Source: Ginglymostoma cirratum
Taxonomy: Eukaryota
NCBI GenBank assembly: GCA_024137785.1
Contig: JAHRHZ010000268.1
Location: 14,026,698 to 14,090,697 of the forward strand
Reading direction: 5' to 3'
Length of the DNA stretch: 64,000 nucleotides
A program made the position numbers and the translations under genes. The notes below the pieces were generated by a model. The model did no database searches and was not told the DNA's origin. It was given only the letters and a program-made list of their open reading frames with translations. This document shows positions 1-64,000 of the stretch, one piece after another (the first letter of the stretch is position 1; each line of letters begins with the position of its first letter).

Positions 1-335
1 AATAAATCCACTTAATGACTTGGCCTCCACAACCTTCTGCAGCAATGAGTTCCACAGATTCACCACCCTCTGGCTGAAGAAATTCTTACCCATCTCAGTT
101 CTAAAGGGTGGTTCCTTTACTCTGAGGCTGTGCCCCCGGGTCCTAGTCTTTCCTACTATTGGAGGCATCTTCTCCATGTCCACTCTGTTCGGGCCTCTCA
201 GTATTCTCTAAGTTTCAATGAGATTCCCCCCTCATCTTTCTAAATTCCATCAAGTACAGACCCAGAGTCATCAACCACTCCTCATATGACAAGCCCTTCA
301 TTCCTGGGATAATTCTTGTGAACCTCTTCTGGGCC
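1..335 (-). mobile_element. CR1/L2-type LINE 3' fragment
   Basis: QKRFTRIIPGMKGLSYEEWLMTLGLY peptide typical of CR1 RT C-terminus. Confidence 0.8.
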
Positions 336-1712
336 CCCACTAACACCAGCAACCCTTCATTAGATACAGGGCCCAAACAGGCTGGTAGATGTTGGATGCC
401 AATATCTGAGGAGGTTGGATGCATGTTGTCAGCGCCCATTAAGCGTGCCCTGAGATGTTGAAAATGAGCAAGCAGTGAGCTGACATTGCCAGGTAACTGT
501 TCTGATTTCCGTCTTGAGAATTCTTGACGTCCAGCTTGCTCGTGGTGGATGGGAGGCTAGGAAGCTGCATCCTAAAAAGGTGAGATGTACAGTTAATAAG
601 ATCATTAACAGGCAATGGTCTTCCTACATAAGCAACTCACAGCTCCTAGTGAGAATGTCGCTTTGAACCCCAATGTCAATAGAGGCCTCACTGGACTTCT
701 CGCCCAATTCTGCCTCTGTTCTGGCTCTAGCCCATGTCATCCAGGCCTCTAAAAGACTCCTCCACATAAAAAATAATTTTGTTGACACAAAGAATGCTTG
801 GAATAATGTGGAACTTGCTGCCACAGGAAGTGGTTGATAAATGGCTTAGATGCTTTTAAAATGAAACTAAATGAATCCATGACAGGGAAGTGAGTATTAA
901 GACATGACGATAACTGAGGCTGAGAGAATGGTAAGTGACCTGTGTGGATTATAAACCGTAATGTAGATTAGTTTGTCTGAGTGTTGTATATTCTCTTTGG
1001 TTATAGGTAACATTCATAAATTAATTAAACATGGTGGTTCCCCTTACAAGCAGAACAATCAAATTGTCCATCTTATTCGCAAGAGCATCCCTGTGAATTC
1101 TATGCAAATATATCACATTGCTGAGAAATTTGCACAATGGAAGCGTGGTGAACACTCTCAAATTGTATCCAGTATAATTTTGTTCTGTCCTCCAATTGAC
1201 TTTTGATCCTTATCCTGCTCCCCTGAAAGTGGTGACTCATACTGGCATATTGTTACGTGGTGACTTCTCTTCCTAACTTCCTGTGCAAACCCTCAGAGTT
1301 GAGTCTAACAATGCTCATGTTCGATAACGACACAGCTGCAGACATACATTTTGTCATTTAAAAAAAAAGGTATACATGTAAATTACTGTCTCACAAGATG
1401 CCTCAGCTAATTAAGTGAAAAGAAACAACTGGACCTGTGCTTTATCCATTGAGATTCCCCTGGGATGAGCTGTTGGCATCTGGGGTAATTAAAGTGCGAG
1501 GAAGGGCTTTGAAAAGACAAACAGTCTCTCCTGAAAGCTGACAAAAATGTCCAAATGCAGTTTCGAGACTAATATAAATCCTGTTGAATAGACACTGACA
1601 TCTCTCATGAACATATGAAACATACTAGGCCATAACACTTGACAGAAAGAAAGTATTGATTGTGAGGTTGGTGGAAAGGATTCTGCTTAAGATTACACTG
1701 TGGATTGTCCAC

Positions 1713-2105
1713 TTTATTTACTCATTCACAGGATGTGAGAGGCACTGGCCAGTTCATTTATTGTCCATTCCTAAGTGCCTTTGAGATGATGGTGATAAAT
1801 AGGCTTACTAACATGCTGCAGATACAGCAGTTTGGTACAAATGAATGGCTTGCTAGGCTATTTCAAATTACAGTTAAGAGTCAACCATATCTTTGTTGGG
1901 TCTGGAGTTACACACAGGCCAGAGCAAGTAATGACAAAAGATTTTCATCCTTCAAGGACACTAGTGAATTAGATCCAGTGTTTTCAAAATACAATAATTC
2001 CATTGTCATTGTTGCTGACACTAGTTTTTATTTTGGGTTTAGTTAGTTAACTGAATTCAGGTTCCCTGGTTGTGGCGGTGGGATTTGTGCTTGTCTTAGA
2101 TTATG
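1713..2105 (-). mobile_element. tRNA-derived SINE, same family as 28845-29190
   Basis: Reverse complement of ttcactaatgtccttt...gactccagaccc...gttgactcttaactg core; another copy at ~44570-44830. Confidence 0.6.
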
Positions 2106-2411
2106 AGGACATCCAATCTGTGTAATCCTAAATTTGACAAGGCTAATCTATCTTGTTTTGAGAATGCAAGGCCAGTTTATTTATTGCAGGTTAAATGATG
2201 AACATTCCTCATGCCCTACTAAAATATAATTGAAATCTTGATTGTATTGGCATCTTTGGAGAGATGAAGGGAGCTGATGTGTCCAATTGATCACGGCAGT
2301 AACACCTCCAGGACGATGAACGTACATGAATTATTAATCATAAAATCATAGGGCTGGGTTTAGTGGAGGCCCTGTGTCATCTCTTTTCAGGAAGGCCTGT
2401 CAAATTACATG

Positions 2412-2860
2412 AGATAACANNNNNNNNNNNNNNNNNNNNNNNNNNNNNNNNNNNNNNNNNNNNNNNNNNNNNNNNNNNNNNNNNNNNNNNNNNNNNNNNN
2501 NNNNNNNNNNNNNNNNNNNNNNNNNNNNNNNNNNNNNNNNNNNNNNNNNNNNNNNNNNNNNNNNNNNNNNNNNNNNNNNNNNNNNNNNNNNNNNNNNNNN
2601 NNNNNNNNNNNNNNNNNNNNNNNNNNNNNNNNNNNNNNNNNNNNNNNNNNNNNNNNNNNNNNNNNNNNNNNNNNNNNNNNNNNNNNNNNNNNNNNNNNNN
2701 NNNNNNNNNNNNNNNNNNNNNNNNNNNNNNNNNNNNNNNNNNNNNNNNNNNNNNNNNNNNNNNNNNNNNNNNNNNNNNNNNNNNNNNNNNNNNNNNNNNN
2801 NNNNNNNNNNNNNNNNNNNTGTTATCTCAGATTCTCCAGCATCGGCAGTTCCTACTGTCT
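2412..2860. mobile_element. Penelope-like element with inverted ends spanning a 400-N gap (2420-2819)
   Basis: gagataaca left and tgttatctcagattctccagcatcggcagttcctactgtctc right; direct repeat ctgtcaaattacatg at 2397-2411 and 2861-2875. Confidence 0.75.
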
Positions 2861-4823
2861 CTGTCAAATTACATGCTGTTCAGAGCCCGGAAGCACCACT
2901 GCTGGGATTTGGCTGCTGGGGGTCCTGCACTGATCCAAGGCCCAGGATCATTGTTGGATGCAAAGACAGAGGATGTCACAGGACAGGGGTAGAGTTACAG
3001 CGGAGAGGGTTAGGGGGTTGATAGCATGGTTGAGGGGACGAAGGGTACCTCTCAGTGGTCTTTCTCTTCCTTAATACTAGTTCCTTTGATCAGGCATGGG
3101 GAAGGGCATTAAATTCCACCAATACAATGGTTACATCCCAAAGCAAGACCATTTGATTTGTCATATCCATCCTGGCAATGTTGATATTAGCTTGGTGTCA
3201 AAGGCAAATGATAAGCAAATTCTATTCTATAAATTGCAGGACAAATCTTTCAAAGATGGGAGAATTAATCCTTCAGTCTCTGGGAACCAAAAATGAAATA
3301 CAATACTTACTTCCCATTGTCTGTCACTTGAAAGAGATAATGCTCAAAATTTAAGACCAGAATCAAAAGAAAAACAAACTTAAGCTCTCTGCTGACTAAC
3401 CGTGATTCAGAGTGCATCAGAAATTTGTACAGAAATTATATATTCCAAATGATATAAATGTAACTTATGGCTGAAAGTTTAATTTAGCTGATGATAGTTG
3501 GGGCAGTGATGGGATGCTGAAATTGCTGTACATTTCCCAGAGCTAGGGAGACTAAGATCAATCTCCTTTCAATACTCCTGATCGCTAATCAGTGGCTTTT
3601 GCTGGAAAATGTTTTCCTGTTGACATATGATAAAGACAAAGCCAGCTAGCTGTGATCTAACAGAATAGCATGCTGTTTATCACAATCTAATCTAGAATGG
3701 CCAATTGGCTGAAGTATAAGAAGGCTGTCAAAGCCAGTGGAAATATATCCTAATGACAGTGCCAATTCAGGAAAAAAGAGAAAATGTCTTTATCAAAATG
3801 AACAGTTGACTCTTGTTCAGAGTTGTTACAATTGTAGCTTCTATTTTTATTCTGATTTCAAAGTGGTAAGAAAGTCCCAAGGTGCAATGCTAGTTGAGAC
3901 GCTAAGGCAATGAAGGAAACTCTGTGAGAGGGGACTAAAATTTTGGTCAATGAGATGAGTTAATTTGAATTAAAATGGCACAAAAAGGCTTCTGTGTTGT
4001 CTTATATATGTCAATTAAACTAAACTGTATTATCATTCAGACTTTTAAAATTAAAAATGCTTTCAAGTTAACAGGTGTAAATGCTTTTAAAATGCATTGG
4101 CTGAGTATCTTTTAAATTAAACAAATCAGTAGCCATAATAGAGCTATAAAATAAAATTAGAGGAAAATAAAGAACAACACATACTGCAAATTAATTTTCA
4201 TTTTCTAAGCTGAAGTTCTCTTCTGTGTTTATTTTTGTGTGTGATTGCCCTATTACTCTAATGTAAAAGGGAGCAGTACATGATTAAGAATATTCTGTCA
4301 GCATTCTGTTGGGAGATGGATCCCTCTGCTGGTGTACAGTAGTTGTACGTTACTTAAATAAATGCCATTCTGTGTATAAATCCCCAATGCTCTCTGCACC
4401 TTGCGTAGTTGCAGAATTGATTACAAACAATTCAACTATGGGTGAGATGTCATAAAATGCAACAGAACCAGTTTCCTTTAACAGAAATATAACTTTACCA
4501 TTTGTTGGTCTGATAACAAGCATTTGTTAAAGTCAAAGCTTGTTTTAAAATCCTTTGTTTTCAAAATAAGGATAGGTCTAGTCATTGCAAAGTTTTTCAA
4601 TAACAGCAGAAACGTCAGGTATCCTGGTGTAAACCTCCGCTGCTGTTCTCAGCAAAGTAAATGGGATTAAGGGGAATTTTCCTGATGTTAGTATTACTAG
4701 TGGGTGCCCTTGCCATCATGACCCTTTGTAGGATCATACATTTTTGGAGAGCGTGGGTATAATGAGTCTGTAAAACCTCTCTGAAGGAGTGCCATTGTCA
4801 CTGGCACAGCAGGATAAAATCTC

Positions 4824-6624
4824 AGAGATAGTAGGAACTGCAGATGCTGCAGAATCTGAGATAACAAGGTGTGGAGCTGGATGAACACAGCAGGGCAAGC
4901 AGCATCATAGGAGCAGGAAAGCTTGACGTTTCGGGCCTCGACCCTTCATCAGAAATGGGGGAGGGGAAGGGGGTTCTGAAATAAATAGGGAGAGAGGGGG
5001 AGGCGGAGAGAAGATGGATAGAGGAGAAGATAGGTGGAGAGGAGACAGACAGGTCAAAGAGGCGGGGATGGAGCCAGTAAAGGTGAGTGTAGGTGGGGAG
5101 GTAGGGAGGAGATAGGTCAGTCCAGGGAGGACGGGCAGGTCAAGGGGGCGGGATGAGGTTATTAGGTAGGAGATGGGGGTGGGGCTTGAGGTGGGAGGAG
5201 GGAATAGGCGGGAGGAAGGACAGGTTAGGGAGGCAGGGAGGAGCTGGGCTGGTTTTGGGATGCGGTTGGGGGAGGGGAGATTTTGAAGCTTGTGAAGTCC
5301 ACATTGATACCACTGGGCTGCAGGGTTCCCAAGAGGAATATGAGTTGCTGTTCCTGCAACCTTTGGGTAGCATCGTTGTGGCACTGCAGGAGACCCAGGA
5401 TGGACATGTCATCTGTGGAATGGGAGGGGGATTTGAAATGGTTCGCGGCTGGGAGATGCAGTTGTTTAGTGAGAACCGAGCGTAGGTATTCTGCAAAGCG
5501 GTCCCCAAGCCTCCGCTTGGTTTCCCCGATGTAGAGGAGGCCACAACGGGAACACACAGGGAACAGCAGATGCAGTATACCACATTGGCAGATGCACAGG
5601 TGAACATCTGATTGACGTAGAAAGTCTTCTTGGGGCCTGGGATTGGGGTGAGGGAGGAGGTGTGGGGGCAGGTATAGCACTTCCTGCGGTTGCAGGGAAA
5701 AGTGCCGGGTGTGGTGAAGCTGGAGGGGAGTGTGGAGCGGACAAGGGAGTCACGGAGAGAGTGGTCCCTCCGGAAGGCAGATAAGGGTGGGGAGGGAAAA
5801 ATGTCTTTGGTGGTGGGGTTGGATTGCAGATGGCAGAAATGTCGGAGGATGATGCGTTGGATCCGAATGTTGGTGGGGTGGTACGTGAGGATGAGTGGGA
5901 TTCTATTTTGGTTTTTATTGTAGGGAGTGGGTGTGAAGGATGAGTTGCGGGAAATGCGGGATACACGGTCAAGGGTGTTCTCGACCACGGGGGAGGGGGT
6001 TACGCTCGGTTTGCAATAAACAACTGCACCTCCCAGCCGCGAACCATTTCAACTCCCCCTCCCATTCCGCAGTCAACATGTCCATCCTGGGCCTCCTGCA
6101 GCGCCACAACGATGCTACCTGAAGGTTACAGGAACAGCAACTCATATTCCGCTTGGGAACCCTGCAGCCCAATGGTATCAATGTGGACTTCACAAGCTTC
6201 AAAATCTCCCCTCCCCCACCGCATCCCAAAACCAGCCCAGCTCGTCCCCACCTCCCTAACCTGTCCTCCCTCCCACCTATACCCTCCTCCCACCTCCAGC
6301 CCCACCCCCATCTCCTACCTACTAACCTCATCCCGCCTCCTTGACCTGCCCGTCCTCCCTGGACTGGCCTATCTCCTCCCTACCTCCCCACTGACACTCA
6401 CCTTTACTGGCTCCATCCCTGCCTCTTTGACCTGTCTGTCTCCTCTCCACCTATCTTCTCCTCTATCCATCTTCTCTCCGCCTCCCCCTCTCTCCCTATT
6501 AATTTCAGAACCCCCTTCCCCTCCCCCATTTCTGATGAAGGGTCTACGCCTGAAACGTCAGCTTTCCTGCTCCTATGATGCTGCTTGGCCTGCTGTGTTC
6601 ATCCAGCTCTACACCTTTTTATCT
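4824..6624. mobile_element. Penelope-like element (Neptune-type), two 5'-truncated arms head-to-head
   Basis: Minus arm 4824-~5995 has Cys-rich linker PCNRRKCYTC and GIY-YIG motif YIGETKRRLGDRFAE; plus arm ~6000-6624 is the inverted 3' end; 13-bp TSD aggataaaatctc at 4811-4823 and 6625-6637. Confidence 0.92.
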
Positions 6625-6829
6625 AGGATAAAATCTCTGCCTCCTTTATAAGAGGACCTGAAATATTTTAGTTGGCCCATCATCAGGGGTTGATGCCAAG
6701 TCCTTCAGTCAGCTTTGAGACCTGCTAGCCAACAGGCAGGAACTCTCCTTCAGGTCCATCAGATAGGCTGTCTGACGGCAATTAGGCTGTGGTCATCGAA
6801 TCTCCAATCTGAGTAGGTATGTCTCATCA

Positions 6830-7070
6830 TAATGTAACAATGCAATGCAATAATAGCCAGATGACTTGTTTTCAGGTGTTGGTATAAATATTGGTAGGAC
6901 ACAGAGGAAAACTCCTGGCTCTTCCTCAAATGATGCCACATCCATTTGAGAGGGCCAGCAGGGCAAGAGTTTAATGCATTATTCATAGCATCTCTAACAA
7001 TGCAGTCACTCTCCGTGACTGATGTGATATTCTGCACTATGAACAAAGAGACATTGGAGTGCAGGTTCAT
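6830..7070 (-). mobile_element. Deu-domain SINE-like relic
   Basis: ggacacagaggaaaactcctggctcttcctcaaa...gagagggc resembles remembered DeuSINE (SacSINE1/AmnSINE1) core. Confidence 0.45.
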
Positions 7071-7074
7071 TGTT

Positions 7075-7764
7075 CTTTGAAAGCAGAGTCGCAGGTAGAC
7101 AGCGTACTGTAAAGGGCATTTGGTACACTTTCTTTCATTGGTCAGTGCATTGAGTGTAGTAGTTGGGAGATCATGTTGTGGCTGTACAGGACATTAGTTA
7201 GGCCACTTTTGGAATACTGTGTTCAATTCTGGTCTCCCTGCTTTCAGAAGGTGTCGTGAAACTTGAAAGGGTTCAGAAAAGATTTACAAGGATGTTGCCA
7301 GGGTTAGAGGGTTTGAGCTATAGAGAGAGGCTGAACAGGTTGGGACTATTTTCTCCACAACATTGTAGGTTGAGGAGTGACCTTATAGAAGTTTGTAAAA
7401 TTGTGAGACGCATGGAATAGGGCAGATGGCCAAGGTCTTTTTCTCAGGATAGCAGAGTCTAAAACTAATGGGCACAGATTTAAGTTGGGAGGGGAAAGAT
7501 TTAAGAGGGACCTAAGGGGCAACTTTTTCACACAGAGGCTGGTGTGTGTATGGAATAAGCTGCCAGAGGAGGTGTAGGAGTCTGGTACAATTACAATATT
7601 TAATAGGCATCTGGATGGGTATATGAATGGGAAGGGTTTAGAGGGGTATGAGCCAAATGCTGGCAAAAGGGACTAGATTAATGTAGAATATCTGGTCGGC
7701 ATGGATGAGTTGGATGAAGGGTTTGTTTCCATGCTGTACATCTCTATGACTGTATGACTCTATG
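7075..7764 (+). mobile_element. CR1 (HER1-like) LINE 3' end
   Basis: LVRPLLEYCVQFW..LERVQKRFTRMLPG region; ends in ctatgact-type short repeat tail. Confidence 0.88.
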
Positions 7765-8289
7765 TGGAGGTGAGAATGTGGGGTTGAGACCACAGTCAGA
7801 TCAGCAATGACTGTATTGAATGGTGGAGCAGGCTTGAGGGTCGTAATTCATATTTACAAATGTAACCTCAACGTGTGAGGCCAATCGAGGTGATATTGTT
7901 ACAACTAATATTATAGATGATGAGAGAAAAGTTTGTTTACATGTAGTCACTTGGAGCTTACTGGGTCCATGAGGAAACTTCCAGAAATATGCTCAACCAG
8001 ACCTGGCAACTGTACAACCATGTCTGAGTTACAGAAGTAAATTGTTGCAAGGCCTGCAAAGCTTTAGGTGCAGTGTGCCTTTGGTGGTTTCCATAGTCAG
8101 AACTCTCAGCTTCAGTACAATATTTCGACTGCAATCTGGAAGCTGAAGTCTGATGCAAATGTGCTAATTAAATGGAGATTAGATATCCCAAGAGTAATTT
8201 CTTCAAAAGCTGGCACGTCTGTCGATGACTATTTCTAGCAGTTGTGCAGGAAATACCAAGGAGAATGAAAAATCAGACTGACAATAAAA

Positions 8290-10295
8290 TTATATCTCCA
8301 AATATTATGGACTATTACAGTGTTATAGTCCAGATAATGACGACCAGATTGTAACAGGAAGGGACAGAGCGTAAAAATGTAACAATGTACAGGCAATGAA
8401 GGTGCAGGGGAGAAAAACAGTAGACGACCAAATTACAGGCTTTTTGTCGAAAATGCACATGTAATTTGTAACAAGGCAGATGGATTAATGGAGCAATTAG
8501 AAAAAAATGAGTCTGAAGCAGGAGCCAAACAGAGACAATGCTGGGACCTGAATATTCAAGGATAGTTGACATTTTGGAAGGACAAGAAGACATAAAAAGG
8601 AAATGAGGCAGTTTTATTGATCAAGGATGAGATCAGTACAATACTGTGAAATGATCTTGGTTCAGAAGATAAAGTTGCAGAATCAGTTTTGGTGAGATAA
8701 GAAATAACAAAGGAAATAAGTCACTGTTCTGAGTAATTTATAGGTACCTTAACAACTGCACTGTAAAACAAAACATTGAGAAAAAAGAGGGAGCTAGCAG
8801 GAAAGGTATTGCAATAATCTTTGCATCAATTAAAATCAAATTGGCAAAGGTGGTCTGGAGAATGCAAAGAGAGTACTCCAGATATTTCCTTCAAATAATA
8901 TCCTCTGGATCCAATTAGAGACTAGATTATTTTAGGTTTGGCAATGTTAAATTGACATATGATCAATCATAACATGATAAATTCCACAATATGTTTGAAG
9001 GTGAGAAATGTGTACTTCAAAATTGTTGTCTGAAACTGAAATAAAGTCAATTACAGAAATATGAGGAAAGAATCCATAACAAGGATACACTTCCACCTAT
9101 TGCTAGTTAAATTAAAGATGTATCAAATTTAAAGTAAACATGTACATTTCTAGAGGGATTAGTGGTAGACCAGAGAACTGGAAACAGTTCACAAACTAGC
9201 AAAGGATGATTACAAAAAAGGGAGTCATTAGAGCATGAGAGAAAACTTTCAAGAAACATAAAAACAAACAGTAAAATCTTCTGAAAATATATAAAACAGA
9301 AGAGGAATAGAAAGAAGTGACAGTCCCCTTGAGGGAAATAAGGAAATGGCAGATGATTTGAAAAAGTATTTTGAATCTGCCTTTACAGCAGAAGGGACAA
9401 AGAAAAGCATCTCAAAAACTGTAGAAAATCAAGAGGCAAAATGGAAGGGGATCTTAAAAGGAATAGAATTACTAGAGAAAAGTACAGGAAAAATTATGGA
9501 ACTAAAGCTGATAACCCTTCTGGACCTGACAGCCTGCATCCTTTGATCTTAAAGTAAATGGCTGCAGAGATAGTCTGCATTGTTTGTAATTTTACAAAAT
9601 CCCCTACATTCTGGGAAGATCCTAATAGAATGGAAAACTACAAATTTAACATCTCTGTTCAAAGATGGAAGAAGATAGAAAGCTGGGAACTAACAACCAC
9701 ATAGCCTAACACCTGTCATTGGGAAAATGCCAAAATCCATATTAGGGAAGTAGTAACAAAACAATTAGAAAATCATAATCTGATCAAACGGAGTCAACAT
9801 GATTTGTAAAAGGAAACATGTGTTTGATAAATTTATTGGTGTTGAAGATGTAATAAGCAGGTGGATAAAGGAAAATCAGTAGATGTAGTGTATTTGCCAT
9901 TTGACATGGTACCAAACAAAAGCTTACGGCACAAGGTAAAAACCCATGGTGTTAGAGTTATATGCCTGCATGGATAAAAGAATGATTAACAAATAGGAGA
10001 GTCGAGAAACAGTGGCACAGTTTAAACATAGAGAGTATACAATTTAAGACAGAGATGTGCAGGATGTTCTCTCAGAGGTTGCTACTGTATGGAAGTTTCT
10101 TTCCTGCAGAAAGCAGTCGAGATTGGGTCATTGAATGTATTCAAGACTGAGTTAGACAGATTGTTGATCTATGTGGGAACCAAGGGTTATGGGGGAAGAC
10201 TGGAACAAATGGAGTTTAAATGGATTTTATTGAATGTTGGAGCAGGCAATAAATGCTAAATAGCCTACTCCTCCTCCTATTTCTTGTGATCTTTC
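8290..10295 (+). mobile_element. Decayed CR1/L2 LINE, about 2 kb
   Basis: EMADDLKKYFESAFT, RT-like gtagatgtagtgtat..tttgac, and 3' tail ggagcaggc..gcctactcctcctcctatttctt. Confidence 0.7.
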
Positions 10296-11039
10296 CTGGA
10301 TGAGAGCTGCATATGAATATTCAACTGCAAGTGTTACTTTGTTTTTCGGTAGTTATTTATTCAACATAAAGATACAGCTGACTTGTGGCCACAATACGTA
10401 ACTTTTTTTTGCCATACTACTTTGAGCCACTTTGGTTGAAAACTTGGAATACATGTATTGACTAAACTTATATCAGTTTTTCCTCATACTGCAGCATCCA
10501 ATTTCAATGGCTTAATTTGGGGAAGAAATGGCTCTGGTATGGGAACAGCCAAATAAGGGAAACCAACAGAATGTATGCTTTCCAAATGGGTTTTTGACAG
10601 CTGAGTCCCCTGTAGTACTTTTATCTAGGTGTATAAACATGGTTTAATTAATCTTGCCTTCTGGACAGCTGGGACAGATATGGGTTTGTTTTCTTCTCAT
10701 ACTTGAATTGTGTATCAGATTGCTTAGTACCAAGAACAGATGACAAGGCTTGTCCAATCTTTCTATGCATCTAACTTTTCAATCAGCAGTCAATTTTGAT
10801 GCAATTAAGAATAACTTTTATTTTTGAAAATGACTAGTCAAGATAACTGTCACAGAAATGTTTATATTTTCTGACAATCTTTGCTTGTTCTTTCAACTGT
10901 ACACTGTGAGACAAATAATCTCTTTTGCAAAAAAGACAAGCAGCTGAATTCTTTCACTGCTGAAGGTTTTGTGCAAATCAATGTCAGATAAACTCTCACA
11001 GTTTGAAACAGGATAAGTCTGATTCAGTCTAACTCCCTT

Positions 11040-12165
11040 CACATGCGACTAATTTTCCTTAGCTTCCCAATGTTCCTTCTTTTGCATTTCCTATTTTTTC
11101 CACATTCCTCTGCATGAAATCATGTTTATTTTTCATTTAATTTTCATGTTTATCTTTGTTTCTTCTTCTCTGTTCGCATTTTCCATGATTCTCCCAGCTG
11201 CTGTCTCTCTATCTTTGTTCTGTTTCTTGCGTTTTTCTTTCTTTTGGCCTTTCTCTCCAACTTTCTGTTTCTAAGATCTTCTTACTTTTCAGTTCATTTC
11301 CCTCTCTTCTTTCTCTGTTCCTACATGTATTCTCTCTTTTTTTTGAATGATCCTTTTGTCCCATTTTCTTTTATTTGTTGCACTTCATATTCCTTTTTCT
11401 CACTTCTAACAATTGCTCCTCCTTTCTTCCTTTTCACCACTTGTTCCATCACTTCTCTCCTCCCTTCTACTTGTGTTTCTCCTGTTTCCCTCTTTTCTTT
11501 TGTGTGTTTGTAACATTCCCTCTATCTTCTCCCCCTCCCCCCCCAACTTAGCCTGCACTTGATTCTGTCCACTTTCTCCTCTTTTTTTCTATTTATTTGT
11601 TCATTCTTCTGCCTTTCTTTGCTTTGCGCTGGTCCTTCTCAATTTGTTCCATTTGTTCTATCTCCGATCATTCTCCCTGTCTGTCCCCTGCTGTTGTTTC
11701 CTCTCACTTTCCTTTTTAGCATGTCACTTCTCTCTTACTTTTTTCACTTTTCATTCTCCCTTTCTCTTTTTAGCAACCTCTTTCTTTACCTCGTCATTTA
11801 CACCCTTGATTTGAATTTTTTAGGTGTCCTCTTGTTCTATTAGTGGGTTCCCTGTGTTTCTCACATTTTTTTTTCATATCCCTTTGCTTTCTATTTTCCC
11901 CTTTGTTTTGCTTTTATCCTGATTTCTATGTCTCCCTCTGGTCTGTCATTTTTCTGCTTCATTTCTCTTCTCCTATGTTTTTTGTTTTTAATTCTTCTAT
12001 TTTTTTTCTCTTTCTGTCCCTGCCTCATTCACTTTCTGCTGGTTTCATGTTGCCTCACTCTGTTGTTTCTCTGTAAAATTAACATTGATCATTTCCGTTT
12101 CCTCTGTGCTATTTACCCTCTTTTTTCTGTGTTTCACCCCATTCTTTTTGTTCTATTTTTACAAT
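11040..12165 (+). repeat. Pyrimidine-rich low-complexity tract
   Basis: About 1.1 kb dominated by T and C with no fixed unit. Confidence 0.85.
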
Positions 12166-12379
12166 ATTTAAGTATGATTGAAAAAGTATATATAATTGAG
12201 TATGTATACATTAATACTCCACTTTTGTTGTAGTTGCAGGTATCAATGAGTAAAATCCAAACATCTTATATGGATATAATGCTGAATTAGATAGAAAAAA
12301 ATCCACCCAAATTTGCACCAGAGAGAGTTACACTGAGTCAATTGTATGAAAGTGAAAGAGTGGATCAGAAATTGAACAA

Positions 12380-12700
12380 AGATCCATAGATAGCACCTTC
12401 CAAACCCACGGCTACTTCCATCTAGAAGGAAAAGGGCAGCAGATACATGGCAACACCACCACCTACAAGTTCCTCTCCAAGGCACTCACCACACTGACTT
12501 GGAAATATATCATCCTTCCTTCACTGCTGCTGGGTAAAAATCCTAAAATTCCCTCCTTAAGGGCTTGACGGTCAACCTACAGCGCATGAACTGCAGTGAC
12601 TCAAGAAGCCGGCTCACCACCACCTTCTCAAGGACAACTAGGGACAGACAATAACTGCTGGTTAGCCAGCGACGCCCACATTGCATGGGTGAACAGAAAT
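12380..12700 (+). mobile_element. LINE 3' end (CR1-like), related to 52265-53210
   Basis: ccatctagaagga..gggcagcagatacatgg..caagaag..gctcaccaccaccttctcaagg shared with 52900-53200. Confidence 0.7.
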
Positions 12701-12851
12701 AACAGAATAAAGTTGCTGCCACAGCAGTGAATGAGCAGCTTCAGTTTAAAATGAATTGTGAGGCTGATGCTGTTAGAGTTAGAAGTGCAGGTTTCATTAA
12801 GGCTTAAACACATGATCTCTAGAGTCGATTTAGAACTGGTGATGCTCATAT

Positions 12852-12924
12852 GCTCTTCTGGCTGAGCAAGCCAGTCCTGAGACTCGTAATCTCAGGGGTG
12901 TGGGTTTGAGTCCCATGCTGGGGG
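12852..12924 (+). pseudogene. tRNA-Lys-like pseudogene or SINE head
   Basis: tgagactcgtaatctcaggggtgtgggtttgagtcccatgctggggg resembles tRNA-Lys(CTT) anticodon and T arms; D arm degenerate. Confidence 0.55.
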
Positions 12925-13469
12925 TTAGGCGACTTGGGGTGGTGGCAGTGTTAATACCTCTGGACTGAGGTCCAGGTTCAAGTCTCATCTGCACCAGAGG
13001 TGTGTCATAACCTGTCTGAATAGGTACATATAAACAAATATAAAAGAAATAAATATAAAGATCTGGATACTGTGGAGGGGGAAGGGGTGTGGGCGAGTCG
13101 AGGACTTCCTTCTAGGCCTGCTTCTCGGCCTGGCCACGGTGGCCAGGTCACTTTCAGCCAGCCATGGAGTGGGTCATAGTGCCTGACTGTTACCCCTTCT
13201 GCTGTAGCCATGTTTGTAGCTGGGTGTCTATGGAGAGCAGGCACACAGGATCTGCCAACACTCTCAATACATCGAGAGAGGGGTAGGCACTGTGGGGATT
13301 GGAGTGTCTTATTTTCCTCTCCAACTCCACTTTAATTTAATCCTCTCCCTCTTTCCCTATCCTTTCCTTTTTTTATTGTTAATTGTTTAATGAGTGACAT
13401 GAACTGTCAACATTTAATTCTAGTGATTAAAAAAGCTAGCCCTTTCTCACACCTCCCTCCGATCCCCAA

Positions 13470-13630
13470 CATACACACACAGACACACACACACACACAC
13501 ATTCACATACCCACAGACACACAAACACACAAACGCACACAAACGCACACACACACAACCCACACACATAAACACATATACATGTATTGCGAGCATACAC
13601 ACACACACACCTGTATATACAGACAGACAC
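13470..13630 (+). repeat. Imperfect (CA)n microsatellite
   Basis: Interrupted acacacac runs. Confidence 0.9.
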
Positions 13631-14352
13631 AAAATGGTATAATAGGTGGAAGGAAACAAAATACTCGGTCAACTCACAACAGGCGGACTGTGGCAGTTCA
13701 AGAAAGCAGCTCCCCCCCACCTTTGTAAGGGCAAATAGGGATAGGCAATAAATGCTGGCCAGCCAGCAATGCTCACATCCCATGAATGAATTAAAAACAA
13801 ACATGTTGTAATCAGTAATAGGAGTTTTCAGGGCTAATAATGAAAGGGACAAAGAGCTGTTGACAGAAAAGGAAATAAATTCAGACAGTAGAAGAAGATT
13901 CCCAGAAGATTATAAATGTATAAAATATTTTTATATTACTATTTCATTTTTGGGTTCCATGCCCATGTGAAGGAACATTTTCAGATATTGCCTGAGCCAC
14001 CTTTCTAAATAGTGAGTTTTAAATTAAACACAGGTTCGGCAGCTGCAATTGCTGTAATTGTTCATTCTGTGAGAACAATGTACTGATGAAGGCCTTTTGT
14101 CTGCCAGCCTCAGAAGCTACAACATTCCCCTTGTTTTACAAATAATCATGCTTCAAGGTCTGTCAGTTTTAAAGGAATAAGCAAAGGCTTTGGCCAACAG
14201 TTTGAACCCAACATGGCTCTCCTTATCTTGATATTTGTTAAACAAGAATAAGGTCCTTGAATTACATTTAGATTTACTACTGCCTTGATTCATTATTGAT
14301 ATCCATGGCAGGACAGTATCAATGTTTCATGAAGTCATTATCTCTTGCATTG

Positions 14353-15301
14353 AGATAACAAGGTGTAGAGCTGGATGAACACAGCAGACCAAGCAGCACC
14401 ATAGGAGCAGGAAAGCTTGACGTTTCGGGCCTGAACCCTTCATCAGAAATGGGGGAGGGGAAGAGGGTTCTGAAATAAATAGGGAGGGGGGGAGGCGGAT
14501 GAAGATGGATAGAGGAGAGGATAGGTGGAGAGGAGACAGACAAGTCAAAGAGGCGGGGACAGAGCCAGTAAAGGTGAGTGTAGGTGGGGAGGTAGGGAGG
14601 AGATAGGTCAGTCCAGGGAGGACGAACAGGTCAAGGAGGCAGGATGAGGTTAGGTAGGAAATGGGGGAGCGGCTTGAGGTGGGAGGAGGGGTTAGGTGGG
14701 AGGAAGGACAGGTTAGGGAGGCGGGGACGAGCTGGGCTGGTTTTGGGATGCGGTTGGGGGAGGGGAGATTTTGAAGCTTGTGAAATCCACATTGATACCA
14801 TTGGGCTGCAGGGTTCCCAAGCTGAATATGAGTTGCTGTTCCTGCAGCCTTCGGGTGGCACCGTTGTGGCACTGCATGAGGCCCAAGATGGACATGTCAT
14901 CTGAGGAATGGGAGGGGGAGTTGAAATGGTTCACGACTGGGAGGTGCAGTTGTTTGTTGCGAACCGAGCGCAGGTGTTCTCCAAAGCGGTCCCCAAGCCT
15001 CCGCTTGGTTTCCCCAATGTAGAGGAGGCCACAATGGATACAGCGGATGCAGTATACCTCATTAGCAGATGTGCAGGTGAACATCTGCTTGATGTGGAAA
15101 TTCTTCTTGGAGCCTGGGATGGAGGGGAGGGAGGAGGTGTGGGGCAAGGTGTGGCACTTCCTGCTGTTGCAGGGAAAAGTGCCGGGTGTGGTGGGGCTGG
15201 AGGGGAGTGTGGAGTGGACAAGGCTCCCATCTGGACAAGTGGTCCCTCCGGAAAGTAGATAAGGGTGGGAAGGGAAAAATGTCTTTGGTGGTGGGGTCGG
15301 A
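14353..15301 (-). mobile_element. Penelope-like element (Neptune-type), 5'-truncated GIY-YIG end
   Basis: ORF 14713-15318: FPCNSRKC..VYCIRCIHCGLLYIGETKRRLGDRFGEHLRSV; same 3' end as the 4824 copy; possible TSD ttgcattg. Confidence 0.9.
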
Positions 15302-15465
15302 TTGCATTGGATCTGCACAAATGGTTTGATCTATTTATGTCAACCGCGGTAATAGTTCATACTAGGAATGTTTAACAATGTTAACTGCAACCTGTATCTG
15401 CAAAGATTCCCAATATAAAATGTAATTTATGGGGGCTTAGGACAAAAGAGATTTATCTCAGCCTA

Positions 15466-15681
15466 TAGATAACACAGTGTGGAGCTGGAGGAACACAGCA
15501 GGCCAGGCAGCATCAAAGGAGCAGGAAAGTTGACATTTCATGTCAGGACCCCTCTTCAGAAATCTGAAGAAGGGTCCCAAACCAAAACATCAACTTTCCT
15601 CCTCCTCTGATGCTGTCTGGCCTGCTTTGTTCCTCCAGCTCCACACTGTGTTACCTCTGATTCCAGCATCGACAGTTCAAG
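15466..15681. mobile_element. Short palindromic PLE-derived element
   Basis: About 90-bp inverted arms related to the Neptune-type 3' end; TSD ctcagccta at 15457-15465 and 15682-15690. Confidence 0.85.
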
Positions 15682-15935
15682 CTCAGCCTACATGACTCCA
15701 GTTATAGAGATGAGTAACACTCTGTGATCCTCCCTCTTAGCCAAATGTCATGAAGCTGTAATATATGGGCTAGTTATCTTTGATTCCATTGATTGATTTA
15801 ATATCTGAGATTTTCGTTTGAAATAAACCATCTTTAAAATAACTAATATACCATGCTTTAAACAGTTCCAGAAGCTATTTGGACTGCATGTTGACCAAGG
15901 ACCATGGGAGCTTTCAAAAAGGATGACTAAATAAT

Positions 15936-17298
15936 TTTGAGGTTGGTTGGCTCGCCAAGCTGGTTTGTTGTTCCGCAGACATTTCATTACCGTGCTTGGT
16001 AACATCCTCAGTGCAGCATCTGATGAAGCGTCGGTGTGTTTTCCCGCCTGGTTTTTAAACTCTGGGGTCCGTTGCGATGGATTGCCTCACTTCCGGGTTT
16101 CCACCGTAATGGAATGTATATGGGGTCAAGTTCAATGTGTTTATTAATAGCATGCTTCGTGGAGTGCCATGCTTCCAAGAATTCTCGTGCTTGTCTCTGC
16201 CTAGCCTGTCCCAGGATCTTCGTGTTGCCCCAGTCGAAGTGGTGGTTCTCCTTGTCCATGTGGATTGAGATGAGTGAGTATTGGTCGTGTCTTTTTGTAG
16301 CCAGTTGGTGTTCATGTACTCTTGTTGTTAGTTTCCTTCCTGTTTGTCCGAAGTAGCGTTTTTCTCGCAGTCTCTGTAGGGGATCTTGTAGATGACATTA
16401 GTCCTGTCCATGGCGGGGAGTGGGTCTTTAGTTCGGGTGAGCACTTGTCGTAGGATTGATGTGGGCTTGTGTGCCACTCTGATGCCCAGCGGTCGTAGAA
16501 GTCTTGTGGTGAGTTCTGACGTGTTCCTAATGTAGGGTAGTGTGATGAGTGTGTCGGGGCGTGTAGAATCTTTCTGATGCTCTTCCTGTAGGCATCTCCT
16601 GACCCAGTTCTTTGGATATCCATTATCTTTGAACACTTGGAAGTGGTATTCCTCCTCCTCTTGGCGCAGTTCCATGTTGCTGCAGTGTGCTGTTGCCCTT
16701 TTAAATAGTGTTCGCACGCAGCTTTGTTCGTGTGTGCTGGGATGGTTGCTATTGAAGTTCAATACCTGGTCTGTGTGTGTGGCTTTTCGGTGTACTTTCG
16801 TTTGCAGTTCCCGTTTGTCTTGCGCTCTACCATGACGTCCAGGAATGGGAGTTGTTTGTTCTTCTCCTCCTTTCTGGTGAATTTTGTTCCGGTGAGGGTG
16901 TTGTTTATGAGTTTGTGTGTCTCTTCTAATTTGGTCCGTTTAATGATGACAAAGGTGTCGTCTATGTAGCGCATCCATAGTTTAGGTTGGATTTGCGGAA
17001 GGGCAGTCCTTTCCAGTCTTTGCATCACTGCTTCTGCTATGAGTCCGGAGATAGACGATCCCATGGAACACATTGAACTCGACCCAATATACATTCCACT
17101 ATGGAGGAAACCCGGAAGTGAAGCAATCCATTGCAATGGACCCCAGAGTTTAAAAACCAGGCGGGAAAACACACCGACGCTTCATCAGATGCTGCACTGA
17201 GGATGTTACCAAGCACAGTAACAAAACGTCTGTGGAACAACAGACCAGCTCAGCGAGCCAACCAACCTCAACACCCACACCTACAGATCTACTCCAAA
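15936..17298 (-). mobile_element. Penelope-like element (Penelope/Poseidon-type), RT plus GIY-YIG fragments, inverted termini
   Basis: MGSSISGLIAEAVMQRLE..RYIDDTF (RT), NFNSNHP, NVIYKIP; frameshifted; about 200-bp inverted copy at 17070-17271; TSD actaaataat at 15926-15935 and 17299-17308. Confidence 0.92.
17194..17233 (+). ncRNA. Minimal hammerhead-like motif, Poseidon-type family (mutated)
   Basis: Consensus with mirror copy 15975-16014 (-): GCA-CTGAGGA-t-GTTACC-aagcac-GGTAAC-GAAAC-GTC-TGC. Confidence 0.65.
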
Positions 17299-18549
17299 AC
17301 TAAATAATGTTATTAAGGAACTGTTTTATATTAACATAGTTGAAAGTGATAACAAGCAACAAACGTCTCATCTGAAGGAACAGCAGAAACAAGAGAAAAT
17401 CTATTTAAAAGCATTACACTGATAGCTGTGACAATGAGAGATTGAAAGTCCTTCAATGACCATGAATTGGCTCCATTATGGGGAATTTAAAACTAAAAGG
17501 AACTTCAAGTACCATAGCCTCCACTCGGGGGAAAATTTTGACTGCAGTTTGAAAGAAACAGTTTCCAGAAAAACAACCAGCTTACATTAGTCAAGGCACC
17601 ACTGGATTTCCAGACCACAGAAGGAATATCAGAATATATAATTCTTTACAATTATGGTTTTTATATTTTTCCAATCCACATCATCCAGCCTGTAATTTGT
17701 TCTATTTACTGGGATGCTTGTGTGTATATGTTGCAGGTTTTAGTAATGTTTACACTTTAAATCTAAGTGTTTATATTTAATTAACAAAATAAACTCATTA
17801 TTTCCTCACTCAAGAGATCTGGCTGGCTTGTTTCTTCATAGCTTTATACACGGTTGAGGATATATTGATTTGAAAACGGGCATCATTTCAAAAAAGCCAA
17901 GGTCTTTTACCAACCTCAGGGTTGAAAAGAAAGGAATTCATTCACTGGACTTAGTTGAATATTACAATTAAAAGGATTAATTCAGATTATTTCCTGACAA
18001 GAAATTGGAGGTTATCAAGACAAAGGATAAAAGTTGGAACTCACAGTCTTCGTTGGCACCGTTTCACCATTGTGTCTACGGTGTAAATACCTTTGAGACA
18101 TGGTTCACCGTCACTTCAGAAGAAAGATTTTGCCTGCGCTGCCAGCACTTGAAGAAACCTGGGCTTTCGGGGGATATTCTTCCACATTCTTTTTTGTTAA
18201 ATATATCTGACATCTTGCTTGACGCATCCAAAATGATGAACCCTGTTCTTTTGTACTTTTTTGGTGGAGATGCAACGGAGGAATACAATGTGTATAATTC
18301 ACATCCTGGATATTGTGCTGGTTGTTGTCACTCAGCATCACCACACAATCAGTAACTTCTCTAAGTCTACTTCCTCCGTTTCTTCCAGCATGACTAGGGT
18401 GTTGCACGTTTGTCTGAGTTGGTTGCTATTCCTTCATAATTTATCACCATGATCAGGAATTATCAGGTATTATCTGGGCTGGTGGCGTATTCTGGAAATA
18501 TTTGGTGTATTTCTAACCCATTCTCTTTGCTCAGCTTTGGTATTCCTAT

Positions 18550-18765
18550 CACAACAAAAACAAAGTTGCTGGAGAAGCTCAGCAGGTCTGGCATCAGTGA
18601 AGGGAAAAACAGAGTTAACGTTCTGAGTTCCCAGTTCTGAGGGTCACCGGACCCGAAATGTTAACTCTGTTTTTCCCTTCACAGATGCTGCCAGACCTGC
18701 TGAGCTTCTCCAGCAACTTTGCTTTTGTTCTTGATTTATAGCATCTGCAGTTCTTTCGGTTTTTA
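18550..18765. mobile_element. Short palindromic PLE-derived element, family B
   Basis: About 70-bp inverted arms (gctcagcaggtctggca / tgccagacctgctgagc); TSD tttggtatt(c/t)ctat at 18536-18549 and 18766-18779. Confidence 0.85.
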
Positions 18766-19114
18766 TTTGGTATTTCTATGCCTGATAACTCATCATGTAT
18801 CTCTTTCATTCTATTCTGTTTTTGAAAAAAAATGTCTATGCCTCAGAATGTTTAGATGTTTGGTTGCTGGACAAGGCTGTTCCAATGTATCTTCGAACAT
18901 AAGTTCTTCTGGGTAAGGTAAACCGTTCTCCAGCGATGTTTCAGGAAAATGTAGCAACACAGTTCACAAATCTTGCTTTGTTGTGTGACACTTATTGATA
19001 ATGGATTTGTTTGTGTTCTGTTACACTGTTAAAATATGAATAATAGAGTGACAGTGTGATATGGGTAATGATCCACTTTATACATATTCCTTGGTTTGTC
19101 AGGGATCTACAGTC

Positions 19115-19329
19115 GATAAAAAAAGAACTGCGGATGCTGGAAATCTGAAATATAAAAACAGAAATTGCTACAAAATCTCAGCAGGTCTGGCAGCATCTGT
19201 GGAAAGAAATCAGAGTTAACGTTTCAAAGTTCTGAAGGAGGATTATTGGACCTGAAATGTTAACTTTGATTTCTGTCCACAGATGCTGCCAGACTTGCTG
19301 AGATTTTTCAACAATTTCTGTTTTTGTAA
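19115..19329. mobile_element. Short palindromic PLE-derived element, family B
   Basis: Inverted arms; TSD ctacagtc at 19107-19114 and 19330-19337. Confidence 0.82.
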
Positions 19330-20119
19330 CTACAGTCCATTGTCAGACACTATCCATTTCAAGATACAGAATAAACTGGAAGTATTGCTTAAATAAAAAC
19401 AAAGACCTGTAAATGTCGGCAATTAGAATGTATTGTTCCACGTGTCAACAGCTGTCACATTAGTTGTGTTTCTAAGGTTTCCAAACAATAGGAAATTTGG
19501 AAAGGTAGTTAGTCTGAAGAATGTAATATTCCCCATGCACTATGAACAATTCTGGTGATACTTTTGCCTAAGGAATAGATGAAAAATTGTGTGGATGTAA
19601 ACATTCCTGTGCTGCTGGGGTTGATTTATTTGGCATCCCTCACATACATTCAGAAGTCATTGAATATCCTGATTCAACACTGGCTTGTATAAATTCAAGC
19701 GTTAATTGGGAAGGTACATTTAGTACCTATATGCCCCTGGTGTAACATGAAAATATCTTGATGTAATGCTTGCAGAATTAGGACCATAATGCATTTGAAA
19801 ATGAGTTGTTGTGATAAACCAAGTTCATCTCTGTATGGCCAAAATGAACAAATCCTATTGCTAATATCTTTAATACTGTTAGCCAATCCCGCGACAACAG
19901 TGTCTTACAACATTTGTTAATTTTGACACATGTCTGTTGCAGTTTCACCCTGGTCCTGGTCAAAGTGAAAGAGTTCAATCTTGAGACCACTTCAATCTCA
20001 CAGTCCATAGCATCAATGTGAAAGTCAAGAGGAATATCTTAGTCTTTATGTGGGTTGCATAATCTGCACAGCATGCCAGACCCATATTTCACTTCAAAGT
20101 CACATCCTTACACCTTGAC

Positions 20120-20944
20120 TACACCTGCCCCCACACCTCCTCCCTCACCCCAATCCCAGGCCCCAAAAAGACTTTCCACATCAGGCAGAGGTTCACCTGC
20201 ACATCTGCCAATGTGGTATACTGCATCCGCTGCACCCGTTGTGGCTTCCTCTACATCGGGGAAACCAAGCGGAGGCTTGGGGACCGCTTTGCAGAACACC
20301 TGCGCTCAGTTCGCAACAAACAACTGCACCTCCCAGTCGCGAACCATTTCAACTCCCCTTCCCATTCCTCAGATGACATGTCCATCCTTGGCCTCCTACA
20401 ATGCCACAGTGATGCCACCCGAAGGCTGCAGGAACAGCAAATCATATTCAGCCTGGGAACCCTGCAGCCTAATGGCATCAATGTGGATTTCACAAGCTTC
20501 AAAATCTCCCCTCCCCCAACCGCATCCCAAAACCAGCCCGGCTCATCTCCACCTCCCTAACCTGTTTTTCCTCTCACCCCAAGCCACACCCCCATCTCCT
20601 ATCTACTAACATCATCCCGCCCCCTTGACCTGTCCGTCCTCCCTGGACTGACCCATCTCCTCCCTACCCCCCTACCTACACTCACCTTTACTGGCTCCAT
20701 CCCCGCCTCTTCGACTTGTCTGCCTCCTCTCCACCTATCCTCTGCTCTATCCATCCTCTATCCGCCTCCCCCTCTCTCCCTATTTATTTCAGAACCCTCT
20801 TCCCCTCCCCCATTTCTGATGAAGGGTTTAGGCCCGAAACGTCAAGTTTTCCTGCTCCTATGATGCTGCTTGACCTGCTGTGTTCATCCAGCCCCATGCT
20901 TGTTATCTCGGATTCTCCAGCATCTGCAGTACCTTTTATCTCTA
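20120..20944 (+). mobile_element. Penelope-like element (Neptune-type), 5'-truncated
   Basis: ORF 20213-20560 VYCIRCTRCGFLYIGETKRRLGDRFAEHLRSV; TSD-like accttgac at 20112-20119 and 20945-20952. Confidence 0.9.
20813..20846 (+). ncRNA. Minimal type I hammerhead ribozyme-like motif, Neptune-type family
   Basis: CTGATGA-a-GGGT-ttag-GCCC-GAAAC-GTC; equivalents at 6532-6559 (+), 4925-4952 (-), 14419-14446 (-), 39281-39308 (+). Confidence 0.7.
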
Positions 20945-21339
20945 ACCTTGACAAGTAGATGCTTAAATGGCTTTGGTGCACTTATTAGCAATTTTCAGCA
21001 GATCATTTATAATGGCTTATGATCTTTCAACAGTGAACTTTTTTGCCAGTTAAGTATCTGTGAAACTACATAATGTCAATTACCAGGATTAATGTCTTAT
21101 GTTCTTTATTGGAATAATTGGCTTGCAGAGATGACAGGCTTTCGGAATGAAAAACAATAGTTGTATCATCTTGCAAAAAACACATGCTTAAGCCTCTGCG
21201 TGTTGTATCTTTTCGTTGGGTCATAGTATTGCAACAGTGAGACTTTATTGACAGAGCCTGCTTGAGAGTATGGAACACATTGGTGATCACCTTGCCGCAA
21301 GTAAAGCTATCTTTCTTGAACAAATCTCTTAACAGACAT

Positions 21340-21443
21340 CAACAACAACAAAAACAAAGTGGCCGGTAAAGCTCAGCAGGTCTGGCAGCATCTGTGGAGG
21401 AGAAAACAGAGTTAACGTTTCGGGTCCAGTGACCCTTCCTCAG
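21340..21443 (-). mobile_element. Single-arm family B element with intact hammerhead-like core
   Basis: Minus strand reads gttCTGAGGAagggtcactggacccGAAACGTTaac; TSD aacagacat at 21331-21339 and 21444-21452. Confidence 0.8.
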
Positions 21444-21774
21444 AACAGACATACCTTGCTCACTCAGTCAGGAAAATACAGGGAAAGAAGGGTAAAGCAG
21501 GGGTTCTGTGAGAATCCAGGAATGCACAAAAAGAATAAGTGCTGAGAGAGCTAGCAAGCAGCTCTGAAATGCAAGCTGGTCCAGTCTGTGAGCTGGACAC
21601 CTGTCCCTGCCCGCCAAGTGTCCCACCCACAGTATTGCAATATTAGATGCTGGTGTACTCAAAAGTGCAGCATGGCAGTGCAGAACAGCGTGTGAGTGGA
21701 TTAGAGATGTGCCATAAGGGTATGGAAAGGCTGGCTCATATTGGACGTCAACATACATGGACGTCGGGTCTCAA

Positions 21775-22107
21775 AAGGGGCGCTGCGTCCGCAGGTCCTC
21801 CTACTGGAGAAGGGTGTGTGTGCTGAGGTCCTCCTACGGCAGGAGGCGTTGTATCCGCAGGTCCGCCGACTGGAGGGGGCGGTGTGCTGGTGTCCTCCTA
21901 CCACTGGGGGCGCTGTGGGCCGAGGGACGGGGTGCGCTATGTGTTCAGGGCCTCCTACCGCGGGGGGCGCTGTGGCCTGAGGGCCTCCTAGCGGAGAGCG
22001 GTGTTGTGGGCTGGGGTCTTCCGAGCCGACACGGGCGTTGAGCGCTGAGATCCTCCTAACCGGAGGGGGCGCTCCGTTCGGAGGTCCGTCTAGGGGAGAG
22101 GGGCGCT
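21775..22107 (+). repeat. Degenerate GC-rich tandem repeat, unit about 33 bp, about 10 copies
   Basis: GGGGCGCTGTG...AGGTCCTCCTAC variants recur at 31-34 nt spacing. Confidence 0.75.
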
Positions 22108-22242
22108 TCGTCTGATTGGAGCCGCCTCTCTCGCGAGCTTTGCGGAAATCCCGTGTTTCGTGGCTGAGGTGGAAGCTCCACGTCAGAGGAGTCATCAGTC
22201 CGGCCGGGCCTGGGTGTGAGCGCCGGCTGAGGTGCTGCAGCG

Positions 22243-22245
22243 ATG
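22243..22245 (+). CDS. COPB2: COPB2 exon 1 (coding part is ATG only)
   Basis: gcagcgATG|gtgggt in the CpG island; exon 2 begins phase 0 with Pro2. Confidence 0.85.
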
Positions 22246-25200
22246 GTGGGTACATGGTTGTTGACAGGGACTAGCAATGGCTGGCTGGCTGGCTGGCTGG
22301 CGGGCGGGTAGGGAGCCCGAGCCTAACTGTGGGTGCGGGAGGTCGTGGCTGCTGGAAGTCTCCTCCCTGTTATATCAATCACAAAGGGCCCGGCCCCACA
22401 GGCCCTAAGTACAGCCGCAGAGGGTCCCCGGTTTGGGAAGGCCATCTGTATGTACATGTTGCTGATACAAGGGCCAAGCTCTGAAGCAGTGAGAGGAAGG
22501 TGTAGGCTGGAAGGAACTGCATCTGTCCGGCCTCTTGTTCTGCAGTTAAACCCAAATACTGCGGAGGCTGGGATCTGAAGTTAAAAAAAAACACTGGAAA
22601 CAATCAGCAAGTCTGCTAGGATCTGAGGAGAGAAATCAGAACTCCTTTCATTATTGTTCACCGTTGTCAGGCTCGTGCTGTGAACAGGGTCGTCTGGGGT
22701 TAGTAAGTAAATTGTGTTTTAATTTAGGCATGTTTGTATCCTATTAGATATTTAAGTCTTTATAACTTCTAATCATTGAGTCCACAGCTAGTGAGAGCTG
22801 AATTCCTGTGTAGATATATAGTTGAAGGTTTGAGGCTGTTGTAACGCAGAAATGAGGTCGAAGTGTACCTTAATAAACAGTAGCATTAAGAAAATGAGTC
22901 GTCTGGAACACAGTCTGTTTCTCTCCCAAAGTTGCTGCTATACCTAATGAGTTTCTTCATTTTTAGGCTGGATTAACCCTCTCATCTGTCCTGCCTTCTG
23001 TAGAATTGCAAGCTGTGGAGGAATAGACTGATTTGAACATGACTGTTGTTTACCTAAAAACTCATTAATGACTTTTGATGTGAGATCAAAGTAGACAGTT
23101 ATTCGGACCACCACTCATTTCTGCTTCCACGTCAAAAGTTGTGATGAGTTGTGCACTTAAAAAAAATTTTGCAAATTGTGAATTCCTGCAATGAAAAACC
23201 TGCATGAGATGTAAGAGAGGATTTAAGTTAGGTGATGCTTGCTGCCATCTGATCAGTGGGAGCAGATGTGGGCCATTGGGCCCATCAAGTTTGCTCTGCC
23301 ATTAAATGAAATGGCTGATCTGATAATCTGTATGGTATACAAAAACAGAATTAGCTGGAGAAACTCAGTGTGTCTAGCAGCATCTGTCGAGAGAAAGTGG
23401 TGTCAATGTTTTGGGTCTGGCGACCCTTCTTTAAAACAGATTTTAGCTAGGAAAAGGTTGGTATATGCATTGAAGATAGGACTCGATTTTGAGACCTGAA
23501 GGCTACAGAGTGTCCAAACAGAAAATGAGATGTTGTTCTTCCACCTTTGCTGAGATTTGCTGGTGCAAGACTGCAGGCTCAACTCTGAAATGTCGATCTG
23601 GGAACACAGCGTGACATGAAGCTTGGAGTCATTTTTAAAGTCTGAACATCTTCCACGTCCGACACCACCAACCCCACTCCCTGCCCCTACATACCAGGCT
23701 GTGCCATCACATGGGCAGCTTTCACCACAGCCAACCCGTCTTCAGGCACTAATGGTCCCCATTAGCAGCTTTTCTTTTCTCATAAAACTGAGACTTGTAG
23801 AATTGTGACAGTATGGAAACAGGCCATTCAGTGCATTAAGTCCACTCTGACCCTCCAACAAGCATCCCATTCAGAACCCCTCCCCAGTCCCTTTAACCCT
23901 GCATTTACCATGTCTAATCCAGCTAGCCCGCACATCCCTGGATATTTTGGACAATTTAGCGTGGCCGATCCACCTAATCTGCACATCTTTTGACTGGGGA
24001 GAACACTGGAGCACCCAGAGGAAACCCACACAGACACGGGGAGAATGTGCAAACTCCGCACACATTCTCCTGATGCAAGAATTGAACCTGGGACTCTGGC
24101 ACTGTGAGGCAGCAGTACTCCCCATTGAGCCACCATGCCACCCCTTGGCTCGCCCTCATCCATTCTGTTGTCTGCTCCAATGCTGTTCTTCTCTCTGGTC
24201 TCCATCTCCAGCTACAGTTTACTTTGTTGCCTGTCAAATTGTAGAGCATTCTTGGGAAATGATTGCTGTGTGTTTCTGCATCATTCCCTCTGGAGTCCTA
24301 AAGACATGTCATTCATATTCTCATTCACATGCTGCCTGTGACACCATTATTCAAGATTTCTCCATTGTGCTGTCAGACTGTTTATCTGACATGTAGTCTT
24401 AGGAGTTGCAATTTCTATTAATTAGACATGAGGAATATCAAATCTCTTGACGTTGATTCTTGTCAAAAACTCTTTGACATTGACTCGGCCCCCTTCACTG
24501 ACTACTATCAAATAGTGAACTGGAGTGTTAAAGTTATGATCCAAGTTGATTGTTAAACTTGCAAGATGTTTTTAATTTTAGTGACTATGGCATGATCAAG
24601 TTCCATATATATATATCTCACATTTTTCTTTCAGAATGTATGTAGGTAATTGGAAGTAGTTAATTAGAAATTCATATGCCGTAGGATTGGATGGATTAAT
24701 GATGGATTTAAACCATTGTTAGTAAAAATACTGTTTTTGCTGAAATGTTTATTTTGTTTTTCCCTCTCTTGAATGTAATGACTTGCTCCATATGGCTCGA
24801 TAGAAGGTAATGTCCCTTTGCTATCATGTGTGAGTGGCTCATTGTGTATGAATGTGCACAGGGAACGTGATCAGCTGCTGTAATGTTAAATTTTATGAAC
24901 TTATCTGGTAATAGTCTGCCATGACAATTCTGTATAAAGAAAGGAATTTTGTTTACAAATTTATGGACCTTTCATGACCACAAATTATTCAAATGTAGTT
25001 AATAGGTTAATACATCTTTAACAGAGTCCCACAAAGACTTGACTTGAAGCATTTAACAGTGATGGAATCAATGTCCCATATTTTATGATCAGTCAGCCTC
25101 ACATAACTCAGTTGTTACTGTGAAACAAATCCAGTGGACTTTATCCTTAATTTGATCCAATTAGAGAATTTACTTCATTTTGAGGAGCCTGTTTGTTAAC

Positions 25201-28200
25201 AAGGAAATTGCCCCAATGTCTTCAAGTGTGCAATGTGGTTAAAGTGTACTTTCTTTGGTATTGTAGTAATGCTGAATTTCTGTGTTTTCTAGCCTCTGAG
25301 ACTAGACATCAAACGGAAGCTGACTGCTCGGTCTGACCGAGTGAAAAGTGTTGACTTGCATCCAAGTGAACCATGGATGTTGGCCAGTCTTTACAATGGC
25401 AGTGTCTGCGTGTGGAACCATGAATCCCAAGTATAGTATTAATGCCTCTTCCAGTTCTGGCAGATGTTACAATTGTTAAATAGTGTTTAATAAAATATTT
25501 AATATTTACATCATTTCAGACCACCTCACTGCAATTTGCTCCTAAAATTGCTTTGCCACCCTGTTTCTGTCTCAGAGAAGCAGATTGGTGTTTCTGTTTT
25601 CCCTTCCAAAAAAAAACCTTTTCCCCTGTGTAGCGTCCAACATTTCATTTGTAAAAGACCATAAGATATTCTTTTATGTCAGATGAATTGTAGTTTGAAG
25701 TTATCCTATATCTTTATTTTTAAGACTTGATGAAGGAATGTTTAACATATGGTCAGCTATTTCAGAAGTAAAAATTGTCTTAGCATAAAATCGTAATAAG
25801 TATTATTTTCTTGATTATAACTCACCCAAAGATAATTAATACCCACAGTTGCATCTTGTGCCCTATCTCTATGTAAAATGATTATATGATTGCACTGCAA
25901 TAGATTACAAATCTTCCACTTCCAAGATTCAAGTTAGCCCACATTAGAAATACTCTCCTTGAGGGAATGAACTTGTCCGCATCTCAGTTTCAAAATTTAA
26001 TGCCACTCAGAGAGACAACAGTTGGCAATGGAAATGTCTGAGACATTGTAATGGGGCTGTTTTGAACTTGTGTTAAATGATTCTGCACAACCGTTCACAC
26101 ATGCAGTTTCTGCTCTGAGAATGACTGATGTCACTGCTACAAAATAAGAGTAAGTATTTAATTTTCCCAGCCCACATGTCCATATCTACAAAACTTAGAA
26201 AATATTCAAATTAAACAAGTTTCTATCTTGGTTATTCAAAGATAAGTGGTTCCATCGCATGGGTCTTTCTTGCTCTCATTTCTTCCTGTATTTAGTTTAG
26301 CAAATGTATACTAGTATTTTAAATGAATGGGATATCATTGTTAGTGTGTGAGTTTCAACTGAATTGATTGTATTTACTTTTTATACTATTTCTGTACTCT
26401 TTCAGACTCTTGTGAAGACATTTGAAGTGTGCGACCTGCCTGTCAGGGCATCCAAGTTTGTGGCACGAAAGAACTGGGTCATCACAGGAGCAGTAGGTAT
26501 CTTTGAGTGTAAACTTTATGATTTGAAAGAGGTGCGCTTCCTTGATAATACTTACTTAAAAATGCAGCTCAATGCAATGTAGCACCATCCAGACCAGAGG
26601 GTTATATGAGCAGTCCATCGTCTCTCTTGTACTGGTAGATGTCAGCTAGACTGCAATGGGGGCAGTGATCTTGGCCTCTCAATCCTCAGTAGAGGAAGCA
26701 ACTTGCAGACATTGCTGCAATACAATAAAATGTCTCAAGCTTTAAATGTCTTTTATATAGCAGAATTTCAGAAGGGTAAGACCAGACATAGTTACATCGC
26801 CTAATCAACATCCAGTGACCGAAGTTGAAAGTTTGTGGTTAAATATCTGTTGTGAGCCTTCAGCCTAAGGTGTAATAACTCATCCATATTGAATAGTCAA
26901 TTGACATTCAGACCAAGGTTCATGTTTGAAGGTTACTTGGTTGAGGGATAAAGGCACCTGGATGGGTACATGAATAGGAGGGGGTTAGAGGGATATGAAC
27001 CAAATGCTTGCAAATGGGACCAGATTCATTTATTATATCTGGTTGGCATGGATGAGGTGGACTGAAGAGTATGTTTCTGTGCTGTATAACTCTTAAGAGC
27101 ATTGCTCACAACCGAGGAATCAGTAAGAACTCGGCATGTAAACTTGAGAACATTTTTTTAAATTCAAAAATGAAGAAGGAACAATTACCTTTCTTAAATA
27201 AAATTACACACCTAAACTGTAAATGGCTTAAGTTTTTTTTATTGGCCAGAACTTTCCCAAGTATTAAATTAATTTTGTTCGTTTGTTTGAAAATGTTTGG
27301 AGAATCCAGAAGGCCAGCATGTCTAAGGAAGATAAATTATTGATGTTGGTTGGTCCCACAGTACTTTGACAATACCATAATTTCATGTTTTGTTGTGAAA
27401 TCAGCCATTTGTTGTTTATATGATATAAACAGTGAATCAAGGTTATATCTGCTGTTTGTGTTGGTATTAGAAGGATGATGTGTGTTATTTTGAAATAGCA
27501 GTTCACAAAAACTTGTACATCTTAGATATCCTGTAACATCTAGGGATGATAAGGCATAATTTGTTGCCTTGCAATTTAGGATGACATGCAAATCAGAGTC
27601 TTCAATTACAACACCCTGGAGAGAGTTCATATGTTTGAAGCTCATTCAGATTACATTCGTTGTATTGCTGTTCACCCAACTCAACCTTACATCTTGACCA
27701 GCAGTGGTGAGTGTATTTCTTTTCTTTTGGCTTTAAACATTTCAATGTTGTTACCTGCGTATGTAAAATTAATAGGAAGTTTTTTTTATTTTTTTAGATT
27801 TTTTAATATTGAAAAGATTGTTAAAATCTTGAGAGTGAAAATCTGTCTCTGCAGACACTTTTTTTGGTAGTTTTAGAATCTTGCTGATTTCTGGAATAGT
27901 TTCAAAAACTGATAAATTGTTTCCTTGGTAGATGACATGCTTATCAAACTGTGGGATTGGGAGAAGAAGTGGACCTGCACCCAGGTTTTTGAAGGGCACA
28001 CTCATTATGTTATGCAAATTGTCATCAACCCGAAAGACAACAACCAATTTGCAAGTGCATCCTTAGATAGGACCATTAAGGTATGTGAACAAGCTGGTAT
28101 GGTGTGACAATACTATTTGAAAGAATGAGTTGAGTAATCTCAGTAGTTAAAATCATTCAGTGTAAAAGGGCATATAGAGAGATTTGAAAACAATGATTAC

Positions 28201-31200
28201 TTTTCAGTCTAAAATATGGAAACAAGTAATGCTGTGCTAGAATGTTGTACTTGGTTCAAAAATGTATTTTATTTTGTAAAGATCTGATGTTGAGCAAAGT
28301 ATGTTGGTACACTTCAGGTGTGGCAGCTTGGGTCATCCTCACCTAATTTCACCTTGGAGGGCCATGAAAAAGGAGTGAACTGCATTGACTACTACAGTGG
28401 TGGTGATAAGCCCTATCTGATTTCTGGAGCTGACGATCGCCTAGTTAAAATCTGGGATTACCAGGTACGGATAATTTATGACATTAAGTAATTGTTCGTG
28501 CATGTTTAGTAATTATGTAAGAATATTTAATGGTGTATTGGATTTTATTTAATAATAAAAGTTGATTCTGCAAAATGATGTAACATAAACATTGCTTCCA
28601 TAATGATCAAATTATACAAAAGTGTTGGCTATATTCTTCATTGTGATTAAAAGGCAAAACTTCAAGCCATTATGGGTCAACAACTGACAAAAGCATAGAT
28701 GCAGCAGCAAAATGATCAATATTTCCACCAGGGTAAAATCAGCTGATCATCTAATTTATATAAAATCATTGCCAATACTTGCAAAAATTAGTGAAGCTGA
28801 ACATATTGCTGTGTGCAGTGATTATTCCATTGCCAAACGGAAGGCAATGGCCTGGTGGTCTTATCGCTGGACCGTTAATCCAGAGGCCCAGGTATTGTTT
28901 TGGTGACCCGGGTTTGAATCCTACTATGGCAGATGGAATTTGAATTCAGTAAGTATCTAGATTTAAGGGTCTAATGGGACCCATAAAACTATTGCCAGTT
29001 ATTGTAAAAACCTATGGGTTCACTGATCTCCTTTAGGGAAGGAATCTGCCATCCTTACCTCATCCGGTCTATATGTAACTCCAAACCCACAGAAAGATGG
29101 TTACTCTTAACTGCCCTCTGGGCAATTAGGGATGGGCAAGAAATGCTGGCCCAGCCAGTTACACTGTCATCCAGTAAATTAATAAAAAAATTCAACCTAA
29201 TGACTAATCCAACTTTTTATTTCTAAATTATTTAATAAGTATTAATGTTATAAGTGAAATAATGCTGCTTTGCTTGTAGAATAAGACTTGTGTTCAGACA
29301 CTGGAGGGCCATGCTCAGAATGTCTCTTGTGTTAGCTTCCATCCTGAACTTCCAATTATCATCACTGGATCAGAGGATGGTGAGTATTGCATGTTTCAGT
29401 AATTGCTATTAATGCTTATTAAAAGTGCAAGTTTGATTTTTAAAATATATAAAATCGAAGAAAACCAACCAGTAACTTTTGTAGAATAAAATTAACTGTT
29501 AGTTTCTTGTCTGCTAACTTGTTCCACAACTTGTATATTTTGGGCAAAAAGACACTTCTTTCTTAAAACTTCATAATGGTTAACTTGTGGCCACTGATAT
29601 TTAAATAATTAATGATAACGAATTATGTGCTTTTAAAATTGAAGAGAAGCTTTCAAATGAATATAGAAAATTCCAAATAACTATGCTAGAGAATTGATAA
29701 TTGCAGCTTTTTCATGTAGTTTCTTTGTGACGTGGTCATTTTTGATTGACATGGAGTGGAGCTGTCTGTAGCTTAGTGAAGGTGTAAAATAGATAATGAA
29801 GAAATTGTTTAGTATTAATTGTTACCAAAAAGAGACCAGAAATTGAAGCTTTTCATCTTGCACTTGTCAGGACAAGGATGCAAAAAACAGACTTGAAGAA
29901 AGGGACATTTGTTTATGCAGTATGTCCTTTTTCTCAAGCCTGTTTTCTTATGACCTAGTCCTGATAAAGTACAAAACAAAAAGCTTTGATTTCTTGTCTC
30001 CTTTTAGTAATGTTTGAGTTCTGTGCTCCCAGGAAAAGATTAGTATTAATCAGGAAGCTGTTTTGTGGAAAATGACTTGTAGTTGTGATGACCCATGCAG
30101 TGTTCTCAAAAGCTTACTATTTTGCATTGGCCTGATGTTGAGAAACGAATGATCTGAAAGTATCTCTTTTCTTTGCATCGTAAAGGGCAGGCTTTAAAAG
30201 CAGATTGGATTGAACTTGAGTAGAATTGCTGATTGTATCTTCACAATGCTCTGCATTTCTTTGTATGTTACTTTTATTTGAAAGGTTAATTAAAATGTCT
30301 CAAAAATTTGTCCATTTTCCACATTACTACAAGGAAGGGTTTTGAAATTCATTGCTTACCAACACACTCATTATTTATAGCTGGTTTAAAGAAAGTTGTA
30401 ATGGAAAACAATAGATGTGATCAAGAGTAAAAGGAAATGATTTTTTAAGTTATGTCTGGTCTTGATGAAGCAGCATTTGGTGTATTGTATTCAGTTTTTT
30501 TTTTGCCTTCACCGGAAAATGTAAAATTAGTGGAAGGATTTTAGCGAAGATTTGTAGCTCGGGTTGTGGGTGACGTTGTTGATTCGCTCGCCGAGCTAGC
30601 TAGTTTTCGTTCAGACATTTTGTCACCACACTAGGTAGCTTCATCGGTGAGGCTTCCGATGAAGCAATGTTGTTCTACTCCACTAGGAATTTATACTGTC
30701 TGGCCTGTTATGGTGACTAGTGTCATTTCCAGTTTTGTTCTGTATAGGTTTGTATATGGGGTCCAATTCTCTATGCTTGTTGATTGCATTATGGGTTGAG
30801 AACCATGCCTGTTGGAATTCCCGTGTGTATCTATATTTGGCTTGGGCTACTGTGGTTGCATTGTCCTAGTTAAACTGATGGGCTTCATTGTCTGAGTATA
30901 CTGATTTTAAGGAAAGTTTGTCATGTCGTTTTGCCGCTAGCTGATGCTCGTGTATTCTAATGGCTAGTTTCCATCCTGTCTGTCCAGTGTAATGTTTGTG
31001 GCAGTCGTTGCATGGTATTTTGTAAACCATGTTGGTTCTGCATGTTGTGGGAACAGGGTTTTTAATACGTGAGCGTTTGTTGTAGAATGGCTGTGGGTTT
31101 GTGAGCTACCATGATTCCTAGTGGTCGTAGGAGTCTTGTTGCCAGTTCTGGTATGTTTCTTGATGCGGGGCAATGTGGCCAGTGTGTTAAGGTGTATTGT

Positions 31201-34200
31201 GTCTTCTGGCTGTTGTCTATTTAGTAGACATCTCCGAATGAAGTTGTGGCCCAAACCGGAAACATACAGAATTGGACCCCATATATAAACCCATACAGAA
31301 CAAAACCGGAACTGACACCACCTACCATAACGGACCAAACAGTAAAAGTTTCAAGCGGAGTTGAATAATATCTCTTCATCAAAGACCTCACTGATGATGC
31401 CACTTAGCGTGGTGATGAAACATCTGAATGAAAACAAGCCAGCTTGGCGAGCAAGTCAACAACCTCATTAGTGGAAGTTCAGAAGACAGTTAAGAGTTTC
31501 TGAATTAAAAGGGCTGAGCTTTGAGGGAGGATGTTGTCTTCCCAAACCCCAAACAGTTCATTTCCTGAAGGACGAGGAGGAGGAGGAGATGAGAGGGACT
31601 GATGAAGATCCTTAAGGTTTCTATTGGAATGAAAACTTTGGATTGAGGAAAATATTTTTGTTGGCCCCAAAATTCAGGGATGAGGAATGTGCATTTTCAA
31701 ATCAAGGATATTAGAGAAAAATTACATTTAAGTAACTTTGTTTCTTAAATAATGTGATTAAATTGTTAATTAGTTTACTGGTTAGGGTGATTTAGAAGGA
31801 AACAAGTTTTAAAGATGGAATGTATTCTTGTCCGTAAAGAGATGTAGGGTAATGGTTCAAGAATCATGATTTAAACTGATGTAAGAATTGGAAGAATGGA
31901 TTGCATGAAGCAATCTCCTCTTGTTCAAAACATTTCTGTGTTACTATGCATACAACTAACCATTTGCATTTAATCCTTTAAAGGTACTGTTCGTATCTGG
32001 CATTCGAGCACTTACCGCCTCGAAAGTACTCTGAATTATGGGATGGAACGAGTCTGGTGTGTGGCAAGTCTGAGAGGCTCCAACAATGTGGCTCTTGGCT
32101 ATGATGAAGGCAGTATCATCATTAAGGTATGCGAGTTAAAACACTTTTGTTTGTGCATCTATAATTTGCAGTATGAAAATGCAATTCTTTTACGGTCTCA
32201 GATCATTGGTGTGATTTCTCGATTCATTTTGCTTTATACAGGTTATCTATACTATCTCTTAACTGCCGTATGTAGAATAGAGTACAAAATGCTGCAATTT
32301 AGGGAGAATCTGGATGTCCTTGCACCTGACTCTCAAAAGTTAGGTTGCAGGTACAACATGGAATTGGGAAGATAAATGTAACGTGGAGAACTGAATTTAA
32401 CAGGAGCGAGAGCTTGTTGTAATAGTGCAGGGCAGTTAATTGGAGATTAATTCACACTGAGATATATGGATTTTGTCTCCTAAAGGAGATAGTTGCTTTT
32501 AGAAGCAGTTCATAAAGGTTTACTATAATGATTACTGGCGCAAAAGAGTTGTCTGAAAAGGAAGGTTTGAGCAGGTTTATAAGAAGGAGAGGTGACCTTA
32601 AGGTGGATTAACAAGGATGTTTCCACTCAGAGTTCCAGAATGAGGTGCACAGCTTAAAAATAGAGGTCCCCTTTTTATGTTGGAGTTGAGGGATTTCTTC
32701 TGTCACAAGGTTATTAGCCTGTACAATTATTTTCAACAGAGAACAGTGGAAGCTGAATCTTTCTGTCAAAGTGAGAGGTTATTGGAGAATGCAGGGAGGT
32801 GGAGGTCAGGCAACAGTCAGAACAGCGATGCTCTTGTTGATGGGGAACAAGGCTGAATGGCCTTATCTTCCCATTACTTATTGATCCTGTGATCACTCAC
32901 CTGGTTGGAATGTAGGTGTATGTTCATTGATTAGAGGGATTTTGTTGAGAGGAGATAAAGTTTAATTTACACACAAACAGTACTGCTGGAGAAATTCAGC
33001 AGGTCTGTAGAGAGAAAGCAGAGTTAATGTTTCGGGTCCAGGGACCTTCCTCAGCACTTTTATTTTGCCCACTAATGCACGTGAGTTTTACTGAAAGGAT
33101 TATGAGCACATACCTTTTTTAAACTTAAGCTTACACTGAGATAACTGGCTTGTCTTTTCTCTAAGACAACAAATGTACAGGAATGCAGATGCTGTAAATC
33201 AGAAACCAAAACTGCAATTGCTGGAAAAGCTCAGCAGGTCTGGCAGCATCTGTGGAGAGAAAGGGTGGCTTGACCCGAAACGTTAACTCTGATTTCTCGC
33301 CACAGATGCTGCCAGACCTGCTGAGCTTTTCCAGCAGTTTCTGTTTTTGTACAGGAATGTAACCTGGCTTTCAGTTTTGGCACATGTAAAAGTATTCCTA
33401 GAGCAACGTAAGTGCACAACAAAAACAAAGTTTATATAACTGTACCAAGCAGTATATCTAAATTAATTCAGACACTTGAGAAGATTAAACAATGTTACAT
33501 TAGTCTGAAATTTTCCATTATCCGTAACAGCTTATCCTATGTGTTCTCTGAGAAGTTTACTTATGTGTATAGGTGTATGTTCAAGTAGAACTGAGGTGAG
33601 GCTGCTGATACTCATTTCAACTAAGGTCTTTGCAACTTGTAGAGGAGAGAGAGAGAGGGGAAGCTTTTGTCTCTTCAATTTCGACCAGGTATCAGTCAAA
33701 AAAGTTGCATGAAAATGTGTTGCTGCTCAGTTTTCCCTCAGCCTCATCCAAGTTAGTCTTTTTAAAATATTTGTATTTCAAACTAGAGAATTTAGAAGGG
33801 TCACTGGACACAAAGCGTTAACTTTGCTTTTTCTCCACAGGTGCCACGAGACCTGCTGAGTTTCTCCAGGAATGTCTCTTTTTGTTTTAGTACATGTTGG
33901 TCTGACTTGGTTTTCAAACATGAGAGAGTAGTCTTGTACTTGATAGATTTATATTTAATACTTTTAGCTGGGACGTGAAGAACCTGCAATGTCTATGGAT
34001 GCTAGTGGTAAAATTATTTGGGCCAAGCATTCTGAAGTCCAGCAGGCTAACCTGAAAGCAATGGGAGATACTGAGATAAAAGATGGTGAAAGACTGCCTT
34101 TGGCTGTGAAGGACATGGGAAGCTGTGAGATTTATCCACAGACAATTCAACATAATCCCAATGGAAGGTAAAGCTTTAACTTGCACTAATTTAAAAATGT

Positions 34201-37200
34201 ATTTTTTTAACAATTGCACAGCCCAAAATAGATTTAAAATTAATATTTATTTTGTTTCAAAGTAAAATCAAAATATGGTCACCATAACTGATTTTAACTA
34301 CTCCAGGATAGTTACTTGGATAAGTTAGTATAACCTTTTCTAAAATGTAGAAATTTACCGTTTGGAGTATTAGAAATGGACAGTGTAAAGGAATTATAAT
34401 GTGCCATTTTGTTTGGCATCTTTCAGTCCAATGCAGTGCTTCCCAAGCATGTTCCCACTGTTACTTCATATTGAGACTTGTAAATTGTCACAAATACTCT
34501 GATAGCGAGTCGGTTGGTGGAGAAACGTAAGAGGGTAGGGTAGGGGAGAGAAATCTGTGTGAACTGGTTGCGGGGAGGTGAGGGCTGGTGATCATGTCCT
34601 CTGAGTGCAAGTGACTATTGGAGCGTCAGCACAGCTGTTAGATCTGTATGGCAGCATCTGCCGCCTCAGAACTTGTAACCCCCATATTTCAGCTTGTGAC
34701 CCCAATTGCAGTCCTGACCCCACTTTGGGAAGCCCTGGTTTAGTGCAATGATGGTTTGTATTTTGTTAATAAACTGTATTAAACAGTGTAACTCAGAATA
34801 CACCACTTTGGCATAGCAGTTTTTGCTGTATTTGATGCAGATTAAGACTGTAGCCCAAGAAGCTGCAGGATTTGCTGGCCTATATTTTCCCTGGACCCTA
34901 TGAGTAGCAATTAAAAAGTTTCTATTTCTTATTGCCTCTTGCAATACCCCTCCAAACAGTCAGACTCCAGAGGTTGTAGTCATTGATGACTGTCTTCCAG
35001 TTGGCTGTATTGATGTTTGTCACCTTCTCTTTTGTTTGCGAGTGCCATTGTAGCAGATGTATGGATGGCCAGCAGGGTGTTACACAGTTCACACACAAGA
35101 AATCTTTGGCTACGTGCACATAATCCTTCTGAAAAATGTGGCTCAGCCATGGCAGATATTGTTGTCTTAACAATAAGCATATGCTGCTGAAAACAGCACA
35201 CTCCAGGTCGGCCGTCTAAACTGGTGACCTTGTCCTACCAAGCAATACCAAGGATATGTCTGAAGTAGCAAGGCTGGATACTGTTTTTCCTGCTGAAAAT
35301 GTGTTGTCCAGGTAGAGGAGGGCTCTTTTCGGCAAAAGGAAATTTTCATTCGTGTGTTCATTTGAATTTTGATTCTTAGGTTTGTGGTAGTCTGTGGTGA
35401 TGGTGAATACATTATCTACACAGCGATGGCTTTGAGAAATAAGAGCTTTGGATCTGCACAGGAGTTTGTATGGGCACACGATTCTTCTGAGTAAGTAAAA
35501 TACCAATTATTTGATTTTAATTAATGGCCAAGAAACACTTGAACAATTAATGGAGTTTCCTTTGTTTTTAGATATGCAATCAGGGAAAGCAACAGTGTGG
35601 TGAAAATATTCAAAAATTTTAAAGAAAAGAAATCATTTAAGCCTGATTTTGGAGCAGAAGGTAAGGAGTTTCATAATAGCAACTGGATGTAAATGAGATG
35701 ATAGCCAAGTTTAGCAAATATCCCTTTCCCTACACAATTATGAAAGTAGCCCATTCTCCACATTAGTACGTCCAGCAAATTGAACTTTTTTTCTCCCCAG
35801 TCTTCCCTGCTCCCCCCGCAACCCCATGTAAGCCTTTGACTGGCTTTGGTGTGAGTTAATAGAGTGGAGAAACTTAAGCTGTTTATGAGTTGCTTCAGGA
35901 AGTTACCATATTTTGGGAATAAATATACAGGAAAAGAATTTGATTGTTTCTGTCTGTTGTATTTAAAATTGGTAGGTTCAGTTGGAACAGCTTAAATGTT
36001 TTTGAAGCCAAACTATAGTTTGCACAAAATTCTAGGTAGATGAAAAGTCTGAAGTTAGCTTTCTTGTAGTATCTGCATGTAACTGTACTTTTCAATAAGG
36101 AATACATTATAAATCAATTATGTAACTGCTTGGATTGCCCTTTAAATAAAAACAAAATGGTCAAACATTTGAGTCAGCCACTGGAAAATGGTGAGAGACA
36201 TCTGTTTTATAATTCAGAACTAAAAAGATACCTATGCAAGATACACTGTCCCTGATGATAAACTAGAAAGTTGTTCTGTACTTTGGGTGAGTAGAGACAC
36301 TGTTGAGAGTGGAAATTCAAAATAAGATTCATTGCAGCATGAATAAAGCAAAATAAATGTGGGAGATGATGTGGTCAAAAGGAAGAATGATGGCTTAAAA
36401 GAGGAAGTAAACAAGAAAGAGGAAAAAAGGGATGATCTGACAATGCATTATCCTATTATGTGACTTAATTTTTTCATGTCACTGCTTTTGGTTCATTCTT
36501 AAAGATGCAATGTAGTTAGGTTATGAAGACTGATATCCTGTAATTTTCAGTCAATGGAGTATGTACTAGATTAGATTATATTTGAAGTTGGAAGACTGAA
36601 TTCCGGAATATTCTTTCAAATATATTTGCAAACTGTTTGTCTTTTTTTTTGTTTTGTGTGATGTTCTTGTTTGATAATTTTAAAGCTTTTCATATTCATA
36701 GGCATCTATGGAGGGTTCCTCCTCGGTGTCCGCTCAATGAATGGCTTGGCGTTTTATGACTGGGACACCACTGAGCTCATCCGCCGAATTGAAATACAGC
36801 CCAAACATGTGAGTGATTATCACCTGACTATTTGTGTTATACCAAGGGAGAATATTCCAAATTAAGAACAAAGTGTGACTTTTCAGTGTTTATCTTAATG
36901 TAAATATATCATCTTTTTTCAGAATCTTAATGTATTTCATTCTGGTACATTTTACTTCTGAAATGTCCTTAAAATATAAATATGTGACTTTTCGAGCTGA
37001 TCATTTTTACGTTGCTCTCTCAATAATGGATGATGTGCTCCCAATGAAAATAGCATCTGTATAAGAGGATTTATAGTATTTATTGCTGAGATTTTCCTTC
37101 AGATCCTGTACTCTGTCCATGTATATGAATGTATAACACTGTGCACAGTTGGAGATTGCTGTATACTAGCGGGCATGCTGTCGATGGCAAATCATTTAAA

Positions 37201-40200
37201 ATTAATGAACTATTATTTGTTGTAGTCAGAAAAGCCAGGTAGCTTGTGCACATGGTTAGAACTTGCAGTAAGGAACTAACATATCTGATTGAACTTTCAA
37301 AAAATGTAGTGCTAAATTAAGAGAAGTGACTTAAACCTCCAGAAGTAAGATCAATTTTACTATGAAGTAACTTTTAAATATCTTGGAGCGGAATGCAATT
37401 TAGTATGATGAATGCAGCCTCTGTTGAATTCAGCACAGTGTAGAGCTGGAGGAACACAGCTAGTCAGGCAGCAGCAGAAGAGGAGCAAAGTCAACATTTC
37501 TGGTCGGGACCCTTCTTCAGAACTGGTGGATGGGGGCTGGGAAATAAATTGAGGGAGGAGGGGTGGTGCTGTGGGAAGGTAGGTAGGATGGCGACAGGTG
37601 GATGCGGGTAGTGGGGATTGGTCAGTGGGCAGATAGATGAGAGGGAAGATGGAGAAGTTGTGTCAGATCAAGGAGGTGAGAGGGAGGATGGGTGGGGCTG
37701 GGGAAAGGTAGGTGGAGTGGTGATAGGTGAATGCAGGTAGGGGTAGAGGGGATTATTCAGTGTGAAGGGAGGGGCAGATAGGTCAAGGAGGCAGGGATGA
37801 AAGTGGGGGTTGGGAGTGGAATGAGGCCGGGGATTGGCAGATTTTAAAACGGGTGAATCCTATGTTCAGACCATTGGGCTGTAGCCTCCCAAGGCAGAAT
37901 ATGAGGTGTTGCTCCTCCAGTTTGCGGGTGGCGTTATTGTGGCACTGGAGGAAGCCCATCATGAACATGTCATCAAGGGAGTGGGATGGGGAGTTAAAAT
38001 GATTAGCGACTGGAAGGTGTTGTCGATTATCGGTACAGTTTGCGCTTGGTCTCACTGATGTAGAGGAGGCCACATCAGGAGCAGTGGATGCAGGTAGACC
38101 AAGTTGGAGGATGTACAGGTGAACCCTTGTTGGATATGAAAGGTTTGCTTTGGGCCTTGAATGAAGGTGAGGGGTTGGGGAGGCGTAGGGGCAGGTGTAG
38201 CACTTCCTGCAGTTGCAAGGATAGGTGCCGGGTGTTAGTGGGGAGTGTGGAGCGGTTGAGGGAGTCGTGGAGTGAGTGGGTTCTATGAAAGACAGATAGA
38301 GATGGGGAAGGAAATATCTCTGGTTGTGGGGTCAGATTGTAGGTGGCAGAAGTGGCAGAGGATGATGCGCTGGTGCAGAGGTTGGTGGGGTGGTAGGTAG
38401 GACCAGGGGGAATCCTGTCTTTATTTCTGTTGGGTGGAGGGGATGTGAGGGCAGAAGTGCAGGAAATGGATGAGATGTGGGTAAGGGGATTTTTGATCAC
38501 CGGAGGGGGGATGTTGCAGTCCTTGAAATAGGAGGACATCTGGGATGGTCGGGAGTGGAACGCCCCATCTTAGGAGCAGGCGTGGCAGAGCCGGAGGAAC
38601 TGGGACTGAGGGATCGCATTCTTGAAGGAGGGTGGATGAGAGGAGCTGTAGTCCAGGTAGCTATGGGAGTCGGTGTGTTTGAAATAGATGTCATTGTTGA
38701 GGTGGTTACCAGGTCCAGAAAGGGGAGGGAAATATCTGAGACAGAGTCAAGGTAAGCGGAGATGAGTTCAGTGGGGCAGGAGCAGGCAGAGACAGTGGGT
38801 TGGCTGGGGCAGTCAGGTTTGTGGATTTTAGGAAGGAGATAGAACTGGATGGTGCGGGGTTGGGAACGATGAGGTTGGAGGTTCTGGGTGGGATGTCACC
38901 TGAGATTGTGCGGTTATGGATGGTTTGGTGATCAGGGGTGGGGTCATACTCGAGGGGGCGGTAGGAGGAGGTGTCAGAGAGTTGGTGCCTGGCCTCCGCG
39001 ATGTTGAGGTCAGTGCATCCTTACCACTACTGTGTCCCCGTTATCCGCAGGTTTGATGGTGAGGTCAAGGTTGGGGTGGAGGGCTGCCTGTTCCGATGGG
39101 GAGAGGGCTGGAGACATTGAGGTGATTGATGTCGTGACGGCAGTTGGAGATAGAGGATGAGCGAGGGTAGAGGGTGGGGGATGTGGGTCCACCCATCACT
39201 TCTCACCTACCTTCCCCCAGCCCCACCCCTCCTCCCTCTATCTATTTCCTAGCCCTCTTCCCCTTCCCCACTCCCCATTTCTGAAGAAGAGTCCCGACCC
39301 GAAACGTTGACTTTCCTGCTCCTCTGATGCTATGTTCTTCCAGCTCCTTACTGTTGACTCCGACTCCCGTATCTGCAGTTCTTGGTATCTTCGAGCCTCT
39401 GTTAAAATTTGCTTCGTAAATTATTCCAGACTGAATAGAAATAGAGGAAATTGCAATTGGTATCAAGGGAGTAGGAAATAAAAATGATCTGAGTTGTAGT
39501 CATACGGCATGAAAGTAGACCCTTCAGTCCAACTAGCCTACACCAATCATGTTCCCAGACTAAACTAGTTCCATTCACCTGCATTTGCACCATATTCCTC
39601 CAAATCTTTCCTATTTATGTACTTATCCAGATGTCTTTTAAATGTTGTAACTGTACCTGCATCTACCACTTTCTCTGGCAGTTCATTCCACACATGAACA
39701 ATTCTCTGTAAAAATGTTGGCCCTCATGTCCTTTTTAAAACTTTCTCCTCTCACCGTAAAAATATGGCCCCTAGTTTTGAACTCCCCCCACCCTAGGGAA
39801 AAAACCCTTTTCATTCACCCTATCTATATCCCTCATGATTTTATAAACCTCTATAAGGTCACCCCTCAGCCTCCTACATTGCAGTGAAGAGAGTCCCAGC
39901 CTATCCAGCCGATTTTTATAACACAAACCCTCCATTCCAAGCAACATCTTGGTAAATCTTTTCTGAACTGTCTCTAGTTTAATAATATTCTTCCTACAGC
40001 AGAGTAACCAGCACTGCACAAAGTACTTCAGAAGAATTCTCACCAACATCCTGTACAACCTCAACATGACATCCCAACTCCAATACTCAAAAGGTCTCAG
40101 CAATGAAGGCAAGCATGCTAAATGCCTTCTTAACCACGCTGTCTACCTGTGACGCAAATTTCAAAGAACTACGTACTTGAACCCTTAGGCTTCTCTGTTC

Positions 40201-43200
40201 TATGACACTACCCAGGGTCCTATCATTAATTGTATAAGTCCTGCCCTTGTTTGTTTTACCAAAATGTAATACCTCTTCTAGTTAGATTGAAGTAATGAGT
40301 AGGAAGCCTTTTCCTGTGCCTAACCTCAAATAACATTAGGCATTTGCTACTTATAATTGCATAGGTGTTATGAATAATAGTTGCATTTCAATTCTCCTCT
40401 CTCAAGTTTCACTCCTTTTCTGAGGACACTGACCTATTTTAGAATACAATTTCACACTCCCTTCTTTAAGTGACAGTTTTCCCTGAGACCAGATCTTAAA
40501 TGTACGTAGACTATTCCCCTGAATAGGGAATCATAACCAAGCCTGATCATGTTTTTACACATGCTCTTTGCTCGTAGGATCACTGGATCATGATCAGGTT
40601 CGCAAATTTAGGCTGATTCTGCTCCCCACTTCCTTCCCTAACTCAATAGCATCAAGACCCATTGCATTGCTCATTCCACCAGTCTAAACAAGACTGAATT
40701 GTCCTAAATTATATGATACTAAATCTTACAATGCATTTGCTACATCAACCTTAGCTCCATGCTACTTTTTCTTTCCTTGCAGATATTCTGGTCAGATTCC
40801 GGTGAACTAGTGTGCATTGCTACAGAGGATTCCTTCTTTGTTTTGAAATATCTTGCTGAGAAAGTGGCCACGGCACAGGAAACACATGAAGGAGTTACAG
40901 AAGATGGCATTGAAGATGCCTTTGAGGTCAGGTTGCAAATACTTAACAGTTGAGACGTTACTTAAAAGCAAGAAGAAAACTGAACATTTTAGGATATAAA
41001 AAGTTGCTTAAATAAAACCTGTCTTTCATGGGTATGGTGAACTAAATGACCTGCTGTGCAGAAAATCTTATGTTTTTAATTACAATAAGCTGCAGTTATG
41101 CTACTCCAAGCTTGACATGTTTTTGATTGTTTTGAATTTTTCTAATTACTTGGTACTGGGAAATTATTTCACTGAGTTAAGTGGTTTGTTTAATTTCTTT
41201 GGACATACTTTTTCCAGGTTCTTGGTGAAATTCAAGAAATTGTTAAGACTGGATTGTGGGTAGGAGACTGTTTTATCTACACCAGCTCTGTGAACAGGCT
41301 CAATTACTATGTTGGTGGAGAGATTGTCACCATTGCCCATCTTGACAGGTCAGTGGGAGAGCAGTGGAGAACTTGCAGGACTTACAAATAATGCTCAATA
41401 TCAAATGCTTAAGCAAAATTTGTTTTTACTTGTTCATGGAAAGGTGTCACTGCTGGCCAGTATTTTATTATCTATCCATAATTATTCTGAAAGGGGAGAG
41501 TGATCTAGCAATGGTTTGTGTGTGTTCTGTATTTGTTACATGATCTATAACTAATACCTTGGAAAGAAAAAATTCAAAAATTTGTAGAGTCTGGTTTCAG
41601 GTTCCTTACCAGATCAGCTGCAGTTATGAATAGTAAATGTACAGCATTTAACAGCTCGTGAGTGAAAGTTAGCTGTGTGTCCCGAAGTATGCCTTAGGAA
41701 CAATTTTAACTGTTTACAGCTGTAAATTGAAGACCTTAAAATCACAGCATACAGTAACTGTGATAAATTGATATGACTATTCATACTAAATATCAGTTGT
41801 AATTCCACTTCCTTTCCCTTTAAACCAGAGCTTTGCAGTCTGAAAAATTCTTTTCTTCCTTTGCTAGATGTTAGTATACAGTTCCATGGACATTGATTTC
41901 CTGGCTATAACCAACTAACCGCCCTCTACATGTGAAGTTTGGGACCTTGTGTCAATGGGCTATTTATTGTTGGGTTATCAAGCCCAATGTTATTTTTCAT
42001 CCAGCTTTACTGACACTGGTGCCCTGTATACTTTTTTTTCATTTCTCCTTGGCCTAGGGACTTGCCTTCATTAGCATCAGCTAACTTCGCCAAAGATTGA
42101 GCTGGACACTTGTGCTCTGTTTGATTTGGTCTATATTTACTCAAAGGTTATAAAAGAAACTTTGAAGTCGGTTAACTGAACTCATGTAGTTCCAAAATGA
42201 TCTACATAACTGAAACTGTTATTTTCATTGAAGATCAATGTTAAAGTGTTACAATTTAAGTGCCGATATTATTATTTCAGAACAATGTACCTCCTGGGTT
42301 ATATCCCAAAAGATAATCGACTGTATTTGGGAGATAAAGATTTGAACATCGTCAGCTATTCTTTGCTTGTCTCTGTGCTCGAGTACCAAACTGCAGTCAT
42401 GAGGAGGGACTTTTCCATGGCCGACAAGGTTCTTCCCACAATTCCAAAGGAACAGAGGACAAGAGTAGCACACTTCCTTGAGAAACAGGTTAGATGGAAT
42501 ATAACAACAAAAATGTCAGAAATACTTTTTGTAGATTGTTTCATTCAACAAGGGCGTTTCTCAGCAGAAATGATCCACAACTTCCACTCTCCACAATATT
42601 TAACTTAAAGTAAGCATGCAGTTGAAAGACCGTTCTTGTTGAGCACTTCTCTAATTGCTAAATTGTCTTATGTGGAAATTTTTTTTTCAAAAAGTCAATT
42701 TTTAAATATTCCTATTAAACACATGTTTTTGGTTGCAGCTTTATTTAGATGTTCTAAATTGAATAATACTTGGCAATTTTCCTTCAGTAATGTGAAAAAC
42801 TCTAATGCTCAAGTATGACAAGCACATTAGAGTTTTGGTGATTGTCTAATGGTTAAGGAAATCTCTCTTGTATGTCCAAGCACATCCTGTGTTAAAGACA
42901 CAGGAGGTCTGGCAGTTAAAATTGAATACAATGCCTCTTTGTATTTATTTGTTTTTGTCCAAAATACATTAAGATATGGAAAACTTGGCTTGTGAATGGG
43001 TGGAAGAAATTCCACAAGATAGTCAGCAGGAAAAGAGATATTGGATAGTGGCTGCACAGTTGGAAACTTGGCAATGGTAGGGTTGTGGTGGACGGGAAAG
43101 TATGAAGAACCTTTAGGGAAAGTTTATCAAGAAATGGAAAATAGGAAAGGAAGAAAGAAGGAGAAAAGTGAAAATAATTGAAATGTTTGTAATGATAGGT

Positions 43201-46200
43201 ACTTTTGGCTACAATATGTGTAATGACTTTAAAATTGCAGATGATAATTTTTGCTGTACTACTTGATACGTATATTGTAACCATTAAGAGTTGAATGTTC
43301 AGATAGAAGACTTGACCCTGAAAAGTTACTTGAAAACCAGTTTCAAGTTCATGTAACTTGGCATATTCTTGGATGCCTGCTGTTTTATTTCTCATGAAAC
43401 AAGCAATACCATGTCCTTGACTGACAGTTTGTTTTCTTTTGCTGCTGGATTTATGATCGCAGCAATAACTTATAATAAACTGAACAGTAAAAATTCTATA
43501 ATAGGATTTTGGTTGATGTCTCACCTAATGAACAAAATCAGTCTTTGATTCACCATTTTCCCTACTACCTATCCCAAAATGATCCTGTCAAATAAGGGAT
43601 TTACAGCAGAAGTAATTTCTCCTGCATTTCTCTCTTGAATATTTATCCTTTACCTTGGCAGTTTTGTAGATATTATTTCCATAATTTTCTACATTTAAAA
43701 GCTGTTTGATCCCTTAGTTTGTAGAGAACTTAAAATAATGTAATGTTTCCTTGTAAAATTGTTATTTTGTATCCCAAATTCCCCACTTCCTTTATTGACT
43801 ATTTGCAGAAATTGGAAGAAATTTAGTGTTTGGTCCTGTGGTTGGTTTGGAAGAAATAGATTAAGTGCAATGGTATGACATAGGGAATGGTAATGTAGTC
43901 TCCAGGAAACTGTGATAGCAGCATAGAAATTAAGAACATTTGATAAACTTTCCATTCTAAATTACAAACAAAATAAATTCACATTTTAGTTCCTGTTGCA
44001 ATTTATTTTGGCGAGTGAAATCAATGATGGCGATCATGTCTATGTCAAATTTGTTACACTCTTGTCAGTCGCCTTGCAACATTTCCCTATTTTGAAGCTG
44101 CTGAGCAAATGTAAGTTACGTTGGTGCAGCTGTTTGGTGATGTGGTGACATTTTACTTCTAGGTAAATAAGGTTTTTTTTAAAGTATTACATGACTAATT
44201 TTAGGCTCAAAACAATAGACTTGTACGTTGGTAAGTCGTGCTGATGATAAATGAAATCTGCCATTTTTAATTCAAACAGAAAATCAATGAACTGAACATA
44301 AATGGAATTCATTTTGACAAATTCAGACTGGTAGATTTTCTCCACAGCATCCTGATTAATTTACAAGTGAGAACGTTCTTTGTTTTCCTGTCAGTATCTT
44401 TAAGGTGTTTACTTTTTCCATACACAGGGTTTCAAATCACAGGCTCTTGCGGTATCCACTGATCCAGAGCACCGCTTTGAGCTTGCGCTGCAGCTTGGAG
44501 AGCTCAAGATTGCATATCAATTGGCTGTAGAGGCAGAGGTAACACTTGTATTAATTAGTTTCTTTTATTCGTTCATGGAATATCGGTTTGGCTGATAGGA
44601 GTTTGTTGCCTATCCCTAATTGTTTTTGAATCAAGTGATTTGTGAGGCTATTTCAGTAGGCATTTAAGAGTCAACTAAATTTACTGTGGGTCTGGAGTCA
44701 CGTGTAGGTCAGACCAGATAAGGATGGTAGATTTTCTTCCCTAAAGGATATTAGTGAACTAGATGGAATTTCACAGCAGTCTCATGGTCACCATTACACA
44801 GACTGGCTTTTAAATCCAGATTTATTCATTGATTTGAGAATGCCCTGAATTACCACTCTGCTACATCTACTCTGATTTCTTTGGTCTGAAACCTGAAAAC
44901 TCTCTAGAGTGGCTGGGTAATGTAGAAGCAAGAGTAGGCCATTTGGTCATTCATTATGAACTTTGCTGAACCTTATCTCTGTCATAGTTTGGCTCTCCCC
45001 CAAAACCCATGACACTGTTTCTGACTAGAAATCAATCTACTTTTAAAAATATATTCAGTGATTTAGCCTCACTGCCTTACCTAGTTGGGAATTCCACAGG
45101 TTCACCATCCCTGTAATTTCTCTTTATCTTAGTCCCATATGGCTTACCCCATATTCTGAGAGCATTACCCCTTTTAGATCCCATCTGGCCAGTGGGTATG
45201 TCATCCCTGTATCCAGTCTCTTTAACACTATCAGAAATGTGTATGTTTCGGTGAGATTTCCCTCTCATTCTTCTAAACTCCAGTGAGTACAGAATGATTG
45301 ACTCCATCTCTCTCCATGTGAAAAACCTGCCACACTGAGGAATCAGTCTGATGAACTTTGCTGCTCTCCTTTTATGAAAATGTATCTTTTCTTAAGCAAA
45401 GAGACCAAAACTGCTCACAATATTGCAGGTTTAGTTTCAACAAGGTGCAGACCTACTGCAACAAGGCATCCTTGCTCCAGTACTCAAATCTTCTTGCATT
45501 GAAGGCCAACATACTGTTTTCCTTCCTAACTGCCTACCTTTCTACTTGCTCACAGTGACTGGCGTGCAAGGACAGCCAACAATTTCCAATTTATCACCGT
45601 TTAAATAGTTTTTTGACATTGTTTTTCCTGCTGATTGGATAACTTCACATTTATTCATGTTGTATTTGCCATTTATTTGCCCACGCGTTCAATTTGTCTA
45701 CTTTGCATTGAAATTTTTTCACGTCACCGCATTACACTCAATTCCTCTTATTTGTGTCATCAGAAAAGTTGGAAATGTTACATTTGATTTCCTCCTCAAA
45801 ATCTTGGATATATGTCTACTCTGTTTCCTATCTTTCAACCAGTTTTCAATTTTTTAAAAAATTCTCAACCGTCATCAGACTTAGCTAGATTGTTCCTTAC
45901 AAATATTCCAGCTTTGACGCGGAACCAATGTTTGAGAACCTTGAACTGAGGCAATATTCGACTGTTATTGCTCACATACTTTATTTGTTTTGGAATGGGA
46001 CTACTGTACGTTGTATATTTTTGGCAGGTTAAGCACCATTTAGAGTGGTCTAATAATATTTCAGGTTAGACCCTGAATTAGAGCTGAAAAGTATACAGAT
46101 GAACAGAATTTCTATTTAAAAAAAGAGGGTACAAACATTTGCAGACAGAGGAAAGAAGATTTTTAAGTATAGACCAGCACACTAGGCATAATCAAAAGCA

Positions 46201-49200
46201 GTTACAAGGGCTACATAATAGATGGTGGTATGGTGCAATTAAAACTACTGGAAGTGAAAGCACAGGAAAAATGAGCAACATTTGGGAGCCTGGAATAGAA
46301 AAAAAAAGTTAATATTAAGAATACAGACTATTCTGTCAGATGTTTTCTGATGGGGTTTGTCACCCCAAGCAGGTTTCAAATATGTAGTTTACTCATTCCA
46401 TTTAATCCTGCAGTTGATATTAAGTCTGTGAACCTGTACATCATTTTCTGAAAATAGGTATAAATTGTATTTCAATTCAATTTAAAAAGATTGTTTTGTT
46501 TTCTTCAAAAAAATTTATTTTCATCCCCACAGTCAGAACAGAAGTGGAAGCAGTTGGCAGAGCTTGCGATCAGTAAGTGCCAGTTTACCCTTGCTCAGGA
46601 GTGTTTACACCATGCACAAGATTATGGTGGACTGTTGTTGCTGGCTACTGCCTCAGGCAATGCTCCAATGGTTAACAAATTAGCAGAAGTTGTCGAAAAA
46701 GATGGCAAGAACAATGTGGCCTTTATGACTTATTTCATGCAAGGAAAGTAAGTACTACACCTTTCAATCTTTACTTTTAACTTCTTTGACAGATTTGCTA
46801 AATTTCAATCACTTGACACTGCTGAATACAATTCATTTCTATAAACAATGAATTGTGTTTTTTTACCATTTTGTTTTCAGATTTTCAGCTTATGATTATA
46901 ATAGTAATTTGAATACAATTTGAAGAGCCTGGACATGTCCACTTAAGGAAATTGTCTTTTTCAATACACCCTCTGGAAAATTTAAAAATATCTCAATTAC
47001 GTTACCCTAAACATTCTATAGTCAAATAATCTTAACCAGATTTATGCAACCTGTCTCTTTAATTTTATTTCTTAAGCTCTTGTTGAGTGAATCATCATTC
47101 CCGTTCAGGTCCTGTATATTCTTCCTATATTTGTTCCTGCTATTTGGTGCCTAAATTGAATCTAATATATTATGTAGAATATACAGCAAAGAAAGAGACC
47201 ATTTCCCCGAGGTTTAAACATTGATGTACACAACAACACCACCCCTGAAACAAAATCCATCCAGAGTTGTGAATTCAATAAGCGTATTTGGCTATTCTGT
47301 TAAGCTTGCAATTACTTTATCTTTTAAAATTATTTCATGTAGGCTTGACAATTGTTTGGAATTGCTGATAAAAACAGGACGTCTCCCGGAAGCTGCCTTT
47401 TTTTCTAGAACCTACTTGCCAAGTCAGGTTTCTAGGTATGAGTCTACAGTTTCAATTCCATCATAGCACAGTGCAATCTTGCATGTTTACATACAAAAAT
47501 ACATGTGCATAATAATTTGCATTCTGACGCTAACTTTTCCTTTCAGGGTTGTGAAACTCTGGAGAGAGAATCTTGCCAAAATAAACCAAAAAGCTGCAGA
47601 ATCTCTTGCTGACCCCACAGAATATGAAAACCTATTCCCAGGTCTAAAAGAAGCTTTTGTAGCTGAGCAGTACCTGAAAGAAACCAGCAAGACTAAAGAG
47701 AGACCCGCCAGGGATTACCCTCTTGTCACTGTAAGTTATAGCATCCTTTTATTTTATAAAAATGTTGAGAATTTGGATTAAAATAGAATTTGCCAGTGCT
47801 AATCTTGTTCCTGCTATTTTTGCTCACTAGCCAAATGAAGAAAGGAATGTTATTGAAGAGTCAAAAGACTTCACACCATCTCATCATGGAGCATCGGTTG
47901 AGGTAGCTGATTATTATAAAACGCATCCTTTCTTCAGAAATTTAAAAAAAAGTATTGGAAAAATTCAGATCTGGCAATGTCAAAGTTAACCGAGTTGAGT
48001 CCAACATGACTTCAATGTTAGAGAGTTGTATTGGATTCACTGTGAATGTTGTTTCTGTCTCCAGATACTGGCCAGACCTGCTGGATTTTTCTGACACTAT
48101 TTTTATTTCAGATCTCCACCATCCACAATAACTTGCTTTTGTTCCTTGATTTCTGAGTTGGAAAGTTAGTGTTGAAGTCAAAGCCCTCCACAACCATGGA
48201 CACATCTTTACTATTAATCTATTGAAAATGTTTCAAGCTGGAGTTAGAAACAGTTCATAAATCAAGAATTTGCATGTCTCAGTTGAGGAAGGAGCTCTGC
48301 TGGCAGCATCTTAGTCCTGCAATATTAAAAATTCAAACAAGGATTTTTTTTAAATGACTGATTCCCTGGACCAATATAACAAAAAAAAACTTTGATATAA
48401 TTAGAAGATTTCAACAATTTATGTTTTGTCATTTTAGAATTCTAAAGATGAACAGGAAACAGTGTCAAGTGTGTCTACACCAAATGCATCAATGATAGCA
48501 GACGCAAAACCTGTATTAGAATCAGACCCTGCTTATGTGGTGACTACAGCTGTGCCACGAGGAATGGACATTGAAACTAAAAAGGTATTTCAACTTGAGC
48601 AAGATAAGAAAACTCATTTAAGCAAATCCATGTTTGTAAAGATCAATATCGACTAAAGCTGTAAAGATGAACTCCATTGACTGGCCACTCCTTACTGAGG
48701 TAAAAATGGAGTATCTGCATTTACTGAAAAGGAAACCATTTATCTTTTTTGAGATAAAAGAAAGGAACATTATAAAGTAAAACCAAATTGATAACGGATT
48801 AAAAACCGAAAGAACTGCGGATGCTGTAAATCAGGGACAAAAACAAAGTTACTGCAAAAGCGCAGCAGATCTGGCAGCATCTGTGAACGGAAAAAACAGA
48901 GTTAACATTTCAGGTCTGATGACCCGTCCTCAGAACATTAATGGATTAGGTAGCTTGGGACCAAGATGGTGCATCCTGAATTTTTCGGAAAAAAATGGTA
49001 AACAGAATGGCACGTGATAAACCACTAAATAAATTGGTCCTCCACTAGATACGGAGGCATGTTGTGGGTTGGATAAATAATTGATTGCATTCTTGTAGAC
49101 TCAAAATAGATATTAATGGTAATGGAAAATAGTTAATCATGGAGCCCAGAAATAGATGTTTTTCACCATCATTAATAGTGGTGTATATAGACTACTTGGT

Positions 49201-50732
49201 CTGTCTCTAAGATTGTTGTTGGTGTACAGAACGTGATGAGCAAAATTTATGAAAATTCCATTGTAGTAGATCTAACTTCAATGAGAAGTTGACATCCATC
49301 TGGCAAATGTCACTTGTACATAAATATAACATATATAGATGGATAGACAAGTTCAATCTTGTCATAACATTACATAAAAATGAAGATCTGTTTCCAGTAC
49401 CACGAGACTACTGCCAGGATGGTTAAATACACAGCGTGTATTATTATATTGTCTTCATACAAGACCTTGTTTAGGCCTTATCTAGAATGCACTGTCAAGC
49501 TTTGGTGTCTCCGGGTGCTGGGTGAACTAGCAAACCTGGAGAAGTTTCGGAAGTAGACCACTAGATCTCAATCTTGTTTTAAAGGCCTTTATAAACCACC
49601 AGTGGCTTAAGAGCTAGAGTTTGTTTTACTTTGGAGTAGTGTGACATTTCAGGATGTTTATTTGAAATGTTTAAACAATGAAAGCATTATGTGGTGTGGC
49701 TGGGCCAAATTTAGTCAGACAGGTAAGGATCAGGTGACCGTGAATACAAGTTTCAGGAGCACAGAATTACATTAAATTTCAGGAGACATCATTGAACCTA
49801 TTGGATAAATGCCTAAATCTACCTTCCAATTTTGATTGCTTGGAACTTAATTTTCTTCAGGGTAAGGACAGCAATTTGAGTTAAATTGGCCTGTTCTTGC
49901 TTCTCCCAGAAGACACTGTGGATACATTAGGTACCTCTAGTCATGACTCTTCCTTCAAACTCCTGTCTGACTCTCCCACGTTTTATCCTCTATACGCATG
50001 AAGTTATACAAAACTTATACCAAGTTCTGTCATCTATCACCCTTACTTTCATTGACATACACAATCTCCAGTTTAAAATTAAGATCTTGTTAAAGTCTCA
50101 TCCTCATTTTCAAATCGCTCCATAGCCTTACCTGTTTCTATCTCTAAAAATCCCAATCTAATTCTGACATCTTAAGCAAACCTGATTTAAGTGCTCCACC
50201 ATTGGGATCACACTATCTAGGAGTTAAGTTCTGGAATTGCCTCCCTTCACTGTCTACTTCACCTTTGACAAGAGTGTTTCAAGCATGTCTTAAAGTGACT
50301 TGGTATCATATTTTTTATAATGGCTCTTTGGGATATTTTATTACATTAGAGCTGACAAAATATAATTTTCTGTTGAAGAGCACAATGTGAAGGAGTTATA
50401 CCATGATCTGATCCAGGTGTGCTGCTCTTTTCATTTACACATTTGTAAAACATAATACAGAAGAACATTTTGGGAAAGCAAAGTGTGATATGCAATTTAG
50501 TAATAGCCCTGCTGGCAAGTGTCTGCAAAGGGGGAATTTGAGAGCAAGAATCATAAATATGGAAGAAATGTATTTGATTTAATCAGTCTCAAGTCTTGTC
50601 CCATTCACTTTTGAAATCTCATTCTCTTGTTTCTAGTCTCTGACTGATCTTGATGATGATTTGGATAACTTGGAGTTGGAAGACATAGACACTTCAGACG
50701 TTAACTTGGATGAAGACTTCCTGGATGATTAA
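22243..50732 (+). CDS. COPB2: COPB2, coatomer subunit beta-prime; whole-gene span, 22 coding exons, 933 aa
   Basis: Spliced translation [25 protein letters not shown]...[23 protein letters not shown] matches remembered vertebrate COPB2; all introns GT-AG, frame continuous, 2802 nt total. Confidence 0.98.
23790..24142 (-). mobile_element. HE1-like V-SINE
   Basis: Minus strand: tRNA-like head ggtggctcaatgg..ggttcaattc, V-domain gtgggtttcctctgggtgctccag..caaaagatgtgc, CR1-type tail. Confidence 0.85.
25293..25430 (+). CDS. COPB2: COPB2 exon 2
   Basis: ttctag|PLRLDIKRK...WNHESQ|gtatag. Confidence 0.97.
26406..26492 (+). CDS. COPB2: COPB2 exon 3
   Basis: tttcag|[29 protein letters not shown]|gtaggt. 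Confidence 0.97.
26945..27095 (+). mobile_element. CR1 LINE 3' tip
   Basis: Matches 7605-7750. Confidence 0.75.
27580..27706 (+). CDS. COPB2: COPB2 exon 4
   Basis: [42 protein letters not shown]|gtgagt. Confidence 0.97.
27932..28080 (+). CDS. COPB2: COPB2 exon 5
   Basis: [28 protein letters not shown]...LDRTIK|gtatgt. Confidence 0.97.
28318..28464 (+). CDS. COPB2: COPB2 exon 6
   Basis: [26 protein letters not shown]...KIWDYQ|gtacgg. Confidence 0.97.
28845..29190 (+). mobile_element. tRNA-derived SINE
   Basis: A-box tggcctggtgg, B-box ggtttgaatcc, A-rich tail. Confidence 0.7.
29280..29379 (+). CDS. COPB2: COPB2 exon 7
   Basis: [33 protein letters not shown]|gtgagt. Confidence 0.97.
29821..30010. 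mobile_element. Older palindromic element in COPB2 intron 7
   Basis: Imperfect inverted arms (aaaagagaccagaaattgaagctttt / aaaagctttgatttcttgtctccttt). Confidence 0.6.
30537..31466 (-). mobile_element. Penelope/Poseidon-type element, GIY-YIG end with inverted terminus, COPB2 intron 7
   Basis: TLATLPRIK and decayed VYKIPC..GQTG region; inverted end at ~31255-31466; TSD attagtggaag at 30526-30536 and 31467-31477. Confidence 0.85.
31984..32126 (+). CDS. COPB2: COPB2 exon 8
   Basis: [25 protein letters not shown]...GSIIIK|gtatgc. Confidence 0.97.
32290..32890 (+). mobile_element. Old CR1/L2 LINE 3' fragment
   Basis: ttagaagcagttcataaaggtttact..gagaggtgacctta and tail similar to 53390-54290. 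Confidence 0.5.
33186..33347. mobile_element. Short palindromic family B element, COPB2 intron 8
   Basis: About 50-bp inverted arms; TSD tgtacaggaatg at 33174-33185 and 33348-33359; single-arm relatives near 32975-33055 and 33795-33890. Confidence 0.85.
33968..34167 (+). CDS. COPB2: COPB2 exon 9
   Basis: [23 protein letters not shown]...QHNPNG|gtaaag. Confidence 0.97.
35380..35490 (+). CDS. COPB2: COPB2 exon 10
   Basis: [36 protein letters not shown]|gtaagt. Confidence 0.97.
35572..35660 (+). CDS. COPB2: COPB2 exon 11
   Basis: [29 protein letters not shown]|gtaagg. Confidence 0.97.
36702..36808 (+). CDS. COPB2: COPB2 exon 12
   Basis: [35 protein letters not shown]|gtgagt. Confidence 0.97.
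37426..39393 (-). mobile_element. Penelope-like element (Neptune-type), internally deleted, with inverted end, COPB2 intron 12
   Basis: LTIKPADNG (RT N-part), RT thumb and GIY-YIG remnants ([13 protein letters not shown]); inverted 3' end at ~39190-39393; TSD agcctctgtt at 37416-37425 and 39394-39403. Confidence 0.88.
39500..40275 (-). mobile_element. CR1 LINE 3' end
   Basis: [45 protein letters not shown]. Confidence 0.88.
40783..40926 (+). CDS. COPB2: COPB2 exon 13
   Basis: [19 protein letters not shown]...GIEDAFE|gtcagg. Confidence 0.97.
41218..41348 (+). CDS. COPB2: COPB2 exon 14
   Basis: [43 protein letters not shown]|gtcagt. Confidence 0.97.
42281..42488 (+). CDS. COPB2: COPB2 exon 15
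   Basis: [19 protein letters not shown]...VAHFLEKQ|gttaga. Confidence 0.97.
44428..44538 (+). CDS. COPB2: COPB2 exon 16
   Basis: [37 protein letters not shown]|gtaaca. Confidence 0.97.
44930..45820 (-). mobile_element. CR1/L2 LINE 3' fragment
   Basis: [11 protein letters not shown]; related to 1-335. Confidence 0.7.
46533..46747 (+). CDS. COPB2: COPB2 exon 17
   Basis: [18 protein letters not shown]...TYFMQG|gtaagt. Confidence 0.97.
47343..47435 (+). CDS. COPB2: COPB2 exon 18
   Basis: [30 protein letters not shown]|gtatga. Confidence 0.97.
47547..47730 (+). CDS. COPB2: COPB2 exon 19
   Basis: [32 protein letters not shown]...DYPLVT|gtaagt. Confidence 0.97.
47831..47902 (+). CDS. COPB2: COPB2 exon 20
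   Basis: cactag|[24 protein letters not shown]|gtagct. Confidence 0.92.
47945..48145. mobile_element. Decayed palindromic family B-like element
   Basis: ccagacctgctggatttttc arm with a degraded inverted partner; no TSD seen. Confidence 0.5.
48438..48584 (+). CDS. COPB2: COPB2 exon 21 (poorly conserved linker, 49 aa)
   Basis: ttttag|[49 protein letters not shown]|gtattt; 147 nt open, phase 0/0; DAKP..VV..KK echoes human DGKP..VIV..EEK. Confidence 0.75.
48802..48938 (-). mobile_element. Single-arm family B element, COPB2 intron 21
   Basis: Same arm as the 21340 copy plus tail; TSD taa(c/t)ggatta at 48792-48801 and 48939-48948. Confidence 0.78.
50637..50732 (+). CDS. COPB2: COPB2 exon 22 (acidic C-terminus and stop)
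   Basis: ttctag|[34 protein letters not shown]. Confidence 0.96.
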   Translation, partial: SLTDLDDDLDNLELEDIDTSDVNLDEDFLDD

Positions 50733-51034
50733 ATTGAAAACCAAGTATATTTAAACGTGACCAAATTTCTATTACATGAATGAATATTCAACGTTTGCTT
50801 TTAGAAGGATATTGCAATTTATTACAACTTTGGACAGTTCTAAAATGGTAGAGCTGATTGTCACTGTCTTGCTGCCCATTCTGAAATGCATTTTGCACCA
50901 CACAACAGGTGGCACTGTTGTCAAACCAGCAGATCAGAATGCATGGCTGCCATGAACATACCTGTAAAGTAAGTAGTGGAGTTAGTGCTTCATAACTGCA
51001 TAGAAGTTTGTATTGTTGTGTTGTATTAACTCAA

Positions 51035-51040
51035 AATAAA
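51035..51040 (+). terminator. Probable COPB2 polyadenylation signal
   Basis: AATAAA about 300 nt after the stop; a second AATAAA at 51456-51461. Confidence 0.6.
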
Positions 51041-51177
51041 ACTAGTTACATTTTTCATGGGACTCTGGCACATGTTTGGCTCACCCCCTTTAATGGAACA
51101 CTAATCCCAAGAGAAGTTGACTATATTAATTTTACATTGAGAATACCTTCAAAGCAGTGACATGAAATATTGAATAT

Positions 51178-51183
51178 TTTATT
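51178..51183 (-). terminator. Candidate MRPS22 polyadenylation signal
   Basis: TTTATT on + strand (AATAAA on -), about 700 nt past the MRPS22 stop. Confidence 0.35.
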
Positions 51184-51880
51184 ACAAATGTAGTGAAAAA
51201 CAACCAGTGTTTGAGGACAATTGTTTGCTCTTGCACTGAAAATGGTTAATGTGAAGCCTATGTTTTCTTGGGTGATTTCAATTTTAATCTCTCCCACTCC
51301 ATCTACAGACCATGTGGGTGACAGCATACTCTCATATTTCAACATGTGAATTATTGTTCAAAGCAAACATTTTGAAATCACTTCAATAATGAGTGTTTCC
51401 AGATGGAGGCAATCCAAAGAATAGACTTTAAAAATGAAAGGGAGTGTAACTATACAATAAAATGCCAAATTTCACTACAGGACTAGATCGCTCTTGCTTT
51501 AGCAAAAAATCCATTTCGTCAGCATGTTAGCACTTGTTACAATTAGGTTTCAAAAATATTGTATATTTGTAGAGAGCTTGACAAGTTCAGGCTTCGTTGT
51601 GATCTCACCTGAAGTCACACAACACGATGACTCAATTGAAACTTAGACCGTCTGTGGAACCGTTCTCCAGTGCTAAATGCGTCCTCTTTGTAGAAGTCTA
51701 ATGGCCCAACCTGCTCATATTCCAATTTTTCAAAGCATTAGAACACCTGTAATATTTCAATACTTTGAAGAAAATATTTTCTTTTCCCCAAAAATACGTG
51801 GAATAGAAATGAATAGAAACGTTCAGTTACTCCACATTCCTAGCAAGCTGAATTCAGAACTCTTGCGTTGGACAGATTGA

Positions 51881-52000
51881 TTAATTTCCTTCTTCGTTCC
51901 GACATGGATCTTGATTAGCAGAGCTGTTGAGCGTGTCCTGGTAAGCTTGCAAAGCTAATTCAATGTAGCCTCCTTTTTGGGAATCGGTATGGGAAAATAT
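51881..52000 (-). CDS. MRPS22: MRPS22 terminal coding exon
   Basis: ttctag|[39 protein letters not shown]. Confidence 0.93.
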   Translation of the reverse strand: MFSHTDSQKGGYIELALQAYQDTLNSSANQDPCRNEEGN

Positions 52001-55000
52001 CTAGAAAAATAAGTATTTTGAAGTTTAGCTTCAATAGTTTATTTGGCACGGTTTCATCTTTCTACGATTATCTGATAAATGTTAAACAGGTCAAGTTTGA
52101 GATTTTGCAAATACTTAAGAGTAAGATGAAATAGCTCTTTCCATAAAGAGTCGGCTTTAATTGCAAAATAATATCCAGAAATGGTGTTTATTAATTTCAA
52201 GGACTTGGTTTTTCATCTACTGACCAAGTTGTGCAAAGTTCCAGTACTTTGTTTCTCAGTTTGGATTCTGCCAGGGCCACTCAGCTCCTGACCTCATTAT
52301 AGCCTTGGTTCAACATGGACAAAGAGCTGAATTCCAGAAATGAGATGAAAATGACAACCCTCGACATAAAGGCTACATTCAACTGAGTGTGGCATCAGGC
52401 AAACCCTCCGCTGGTTGGAGTCATATTGCACAATGATTAGCACCATTCATGACTCTTCAGATACTGAAGCAGTCCAAAACCTCAAATGTTACAAGATCTG
52501 GACAGTATCCAGGCTTGGGCTGACAAGTGGCAAGTAACATTCATGCTACCATTACTGAATCCCCCACTATCAACATCCTTGGGGTTATTACTGACCAGAA
52601 ACTCAACTGGATTCATCACGTAAACACTGGCTTCAACAGCAGATCAGAGGCTAGGAATAGTGTGGCGAGTAACTCACCACCTGATTCCCCAAAGCCTGTC
52701 CACTCATCTACAAGGTACAAGTCACGAGCGTGATGGAATACTCCTCAATTGCCTGGGTACGTACAACTCCAAAAACACTCCAGAAGCTTGACACCATCCA
52801 AGACAAAGCAGCCCGCTTGATTAGCGCCACATTCATTAGCATCCACTCCCTCACAGCAAGGTGTACTATCTACAAGATGCACTGCAGGAATTCACCAAAG
52901 ATCCTGAGATAACACCTTCCAAATCCACGACCCTTACCATCTGGAAGGACAAGGGCAGCAGATACATGGGAACACTACACATGCAAGTTCCCTTCCCTTC
53001 TGACTTGGAACTATCACTGTTCCTTCACTGTCGTTGGGTCAAAATCCTGGAATTCCCTCGTATATAGCATTGTGAATCTACCTACAGCCATGGACTGCAG
53101 TGGGTTCAAGAAGGCAGTTCATTGCCATCTTCTCGAGGACAACTAGGAACAGGCAATAAATGCTGGGCAGCCAGTGAGGCCCATGTCCAACAAGTGAATT
53201 AAAAAAAAACAAACTGTTACTGCAATTATCTTATATTTTAAAAACTCTGATTTCAAGTTAGTATTGCACTTCGAATTTTTGGAAGGTAAACATGTAAAAA
53301 GGATTTGCATGCTACTTTTGCTATTTTCTACTTTCCCTGACTATTCGGAGCTCCACAAATAACCTATCTAATTTGAAGTAATTGGGCCAGCTACCAGATT
53401 TACAGAAGACACAAAAATGGATGAGAAGCCAGGTTGTGAGAGGGAAACAAACTGTTTCGAGAGATATTTATAAGCAAGTAGTCAAAAAGTTAGCAAATGG
53501 ATCATAATACGGGAAAATGTGACATTGTTCATTTTGGATGGGAGAACAAAACAACAGATGATTTAAATGGAAAAAAATTGCAGAAAGCTGCAACACAAAG
53601 GGACTTGGGAGTACTTATACACGAAACACAGAAAGCTAGCACATAAGTGCAGCAGGTATCAGGAAGGCTAATGGAATATTGTCTCTATTTTCAAGGAGGT
53701 TGGAGTAGAAGAGTAAGGAAGTCTTTTACTGCATATCTTTTGCTAGAGCGGTTTTGGTCCCTTATTTAAAGAAAGACATCGTTTTATAGGAGGAGTTAAG
53801 AGGTTCACTACGATGATCCCCGTATGGAGGGATTGTCTTATGAGCAAAGCCCAAACAGATTAGGACTGTTACTGGAGTTTAGAAGAATGAATGAGAGTTA
53901 ATCTCATGGAAACATATAGGATTTTTAGGCACCTTGACAGGTTAAATGCTGAGATGTTTTGCCTCATGTGAGAGTCTAGGACCAGAGGGCATCATCTCAG
54001 CATGAAGAGGTGCCAATTTCAGACTGTCATGACGAGGAAGTTCTTTTCTCGCAAAGGGTTGAGAGTCTTTGTAACCCATTGCCATAAAGAACTATAGGGG
54101 TAGAGGGTGAGACCTTGTGTATATTTAAGGCTGAGATACAAAGATTCTTGATCAGTAGGGGAATCAAGCTATGGGCAAAATGCAGGAAAGTGGATGTGAG
54201 GAATGTCAGATCAGCCATGATCCTAGTGAATGGCAGAGCAAGTTCGAGAGGCCCAATGGCCTATTCCTGTTCCTATTTCCTATTGTTCTGAATCACTTCA
54301 GAGTAATTTCTGAACTCCATTCTTAGAAACTGCACGTTAACATCCCCTTTCTGTAACCGAATAATGTGCCTTAAAACCAGCCTGAATGTATTACCACCTC
54401 CATCGCTTTACATTTGGCAGATCTTTGTTTGTGAATTCATTTTTTTTAGCAACATAGGTCTTTTGATCGCTAAGAAGGAGACGGTTTTAATTCCATTCAT
54501 CAGATGTAAAGATTGCATGTTACACAAATGCCAATATTCTACAATTATAAGCAGGAAAAATCTAAAAGCCACATATGCATTCTTGAAAAAATTGTAAACT
54601 GCACCTTAATCAGGTCAAGACCGTGGGCTTGCTGTTGGTTTGCCTCCTTTGACGATTGACAGTCTGGGTGTACCATGTGATATAGATGAAGCATGCTTAT
54701 GGCATCCTCGACTCTGCAAAAAAAAAATTTTAAATGCTAACTATAAATCAAACAACTAACACACCCAATCGCAAAATCATATAAATTTGGAAGAATAGCA
54801 GTTATTGATCAAACATGTTCCTAGAAATTAATTTGTTTTCTGTCCTTTATTTTTCTCTCCCTTATCCCTGAACAGGTGGTGGTAAAAAATGTCTGATTTT
54901 GTGGCGAATAGTTGTGAGGTTATCCACATTCATTGTTATTATGTTGTAAAGAGATCACAGCTTCCCATATTTGTATGTAATCTTTAAAAATTGACACAGA

Positions 55001-58000
55001 GGTTGTTGTGTGATTTGCCCTGCTCCACCAGTATGTTGTCAAAAGTTAGGCATTAAAACAGACCGGGAACATCTGTTTACAGAGCCATTAAACTCACCAA
55101 AAAGTAGGTTGGGTCTTGTTCATTCACATTTAAGTGAATTTTTAATGCGGTTATTAAATTTTAGTTGGCATCAAACAAGTTCTCCATATTTGTAAGGTTA
55201 TTTTTTAAGAGAATTTTATCATTGATCAACTTTTTGCCACTCTTTTCTTTCATTATATTGATCGCTGCATGTAAAATTATATTGAATTAAATATTCTAAT
55301 TTGCATTTCCTGGCTCAGGCTCCTCCTGCGCCTCAGAAAGGATTCTTCAATTGGCTAACGACATGTTGATGCTTGTGCTGTTCACTTAGGACCCAGATAA
55401 CAGGAAAACGCAGGCTACATAACTATTTCCACTGAATTAAGGCCAGACTGTTCAAGAGAGAGATGTGAGGCAACACTTCTACACACAAAGGGTAGCAGAG
55501 GTTTGGAACTCTCTTCCACAATTGGCAGTGCAAGCAGCATCAGTTGTTAATTTTATAACTGAGATAATACCTTTTGCTTAACAAAAATGTATCTAAGGGA
55601 TACGGGCCAAAGGCAGATATATGGAATTAGGTCACAGATCCGCCACGATCTCATGGAATGGTGGAACAGGCTTAAGGGGCCGAATGGCCTGTTTCTAATT
55701 TTGTATTTCCCCCCTACTTTATAGAGTCAGAGTTTTTACAGCACGGAAAGAAGGCCTTCGGCCCATCGTGTCCATGCTGGTCATCAAATTTCCATCTATT
55801 CCAATCCCATTATTCCAGCTCTTGTTCCATAGCCTTGTGTGTGATGGTGTTTCAAGTGTTCATGTAAGTAGTTACTAAATACCTGGACAGTTCCCAACTC
55901 CACAACTCTTTCAGGCAGTGCGATCTTACTGTGCATACTGGCAGCCACTTGGGACTTGAAAAAGTCCTTCACAAGCCCAACACTCTGGAAATTGTGAAGC
56001 AAAAGCCCGTGAAGAGTCAAAGGGTAGTTGTTAGTCTAGTAAATGCTCGTGCTGTAGTTCATTGTTGAGCTCACAATCTAGCCCAGTTTTTTTTGGGGGG
56101 GTCGGTTAGCTGAGTTGGCTGGATGGTTGGTTTGCAATGCAGAATGATGCCAATGGGTGTGGGTTCAGTTACCGCTGAGGTTCCCAGGAAGAACATTCCT
56201 CCTTCACCTCTCCACTCGTCTGAAGTGTGGCAACCCTCAGGTTAAACCACCACCAGTCTCTTCCTTCCCTCTCACTCATTAGAAAGAGCAGCCCTATAAC
56301 CCAGTAGGACTACGACAATTTTGTCTTTTTATATTAGTGATTCCTTCGACAAAGACTATGGTCTAATCTTCATTTCAAGAGGTATATTTCTCCCACTAGA
56401 TGGTGTCAGAATCAAGTCACCCGACACCAGCTTATTGTCCTACAGGTTTATTTGAAATCACAAGCTTTCGTAAATGCTGCCCCTTTGTCAGGTGAAGTCA
56501 CCTGACGAAGGGGCAGTGCTTTGAAAACTTGTGCTTTCAACTAAACCTGTAGGACAATAACCTGGTGCTGTTGATTTACGACTTTTGTCATTCCTAGTCC
56601 AACATCGGCACCCCCACATCCTGACCACTAGATGGTGCCATTGCTTTAAAATCACTGCATGATAAGACTCCTTTAGTCGGGGTAATAAGTGATAATTCAT
56701 TACCAAAAAAAAATGTTGCTGCACTTTAGTTTCACTAGCCCACATCTATGTATTTTGGCTATGGATTTTGATAAAGGCAAGATATCTGTTTCTTGTCCTC
56801 AATCCCTGTGTAGAGTTTGGATATGAATGACGTTGAAACAGCCTGTAAACACTTGAAAATAAAGTTATGTGTGGGGTATCAGAACTAGGAACAGACTTTT
56901 AAATTCTTTTCCAAGAACATTATGATGTCACACAGTGACTGAATTTATGCATTTCAATTGATGCGCCAACCCTCAAGTGCCTTGTACAATGCATTAGCTT
57001 TGATTTAATCACATATAATTCATTTGTTAAAAGTTAATTAACAAAATTGCTAAACCTACCATTTGCTTAAAATTTTATCAATCTCCATTCATGACAGTTG
57101 AACGCAAAATTTAAATGGATCAACGCTATGTCACAGTAACAGTAACACAAGCAATCAGTAAGTCTCTGCGAAGGGTGGTATGCATTATTGTATAGACAAG
57201 GCCATAAGTTGTATAATTTAAGGAGAAACTGATAGAATCACAGGTAGCTGGGCTGCCAGATTTCCAATTTTCTGCCAAAATTTCCAAGAGGGTTTGTGGG
57301 ATTCAAGATCTCTTTGTTACGAGAATTAATCATTCATACCATTAGACAAAATATTAGAAGTTCTGACATGGGGGGGTGGCAAAGGTGGTGGGAGATGCTA
57401 ACCATTGAGTCAATTAACTTTCAACCAATGATTACATCTGATTAAATTACTGAATTTAGGCATGGTATGAGTGGATTAAATTGATGCATTTCATCCCCAC
57501 ATTTCTATCATCATCGTAGTAGTTGTAATGTTCTGGGAACAGTACTTAAAACCATGTCCCCAGTATGATACATTAGGGAGATCTTGGGTTTGTCTTTTCA
57601 CGGGCAATATGATGCATACCATGGAAATCTGTGTGCCACGTGTAAAGTTTACATCAATGTTTTAATATTTCTGTATCTTGAGCTGTTTACACTGAACTTC
57701 TCTGCCGAATTCATCCATTAATAATTACTGAAAGAATCCAAAACAGCCTCATTTAAATTCCCCAGCTTAGAATATTCAAACGAGGCAATCCTCCAGAAAA
57801 AAAATCTTCAGTTAGCAAAACTTGTGCACCTGATCATGTTAGGGCTTGTAGCATGTGTTTGGGTCTAAAATTACAGTTTGAATACTTGCTCTGAACTGTG
57901 GGAAGGGAAAGCTAAGTTTTTATAAATTGAAGCTTCACAAAAGTAATTTCAAGCATTCTATGTAAATCTGATGATAGAAATTTTAACTACTTCAGTTTGT

Positions 58001-58152
58001 ACTTACAGATCTCTTTGAATCATATCGATTAGTAAACCATCAATTTTCCTCCTGTTGACCAGGTACCACACCAATCCACCAAAGTGTCTCGTTGAATGCA
58101 AAAGATCATACTTGCAATTTTTATCAATATCCTCATACGTTTGGTGGTGGAC
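51881..58152 (-). CDS. MRPS22: MRPS22, mitochondrial ribosomal protein S22; last three coding exons, 5' part probably beyond the window
   Basis: Spliced peptide [11 protein letters not shown]...[13 protein letters not shown]...[17 protein letters not shown]...LYHMVHPD...[25 protein letters not shown] matches remembered MRPS22; tail-to-tail with COPB2 as in mammals; no further upstream exon recognised. Confidence 0.93.
52265..53210 (+). mobile_element. CR1-like LINE fragment
   Basis: [33 protein letters not shown]-rich tail. Confidence 0.8.
53390..54290 (+). mobile_element. CR1/L2 LINE 3' fragment
   Basis: caaagggacttgggagtac, ctggagtttagaagaatga, tail ggcctattcctgttcctatttc. Confidence 0.8.
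54605..54713 (-). CDS. MRPS22: MRPS22 penultimate exon (109 nt)
   Basis: ttgcag|[36 protein letters not shown]|gtgc. Confidence 0.93.
55450..55935. mobile_element. Two LINE 3' tips in opposite orientation
   Basis: 55450-55700 (+) L2-like tail; 55720-55935 (-) CR1 tail. Confidence 0.55.
56097..56330 (+). mobile_element. tRNA-derived SINE
   Basis: ggttagctgagttgg A-box and gggttcagtt B-box-like head. Confidence 0.55.
56406..56624. mobile_element. Short palindromic element, family C, MRPS22 intron
   Basis: About 85-bp inverted arms around tcaggtgaagtcacctga; TSD ccactagatggtg at 56393-56405 and 56625-56637. Confidence 0.85.
58007..58152 (-). CDS. MRPS22: MRPS22 antepenultimate exon (146 nt)
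   Basis: tgtcag|[48 protein letters not shown]|gtaagt. Confidence 0.95.
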
Positions 58153-59554
58153 CTGACAAAGAGAGCCTGGTATTTATATAGCACTACTCACAACTGTCAG
58201 GTATCTCAAAGCACTTTGCAGCCAATAAAGTATTTCTTAAAGTGGTAGTAAGGTTTGAAAGTTGATTTGTTTCCAAAAGAAATAAGAAATTAATATTTAC
58301 AAGCAAATTGGCTGAGATATTTGCAGAGCTACAGGAGTTTAGAGCTAAAATTTATACACTATCCAGGCTACAAAATAACTGCAGTTGAGCAGATGGTCTG
58401 CTCAGAATTAACCAGAAATAGAATCACTAAGGGTAGGTAAGAACAACCTGACAGGGCTACACAAACATACACACCATCCATCATGGAGGCCAGATAAACA
58501 ACCTCTACTCCCCTCTCACGGCATCACAAATAATTTTGAAGACAGTAATCAAATGTGACTCAACCTCATCAAGTTAAGCACTAGGCAGGGATATAAAATA
58601 CAAAATAGGACATCGAGCTGAGACTTTTATAAATGCAAGGTGCACACTAATTTCAAGCAGCACACATTTCTTGTGAAGCTACAGTACATTTAGCAAACTG
58701 TAGCTCTTTTGATTTGCATGGTTATTATCCAGACAGTACTCCTTTCATCAAACAACTCTTTTATTTTGATCTGAAATGTACTCACCCTAATGTAATCAGC
58801 AGAATTTGGCTCAAATTGGATAAGACAGAGATCGAGAATATCTTCATAACGATCCTGAGCAAACACAACCTGAAATGGGCAGCATGGATCAAATCAAACT
58901 ACAATACAACAATGCAGTCAAATGAAAAAGAAAGAAGTCCATTTGGAGTGTGCACTGAGCAGATTACCAATTTAAATCATGAAATTGAAGGAGGATGAAT
59001 GATGTGATTGCAAGGTGACATCTTTCCAGACTCTGTTAGATCTGTGCATTTGTAGTTACACAATGATCTTACGAATAGCTCACCATGTGCAATTTATATG
59101 ACAGTTACAATTTCAACACACCCCCAGATTCATTTGCAAAATCAGCAGGCAAGATTCATGTTTGGATAGATAAAACTGCAGAACATATGCTTAGGTCTGC
59201 TTCAGAAACTTTCAGTGTCAGCCTTATTTGAATAATTTTATTAATCTCCCAAACCATTTCAACTTATTTAATACAGGGATGTTAACAAAGATATATTAGG
59301 AAACTCCAAACGTATGTGGATGTATAATGAGGGAAGAAATGTGTACTCTTCAAAAAGGTTGTAAATGTTTTCAGTGATTATTACAGCCTTCTCAAAGGCT
59401 GTTTTCAGCAGATTGCGTAGCTCTAATGGATATTTCAGAATACACAGTATATACAATCCAAAGGACAGACCCATGATCCACAGTTAATAGAAAGGTTAGA
59501 GAAGATACCAAACTTATAGTGGTACTGAGTGCATTGTTGGTCTTATGGGTGAAA

Positions 59555-60440
59555 AGTGCCTGGCTCATAATGAACTTCATCCTAAGGTCCCAGAAGAATT
59601 GGCTAATGGAATCGGTGATGCATTGATTCCAATTTTCCAGAACGCCCTTGATTCAAAGAAAGGATCCATTAGATTGGGTGATGGCAAATGTAACTCCTTT
59701 ATTCAAAAAGGGAGGGAGACAGAAAGCAGTAAACCACAGGTCAATTAGGTTAACATCTAGAAGCTATTATTAAAGTAGCTACTGTAGGGTACTTACACAC
59801 GTTCAAAAGTAATCAGGCAGGATTGTTGTAGATTGTGAAAGGGAAATCATGTTTAATTAATTGGAGTTCTTTGAGGAAGTAAGATGCACTTTGGATAAAT
59901 GGGAACTGGAAAATCTATTGTACTTAGATTTCGAAGGCATTTGATGAAGTGTCACATTGAAGGTTACTGCAGAGGATAAAACACAGGGAATAGGAGTACA
60001 ACATTGGCAAGGATAGAAGACTGGCTAACAGGAAGCAAACAGTATGCACAATGGATCTTTTCCAGGTTGACATCAACAAGTGATGTGCCACAGAGATCAG
60101 GGCTAGGACCTTAAATTTTTGTATCTTATAAATGACATAGATGAAGGGATGGAATGTGCGGTAGCCAAATTTGCTGACAACAGAAAGATAGGTAGGGATT
60201 TAGCTTTGAAGACATGAGAAGGCTACAGAAGGATCTAAGTTAAGTGAGTAGGCAAAGATCAACTAAATGGAGCATAACGTGGAACAATTGCACATTTTCC
60301 ATTTTAGCAGGAAAACTAAAAAAGCACATTATCTAAATGATAAGAGATTGCAGAGCTCTGAGATGCAAAGGGATCTGGGTGCCCCAGTGCGTGATTCACA
60401 ATATGCAGGTACCGCGAGTCATTATCAAATCTAATAGAAT
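59555..60440 (+). mobile_element. Decayed CR1/L2 RT fragment
   Basis: LHPKVPEELANGIGDALIPIFQNALD; tacttagatttc..gcatttga; aaatttgctgac. Confidence 0.75.
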
Positions 60441-60599
60441 GTTATATGTAATATATATAATAATTCAGTAATTGAACTGGAAAGGAACATCATTTATTGT
60501 TGAACACCAAAACTGACCCACTACTCATGGCATACACAGGCTCGTCCCAGCCCGGAACTGACAGTTCTGCAGACCGATCCCTGGATCTTTTTCTTAAAT

Positions 60600-60870
60600 A
60601 TATCAACCTTTTCAGAAAGGTTATCACACATCTCTGGAGCAGGCAGGACTTGAACCCAGGTCTCCTGACTGAGAAATAGGGACACTATCCTTGTGCTACA
60701 AGAGGTTTATGTTCTGGGTCTGCTTTTTTTTTTTTTCTTTTTATACCTGGGAGTTATTTTTAAAATTATGTTCCCAATAAACCTATTCAGGACGTTAGTA
60801 CACACCTCTGGAGCAGTTGAGACTTGAACCTTGCCCTGCTTGTCCTTTGGCAGGGACAATTATCACACAC
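60600..60870 (-). mobile_element. Two tandem short tRNA-like SINE units
   Basis: acacacctctggagcag..gacttgaacc twice; further copies at 61680-61770 (-) and 12940-13020 (+). Confidence 0.6.
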
Positions 60871-61124
60871 AACAGAAAGACTTTCCCACCGCCAAATCAC
60901 CATGACTTGGTTTTCTTAACCATGGTTACTCATATCCCAGGGTACTAGCTGGACCTCTGGATTAGTAATCCAGTGATATTACTTCTATGCCATCACCTCC
61001 AGTGTGTCTGCTTCATTTAACATTTTTCCTATCCAGGAGTGCTATCACTCACAACTGAGCGACTTACTACCAAAATCACTGTGACTTTTTTTTTTGTGAA
61101 CGACAAACTACCACCAGTAATCAC

Positions 61125-61612
61125 TCATGTAGAGTCACAGAGATGTACAGCATGGAAACTGACCCTTCGGTCTAACTCGTCCATGCCAACCAGAGATACT
61201 AAATAAATCTGGTCCCATTTGCCAGCATTTGGCCCATATCCCTCTAAACCCTTCCTGTTCATACACCCATCCAGATGCTGTTTAAATGTTGTACCAGGCT
61301 CCACCACTTCCTCCGGCTGCTCATTCTGTACATGCACCACCCTGTGCGTGAAAATGTTGCCCCGTAGGTCCCTTTTAAATCTTTCCCCTCTCGCCTTAAA
61401 CCTATGCCGTCAAGTTTTGGGCTCCCCTACTCTGGGGAAAACTACCTTGACCTATTGCCCTATCCATGCTCCTCATGATTTTACAAACCACTAGAAAGTC
61501 ACCCCTCAGCCTCTGACGCTCCAGGGAAAATAGTCCCAGCCTATTCAGCCTCTCCCTATGGCTCAAGACTTCCAGCCCCGGCAACATCCTTGTAAATCTT
61601 TCCTGAACCCTT
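61125..61612 (-). mobile_element. CR1 LINE 3' end
   Basis: RVQERFTRMLPGLEVLSHRERLNRLGLFSLERQRLRGD. Confidence 0.88.
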
Positions 61613-61914
61613 ATAAATAAAGCCCAATATGGGCAATGCAAATCATCAAATTGAGCGAGAAGGGGCCAAAACAACCTGTTCAGAGATGTTATGACACACC
61701 TCTGCAGCAGGCGGGACTTGAACCCAGACCTTCAGGTCCAGGGGTAGGGACACTACCATTGCACACAAAAAAGGTCCTTCTCACAGTAAAGGACTCAGGT
61801 AATGAGTTCTGGCTGGGCAGGTCATCGCCTGTTACCAAGGGAATGCATACTCAATGCACCCCATAAGGAAAATAATTAGTGATTTCCCATGGACCATGGA
61901 GGGGTTATCACATT

Positions 61915-62492
61915 ATCATTTATTGCAAGGGGAATTTAAGACGATAGGGGTGTTATGCTTCAATTATACAGGACACTGGTGAGATAGTGGGTACTGGCTA
62001 CAGTATTGGTAACCTTATTTAAGGAATTATGTCAATGCATTGCAAACAATTCAGTGAATGTCTCCTCGATGAGTACCTGGAATGGGTGGGCTGTCTTAGG
62101 ACAAATCGTTGGACAGGCTAAGCTGATATCTGGAGTTTAGAATAGATAACTAGACTGAAACATACAAGATCCTCGTGGGTTTTGACAGGCTGCATGTGGA
62201 AAGGACATTTCCTCTTATCAGAGGATGAAGAACTAGGAGCCACTGTTTAAAAATCAAAGGCTGCCCTTTCGAAACAGAGATGAAGCAAAATGTTTCTTAC
62301 AGGACACTGCGAGTCTCTGGAATTCTTCCCGAAAACGTGGTGGAAACAGAGTTCTTGCACAGGTCTAAGACAGCAATTGATAAGTGTGGGATTGTGAATT
62401 TGAGGTTGCAATCAGATGAACCATGATCTTATTAAATGGCAGAACAGGATCAAAGAGCCAAGCGGCCTATTCCTCCTTGTTTGTATATTCTT
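61915..62492 (+). mobile_element. CR1/L2 LINE 3' fragment
   Basis: ctggagtttagaa..gaaacatacaagatcct..tail ggcctattcctccttg. Confidence 0.7.
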
Positions 62493-64000
62493 GCTGATGC
62501 CCAAGTTTTTGGTCAGGGAATGTGGCCAGCAGGATCACAGTCATTACAACCGAGGTGCCTGCAGATCACCCCTTTTATTCTTTCTTTCAACCACACATCG
62601 AGGTAGCAATAATTTGCTAAAGGGCACTAGACATAGCTTCCATTTCGATACTGCAGTCTAAGGTAGTGACAGTGAGACTTGGCAGCTGCTACTGGCTTTA
62701 AAGGTCATTTCAATCAACCAATCAAGCAAACATGACAAGACTTTGAGTGCAGCTTCTCTTCGATCATGGGCACAGTGAGAGTCATCCGCTTTTCGTAACA
62801 TAAATATTGGTGCTGCAGCCTATCCCAGAGAGCTCAGGAAAATTCACAGAATAATTGTTGAAAAACATTCATACAGCTAAAAGCTGCAAGTTAGTTTCGT
62901 GTCTAAATATTACATACAGCAAAAAAAAATACTTTGGAACAGAACCGGTCACAGCATGTGGTGGATTTTGTGTATGCATTGTGAAGGAGGTGGATCTAGA
63001 ATTGGCTTGGCTTAAGGTCTTTTGTTTTTGGCTTTTCTGACAATTGAAAGGACAAGAGAGACATGGTAATGTGATCCACCAAAAAATCAGGTACTCAAAA
63101 CAAGAAAAATATTTCATGAATGCATATTTTCATTAAATAATATTTGCTATTAAGATATTTTGAAAAAATAATTTATCCCATTAAACTGGGAATATATAAA
63201 GTTTGTTTTTAATGCTTGGTTTTCATGGGTGAAAGTTTCACCTAGTTGATTCTTCCCAGCAACAGAAAAGAAATATGTTCAATGCTTATGCATTCAGACT
63301 ACCAATTAAAACAACTAGAAATAACACACAATATCATACAGTTTAAGCAGTAAACCCAGAAGGACTTATTGTCAGTACTGTGGAAGTCTAGCTGCCCTAA
63401 TTAGCTGTACATGCACGCCTAAATTTTGTGTGAAGTAGAAAATCAATCCTAAAATCTGCATCTGATTTTTCAGGAAAAGGCTGTTTTAAAATCTCCTCTT
63501 TCCTTTTCCATTTCTTGGGATTTCATGCTATCTTTGGGGATGGGCACAAGATTTATCAGGTCTTTGACAGTTGTTCTGATAAGTATTCACCAAGTTCACT
63601 CCCAATATGGAAGTTGTGAATCTGTTTCCTGTTGTACTATGACAACATAGCTGAGATGGTTGATCTGCCGCAGTCTACACTTATGAGTCCCCATCCTAAT
63701 CGGGTTTTGGAGCTCAGACCTTCATACTTAATCCTGAAGTACAAAAAATCCACACCACATAGGAAGCATAAAAAAAATGAAGAGACAAGCTGTTCTATTA
63801 TAATCCATCAGCGCTGACCTAAACCATCAATCTTTACAAATAATGCCCTAAACATAACAATAGGTTAGTGCTTGGGCTTTTCAAGAGCTTGGCACGAACC
63901 AAGCAGAATCCATTTATAATCTATTTTTGGAGCACAATCTGTAGAATTTGTTTGTTGTAAACGCTATTTCAAGTTTATCAATTTTTTTTCCCCAAAGTAA

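Follow-up and report, generated by a model that had tools for sequence, protein, structure and literature searches.

Results

Hammerhead motifs in the window

The window, a 64-kb stretch of DNA, contains PLE insertions with 28 arms, 20 of which have a scorable hammerhead core (20 scorable cores per 64 kb); their coordinates are given in Table 1. A search of the whole window with a minimal type I hammerhead descriptor, as suggested in an earlier note on this DNA, returned 10 strict and 13 relaxed matches. The null, 500 dinucleotide shuffles in 1-kb blocks, gave a mean of 0.028 strict (maximum 2) and 0.12 relaxed matches (maximum 2), although the hammerheads are repeat copies and not independent of one another, which bears on the comparison of 10 with 0.028. 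All nine sites cited in the earlier note had the motif, intact or decayed. Those sites are real, but the list was incomplete, and its minus-strand positions were those of H17 or the 3′-end, C3 lying at 4952, 14446, 16011 and 21443. Loose core matches at 3488, 23745, 31599, 45348 and 45878 failed the descriptor and were dropped.

The motif fitted the published PLE minimal hammerhead consensus, with the CUGANGA and GAAA boxes around helix II, a closing helix I and U16.1-H17. An unpaired base between A9 and G10.1, omitted from the core strings first quoted, gave the best register in 11/13 relaxed matches. C11.1 of the G10.1-C11.1 pair was retained in 12/20 arms, and seven of the eight losses were C>T at CpG. 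The palindromic helix III without loop 3 proposed previously was borne out; positions 15.2-16.2 read ACGT in 7/18 A, B and P arms (the remaining 11 being CpG-decayed) and AGCT in one of the two family C arms. The Poseidon and family C motifs quoted in the earlier note hold as two-copy consensuses, but neither is intact in any single copy.

Rfam hammerhead families have the same catalytic boxes. No Rfam hammerhead model matched the window, whether the gathering score or a limit of E 10 was applied, which is likely due to the missing helix III and loop contacts. The two best Rfam matches, MIR533 and mir-3202, were below the gathering score and merely reflect the palindromic insertions.

Table 1. 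PLE insertions, arms and hammerheads in the window. Offsets are relative to C3.
Feature	Positions	Strand	Details
A1 Neptune-type insertion	4826..6624		long minus arm (thumb, Cys linker, GIY-YIG, hammerhead, long tail) and inverted 5′-truncated plus arm (short tail); 15-nt target duplication at 4811 and 6625
Hammerhead A1, complete	4922..4955	-	C3 4952, predicted cut after 4925
Hammerhead A1, decayed	6529..6562 (6532+)	+	C11.1>T, helix I 2 bp
A1 5′-truncated single arm	14353..15301	-	GIY-YIG (Pfam E 1.9e-5), short tail, 8-nt duplication
Hammerhead A1, complete	14416..14449	-	C3 14446, predicted cut after 14419
A2 palindromic insertion	15466..15681		two decayed hammerhead-plus-tail arms back to back, cores 15559-, 15564+; arm 5′-ends at -4 and -1
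P1 Poseidon-type insertion	15939..17298		long minus arm (RT, thumb, EN) and inverted short arm from 17067 (-130); RVT_1 E 8e-6, below Pfam curated cut-off
Hammerhead P1	15973..16016	-	C3 16011; helix I 5 bp, helix II 6 bp; C11.1>T, C15.2>T (both CpG); EN stop codon and next ATG within core
Hammerhead P1, mirror copy	17192..17235	+	C3 17197, G12>A
B palindromic insertion	18550..18765		plus arm from -3, core partly deleted
B palindromic insertion	19118..19329		plus arm from -3, minus arm from about +21
A1 5′-truncated single arm	20122..20944	+	GIY-YIG (Pfam E 4.3e-6), long tail; 94% to Rhincodon typus protein
Hammerhead A1, complete	20812..20847	+	C3 20816, predicted cut after 20843
B solo hammerhead and short tail	21340..21446	-	9-nt duplication adjoins core
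Hammerhead B, complete	21411-21446	-	C3 21443, predicted cut after 21414
Old B tail-only arm	22560..22640	-	
Old B tail-only arm	22915-22959	+	
Old B arm	23340..23600	-	dead core (23434) linked to Neptune-type EN C-terminus (23565-23482); tblastn E 0.007 (EN), nhmmer E 5e-6
P2 Poseidon-type insertion	30537..31466		decayed cores 30647- and 31391+ (the latter C11.1>T, G16.2>A); short arm from 31260 (-131)
B arm	32972..33055	-	decayed core (33054); 5′-end close to 0; no target duplication seen
B palindromic insertion	33184..33349		without CUGANGA box; arms from +8 and +38
B arm	33794..33887	+	start inside core
A2 Neptune-type insertion	37429..39393		decayed cores 37520- and 39281+
Old B tail arm	48049..48127	+	
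B solo hammerhead and long tail	48802..48938	-	5′-end at -4/-5; two CpG changes
C palindromic insertion	56409..56624		decayed cores 56502+ (C11.1>T, broken palindrome) and mirror 56491- (G8>A); AGCT-type helix III; no ORF

Families and PLE membership

The 28 arms comprised six subfamilies (at least four families had been proposed) in three groups that could not be aligned with one another: Neptune-type (A1, A2 and B), Poseidon-type (P1 and P2) and C. The catalytic bases and stems are common to all three, as is the place of the motif in a PLE-type insertion. The motif reported for family B stood, but its separateness from the Neptune type did not, as the two align (nhmmer E to 3e-7); on this alignment family B is a Neptune relative.

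The hammerhead is in sense orientation to, and 3′ of, the RT/GIY-YIG ORF in A1, A2, B, P1 and P2. Pfam analysis of 12 ORF pieces revealed GIY-YIG in two and RVT_1 in one, and the best named homologues were from carpet sharks. The suggested link to PLEs was upheld by such GIY-YIG and RT matches for the Neptune-type, B and Poseidon-type arms, but not for family C (56.4-56.6 kb), where tblastn with eight ORF pieces of the window found no RT or GIY-YIG ORF and the insertion is too short for one. Family C has an inverted arm, a tail on one end only, a 13-16 nt target duplication and tails ending at +82 and +122, and it would be placed among the PLEs by this architecture only. The layout of non-LTR retrozymes, head-to-tail units each with a hammerhead, was represented by no pair among the 28 arms.

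Clade calls rest on linker and ORF layout, with only RT fragments in the window and Nematis also having the linker: A1 showed the Neptune clade feature of a C-terminal GIY-YIG after a CX2-5CxxC linker (CNRRKCYTC at 5.7 kb), A2 had a similar Cys linker, and the linker region of B was not recovered, whereas the P1 and P2 translations had no Cys linker between thumb and EN and an ORF start inside the hammerhead, which are Penelope/Poseidon clade features. The EN frame of P1 and P2 stops at U4-G5-A6, and an ATG is present at A9 in three of the four arms. In P1 this is the ATG of the next ORF, with the predicted cut 28 nt further.

Decay of the copies

Four of the 20 arms with a core were complete by all seven criteria (predicted cuts after 4925, 14419, 20843 and 21414), and three of these four had no inverted partner in their own insertion. 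Changes were found at 23/76 positions of two CpGs and at 6/200 other core positions (Fisher p 1e-9), counted against a CpG consensus derived from the copies themselves. The catalytic G12 was lost in 4/20 cores. As judged from this substitution pattern, core decay is CpG-driven.

Folding and stem covariation

Nearest-neighbour folding, which models neither the hammerhead core nor protein help, did not predict any of the four complete cores to fold as a hammerhead monomer (helix I probability 0-0.02). The predicted dimer fold gained 5-10 kcal/mol over two monomers, but its minimum differed from the catalytic fold, and the duplex formed by the palindrome alone was worth -3.1 kcal/mol in A1 and -5.5 kcal/mol at 21443. 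A pyrimidine tract upstream of the A1 core was predicted to break helix II. The short mirror insertions were predicted to form hairpins of -100 to -142 kcal/mol with the core buried, and folding z-scores were unremarkable (-0.95 to +0.26). No catalogued insertion contained a head-to-tail pair. Present-day cleavage is unlikely because no insertion offers such a pair and many copies would be tied up by their inverted partners; the four complete copies, three without an inverted partner, leave room for activity in trans. Self-cleavage of some present copies, as the earlier note proposed, has little support. An upstream anti-core hairpin as a general switch was rejected, being absent in A1, A2 and B. 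In Poseidon arms it had 7/9 pairs in three arms (reached in about 250/5000 shuffles) and 9/9 in one (1/5000), in sequence that is also coding.

Compensatory change of helices I and II between families had also been claimed. Two-sided stem changes were found at one pair among 13 Neptune/B rows and two pairs among four Poseidon rows, counts that were reached in 487/500 and 461/500 column shuffles respectively, so that neither was above chance. Paired cells amounted to 88% (Neptune/B) and 85% (Poseidon), compared with 15-52% when slid. A covariance model built from the 13 Neptune/B rows gave 16 matches at E<0.001, all of them Neptune/B; because it found neither Poseidon nor C, differences across those groups do not qualify as covariation.

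Ends of the insertions

Target duplications adjoined the ends of 13/17 insertions tested (score at least 7; null 27/300), and the score was at least 10 in 7/17 (null 1/300). Each group had two tail end positions about 30-40 nt apart, in A1 at +92/93 and +126/128. Inserted arms retained the whole core, which was joined to the tail in 20/28, and a clean 5′ start at the cleavage site was found in none of the 28. The 5′-ends of nine of the 28 arms (seven insertions) were 0-6 nt before C3 and none fell between -7 and -75; the pattern was not followed by the four arms of A1 or by one arm of A2 (at -76). The short Poseidon arms began at -130 (P1) and -131 (P2), so that two subfamilies agreed within 1 nt. 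Simulation of the 5′-end clustering gave 11/20000 for 7/15 events and 736/20000 for a cautious 5/13, for a pattern that was noticed post hoc in one window and a small sample, with boundaries read by eye.

Other readings of the ends were rejected. Cleavage-derived arms, with 5′-ends at +30, formed no peak; four old tail arms began at approximately +22 to +38, with uncertain boundaries. Snap-back via helix I does not explain the inversions, as their junctions did not adjoin +30. A conserved 5′ intron as in D. virilis was discounted because the acceptor AG, present in P1, is missing in both P2 arms.

Discussion

We regard it as very probable that the motifs are copies of the minimal hammerhead of PLE terminal repeats, left in truncated insertions that are decaying at CpG, that the parent motif would cut only weakly and only with help, and that the present copies likely no longer cut. 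The motif, its sense orientation behind GIY-YIG, the inverted arms, target duplications, two tail ends, CpG decay and core retention are all visible in the window. By analogy with published work on other species, the RNA of the parent elements would have been cut, weakly, after GUC or GUU, helped by a second copy pairing via the four-base palindrome or by the element's own protein. Cervera and de la Pena 2014 (PMC4209133) describe animal PLE hammerheads as inactive as monomers and weak as dimers, in agreement with the earlier note's statement on dimers, and in Frangieh et al. 2024 (PMC11167929) cleavage by the anole PLE hammerhead needed PLE protein.

PMC4209133 gives an identical consensus (CUGANGA-H-G...C-GAAA-N-N'-U-H, 3-5 bp helix I, no loop 3) and likewise places the motif in the pLTRs of fish Neptune and Poseidon elements, where it occurs mostly as single copies or opposite-strand pairs, with several consensus families per genome. 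A difference is that the Neptune-type helix II of the window is short (4-5 bp). The two supplement files of PMC4209133 that were searched mention neither 'shark' nor 'Callorhinchus'. The Poseidon element of Anolis carolinensis (PAc; PMC11167929) has an ORF starting at stem II, as in P1, with the cut 26 nt from the ORF start compared with 28 nt in P1. Its tail is defined by two reverse-transcription start sites, comparable to the two tail ends seen here; both strands are cut and extended, and uncleaved RNA serves as template. PAc is active and tandem, with its ribozyme assayed (protein-assisted), whereas the copies in the window are truncated, decayed and known from sequence. Penelope of Drosophila virilis (PMC2377424, PMC4209133) has large inverted terminal repeats, as here, which are said to vary in size, and a hammerhead with a 2-nt loop 3 insertion. 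Non-LTR retrozymes are described in bioRxiv 10.64898/2026.07.22.740005 as PLE-derived, with a type I hammerhead, and reported in one chondrichthyan; they are head-to-tail tandem repeats, of which the window has none.

We tentatively propose, as a reading that is less likely than not, that the short and inverted arms are run-off cDNAs. Reverse transcriptase would begin inside an uncleaved transcript, at the tail within its 5′ pLTR, and stop at a family-specific RNA 5′-end, which would lie where hammerhead helix I begins in A2/B and C (its first base) and at -130 in Poseidon. The fixed 5′-ends of the short arms would then be the RNA 5′-end reached from the tail, on inserted templates that were presumably uncleaved. 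The start site of D. virilis Penelope, 46 nt before a 75-nt intron ending 4 nt before C3 (about -125; PMC2377424, PMC4209133), is near the Poseidon -130/-131. Fixed 5′-ends of short copies, seen here, were not found described in the available part of PMC4209133.

A possible though rather doubtful alternative is that families B and C represent short non-autonomous elements, resembling SINEs or retrozymes and descended from masters of their own, so that fixed 5′-ends need no general mechanism. A hammerhead plus tail is all that most B arms and both C arms contain, 5/14 B arms start at 0 to -6, and non-autonomous PLE derivatives are described in the literature. However, one B arm continues into an EN, A2 and C share the boundary seen in B, both Poseidon subfamilies have another fixed one, and head-to-tail arrays are absent among the 28 arms.

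It is unlikely, but worth weighing, that parents kept the motif mainly as a structural or coding signal (a protein-binding fold, an RNA 5′-end marker or a stop/start overlap) and that cleavage is incidental. The joining of core to tail, with no arm starting cleanly from the cut site, and the stop and ATG within the P1/P2 core would suit such a signal, as would the ribozyme mutants without effect on insertion in vitro (PMC11167929). Naiad elements also thrive without a hammerhead. Conversely, the catalytic bases, beyond the stems, are common to three unalignable groups here and, in PMC4209133, across phyla, and PMC11167929 reports that anole C3/G8 mutants abolish cleavage and the double mutant partly rescues it.

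That some copies in the genome still work as ribozymes, with the four complete ones cutting read-through RNA as trans or long-range dimers, appears improbable. Those four cores, the predicted dimer gain and other same-strand copies within 1-2 kb speak for it, and the best candidate (21443-) is on the strand opposite to a host gene, some 300 nt upstream of its CpG-rich promoter region (21751-22500). Against this stand the non-catalytic dimer minimum, the weak palindrome duplex, the low helix I probability, the A1 pyrimidine tract, the decay of neighbouring copies, the inactivity of published monomers, and the lack of RNA-seq ends at the anole cleavage site (PMC11167929). There was no strand bias relative to the host gene (3/10 strict matches on the plus strand, p 0.34, with the majority of matches outside the gene).

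Chance matches in repeat-rich DNA, which a short motif, no Rfam match and unremarkable folding z-scores might suggest, are refuted by the excess of strict matches over shuffles, the target duplications and the three unalignable groups with the motif in the same place.

Truncated, CpG-decayed copies of a PLE terminal-repeat hammerhead are mostly an ordinary finding, which adds a likely shark to the bony fishes, coelacanth, frog and reptiles from which the motif was known. Shark copies or copy boundaries may have been described earlier, by Lunse et al. 2017. The function of the PLE hammerhead has been described as still open (PMC8557442), and the pile-up of 5′-ends opens part of this question to a purely computational test. 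Should the 5′-ends of short copies across a genome lie at a fixed base ahead of the core instead of at the cut, PLE insertion would use uncleaved RNA in vivo and the inverted pLTR would have a simple origin. Were the run-off proposal true, solo hammerheads would be in vivo products of internal initiation, genomes would record the RNA start of each family, and the hammerhead would act more as a 5′-terminal RNA fold than as a cutter.

Hammerhead motifs in the window

A search with a type I descriptor with loop-less helix III revealed 10 strict and 13 relaxed matches in the window; 500 block-wise dinucleotide shuffles gave means of 0.028 and 0.12 respectively, with a maximum of 2. The matches are non-independent repeat copies, yet they occupied the same place in three mutually unalignable groups of insertions of Penelope-like element (PLE) type. 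The motif or a decayed version of it was found at all nine sites cited in the earlier note; it is real, had been named correctly and is of a known kind, the PLE minimal hammerhead, to which the window adds new shark examples. An Rfam search of the window returned no hammerhead match. The motif strings proposed in that note omitted an unpaired base between A9 and G10.1, which was seen in 11 of the 13 best registers and is a hallmark of PLE hammerheads according to the available text of PMC4209133; its Poseidon and family C strings proved to be consensuses of two copies each.

Profile searches identified 28 arms, or PLE copy units (A1, 4; A2, 4; B, 14; P1, 2; P2, 2; C, 2), named below by the position and strand of core nucleotide C3, from which offsets are counted. 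A scorable core was present in 20, and the other eight began inside the core or past it. Across the 13 Neptune/B rows 88% of cells were paired, compared to 15-52% when slid, and one pair showed two-sided change (equalled or exceeded in 487/500 shuffles). The four Poseidon rows contained two such pairs, U-A/G-C in helix I and U-A/C-G in helix II (equalled or exceeded in 461/500 shuffles). Judged from sequence, this pairing is consistent with the hammerhead structure, short of proof.

Carrier elements

Clade names were assigned from the features described here. In A1 and A2 the motif was preceded on its own strand by coding sequence for a thumb, a linker of CX4CxxC type and a GIY-YIG domain, the Neptune/Nematis layout described in PMC8557442. 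Family B aligned to A1/A2 (E down to 3e-7) and one of its arms ran on into the end of a Neptune-type endonuclease; B is therefore a Neptune-type relative. P1 and P2 had no Cys linker. The endonuclease stop codon of their arms (16011-, 17197+, 30647-, 31391+) was U4-G5-A6 of the core, and in three of the four the next ATG started at A9; translation therefore ends and restarts within the ribozyme core. The ORF start of anole Poseidon is placed likewise (PMC11167929, in part). Family C showed PLE-like architecture alone.

A Poseidon 9-mer lying 17 nt upstream was complementary to the CUGANGA box. Three arms had 7/9 pairs; the fourth, 30647-, reached 9/9 through joint alteration of both strands. 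The match may reflect a hairpin with a silencing role, constraint from coding, or templated repair. In A1, A2 and B the core was preceded at 12-27 nt by a pyrimidine tract ending in YAG that resembles a splice acceptor; 5′ introns are known in PLEs.

Genomic setting

Protein matches point to a carpet shark as the likely source of the window. The Neptune-type endonuclease at 20120-20557 shared 94% identity with a protein of Rhincodon typus and 88% with one of Stegostoma. A Poseidon-type piece had 60-63% identity to Hemiscyllium and Chiloscyllium proteins, the top score being a cestode protein. End peptides of annotated Stegostoma, Hemiscyllium and Chiloscyllium proteins (P0002, P0023, P0024, P0028) matched read-through of the same hammerheads, which indirectly suggests that the motifs are common to carpet sharks. 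The host gene matched coatomer beta′ in PDB (E 4e-39) and also COPA/B TPR; all four complete hammerheads lay upstream of it and none within.

Features of the window (tail ends are offsets from C3)
Feature	Position	Strand	Remark
Coatomer beta′ gene (COPB2)	22244-48584	+	candidate ATG exon at 22244
COPB2 exons	about 25.3 kb; 26.4-48.6 kb	+	
CpG-rich promoter region of COPB2	21751-22500		
Separate repeat family	7041-7714, 39708-40200, 61139-61612		
Frame	39771-40142		presumably end of CR1-type LINE, by resemblance; no match in Pfam scan
SINE-like stretch	about 23900-24200	-	presumably tRNA-derived, by resemblance
Assembly gap	about 2420-2820		400 N
Short palindromic insertions	15466-15681, 18550-18765, 19118-19329, 33184-33349, 56409-56624		
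Upstream 9-mers	16020-16028 (-), 17180-17188, 30656-30664 (-), 31374-31382		
YAG pyrimidine tract	upstream of 4952-, 37520-, 39281+, 23434-		
Tail ends, A	+91-93 and +112-128		
Tail ends, B	+97-103 and +128-131		
Tail ends, P	+72-75 and +101-110		
Tail ends, C	+82 and +122		

Decay and cleavage

Only four of the 20 scorable cores were complete by all seven criteria applied (4952-, 14446-, 20816+, 21443-). Changes fell at two CpGs in 23/76 cases versus 6/200 at other core positions (p 1e-9), with the catalytic G12 changed in four arms, as neutral methylation decay yields. The complete copies had a predicted helix I probability of 0-0.02, their predicted dimer minimum differed from the catalytic fold, and the three complete A1 copies were predicted to lose helix II once 45 nt of upstream sequence was added. 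Against inactivity, folding predictions take no account of proteins or tertiary structure; also, three of the complete copies lacked an inverted partner within their own insertion. According to PMC4209133, animal PLE hammerheads did not cleave as monomers and cleaved only at a low level as dimers or trimers; PMC11167929 reports that the anole hammerhead cleaved only with PLE protein, was not needed for insertion in vitro and had no RNA-seq ends at the cleavage site. By analogy with these dimer- and protein-dependent cases, the motif would have been a help-dependent ribozyme in the parent elements. The window copies are decaying and are probably inactive relics; cleavage by them today is unlikely.

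Insertion structure and 5′ ends

Target duplications adjoined the ends in 13 of 17 insertions tested, a set that leaves aside two old tail arms; of the other four, no duplication came up in three and the last gave an ambiguous result. Tails ended at two positions per group (18 arms measured), and all six two-armed insertions measured combined one long and one short tail. No window insertion carried two cores head to tail. The five short palindromic PLE insertions formed near-perfect hairpins of 60-95 bp, predicted at -100 to -142 kcal/mol; that at 33.2 kb, inside a COPB2 intron, would serve as a double-stranded RNA substrate.

The 5′ ends of nine of the 28 arms, in seven insertions (A2, B, C), lay 0-6 nt before C3; none lay at -7 to -75, eight at +1 to +40, and 11 were longer. 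Boundaries were read by eye, and six of the seven near-core insertions were fixed by an inversion junction or target duplication, the duplication at 48933- being weak and the boundary of 33054- being fixed by neither. In this post hoc test of one window, near-core starts (7/15 events) had a simulated chance of 11/20000 under a uniform null and 0-6/20000 under exponential nulls, or 736/20000 on a cautious count of 5/13. Five arms departed from this pattern: 39281+ (-76) and all four A1 arms, which began at -531 to -1045. Both short Poseidon arms had their 5′ end in one and the same codon, at -130 and -131 (chance 0.3-1.5%); the D. virilis start site lies close by, at about -125 as derived from PMC2377424 and PMC4209133.

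The simplest reading, itself post hoc, is run-off on uncleaved RNA: reverse transcriptase would begin at the tail and run off at a fixed RNA 5′ end, and the template for short arms would be uncleaved. Rival explanations of the fixed ends are non-autonomous short master copies, self-priming on an antisense template (PMC3846280) and nuclease trimming down to a protected fold. Keyword searches of open-access text turned up no earlier description of the pile-up in the passages and listings covered. The 5′-end pattern is a testable lead on the origin of short and inverted PLE copies.

Follow-up and report, generated by a model that had tools for sequence, protein, structure and literature searches.

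What produces short, non-coding hairpins among the PLE insertions of a shark genome? Five near-palindromes lie in the window examined here (the whole stretch of DNA analysed, 64,000 nucleotides). An earlier note had read them as miniature, ribozyme-bearing mobile elements derived from Penelope ends and had offered two origins, PLE inverted integration or retro-hairpins mobilised by PLE proteins. Self-BLAST returned all five exactly where that note had placed them: A1 (15466-15681), B1 (18550-18765), B2 (19115-19329), B3 (33186-33347) and C1 (56406-56624). The parts of these hairpins and the other PLE insertions are listed in Table 1.

Table 1. Hairpin parts and further PLE insertions in the window; arm starts are numbered relative to hammerhead C3 (ribozyme core).
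Feature	Position	Strand	Details
A1 left TSD copy	15457-15465	+	9 bp; right copy 15682-15690
A1 tailless arm	15466-15563	-	5' end at -4 of C3 (15559); core bases complete, stem II mismatched
A1 tailed arm	15563-15681	+	start -1 of C3 (15564); mutation at G12; tail truncated to 25 nt (15657-15681)
B1 left TSD copy	18536-18549	+	14 bp, 1 mismatch; right copy 18766-18779
B1 tailless arm	18550-18622	-	start inside ribozyme, about +25
B1 junction filler, then tailed arm	18623-18765	+	arm from about -9; 4-nt core deletion; tail 18730-18765 (36 nt)
B2 left TSD copy	19107-19114	+	8 bp; right copy 19330-19337
B2 tailed arm	19115-19226	-	start about +22; tail 19115-19150 (36 nt)
B2 tailless arm	19227-19329	+	start about -4; core altered at position 9
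B3 left TSD copy	33174-33185	+	12 bp; right copy 33348-33359
B3 tailed arm	33186-33263	-	start about +41; truncated tail 33186-33207 (22 nt)
B3 tailless arm	33258-33347	+	start about +6; few bases common to both arms
C1 left TSD copy	56393-56405	+	13 bp; right copy 56625-56637
C1 tailless arm	56406-56495	-	start -4 (C3 at 56491); G8 mutated
C1 tailed arm	56498-56624	+	2-nt loop, then start -4 (C3 56502); mismatched helix III; 37-nt tail at about 56588-56624
Single-arm tailless B copy	21340-21443	-	9-bp TSD; start at core (0 to -3); predicted intact minimal hammerhead
Single-arm tailed B copy	48802-48938	-	10-bp TSD, 1 mismatch (weaker); start -3 to -5; predicted intact minimal hammerhead
Inverted family A insertion	2412-2860		15-bp TSD; left end tailless, right end with a 32-nt tail; 400-N assembly gap inside
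P1, long inverted Neptune-type insertion	4824-6624	tailed arm 4824-6000 -, tailless arm 6001-6624 +	arms 94% identical; 13-bp TSD
P2, single tailless Neptune-type copy	14353-15301	-	GIY-YIG remnant; 8-bp TSD
P3, single tailed Neptune-type copy	20120-20944	+	GIY-YIG; 8-bp TSD
P5, long inverted Neptune-type insertion	37429-39393		13-bp TSD, 1 mismatch
P5 arms	tailless arm to about 39187; tailed arm 39188-39393	tailless arm -	RT and EN remnants in tailless arm
D1, inverted Penelope/Poseidon-like insertion	15939-17298		RT remnant; short tailed arm from 17067; 13-bp TSD, 1 mismatch
D2, inverted Penelope/Poseidon-like insertion	30537-31466		short tailless arm from 31260; 11-bp TSD

Inverted-repeat arms were found in all five hairpin intervals, which matched themselves on the opposite strand with 79-85% identity (E 1e-26 to 6e-54). 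The hairpins measure 162-219 bp and, as the earlier note held, carry no ORF, with no stop-free frame longer than 50 codons in any of them. Folding of A1 and C1 gave z values of -20.0 and -14.3, respectively, and none of 200 shuffles was equally stable; B1, B2 and B3, folded without shuffles, reached -99 to -125 kcal/mol on the + strand. Each hairpin has its own TSD, as had been claimed. These repeats abut the ends exactly and differ in length in all five copies, including 14, 8 and 12 bp within family B, and a boundary-exact repeat of such quality occurred in 8 of 20000 random intervals. Fixed-length TSDs, which the earlier note had set against its own reading, were not seen. An unpaired tail of 22-37 nt, truncated in A1 and B3, lies on one side only of each hairpin. 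Because of this one-sided tail, the outermost 15 nt pair at just 2-7 positions; the termini have no inverted repeats, and the elements are asymmetric. In all five, a 5'-truncated inverted copy adjoins the main copy. Only A1 and C1 form symmetric hairpins, and the arms of the B copies are broken at unlike places.

The same anatomy extends to larger insertions. One tailed and one tailless arm were present in each of the 10 inverted insertions (5 miniature, 5 larger), for which p is about 0.001 if arms chose independently at 0.5. TSDs were 8-15 bp across 14 insertions, and arm lengths in the window ranged from about 75 to 1750 nt. Short single-arm copies and the gap-spanning inverted element at 2412-2860 are members that had been missed earlier.

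Homology tied the hairpins to coding elements. The arms of A1 match the 3' ends of the coding PLEs (P1-P3 and P5) at 80-85% in self-BLAST, in agreement with the earlier note, and the P3 protein is 94% identical to a Rhincodon PLE protein. Six of six B seeds detected A by nhmmer (E 2e-9 to 1e-14), so A and B form one homologous lineage; C matched neither within the window, and its parent was not found there. The hairpins therefore represent two lineages, not the three sequence families that had been proposed. A Cys-rich linker (C-x-R-x-x-C-x-x-C) precedes GIY-YIG in the P1 and P2 translations and their homologues. Such a linker between RT and EN is the Neptune clade criterion in the relevant passage of PMC3846280, and by this criterion, applied to translated sequence rather than to an RT tree, the parent of A and B would belong to that clade. 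The earlier note had looked to full-length PLEs sharing the arms of B and C: B is homologous to the coding A ends, and the window holds no long copy of B or C; searches beyond it, with B and C motifs in prokaryotic genomes and with the C1 frame among protein records, gave none either.

The cores near the hairpin centres were examined as hammerheads. At the family level, predicted helices paired in 83% of 153 cells, with both sides changed in 13 cells and slid controls at 17-47%; none of 500 shuffles did as well, a count that is not a p-value since the set comprises 14 related sequences. The families have a conserved core, a bulge after position 9, a G-C at the helix II base, a palindromic helix III and a short helix I, and a strict descriptor gave 6 matches in the window against 0.01 expected. 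By covariation, the PLE-end cores thus appear to be true minimal type I hammerheads. Within the hairpins, every core is damaged, none of the 10 arms passed the strict descriptor, and opening the core was calculated to cost 8-25 kcal/mol in 6 of 6 cases tested. These cores are relics, and in the folding model they are buried by arm pairing. The hammerhead-derived cores and the Penelope origin proposed earlier were upheld in this way; whole cores, and with them the epithet ribozyme-bearing, were not. Rfam hammerhead families had no match at E up to 10 in the window or in 21330-21480. The best Rfam matches, sub-threshold miRNA hairpin models, were dropped as shape matches.

Arm starts were concentrated at the core. 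In 7 short insertions bounded by TSDs, the start of the longest arm falls between -9 and +6 of C3, an interval picked after the data were seen; P ranges between 7e-6 under a uniform model and 4e-3 under an exponential one (mean 30 nt), and the five hairpins alone gave 2e-4 to 0.024. Five short B-like copies without a clear TSD (22552, 23340, 32971, 33790 and 48048) were left out of the count. If the weak 7-bp TSD of the copy at 23340-23441 is real, it would start near -24, and P would be 3e-5 to 0.04. B1 extends to -9, past the start proposed below. Also counting against that start, the short arm of P5, which does not enter the per-insertion test, begins at about -93, and the element at 2412-2860 with its N-gap interior measures about 450 bp. 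The cleavage site (about +29 to +31) coincides with no arm start; the nearest starts are at +22, +25 and +41, and cleavage-defined 5' ends were not seen. Arm ends as an ORF start were set aside, as the reading frame differs by eye between the A subfamilies and B.

YYANWYY is the Initiator consensus. This motif occurs with its A at -4 in all six long A-type arms and in B1, against a background of about 1% per position, and five of the six long arms have an A/T run that starts at -30 to -35; the six are kin and not independent. By eye, C1 does not fit the motif, and the four D arms lack it. The same bases form helix I, so the motif may be kept for the ribozyme alone. The short arms of D1 and D2, which belong to different families, start no more than 1 nt apart at homologous position -130. 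From PMC2377424 and PMC4209133 together, the start site in D. virilis can be placed about 121 nt above helix I (46 + 75 nt). The D. virilis promoter is described as internal and TATA-less, a point against the model below.

Based on these results, we consider it somewhat probable that the hairpins are the smallest form of the back-to-back PLE insertion, made afresh at each site from two ribozyme-bearing end copies. Each would be the dead-on-arrival product of one insertion by a Neptune-type PLE, whose RT/GIY-YIG protein would nick both target strands 8-15 bp apart. From each target 3' end a separate cDNA would be primed; one would start at the tail end, the other about 35 nt upstream at an internal site. 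Synthesis of both would end where the RNA itself begins, at a fixed point on the 5' edge of hammerhead helix I, which would give each a length of 105-140 nt; to judge from sequence, transcription from the pseudo-LTR promoter most likely starts at this wall. The two cDNAs would be joined end to end, often after trimming, and gap fill-in would create the TSD. One cDNA captured alone would leave a single-arm copy, and an RT start at the downstream pLTR of the mRNA would give long arms. The hairpins would not propagate, because the upstream promoter part is absent and the ribozyme is paired away. Anatomy, homology, TSDs, tail asymmetry and 5'-end clustering were observed directly, and in P5, D1, B2 and B3 the tailless arm exceeds the tailed one in length, in keeping with two separate cDNAs. 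The source for both-strand priming, for two internal start sites and for run-off at the template 5' end is an in vitro study of another PLE clade: the Anolis protein cleaves and extends both strands, its two internal starts delimit the tail, and it makes shorter products on 5'-shortened RNA, with ribozyme cleavage not needed (PMC11167929). We infer the identity of the wall with a transcription start, the joining step and the immobility.

Of the two origins offered earlier, de novo inverted integration is favoured by the anatomy of the five larger insertions and by the B copies. The junctions of B1, B2 and B3 differ in 3 of 3 cases, as does that of the outside record P0024, and the nearest neighbour of each B arm is its own partner (6/6, 53 shared columns). 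Arm identity is 0.91-0.96 within a locus and 0.72-0.89 between loci. The A1 and C1 junctions are represented by one copy each. These comparisons favour formation at each insertion, and the earlier name, mobile elements, goes beyond them.

In a rather unlikely alternative, what moves is a short, non-autonomous SINE- or retrozyme-like monomer of about 140 nt that starts at helix I with its own internal promoter, the hairpins still joining de novo. All 13 B-type arms in the window are short, none reaching far above the core, and two single-arm copies carry seemingly intact hammerheads. A recent report describes non-autonomous retrozymes and monomers that derive from pLTRs in vertebrates, one chondrichthyan among them (10.64898/2026.07.22.740005). 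Since the window contains no long B or C copy, a short master is equally possible for these two families. Family A, however, includes long copies as well as a mini hairpin, which have one 5' wall in common, and B1 retains upstream bases resembling those of P5. The B copies are 58-91% identical between loci, indicating several subfamilies versus one master, and the window has no tandem array.

It is more doubtful that the hairpins are the plain limit of random 5' truncation, with the clustering produced by detectability selection and ribozyme conservation. Heavy 5' truncation with an inverted truncated copy is the norm in the published passages of PMC8557442, the window's arm lengths are widely spread, and a steep length distribution weakens the clustering to P 0.004-0.04. 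Against this, no longest arm among 13 TSD-bounded insertions ends between -10 and about -500, both arms of A1 and of C1 end within 4 nt of one common point, and D1 and D2 have a second common boundary. The earlier term limit product does not capture the pile-up of 5' ends at one place, which random truncation explains poorly.

Similarly doubtful is a palindrome that is itself mobile. Host-gene read-through would yield a hairpin RNA that the PLE protein copies whole, and the hairpin would silence the ribozyme and protect the template. Elements of the A1 and C1 type would then be a class of non-autonomous retroelement, a retrotransposed MITE look-alike with its hammerhead switched off by antisense pairing. 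The symmetry and 2-nt loops of A1 and C1, the cost of opening the core, the five hairpins in 64 kb and a B-type hairpin in P0024 (E 4e-4) agree with this, and the differing B junctions could be later asymmetric centre deletions concealing one symmetric master. The junctions nevertheless differ in every B case, arms group by locus rather than by side, and tailless arms stop where RT starts internally in the family, with no 5' flank attached. Three-arm structures were absent among the 10 inverted insertions. There was no excess of G-U over A-C mismatches (10 versus 18 over 391 columns, p 0.18), and these counts gave no support to an ADAR or RNA-structure signature.

Snap-back, in which the 3' end of a cDNA copied from a single RNA folds over and serves as primer for the second strand, would suit symmetric A1 and C1, and also B1, P1 and D2, where the tailed arm is longer. 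It is very improbable, as in P5, D1, B2 and B3 the arm without a tail is longer than its partner (by >900 nt in P5 and D1), and a tailless first strand cannot template a tail. The size, hairpin shape and lack of an ORF do recall MITEs of a DNA transposon family, but the TSDs of five lengths, termini matching at 2-7/15 nt, arms homologous to PLE 3' ends and single-arm copies with their own TSDs make this identity scarcely credible, and the earlier view that the hairpins look like MITEs without being MITEs was sustained.

Records outside the window were searched as well. With the A1 junction frame as protein proxy, 1 of 5 candidates matched, a single-arm record (P0021) whose A1-like arm runs on into 3'UTR sequence, so long relatives exist. 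The B3 frame gave three matches: P0024 is two-armed, P0022 is single-armed inside a calpain-like protein, and P0023 was dropped as a low-complexity chance match. The C1 frame matched none of 7 candidates. The B and C motifs had 0 matches in prokaryotic genomes, and B1 in plasmids and C1 in phages had none, in collections not expected to contain shark DNA. A literature search covering few subscription papers did not turn up any account of PLE ends as miniature palindromes in sharks.

If the two-cDNA model is true, the minis preserve in the genome, as fossils, a strong-stop-like intermediate. They would then locate the RNA 5' end and the two RT start sites to the base and speak for in vivo priming on both strands with two templates. 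PLE-derived material forms 19 segments in 64 kb (16% of bases), and at the window density of 5 hairpins per 64 kb the minis would be very numerous in carpet-shark genomes. They would probably be mislabelled as MITEs or microRNA precursors, would break short-read assemblies (the gap at 2412-2860 is an example) and would seed dsRNA in introns.

Compared with known systems, the hairpins share with MITEs their short, non-coding, hairpin-forming and numerous character, but lack terminal inverted repeats and have variable TSDs and a retrotransposon origin. Non-LTR retrozymes, as presented in parts of PMC7229834 and 10.64898/2026.07.22.740005, are closer, being non-coding PLE pLTR kin with a type I hammerhead, long TSDs and dispersed monomers, also in a chondrichthyan. 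In retrozymes the units, each with its hammerhead, repeat head to tail in tandem and give circular RNA, whereas the shark hairpins are back-to-back with broken, sequestered cores and starts off the cleavage site; self-BLAST and an HMM scan found no head-to-tail units in the window. In Schistosoma, short loci derived from PLEs carry a pair of minimal type I hammerheads, one on each strand and 100-700 bp apart, and many lone motifs come from truncated PLEs (PMC4209133). The passage concerned is a one-sentence mention without TSDs, junctions, mechanism or pair orientation, and the shark cores lie only about 5-11 nt apart, back to back. With PAc (Poseidon of Anolis), the model has in common the cutting and extension of both strands, two internal RT starts that delimit the tail and a template 5' end that sets product length; PAc belongs to another clade, and its paper does not discuss inverted or palindromic insertions (PMC11167929).

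The closest system is the EN+ PLE insertion with inverted pLTRs, in which a 5'-truncated inverted copy adjoins the 5' end and a 30-40 bp tail lies at one end, according to passages of PMC8557442, PMC3846280 and PMC2377424. The inverted truncated copy, one-ended tail and pLTR hammerhead recur in the shark hairpins, as do TSDs (8-10 bp in Adineta) and assembly problems at such loci. The window shows 3'-end homology (A and B; not C by sequence), an inverted copy, a one-ended tail and variable TSDs, with GIY-YIG in P2 and P3. The shark insertion differs in being two ribozyme-to-tail units with no ORF between and with 5' ends that pile at helix I; the passages of these three papers do not include minimal doublets or a fixed wall, and those of PMC8557442 state the origin of the inverted ends and tails as unresolved. 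The one-tailed, one-tailless anatomy of the hairpins is the published PLE architecture. To this known gross architecture, our sequence comparison would add longest-arm starts at the ribozyme core and an Initiator-like motif in A and B.

All five near-palindromes named in the earlier note proved real by self-BLAST, inverted-repeat arms and folding, and each carries its own TSD exactly at its ends, as claimed there. The window has 40% G+C and one 400-N gap; boundary-exact TSD-like repeats occurred at 8 of 20,000 random intervals, or 107 of 20,000 with 3 nt of slack. The longest open frame in any hairpin is at most 50 codons, which agrees with the reported absence of an ORF. The same layout of TSD, tailless arm, tailed arm and TSD was found in five larger inverted insertions with TSDs of 11–15 bp: two Neptune-type PLE copies (P1, P5), two Penelope/Poseidon-like insertions (D1, D2) and the gap element. 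Only one arm bears an unpaired extension in all ten inverted insertions, five small and five larger. Single-arm copies with TSDs occur in both long (P2, P3) and short (21340, 48802) form. The assembly gap lies between the inverted family A ends of the gap element, probably because this is a hairpin inserted recently enough to have interrupted the assembly.

Features of the window, with arm starts given relative to the hammerhead core position C3
Feature	Position	Size	Description	TSD	Tail	Arm starts
Gap element	2412-2860	about 0.45 kb	inverted family A ends, one tailed and one tailless	15 bp, perfect	32 nt	
P1	4824-6624	1.8 kb	inverted, one tailed and one tailless arm			
P2	14353-15301		single arm, tailless			
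A1	15466-15681		hairpin	9 bp	25 nt	-1 and -4
D1	15939-17298	1.4 kb	inverted, one tailed and one tailless arm			
B1	18550-18765		hairpin	14 bp (1 mismatch)	36 nt	-9 and +25
B2	19115-19329		hairpin	8 bp	36 nt	-4 and +22
P3	20120-20944		single arm, tailed			
21340			short single arm B, tailless			-3
D2	30537-31466	0.9 kb	inverted, one tailed and one tailless arm			
B3	33186-33347		hairpin	12 bp	22 nt	+6 and +41
P5	37429-39393	2.0 kb	inverted, one tailed and one tailless arm			
48802			short single arm B, tailed			-3
C1	56406-56624		hairpin	13 bp	37 nt	-4 and -4
Older single-arm B-like copies	22552-22640, 22915-22959, 23340-23441, 32971-33056, 33790-33887, 48048-48140			no clear TSD		
Coatomer subunit gene exons	31974-32375 and 42210-42608		+ strand, Pfam TPR_COPA_B			
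SINE-like element	23828-24211					
Repeated LINE-like 3' fragments	7041-7754, 39503-40200, 61130-61612					
Nested inverted repeats	56884-57564	680 bp	39 and 33 nt, 77-79%			

A coatomer subunit gene, presumably COPB2, hosts at least B3, which is flanked by its WD-like exon (near 32.0 kb) on one side and its exon for the coatomer TPR domain (near 42.3 kb; Pfam TPR_COPA_B, E 3e-13) on the other. PLE insertions appear locally clustered. P2, A1 and D1 are three independent insertions inside 1.8 kb (14338-16141), the B1-B2 spacing is 350 bp, and B3 lies 130 bp from another B copy. The SINE-like element (presumably of V-SINE type, from its translation) and the LINE-like fragments are ordinary shark repeats. 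The two weak nested inverted repeats in A/T-rich DNA are possibly an old DNA-transposon relic.

The arms of A1 are 80–85% identical to P1-P3 and P5 at their 3' ends, upholding the proposed Penelope 3'-end origin. GIY-YIG is present in the Neptune-type copies and is preceded by a Cys-rich linker, a Neptune mark (PMC3846280). In its endonuclease region P3 shares 94% identity with a Rhincodon protein and 88% with one from Stegostoma (20 matches among 358 candidates), which makes a carpet shark the probable host. P5 also has RT remnants; it has lost the RT core (residues about 406-589 of P0015) between 38722 and 38740, and its 3'UTR contains an internal duplication of about 80 bp (37551-37762). 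P0021, a protein record from an outside eukaryote set, contains an arm resembling A1 (76% over 41 residues); where a second arm would follow, it runs on into 3'UTR-type sequence. A profile of family A recovered 6/6 B seeds in the window (E 2e-9 to 1e-14) and the reversed-window control gave no match under E 0.8, so B is a diverged relative of A. In the profile scan of the window, C matched only itself; its anatomy and its hammerhead, not a parent sequence, place it among PLEs. Thus, of the three families previously distinguished, C stands apart and B joins A, its arms being homologous to the ends of a coding family. Family B occupies at least 10 loci in the 64 kb, with no long copy in the window.

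The hammerhead-like cores placed at the hairpin centres were borne out as type I cores by covariation, and not as intact ribozymes. Across 14 related A, B and C cores, 83% of 153 cells were paired in the type I fold (one C row is misaligned by a column), and 4/4 helix I pairs showed changes on both sides. The fold beat all slid controls and surpassed 500/500 shuffles on three of five measures; on the remaining two, 34 and 36 of 500 shuffles did as well. A strict descriptor gave 6 matches against 0.01 expected (P1, P2, P3, D1, 21340 and 48802), and 0/10 hairpin arms passed it. The Rfam search of the window returned no model matching the hammerheads. Keeping the core unpaired cost 8–25 kcal/mol in the six strand-cases tested by folding, and the antisense arm is transcribed first whichever strand is read. 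Judged from sequence, the hairpins would contain ribozyme relics, not working ribozymes. A pattern of branch-point, pyrimidine tract and CAG after the cleavage site was seen in 9/13 B arms, e.g. 21390-21415 (-) and 18660-18683 (+), two of the nine matches sitting elsewhere in the arm. Exonisation or mis-annotation of B arms occurs, since P0022, an outside record, has a B-type antisense arm within a calpain-like predicted protein.

Arm starts, read by eye from alignments and folds, form a 5' wall near C3. The longest arms of the seven short TSD-bounded insertions (five hairpins, 21340 and 48802) all start within 15 nt; in the other six with known interior, the longest arm reaches beyond -500. 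Clustering P was 7e-6 to 4e-3 for the seven. It was 2e-4 to 0.024 when only the hairpins were counted, and 3e-5 to 0.04 when a weakly bounded copy at -24 joined the seven. These counts omit the gap element and five short B-like copies that lack a clear TSD. Helix I has its 5' edge at position -4, which in long A arms and B1 is also the A of an Initiator-like motif. An A/T run lies about 26–31 nt above it in 5/6 long A arms, and no arm starts at the hammerhead cleavage site. Alternatively, the wall may mark the end of an intron: a pyrimidine run with CAG at -2 is present in B1 and P5, and in D. virilis the intron stops at helix I (PMC4209133). D1 and D2 have short arms (17067, 31260) whose starts agree to within 1 nt, at one codon close to the end of the ORF and at -130 relative to the hammerhead. 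This boundary is a possible RNA 5' end for the Poseidon-like clade, and is near the 121 nt from start site to helix I in D. virilis, deducible from PMC4209133 and PMC2377424.

The earlier note allowed either PLE inverted integration or a hairpin mobilised as such. When junctions were aligned within the window, B1, B2 and B3 showed three different ones. A fourth B-type hairpin, tail included, is translated in P0024, an outside protein record (library E 4e-4), and protein alignment gives it yet another junction. The nearest neighbour of each B arm is its own partner (6/6), and no editing-type mismatch excess was detected between hairpin arms. These observations favour de novo formation by PLE inverted integration and make a self-mobile palindrome unlikely, but fall short of proof: A1 and C1 are each represented by one copy, the arms of a young master would be identical, and palindrome centres are prone to asymmetric deletions that could vary junctions. 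The copies are old, as their arms differ by 8–17%. A single cDNA snapping back on itself is argued against by the tailless arm being the longer in four elements, which points to two cDNAs. MITEs, which the hairpins resemble, are ruled out by asymmetry (the unpaired tail, and first and last 15 nt complementary at only 2–7 positions) and, as the earlier note observed, by variable TSDs, here of five lengths.

De novo formation from two cDNAs is consistent with the Anolis PLE, whose protein cuts and extends both strands, with RT starting at two internal sites equal to the tail limits and an RNA spanning the upstream pLTR and ORF start; RNA shortened at its 5' end gave a shorter product (PMC11167929). 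Because PLE mRNA starts in the upstream pLTR (PMC6765202), RT start sites would also lie near the mRNA 5' end. Priming there would yield run-off cDNAs of ~105 and ~140 nt, and one of each, joined, would give a 215-bp hairpin with a single tail and a TSD, matching the observed form. Truncated genomic copies retaining the promoter may be further donors.

The inverted-insertion architecture is already known. PMC8557442 describes an inverted 5'-truncated copy, a tail of 30–40 bp on one side and difficulties in assembling such loci; the same layout is in PMC8969392. An Adineta PLE has a 9-bp TSD, a 31-bp tail and a shorter inverted pLTR (PMC3846280), and the D. virilis PLE has variable-size inverted repeats (PMC2377424). 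One human PLE relic is listed without structure (PMC5753468). Literature searches turned up no minimal PLE doublet whose 5' wall is fixed; it is quite possible that such hairpins are already catalogued in Dfam or Repbase. In Schistosoma, minimal hammerhead pairs lie on opposite strands, 100–700 bp apart (PMC4209133). The cores here resemble dimer-type PLE hammerheads in their bulge after position 9 and palindromic helix III (PMC4209133; PMC6765202). Retrozymes are described as tandem (PMC7229834; 10.64898/2026.07.22.740005), whereas the hairpins here are inverted.
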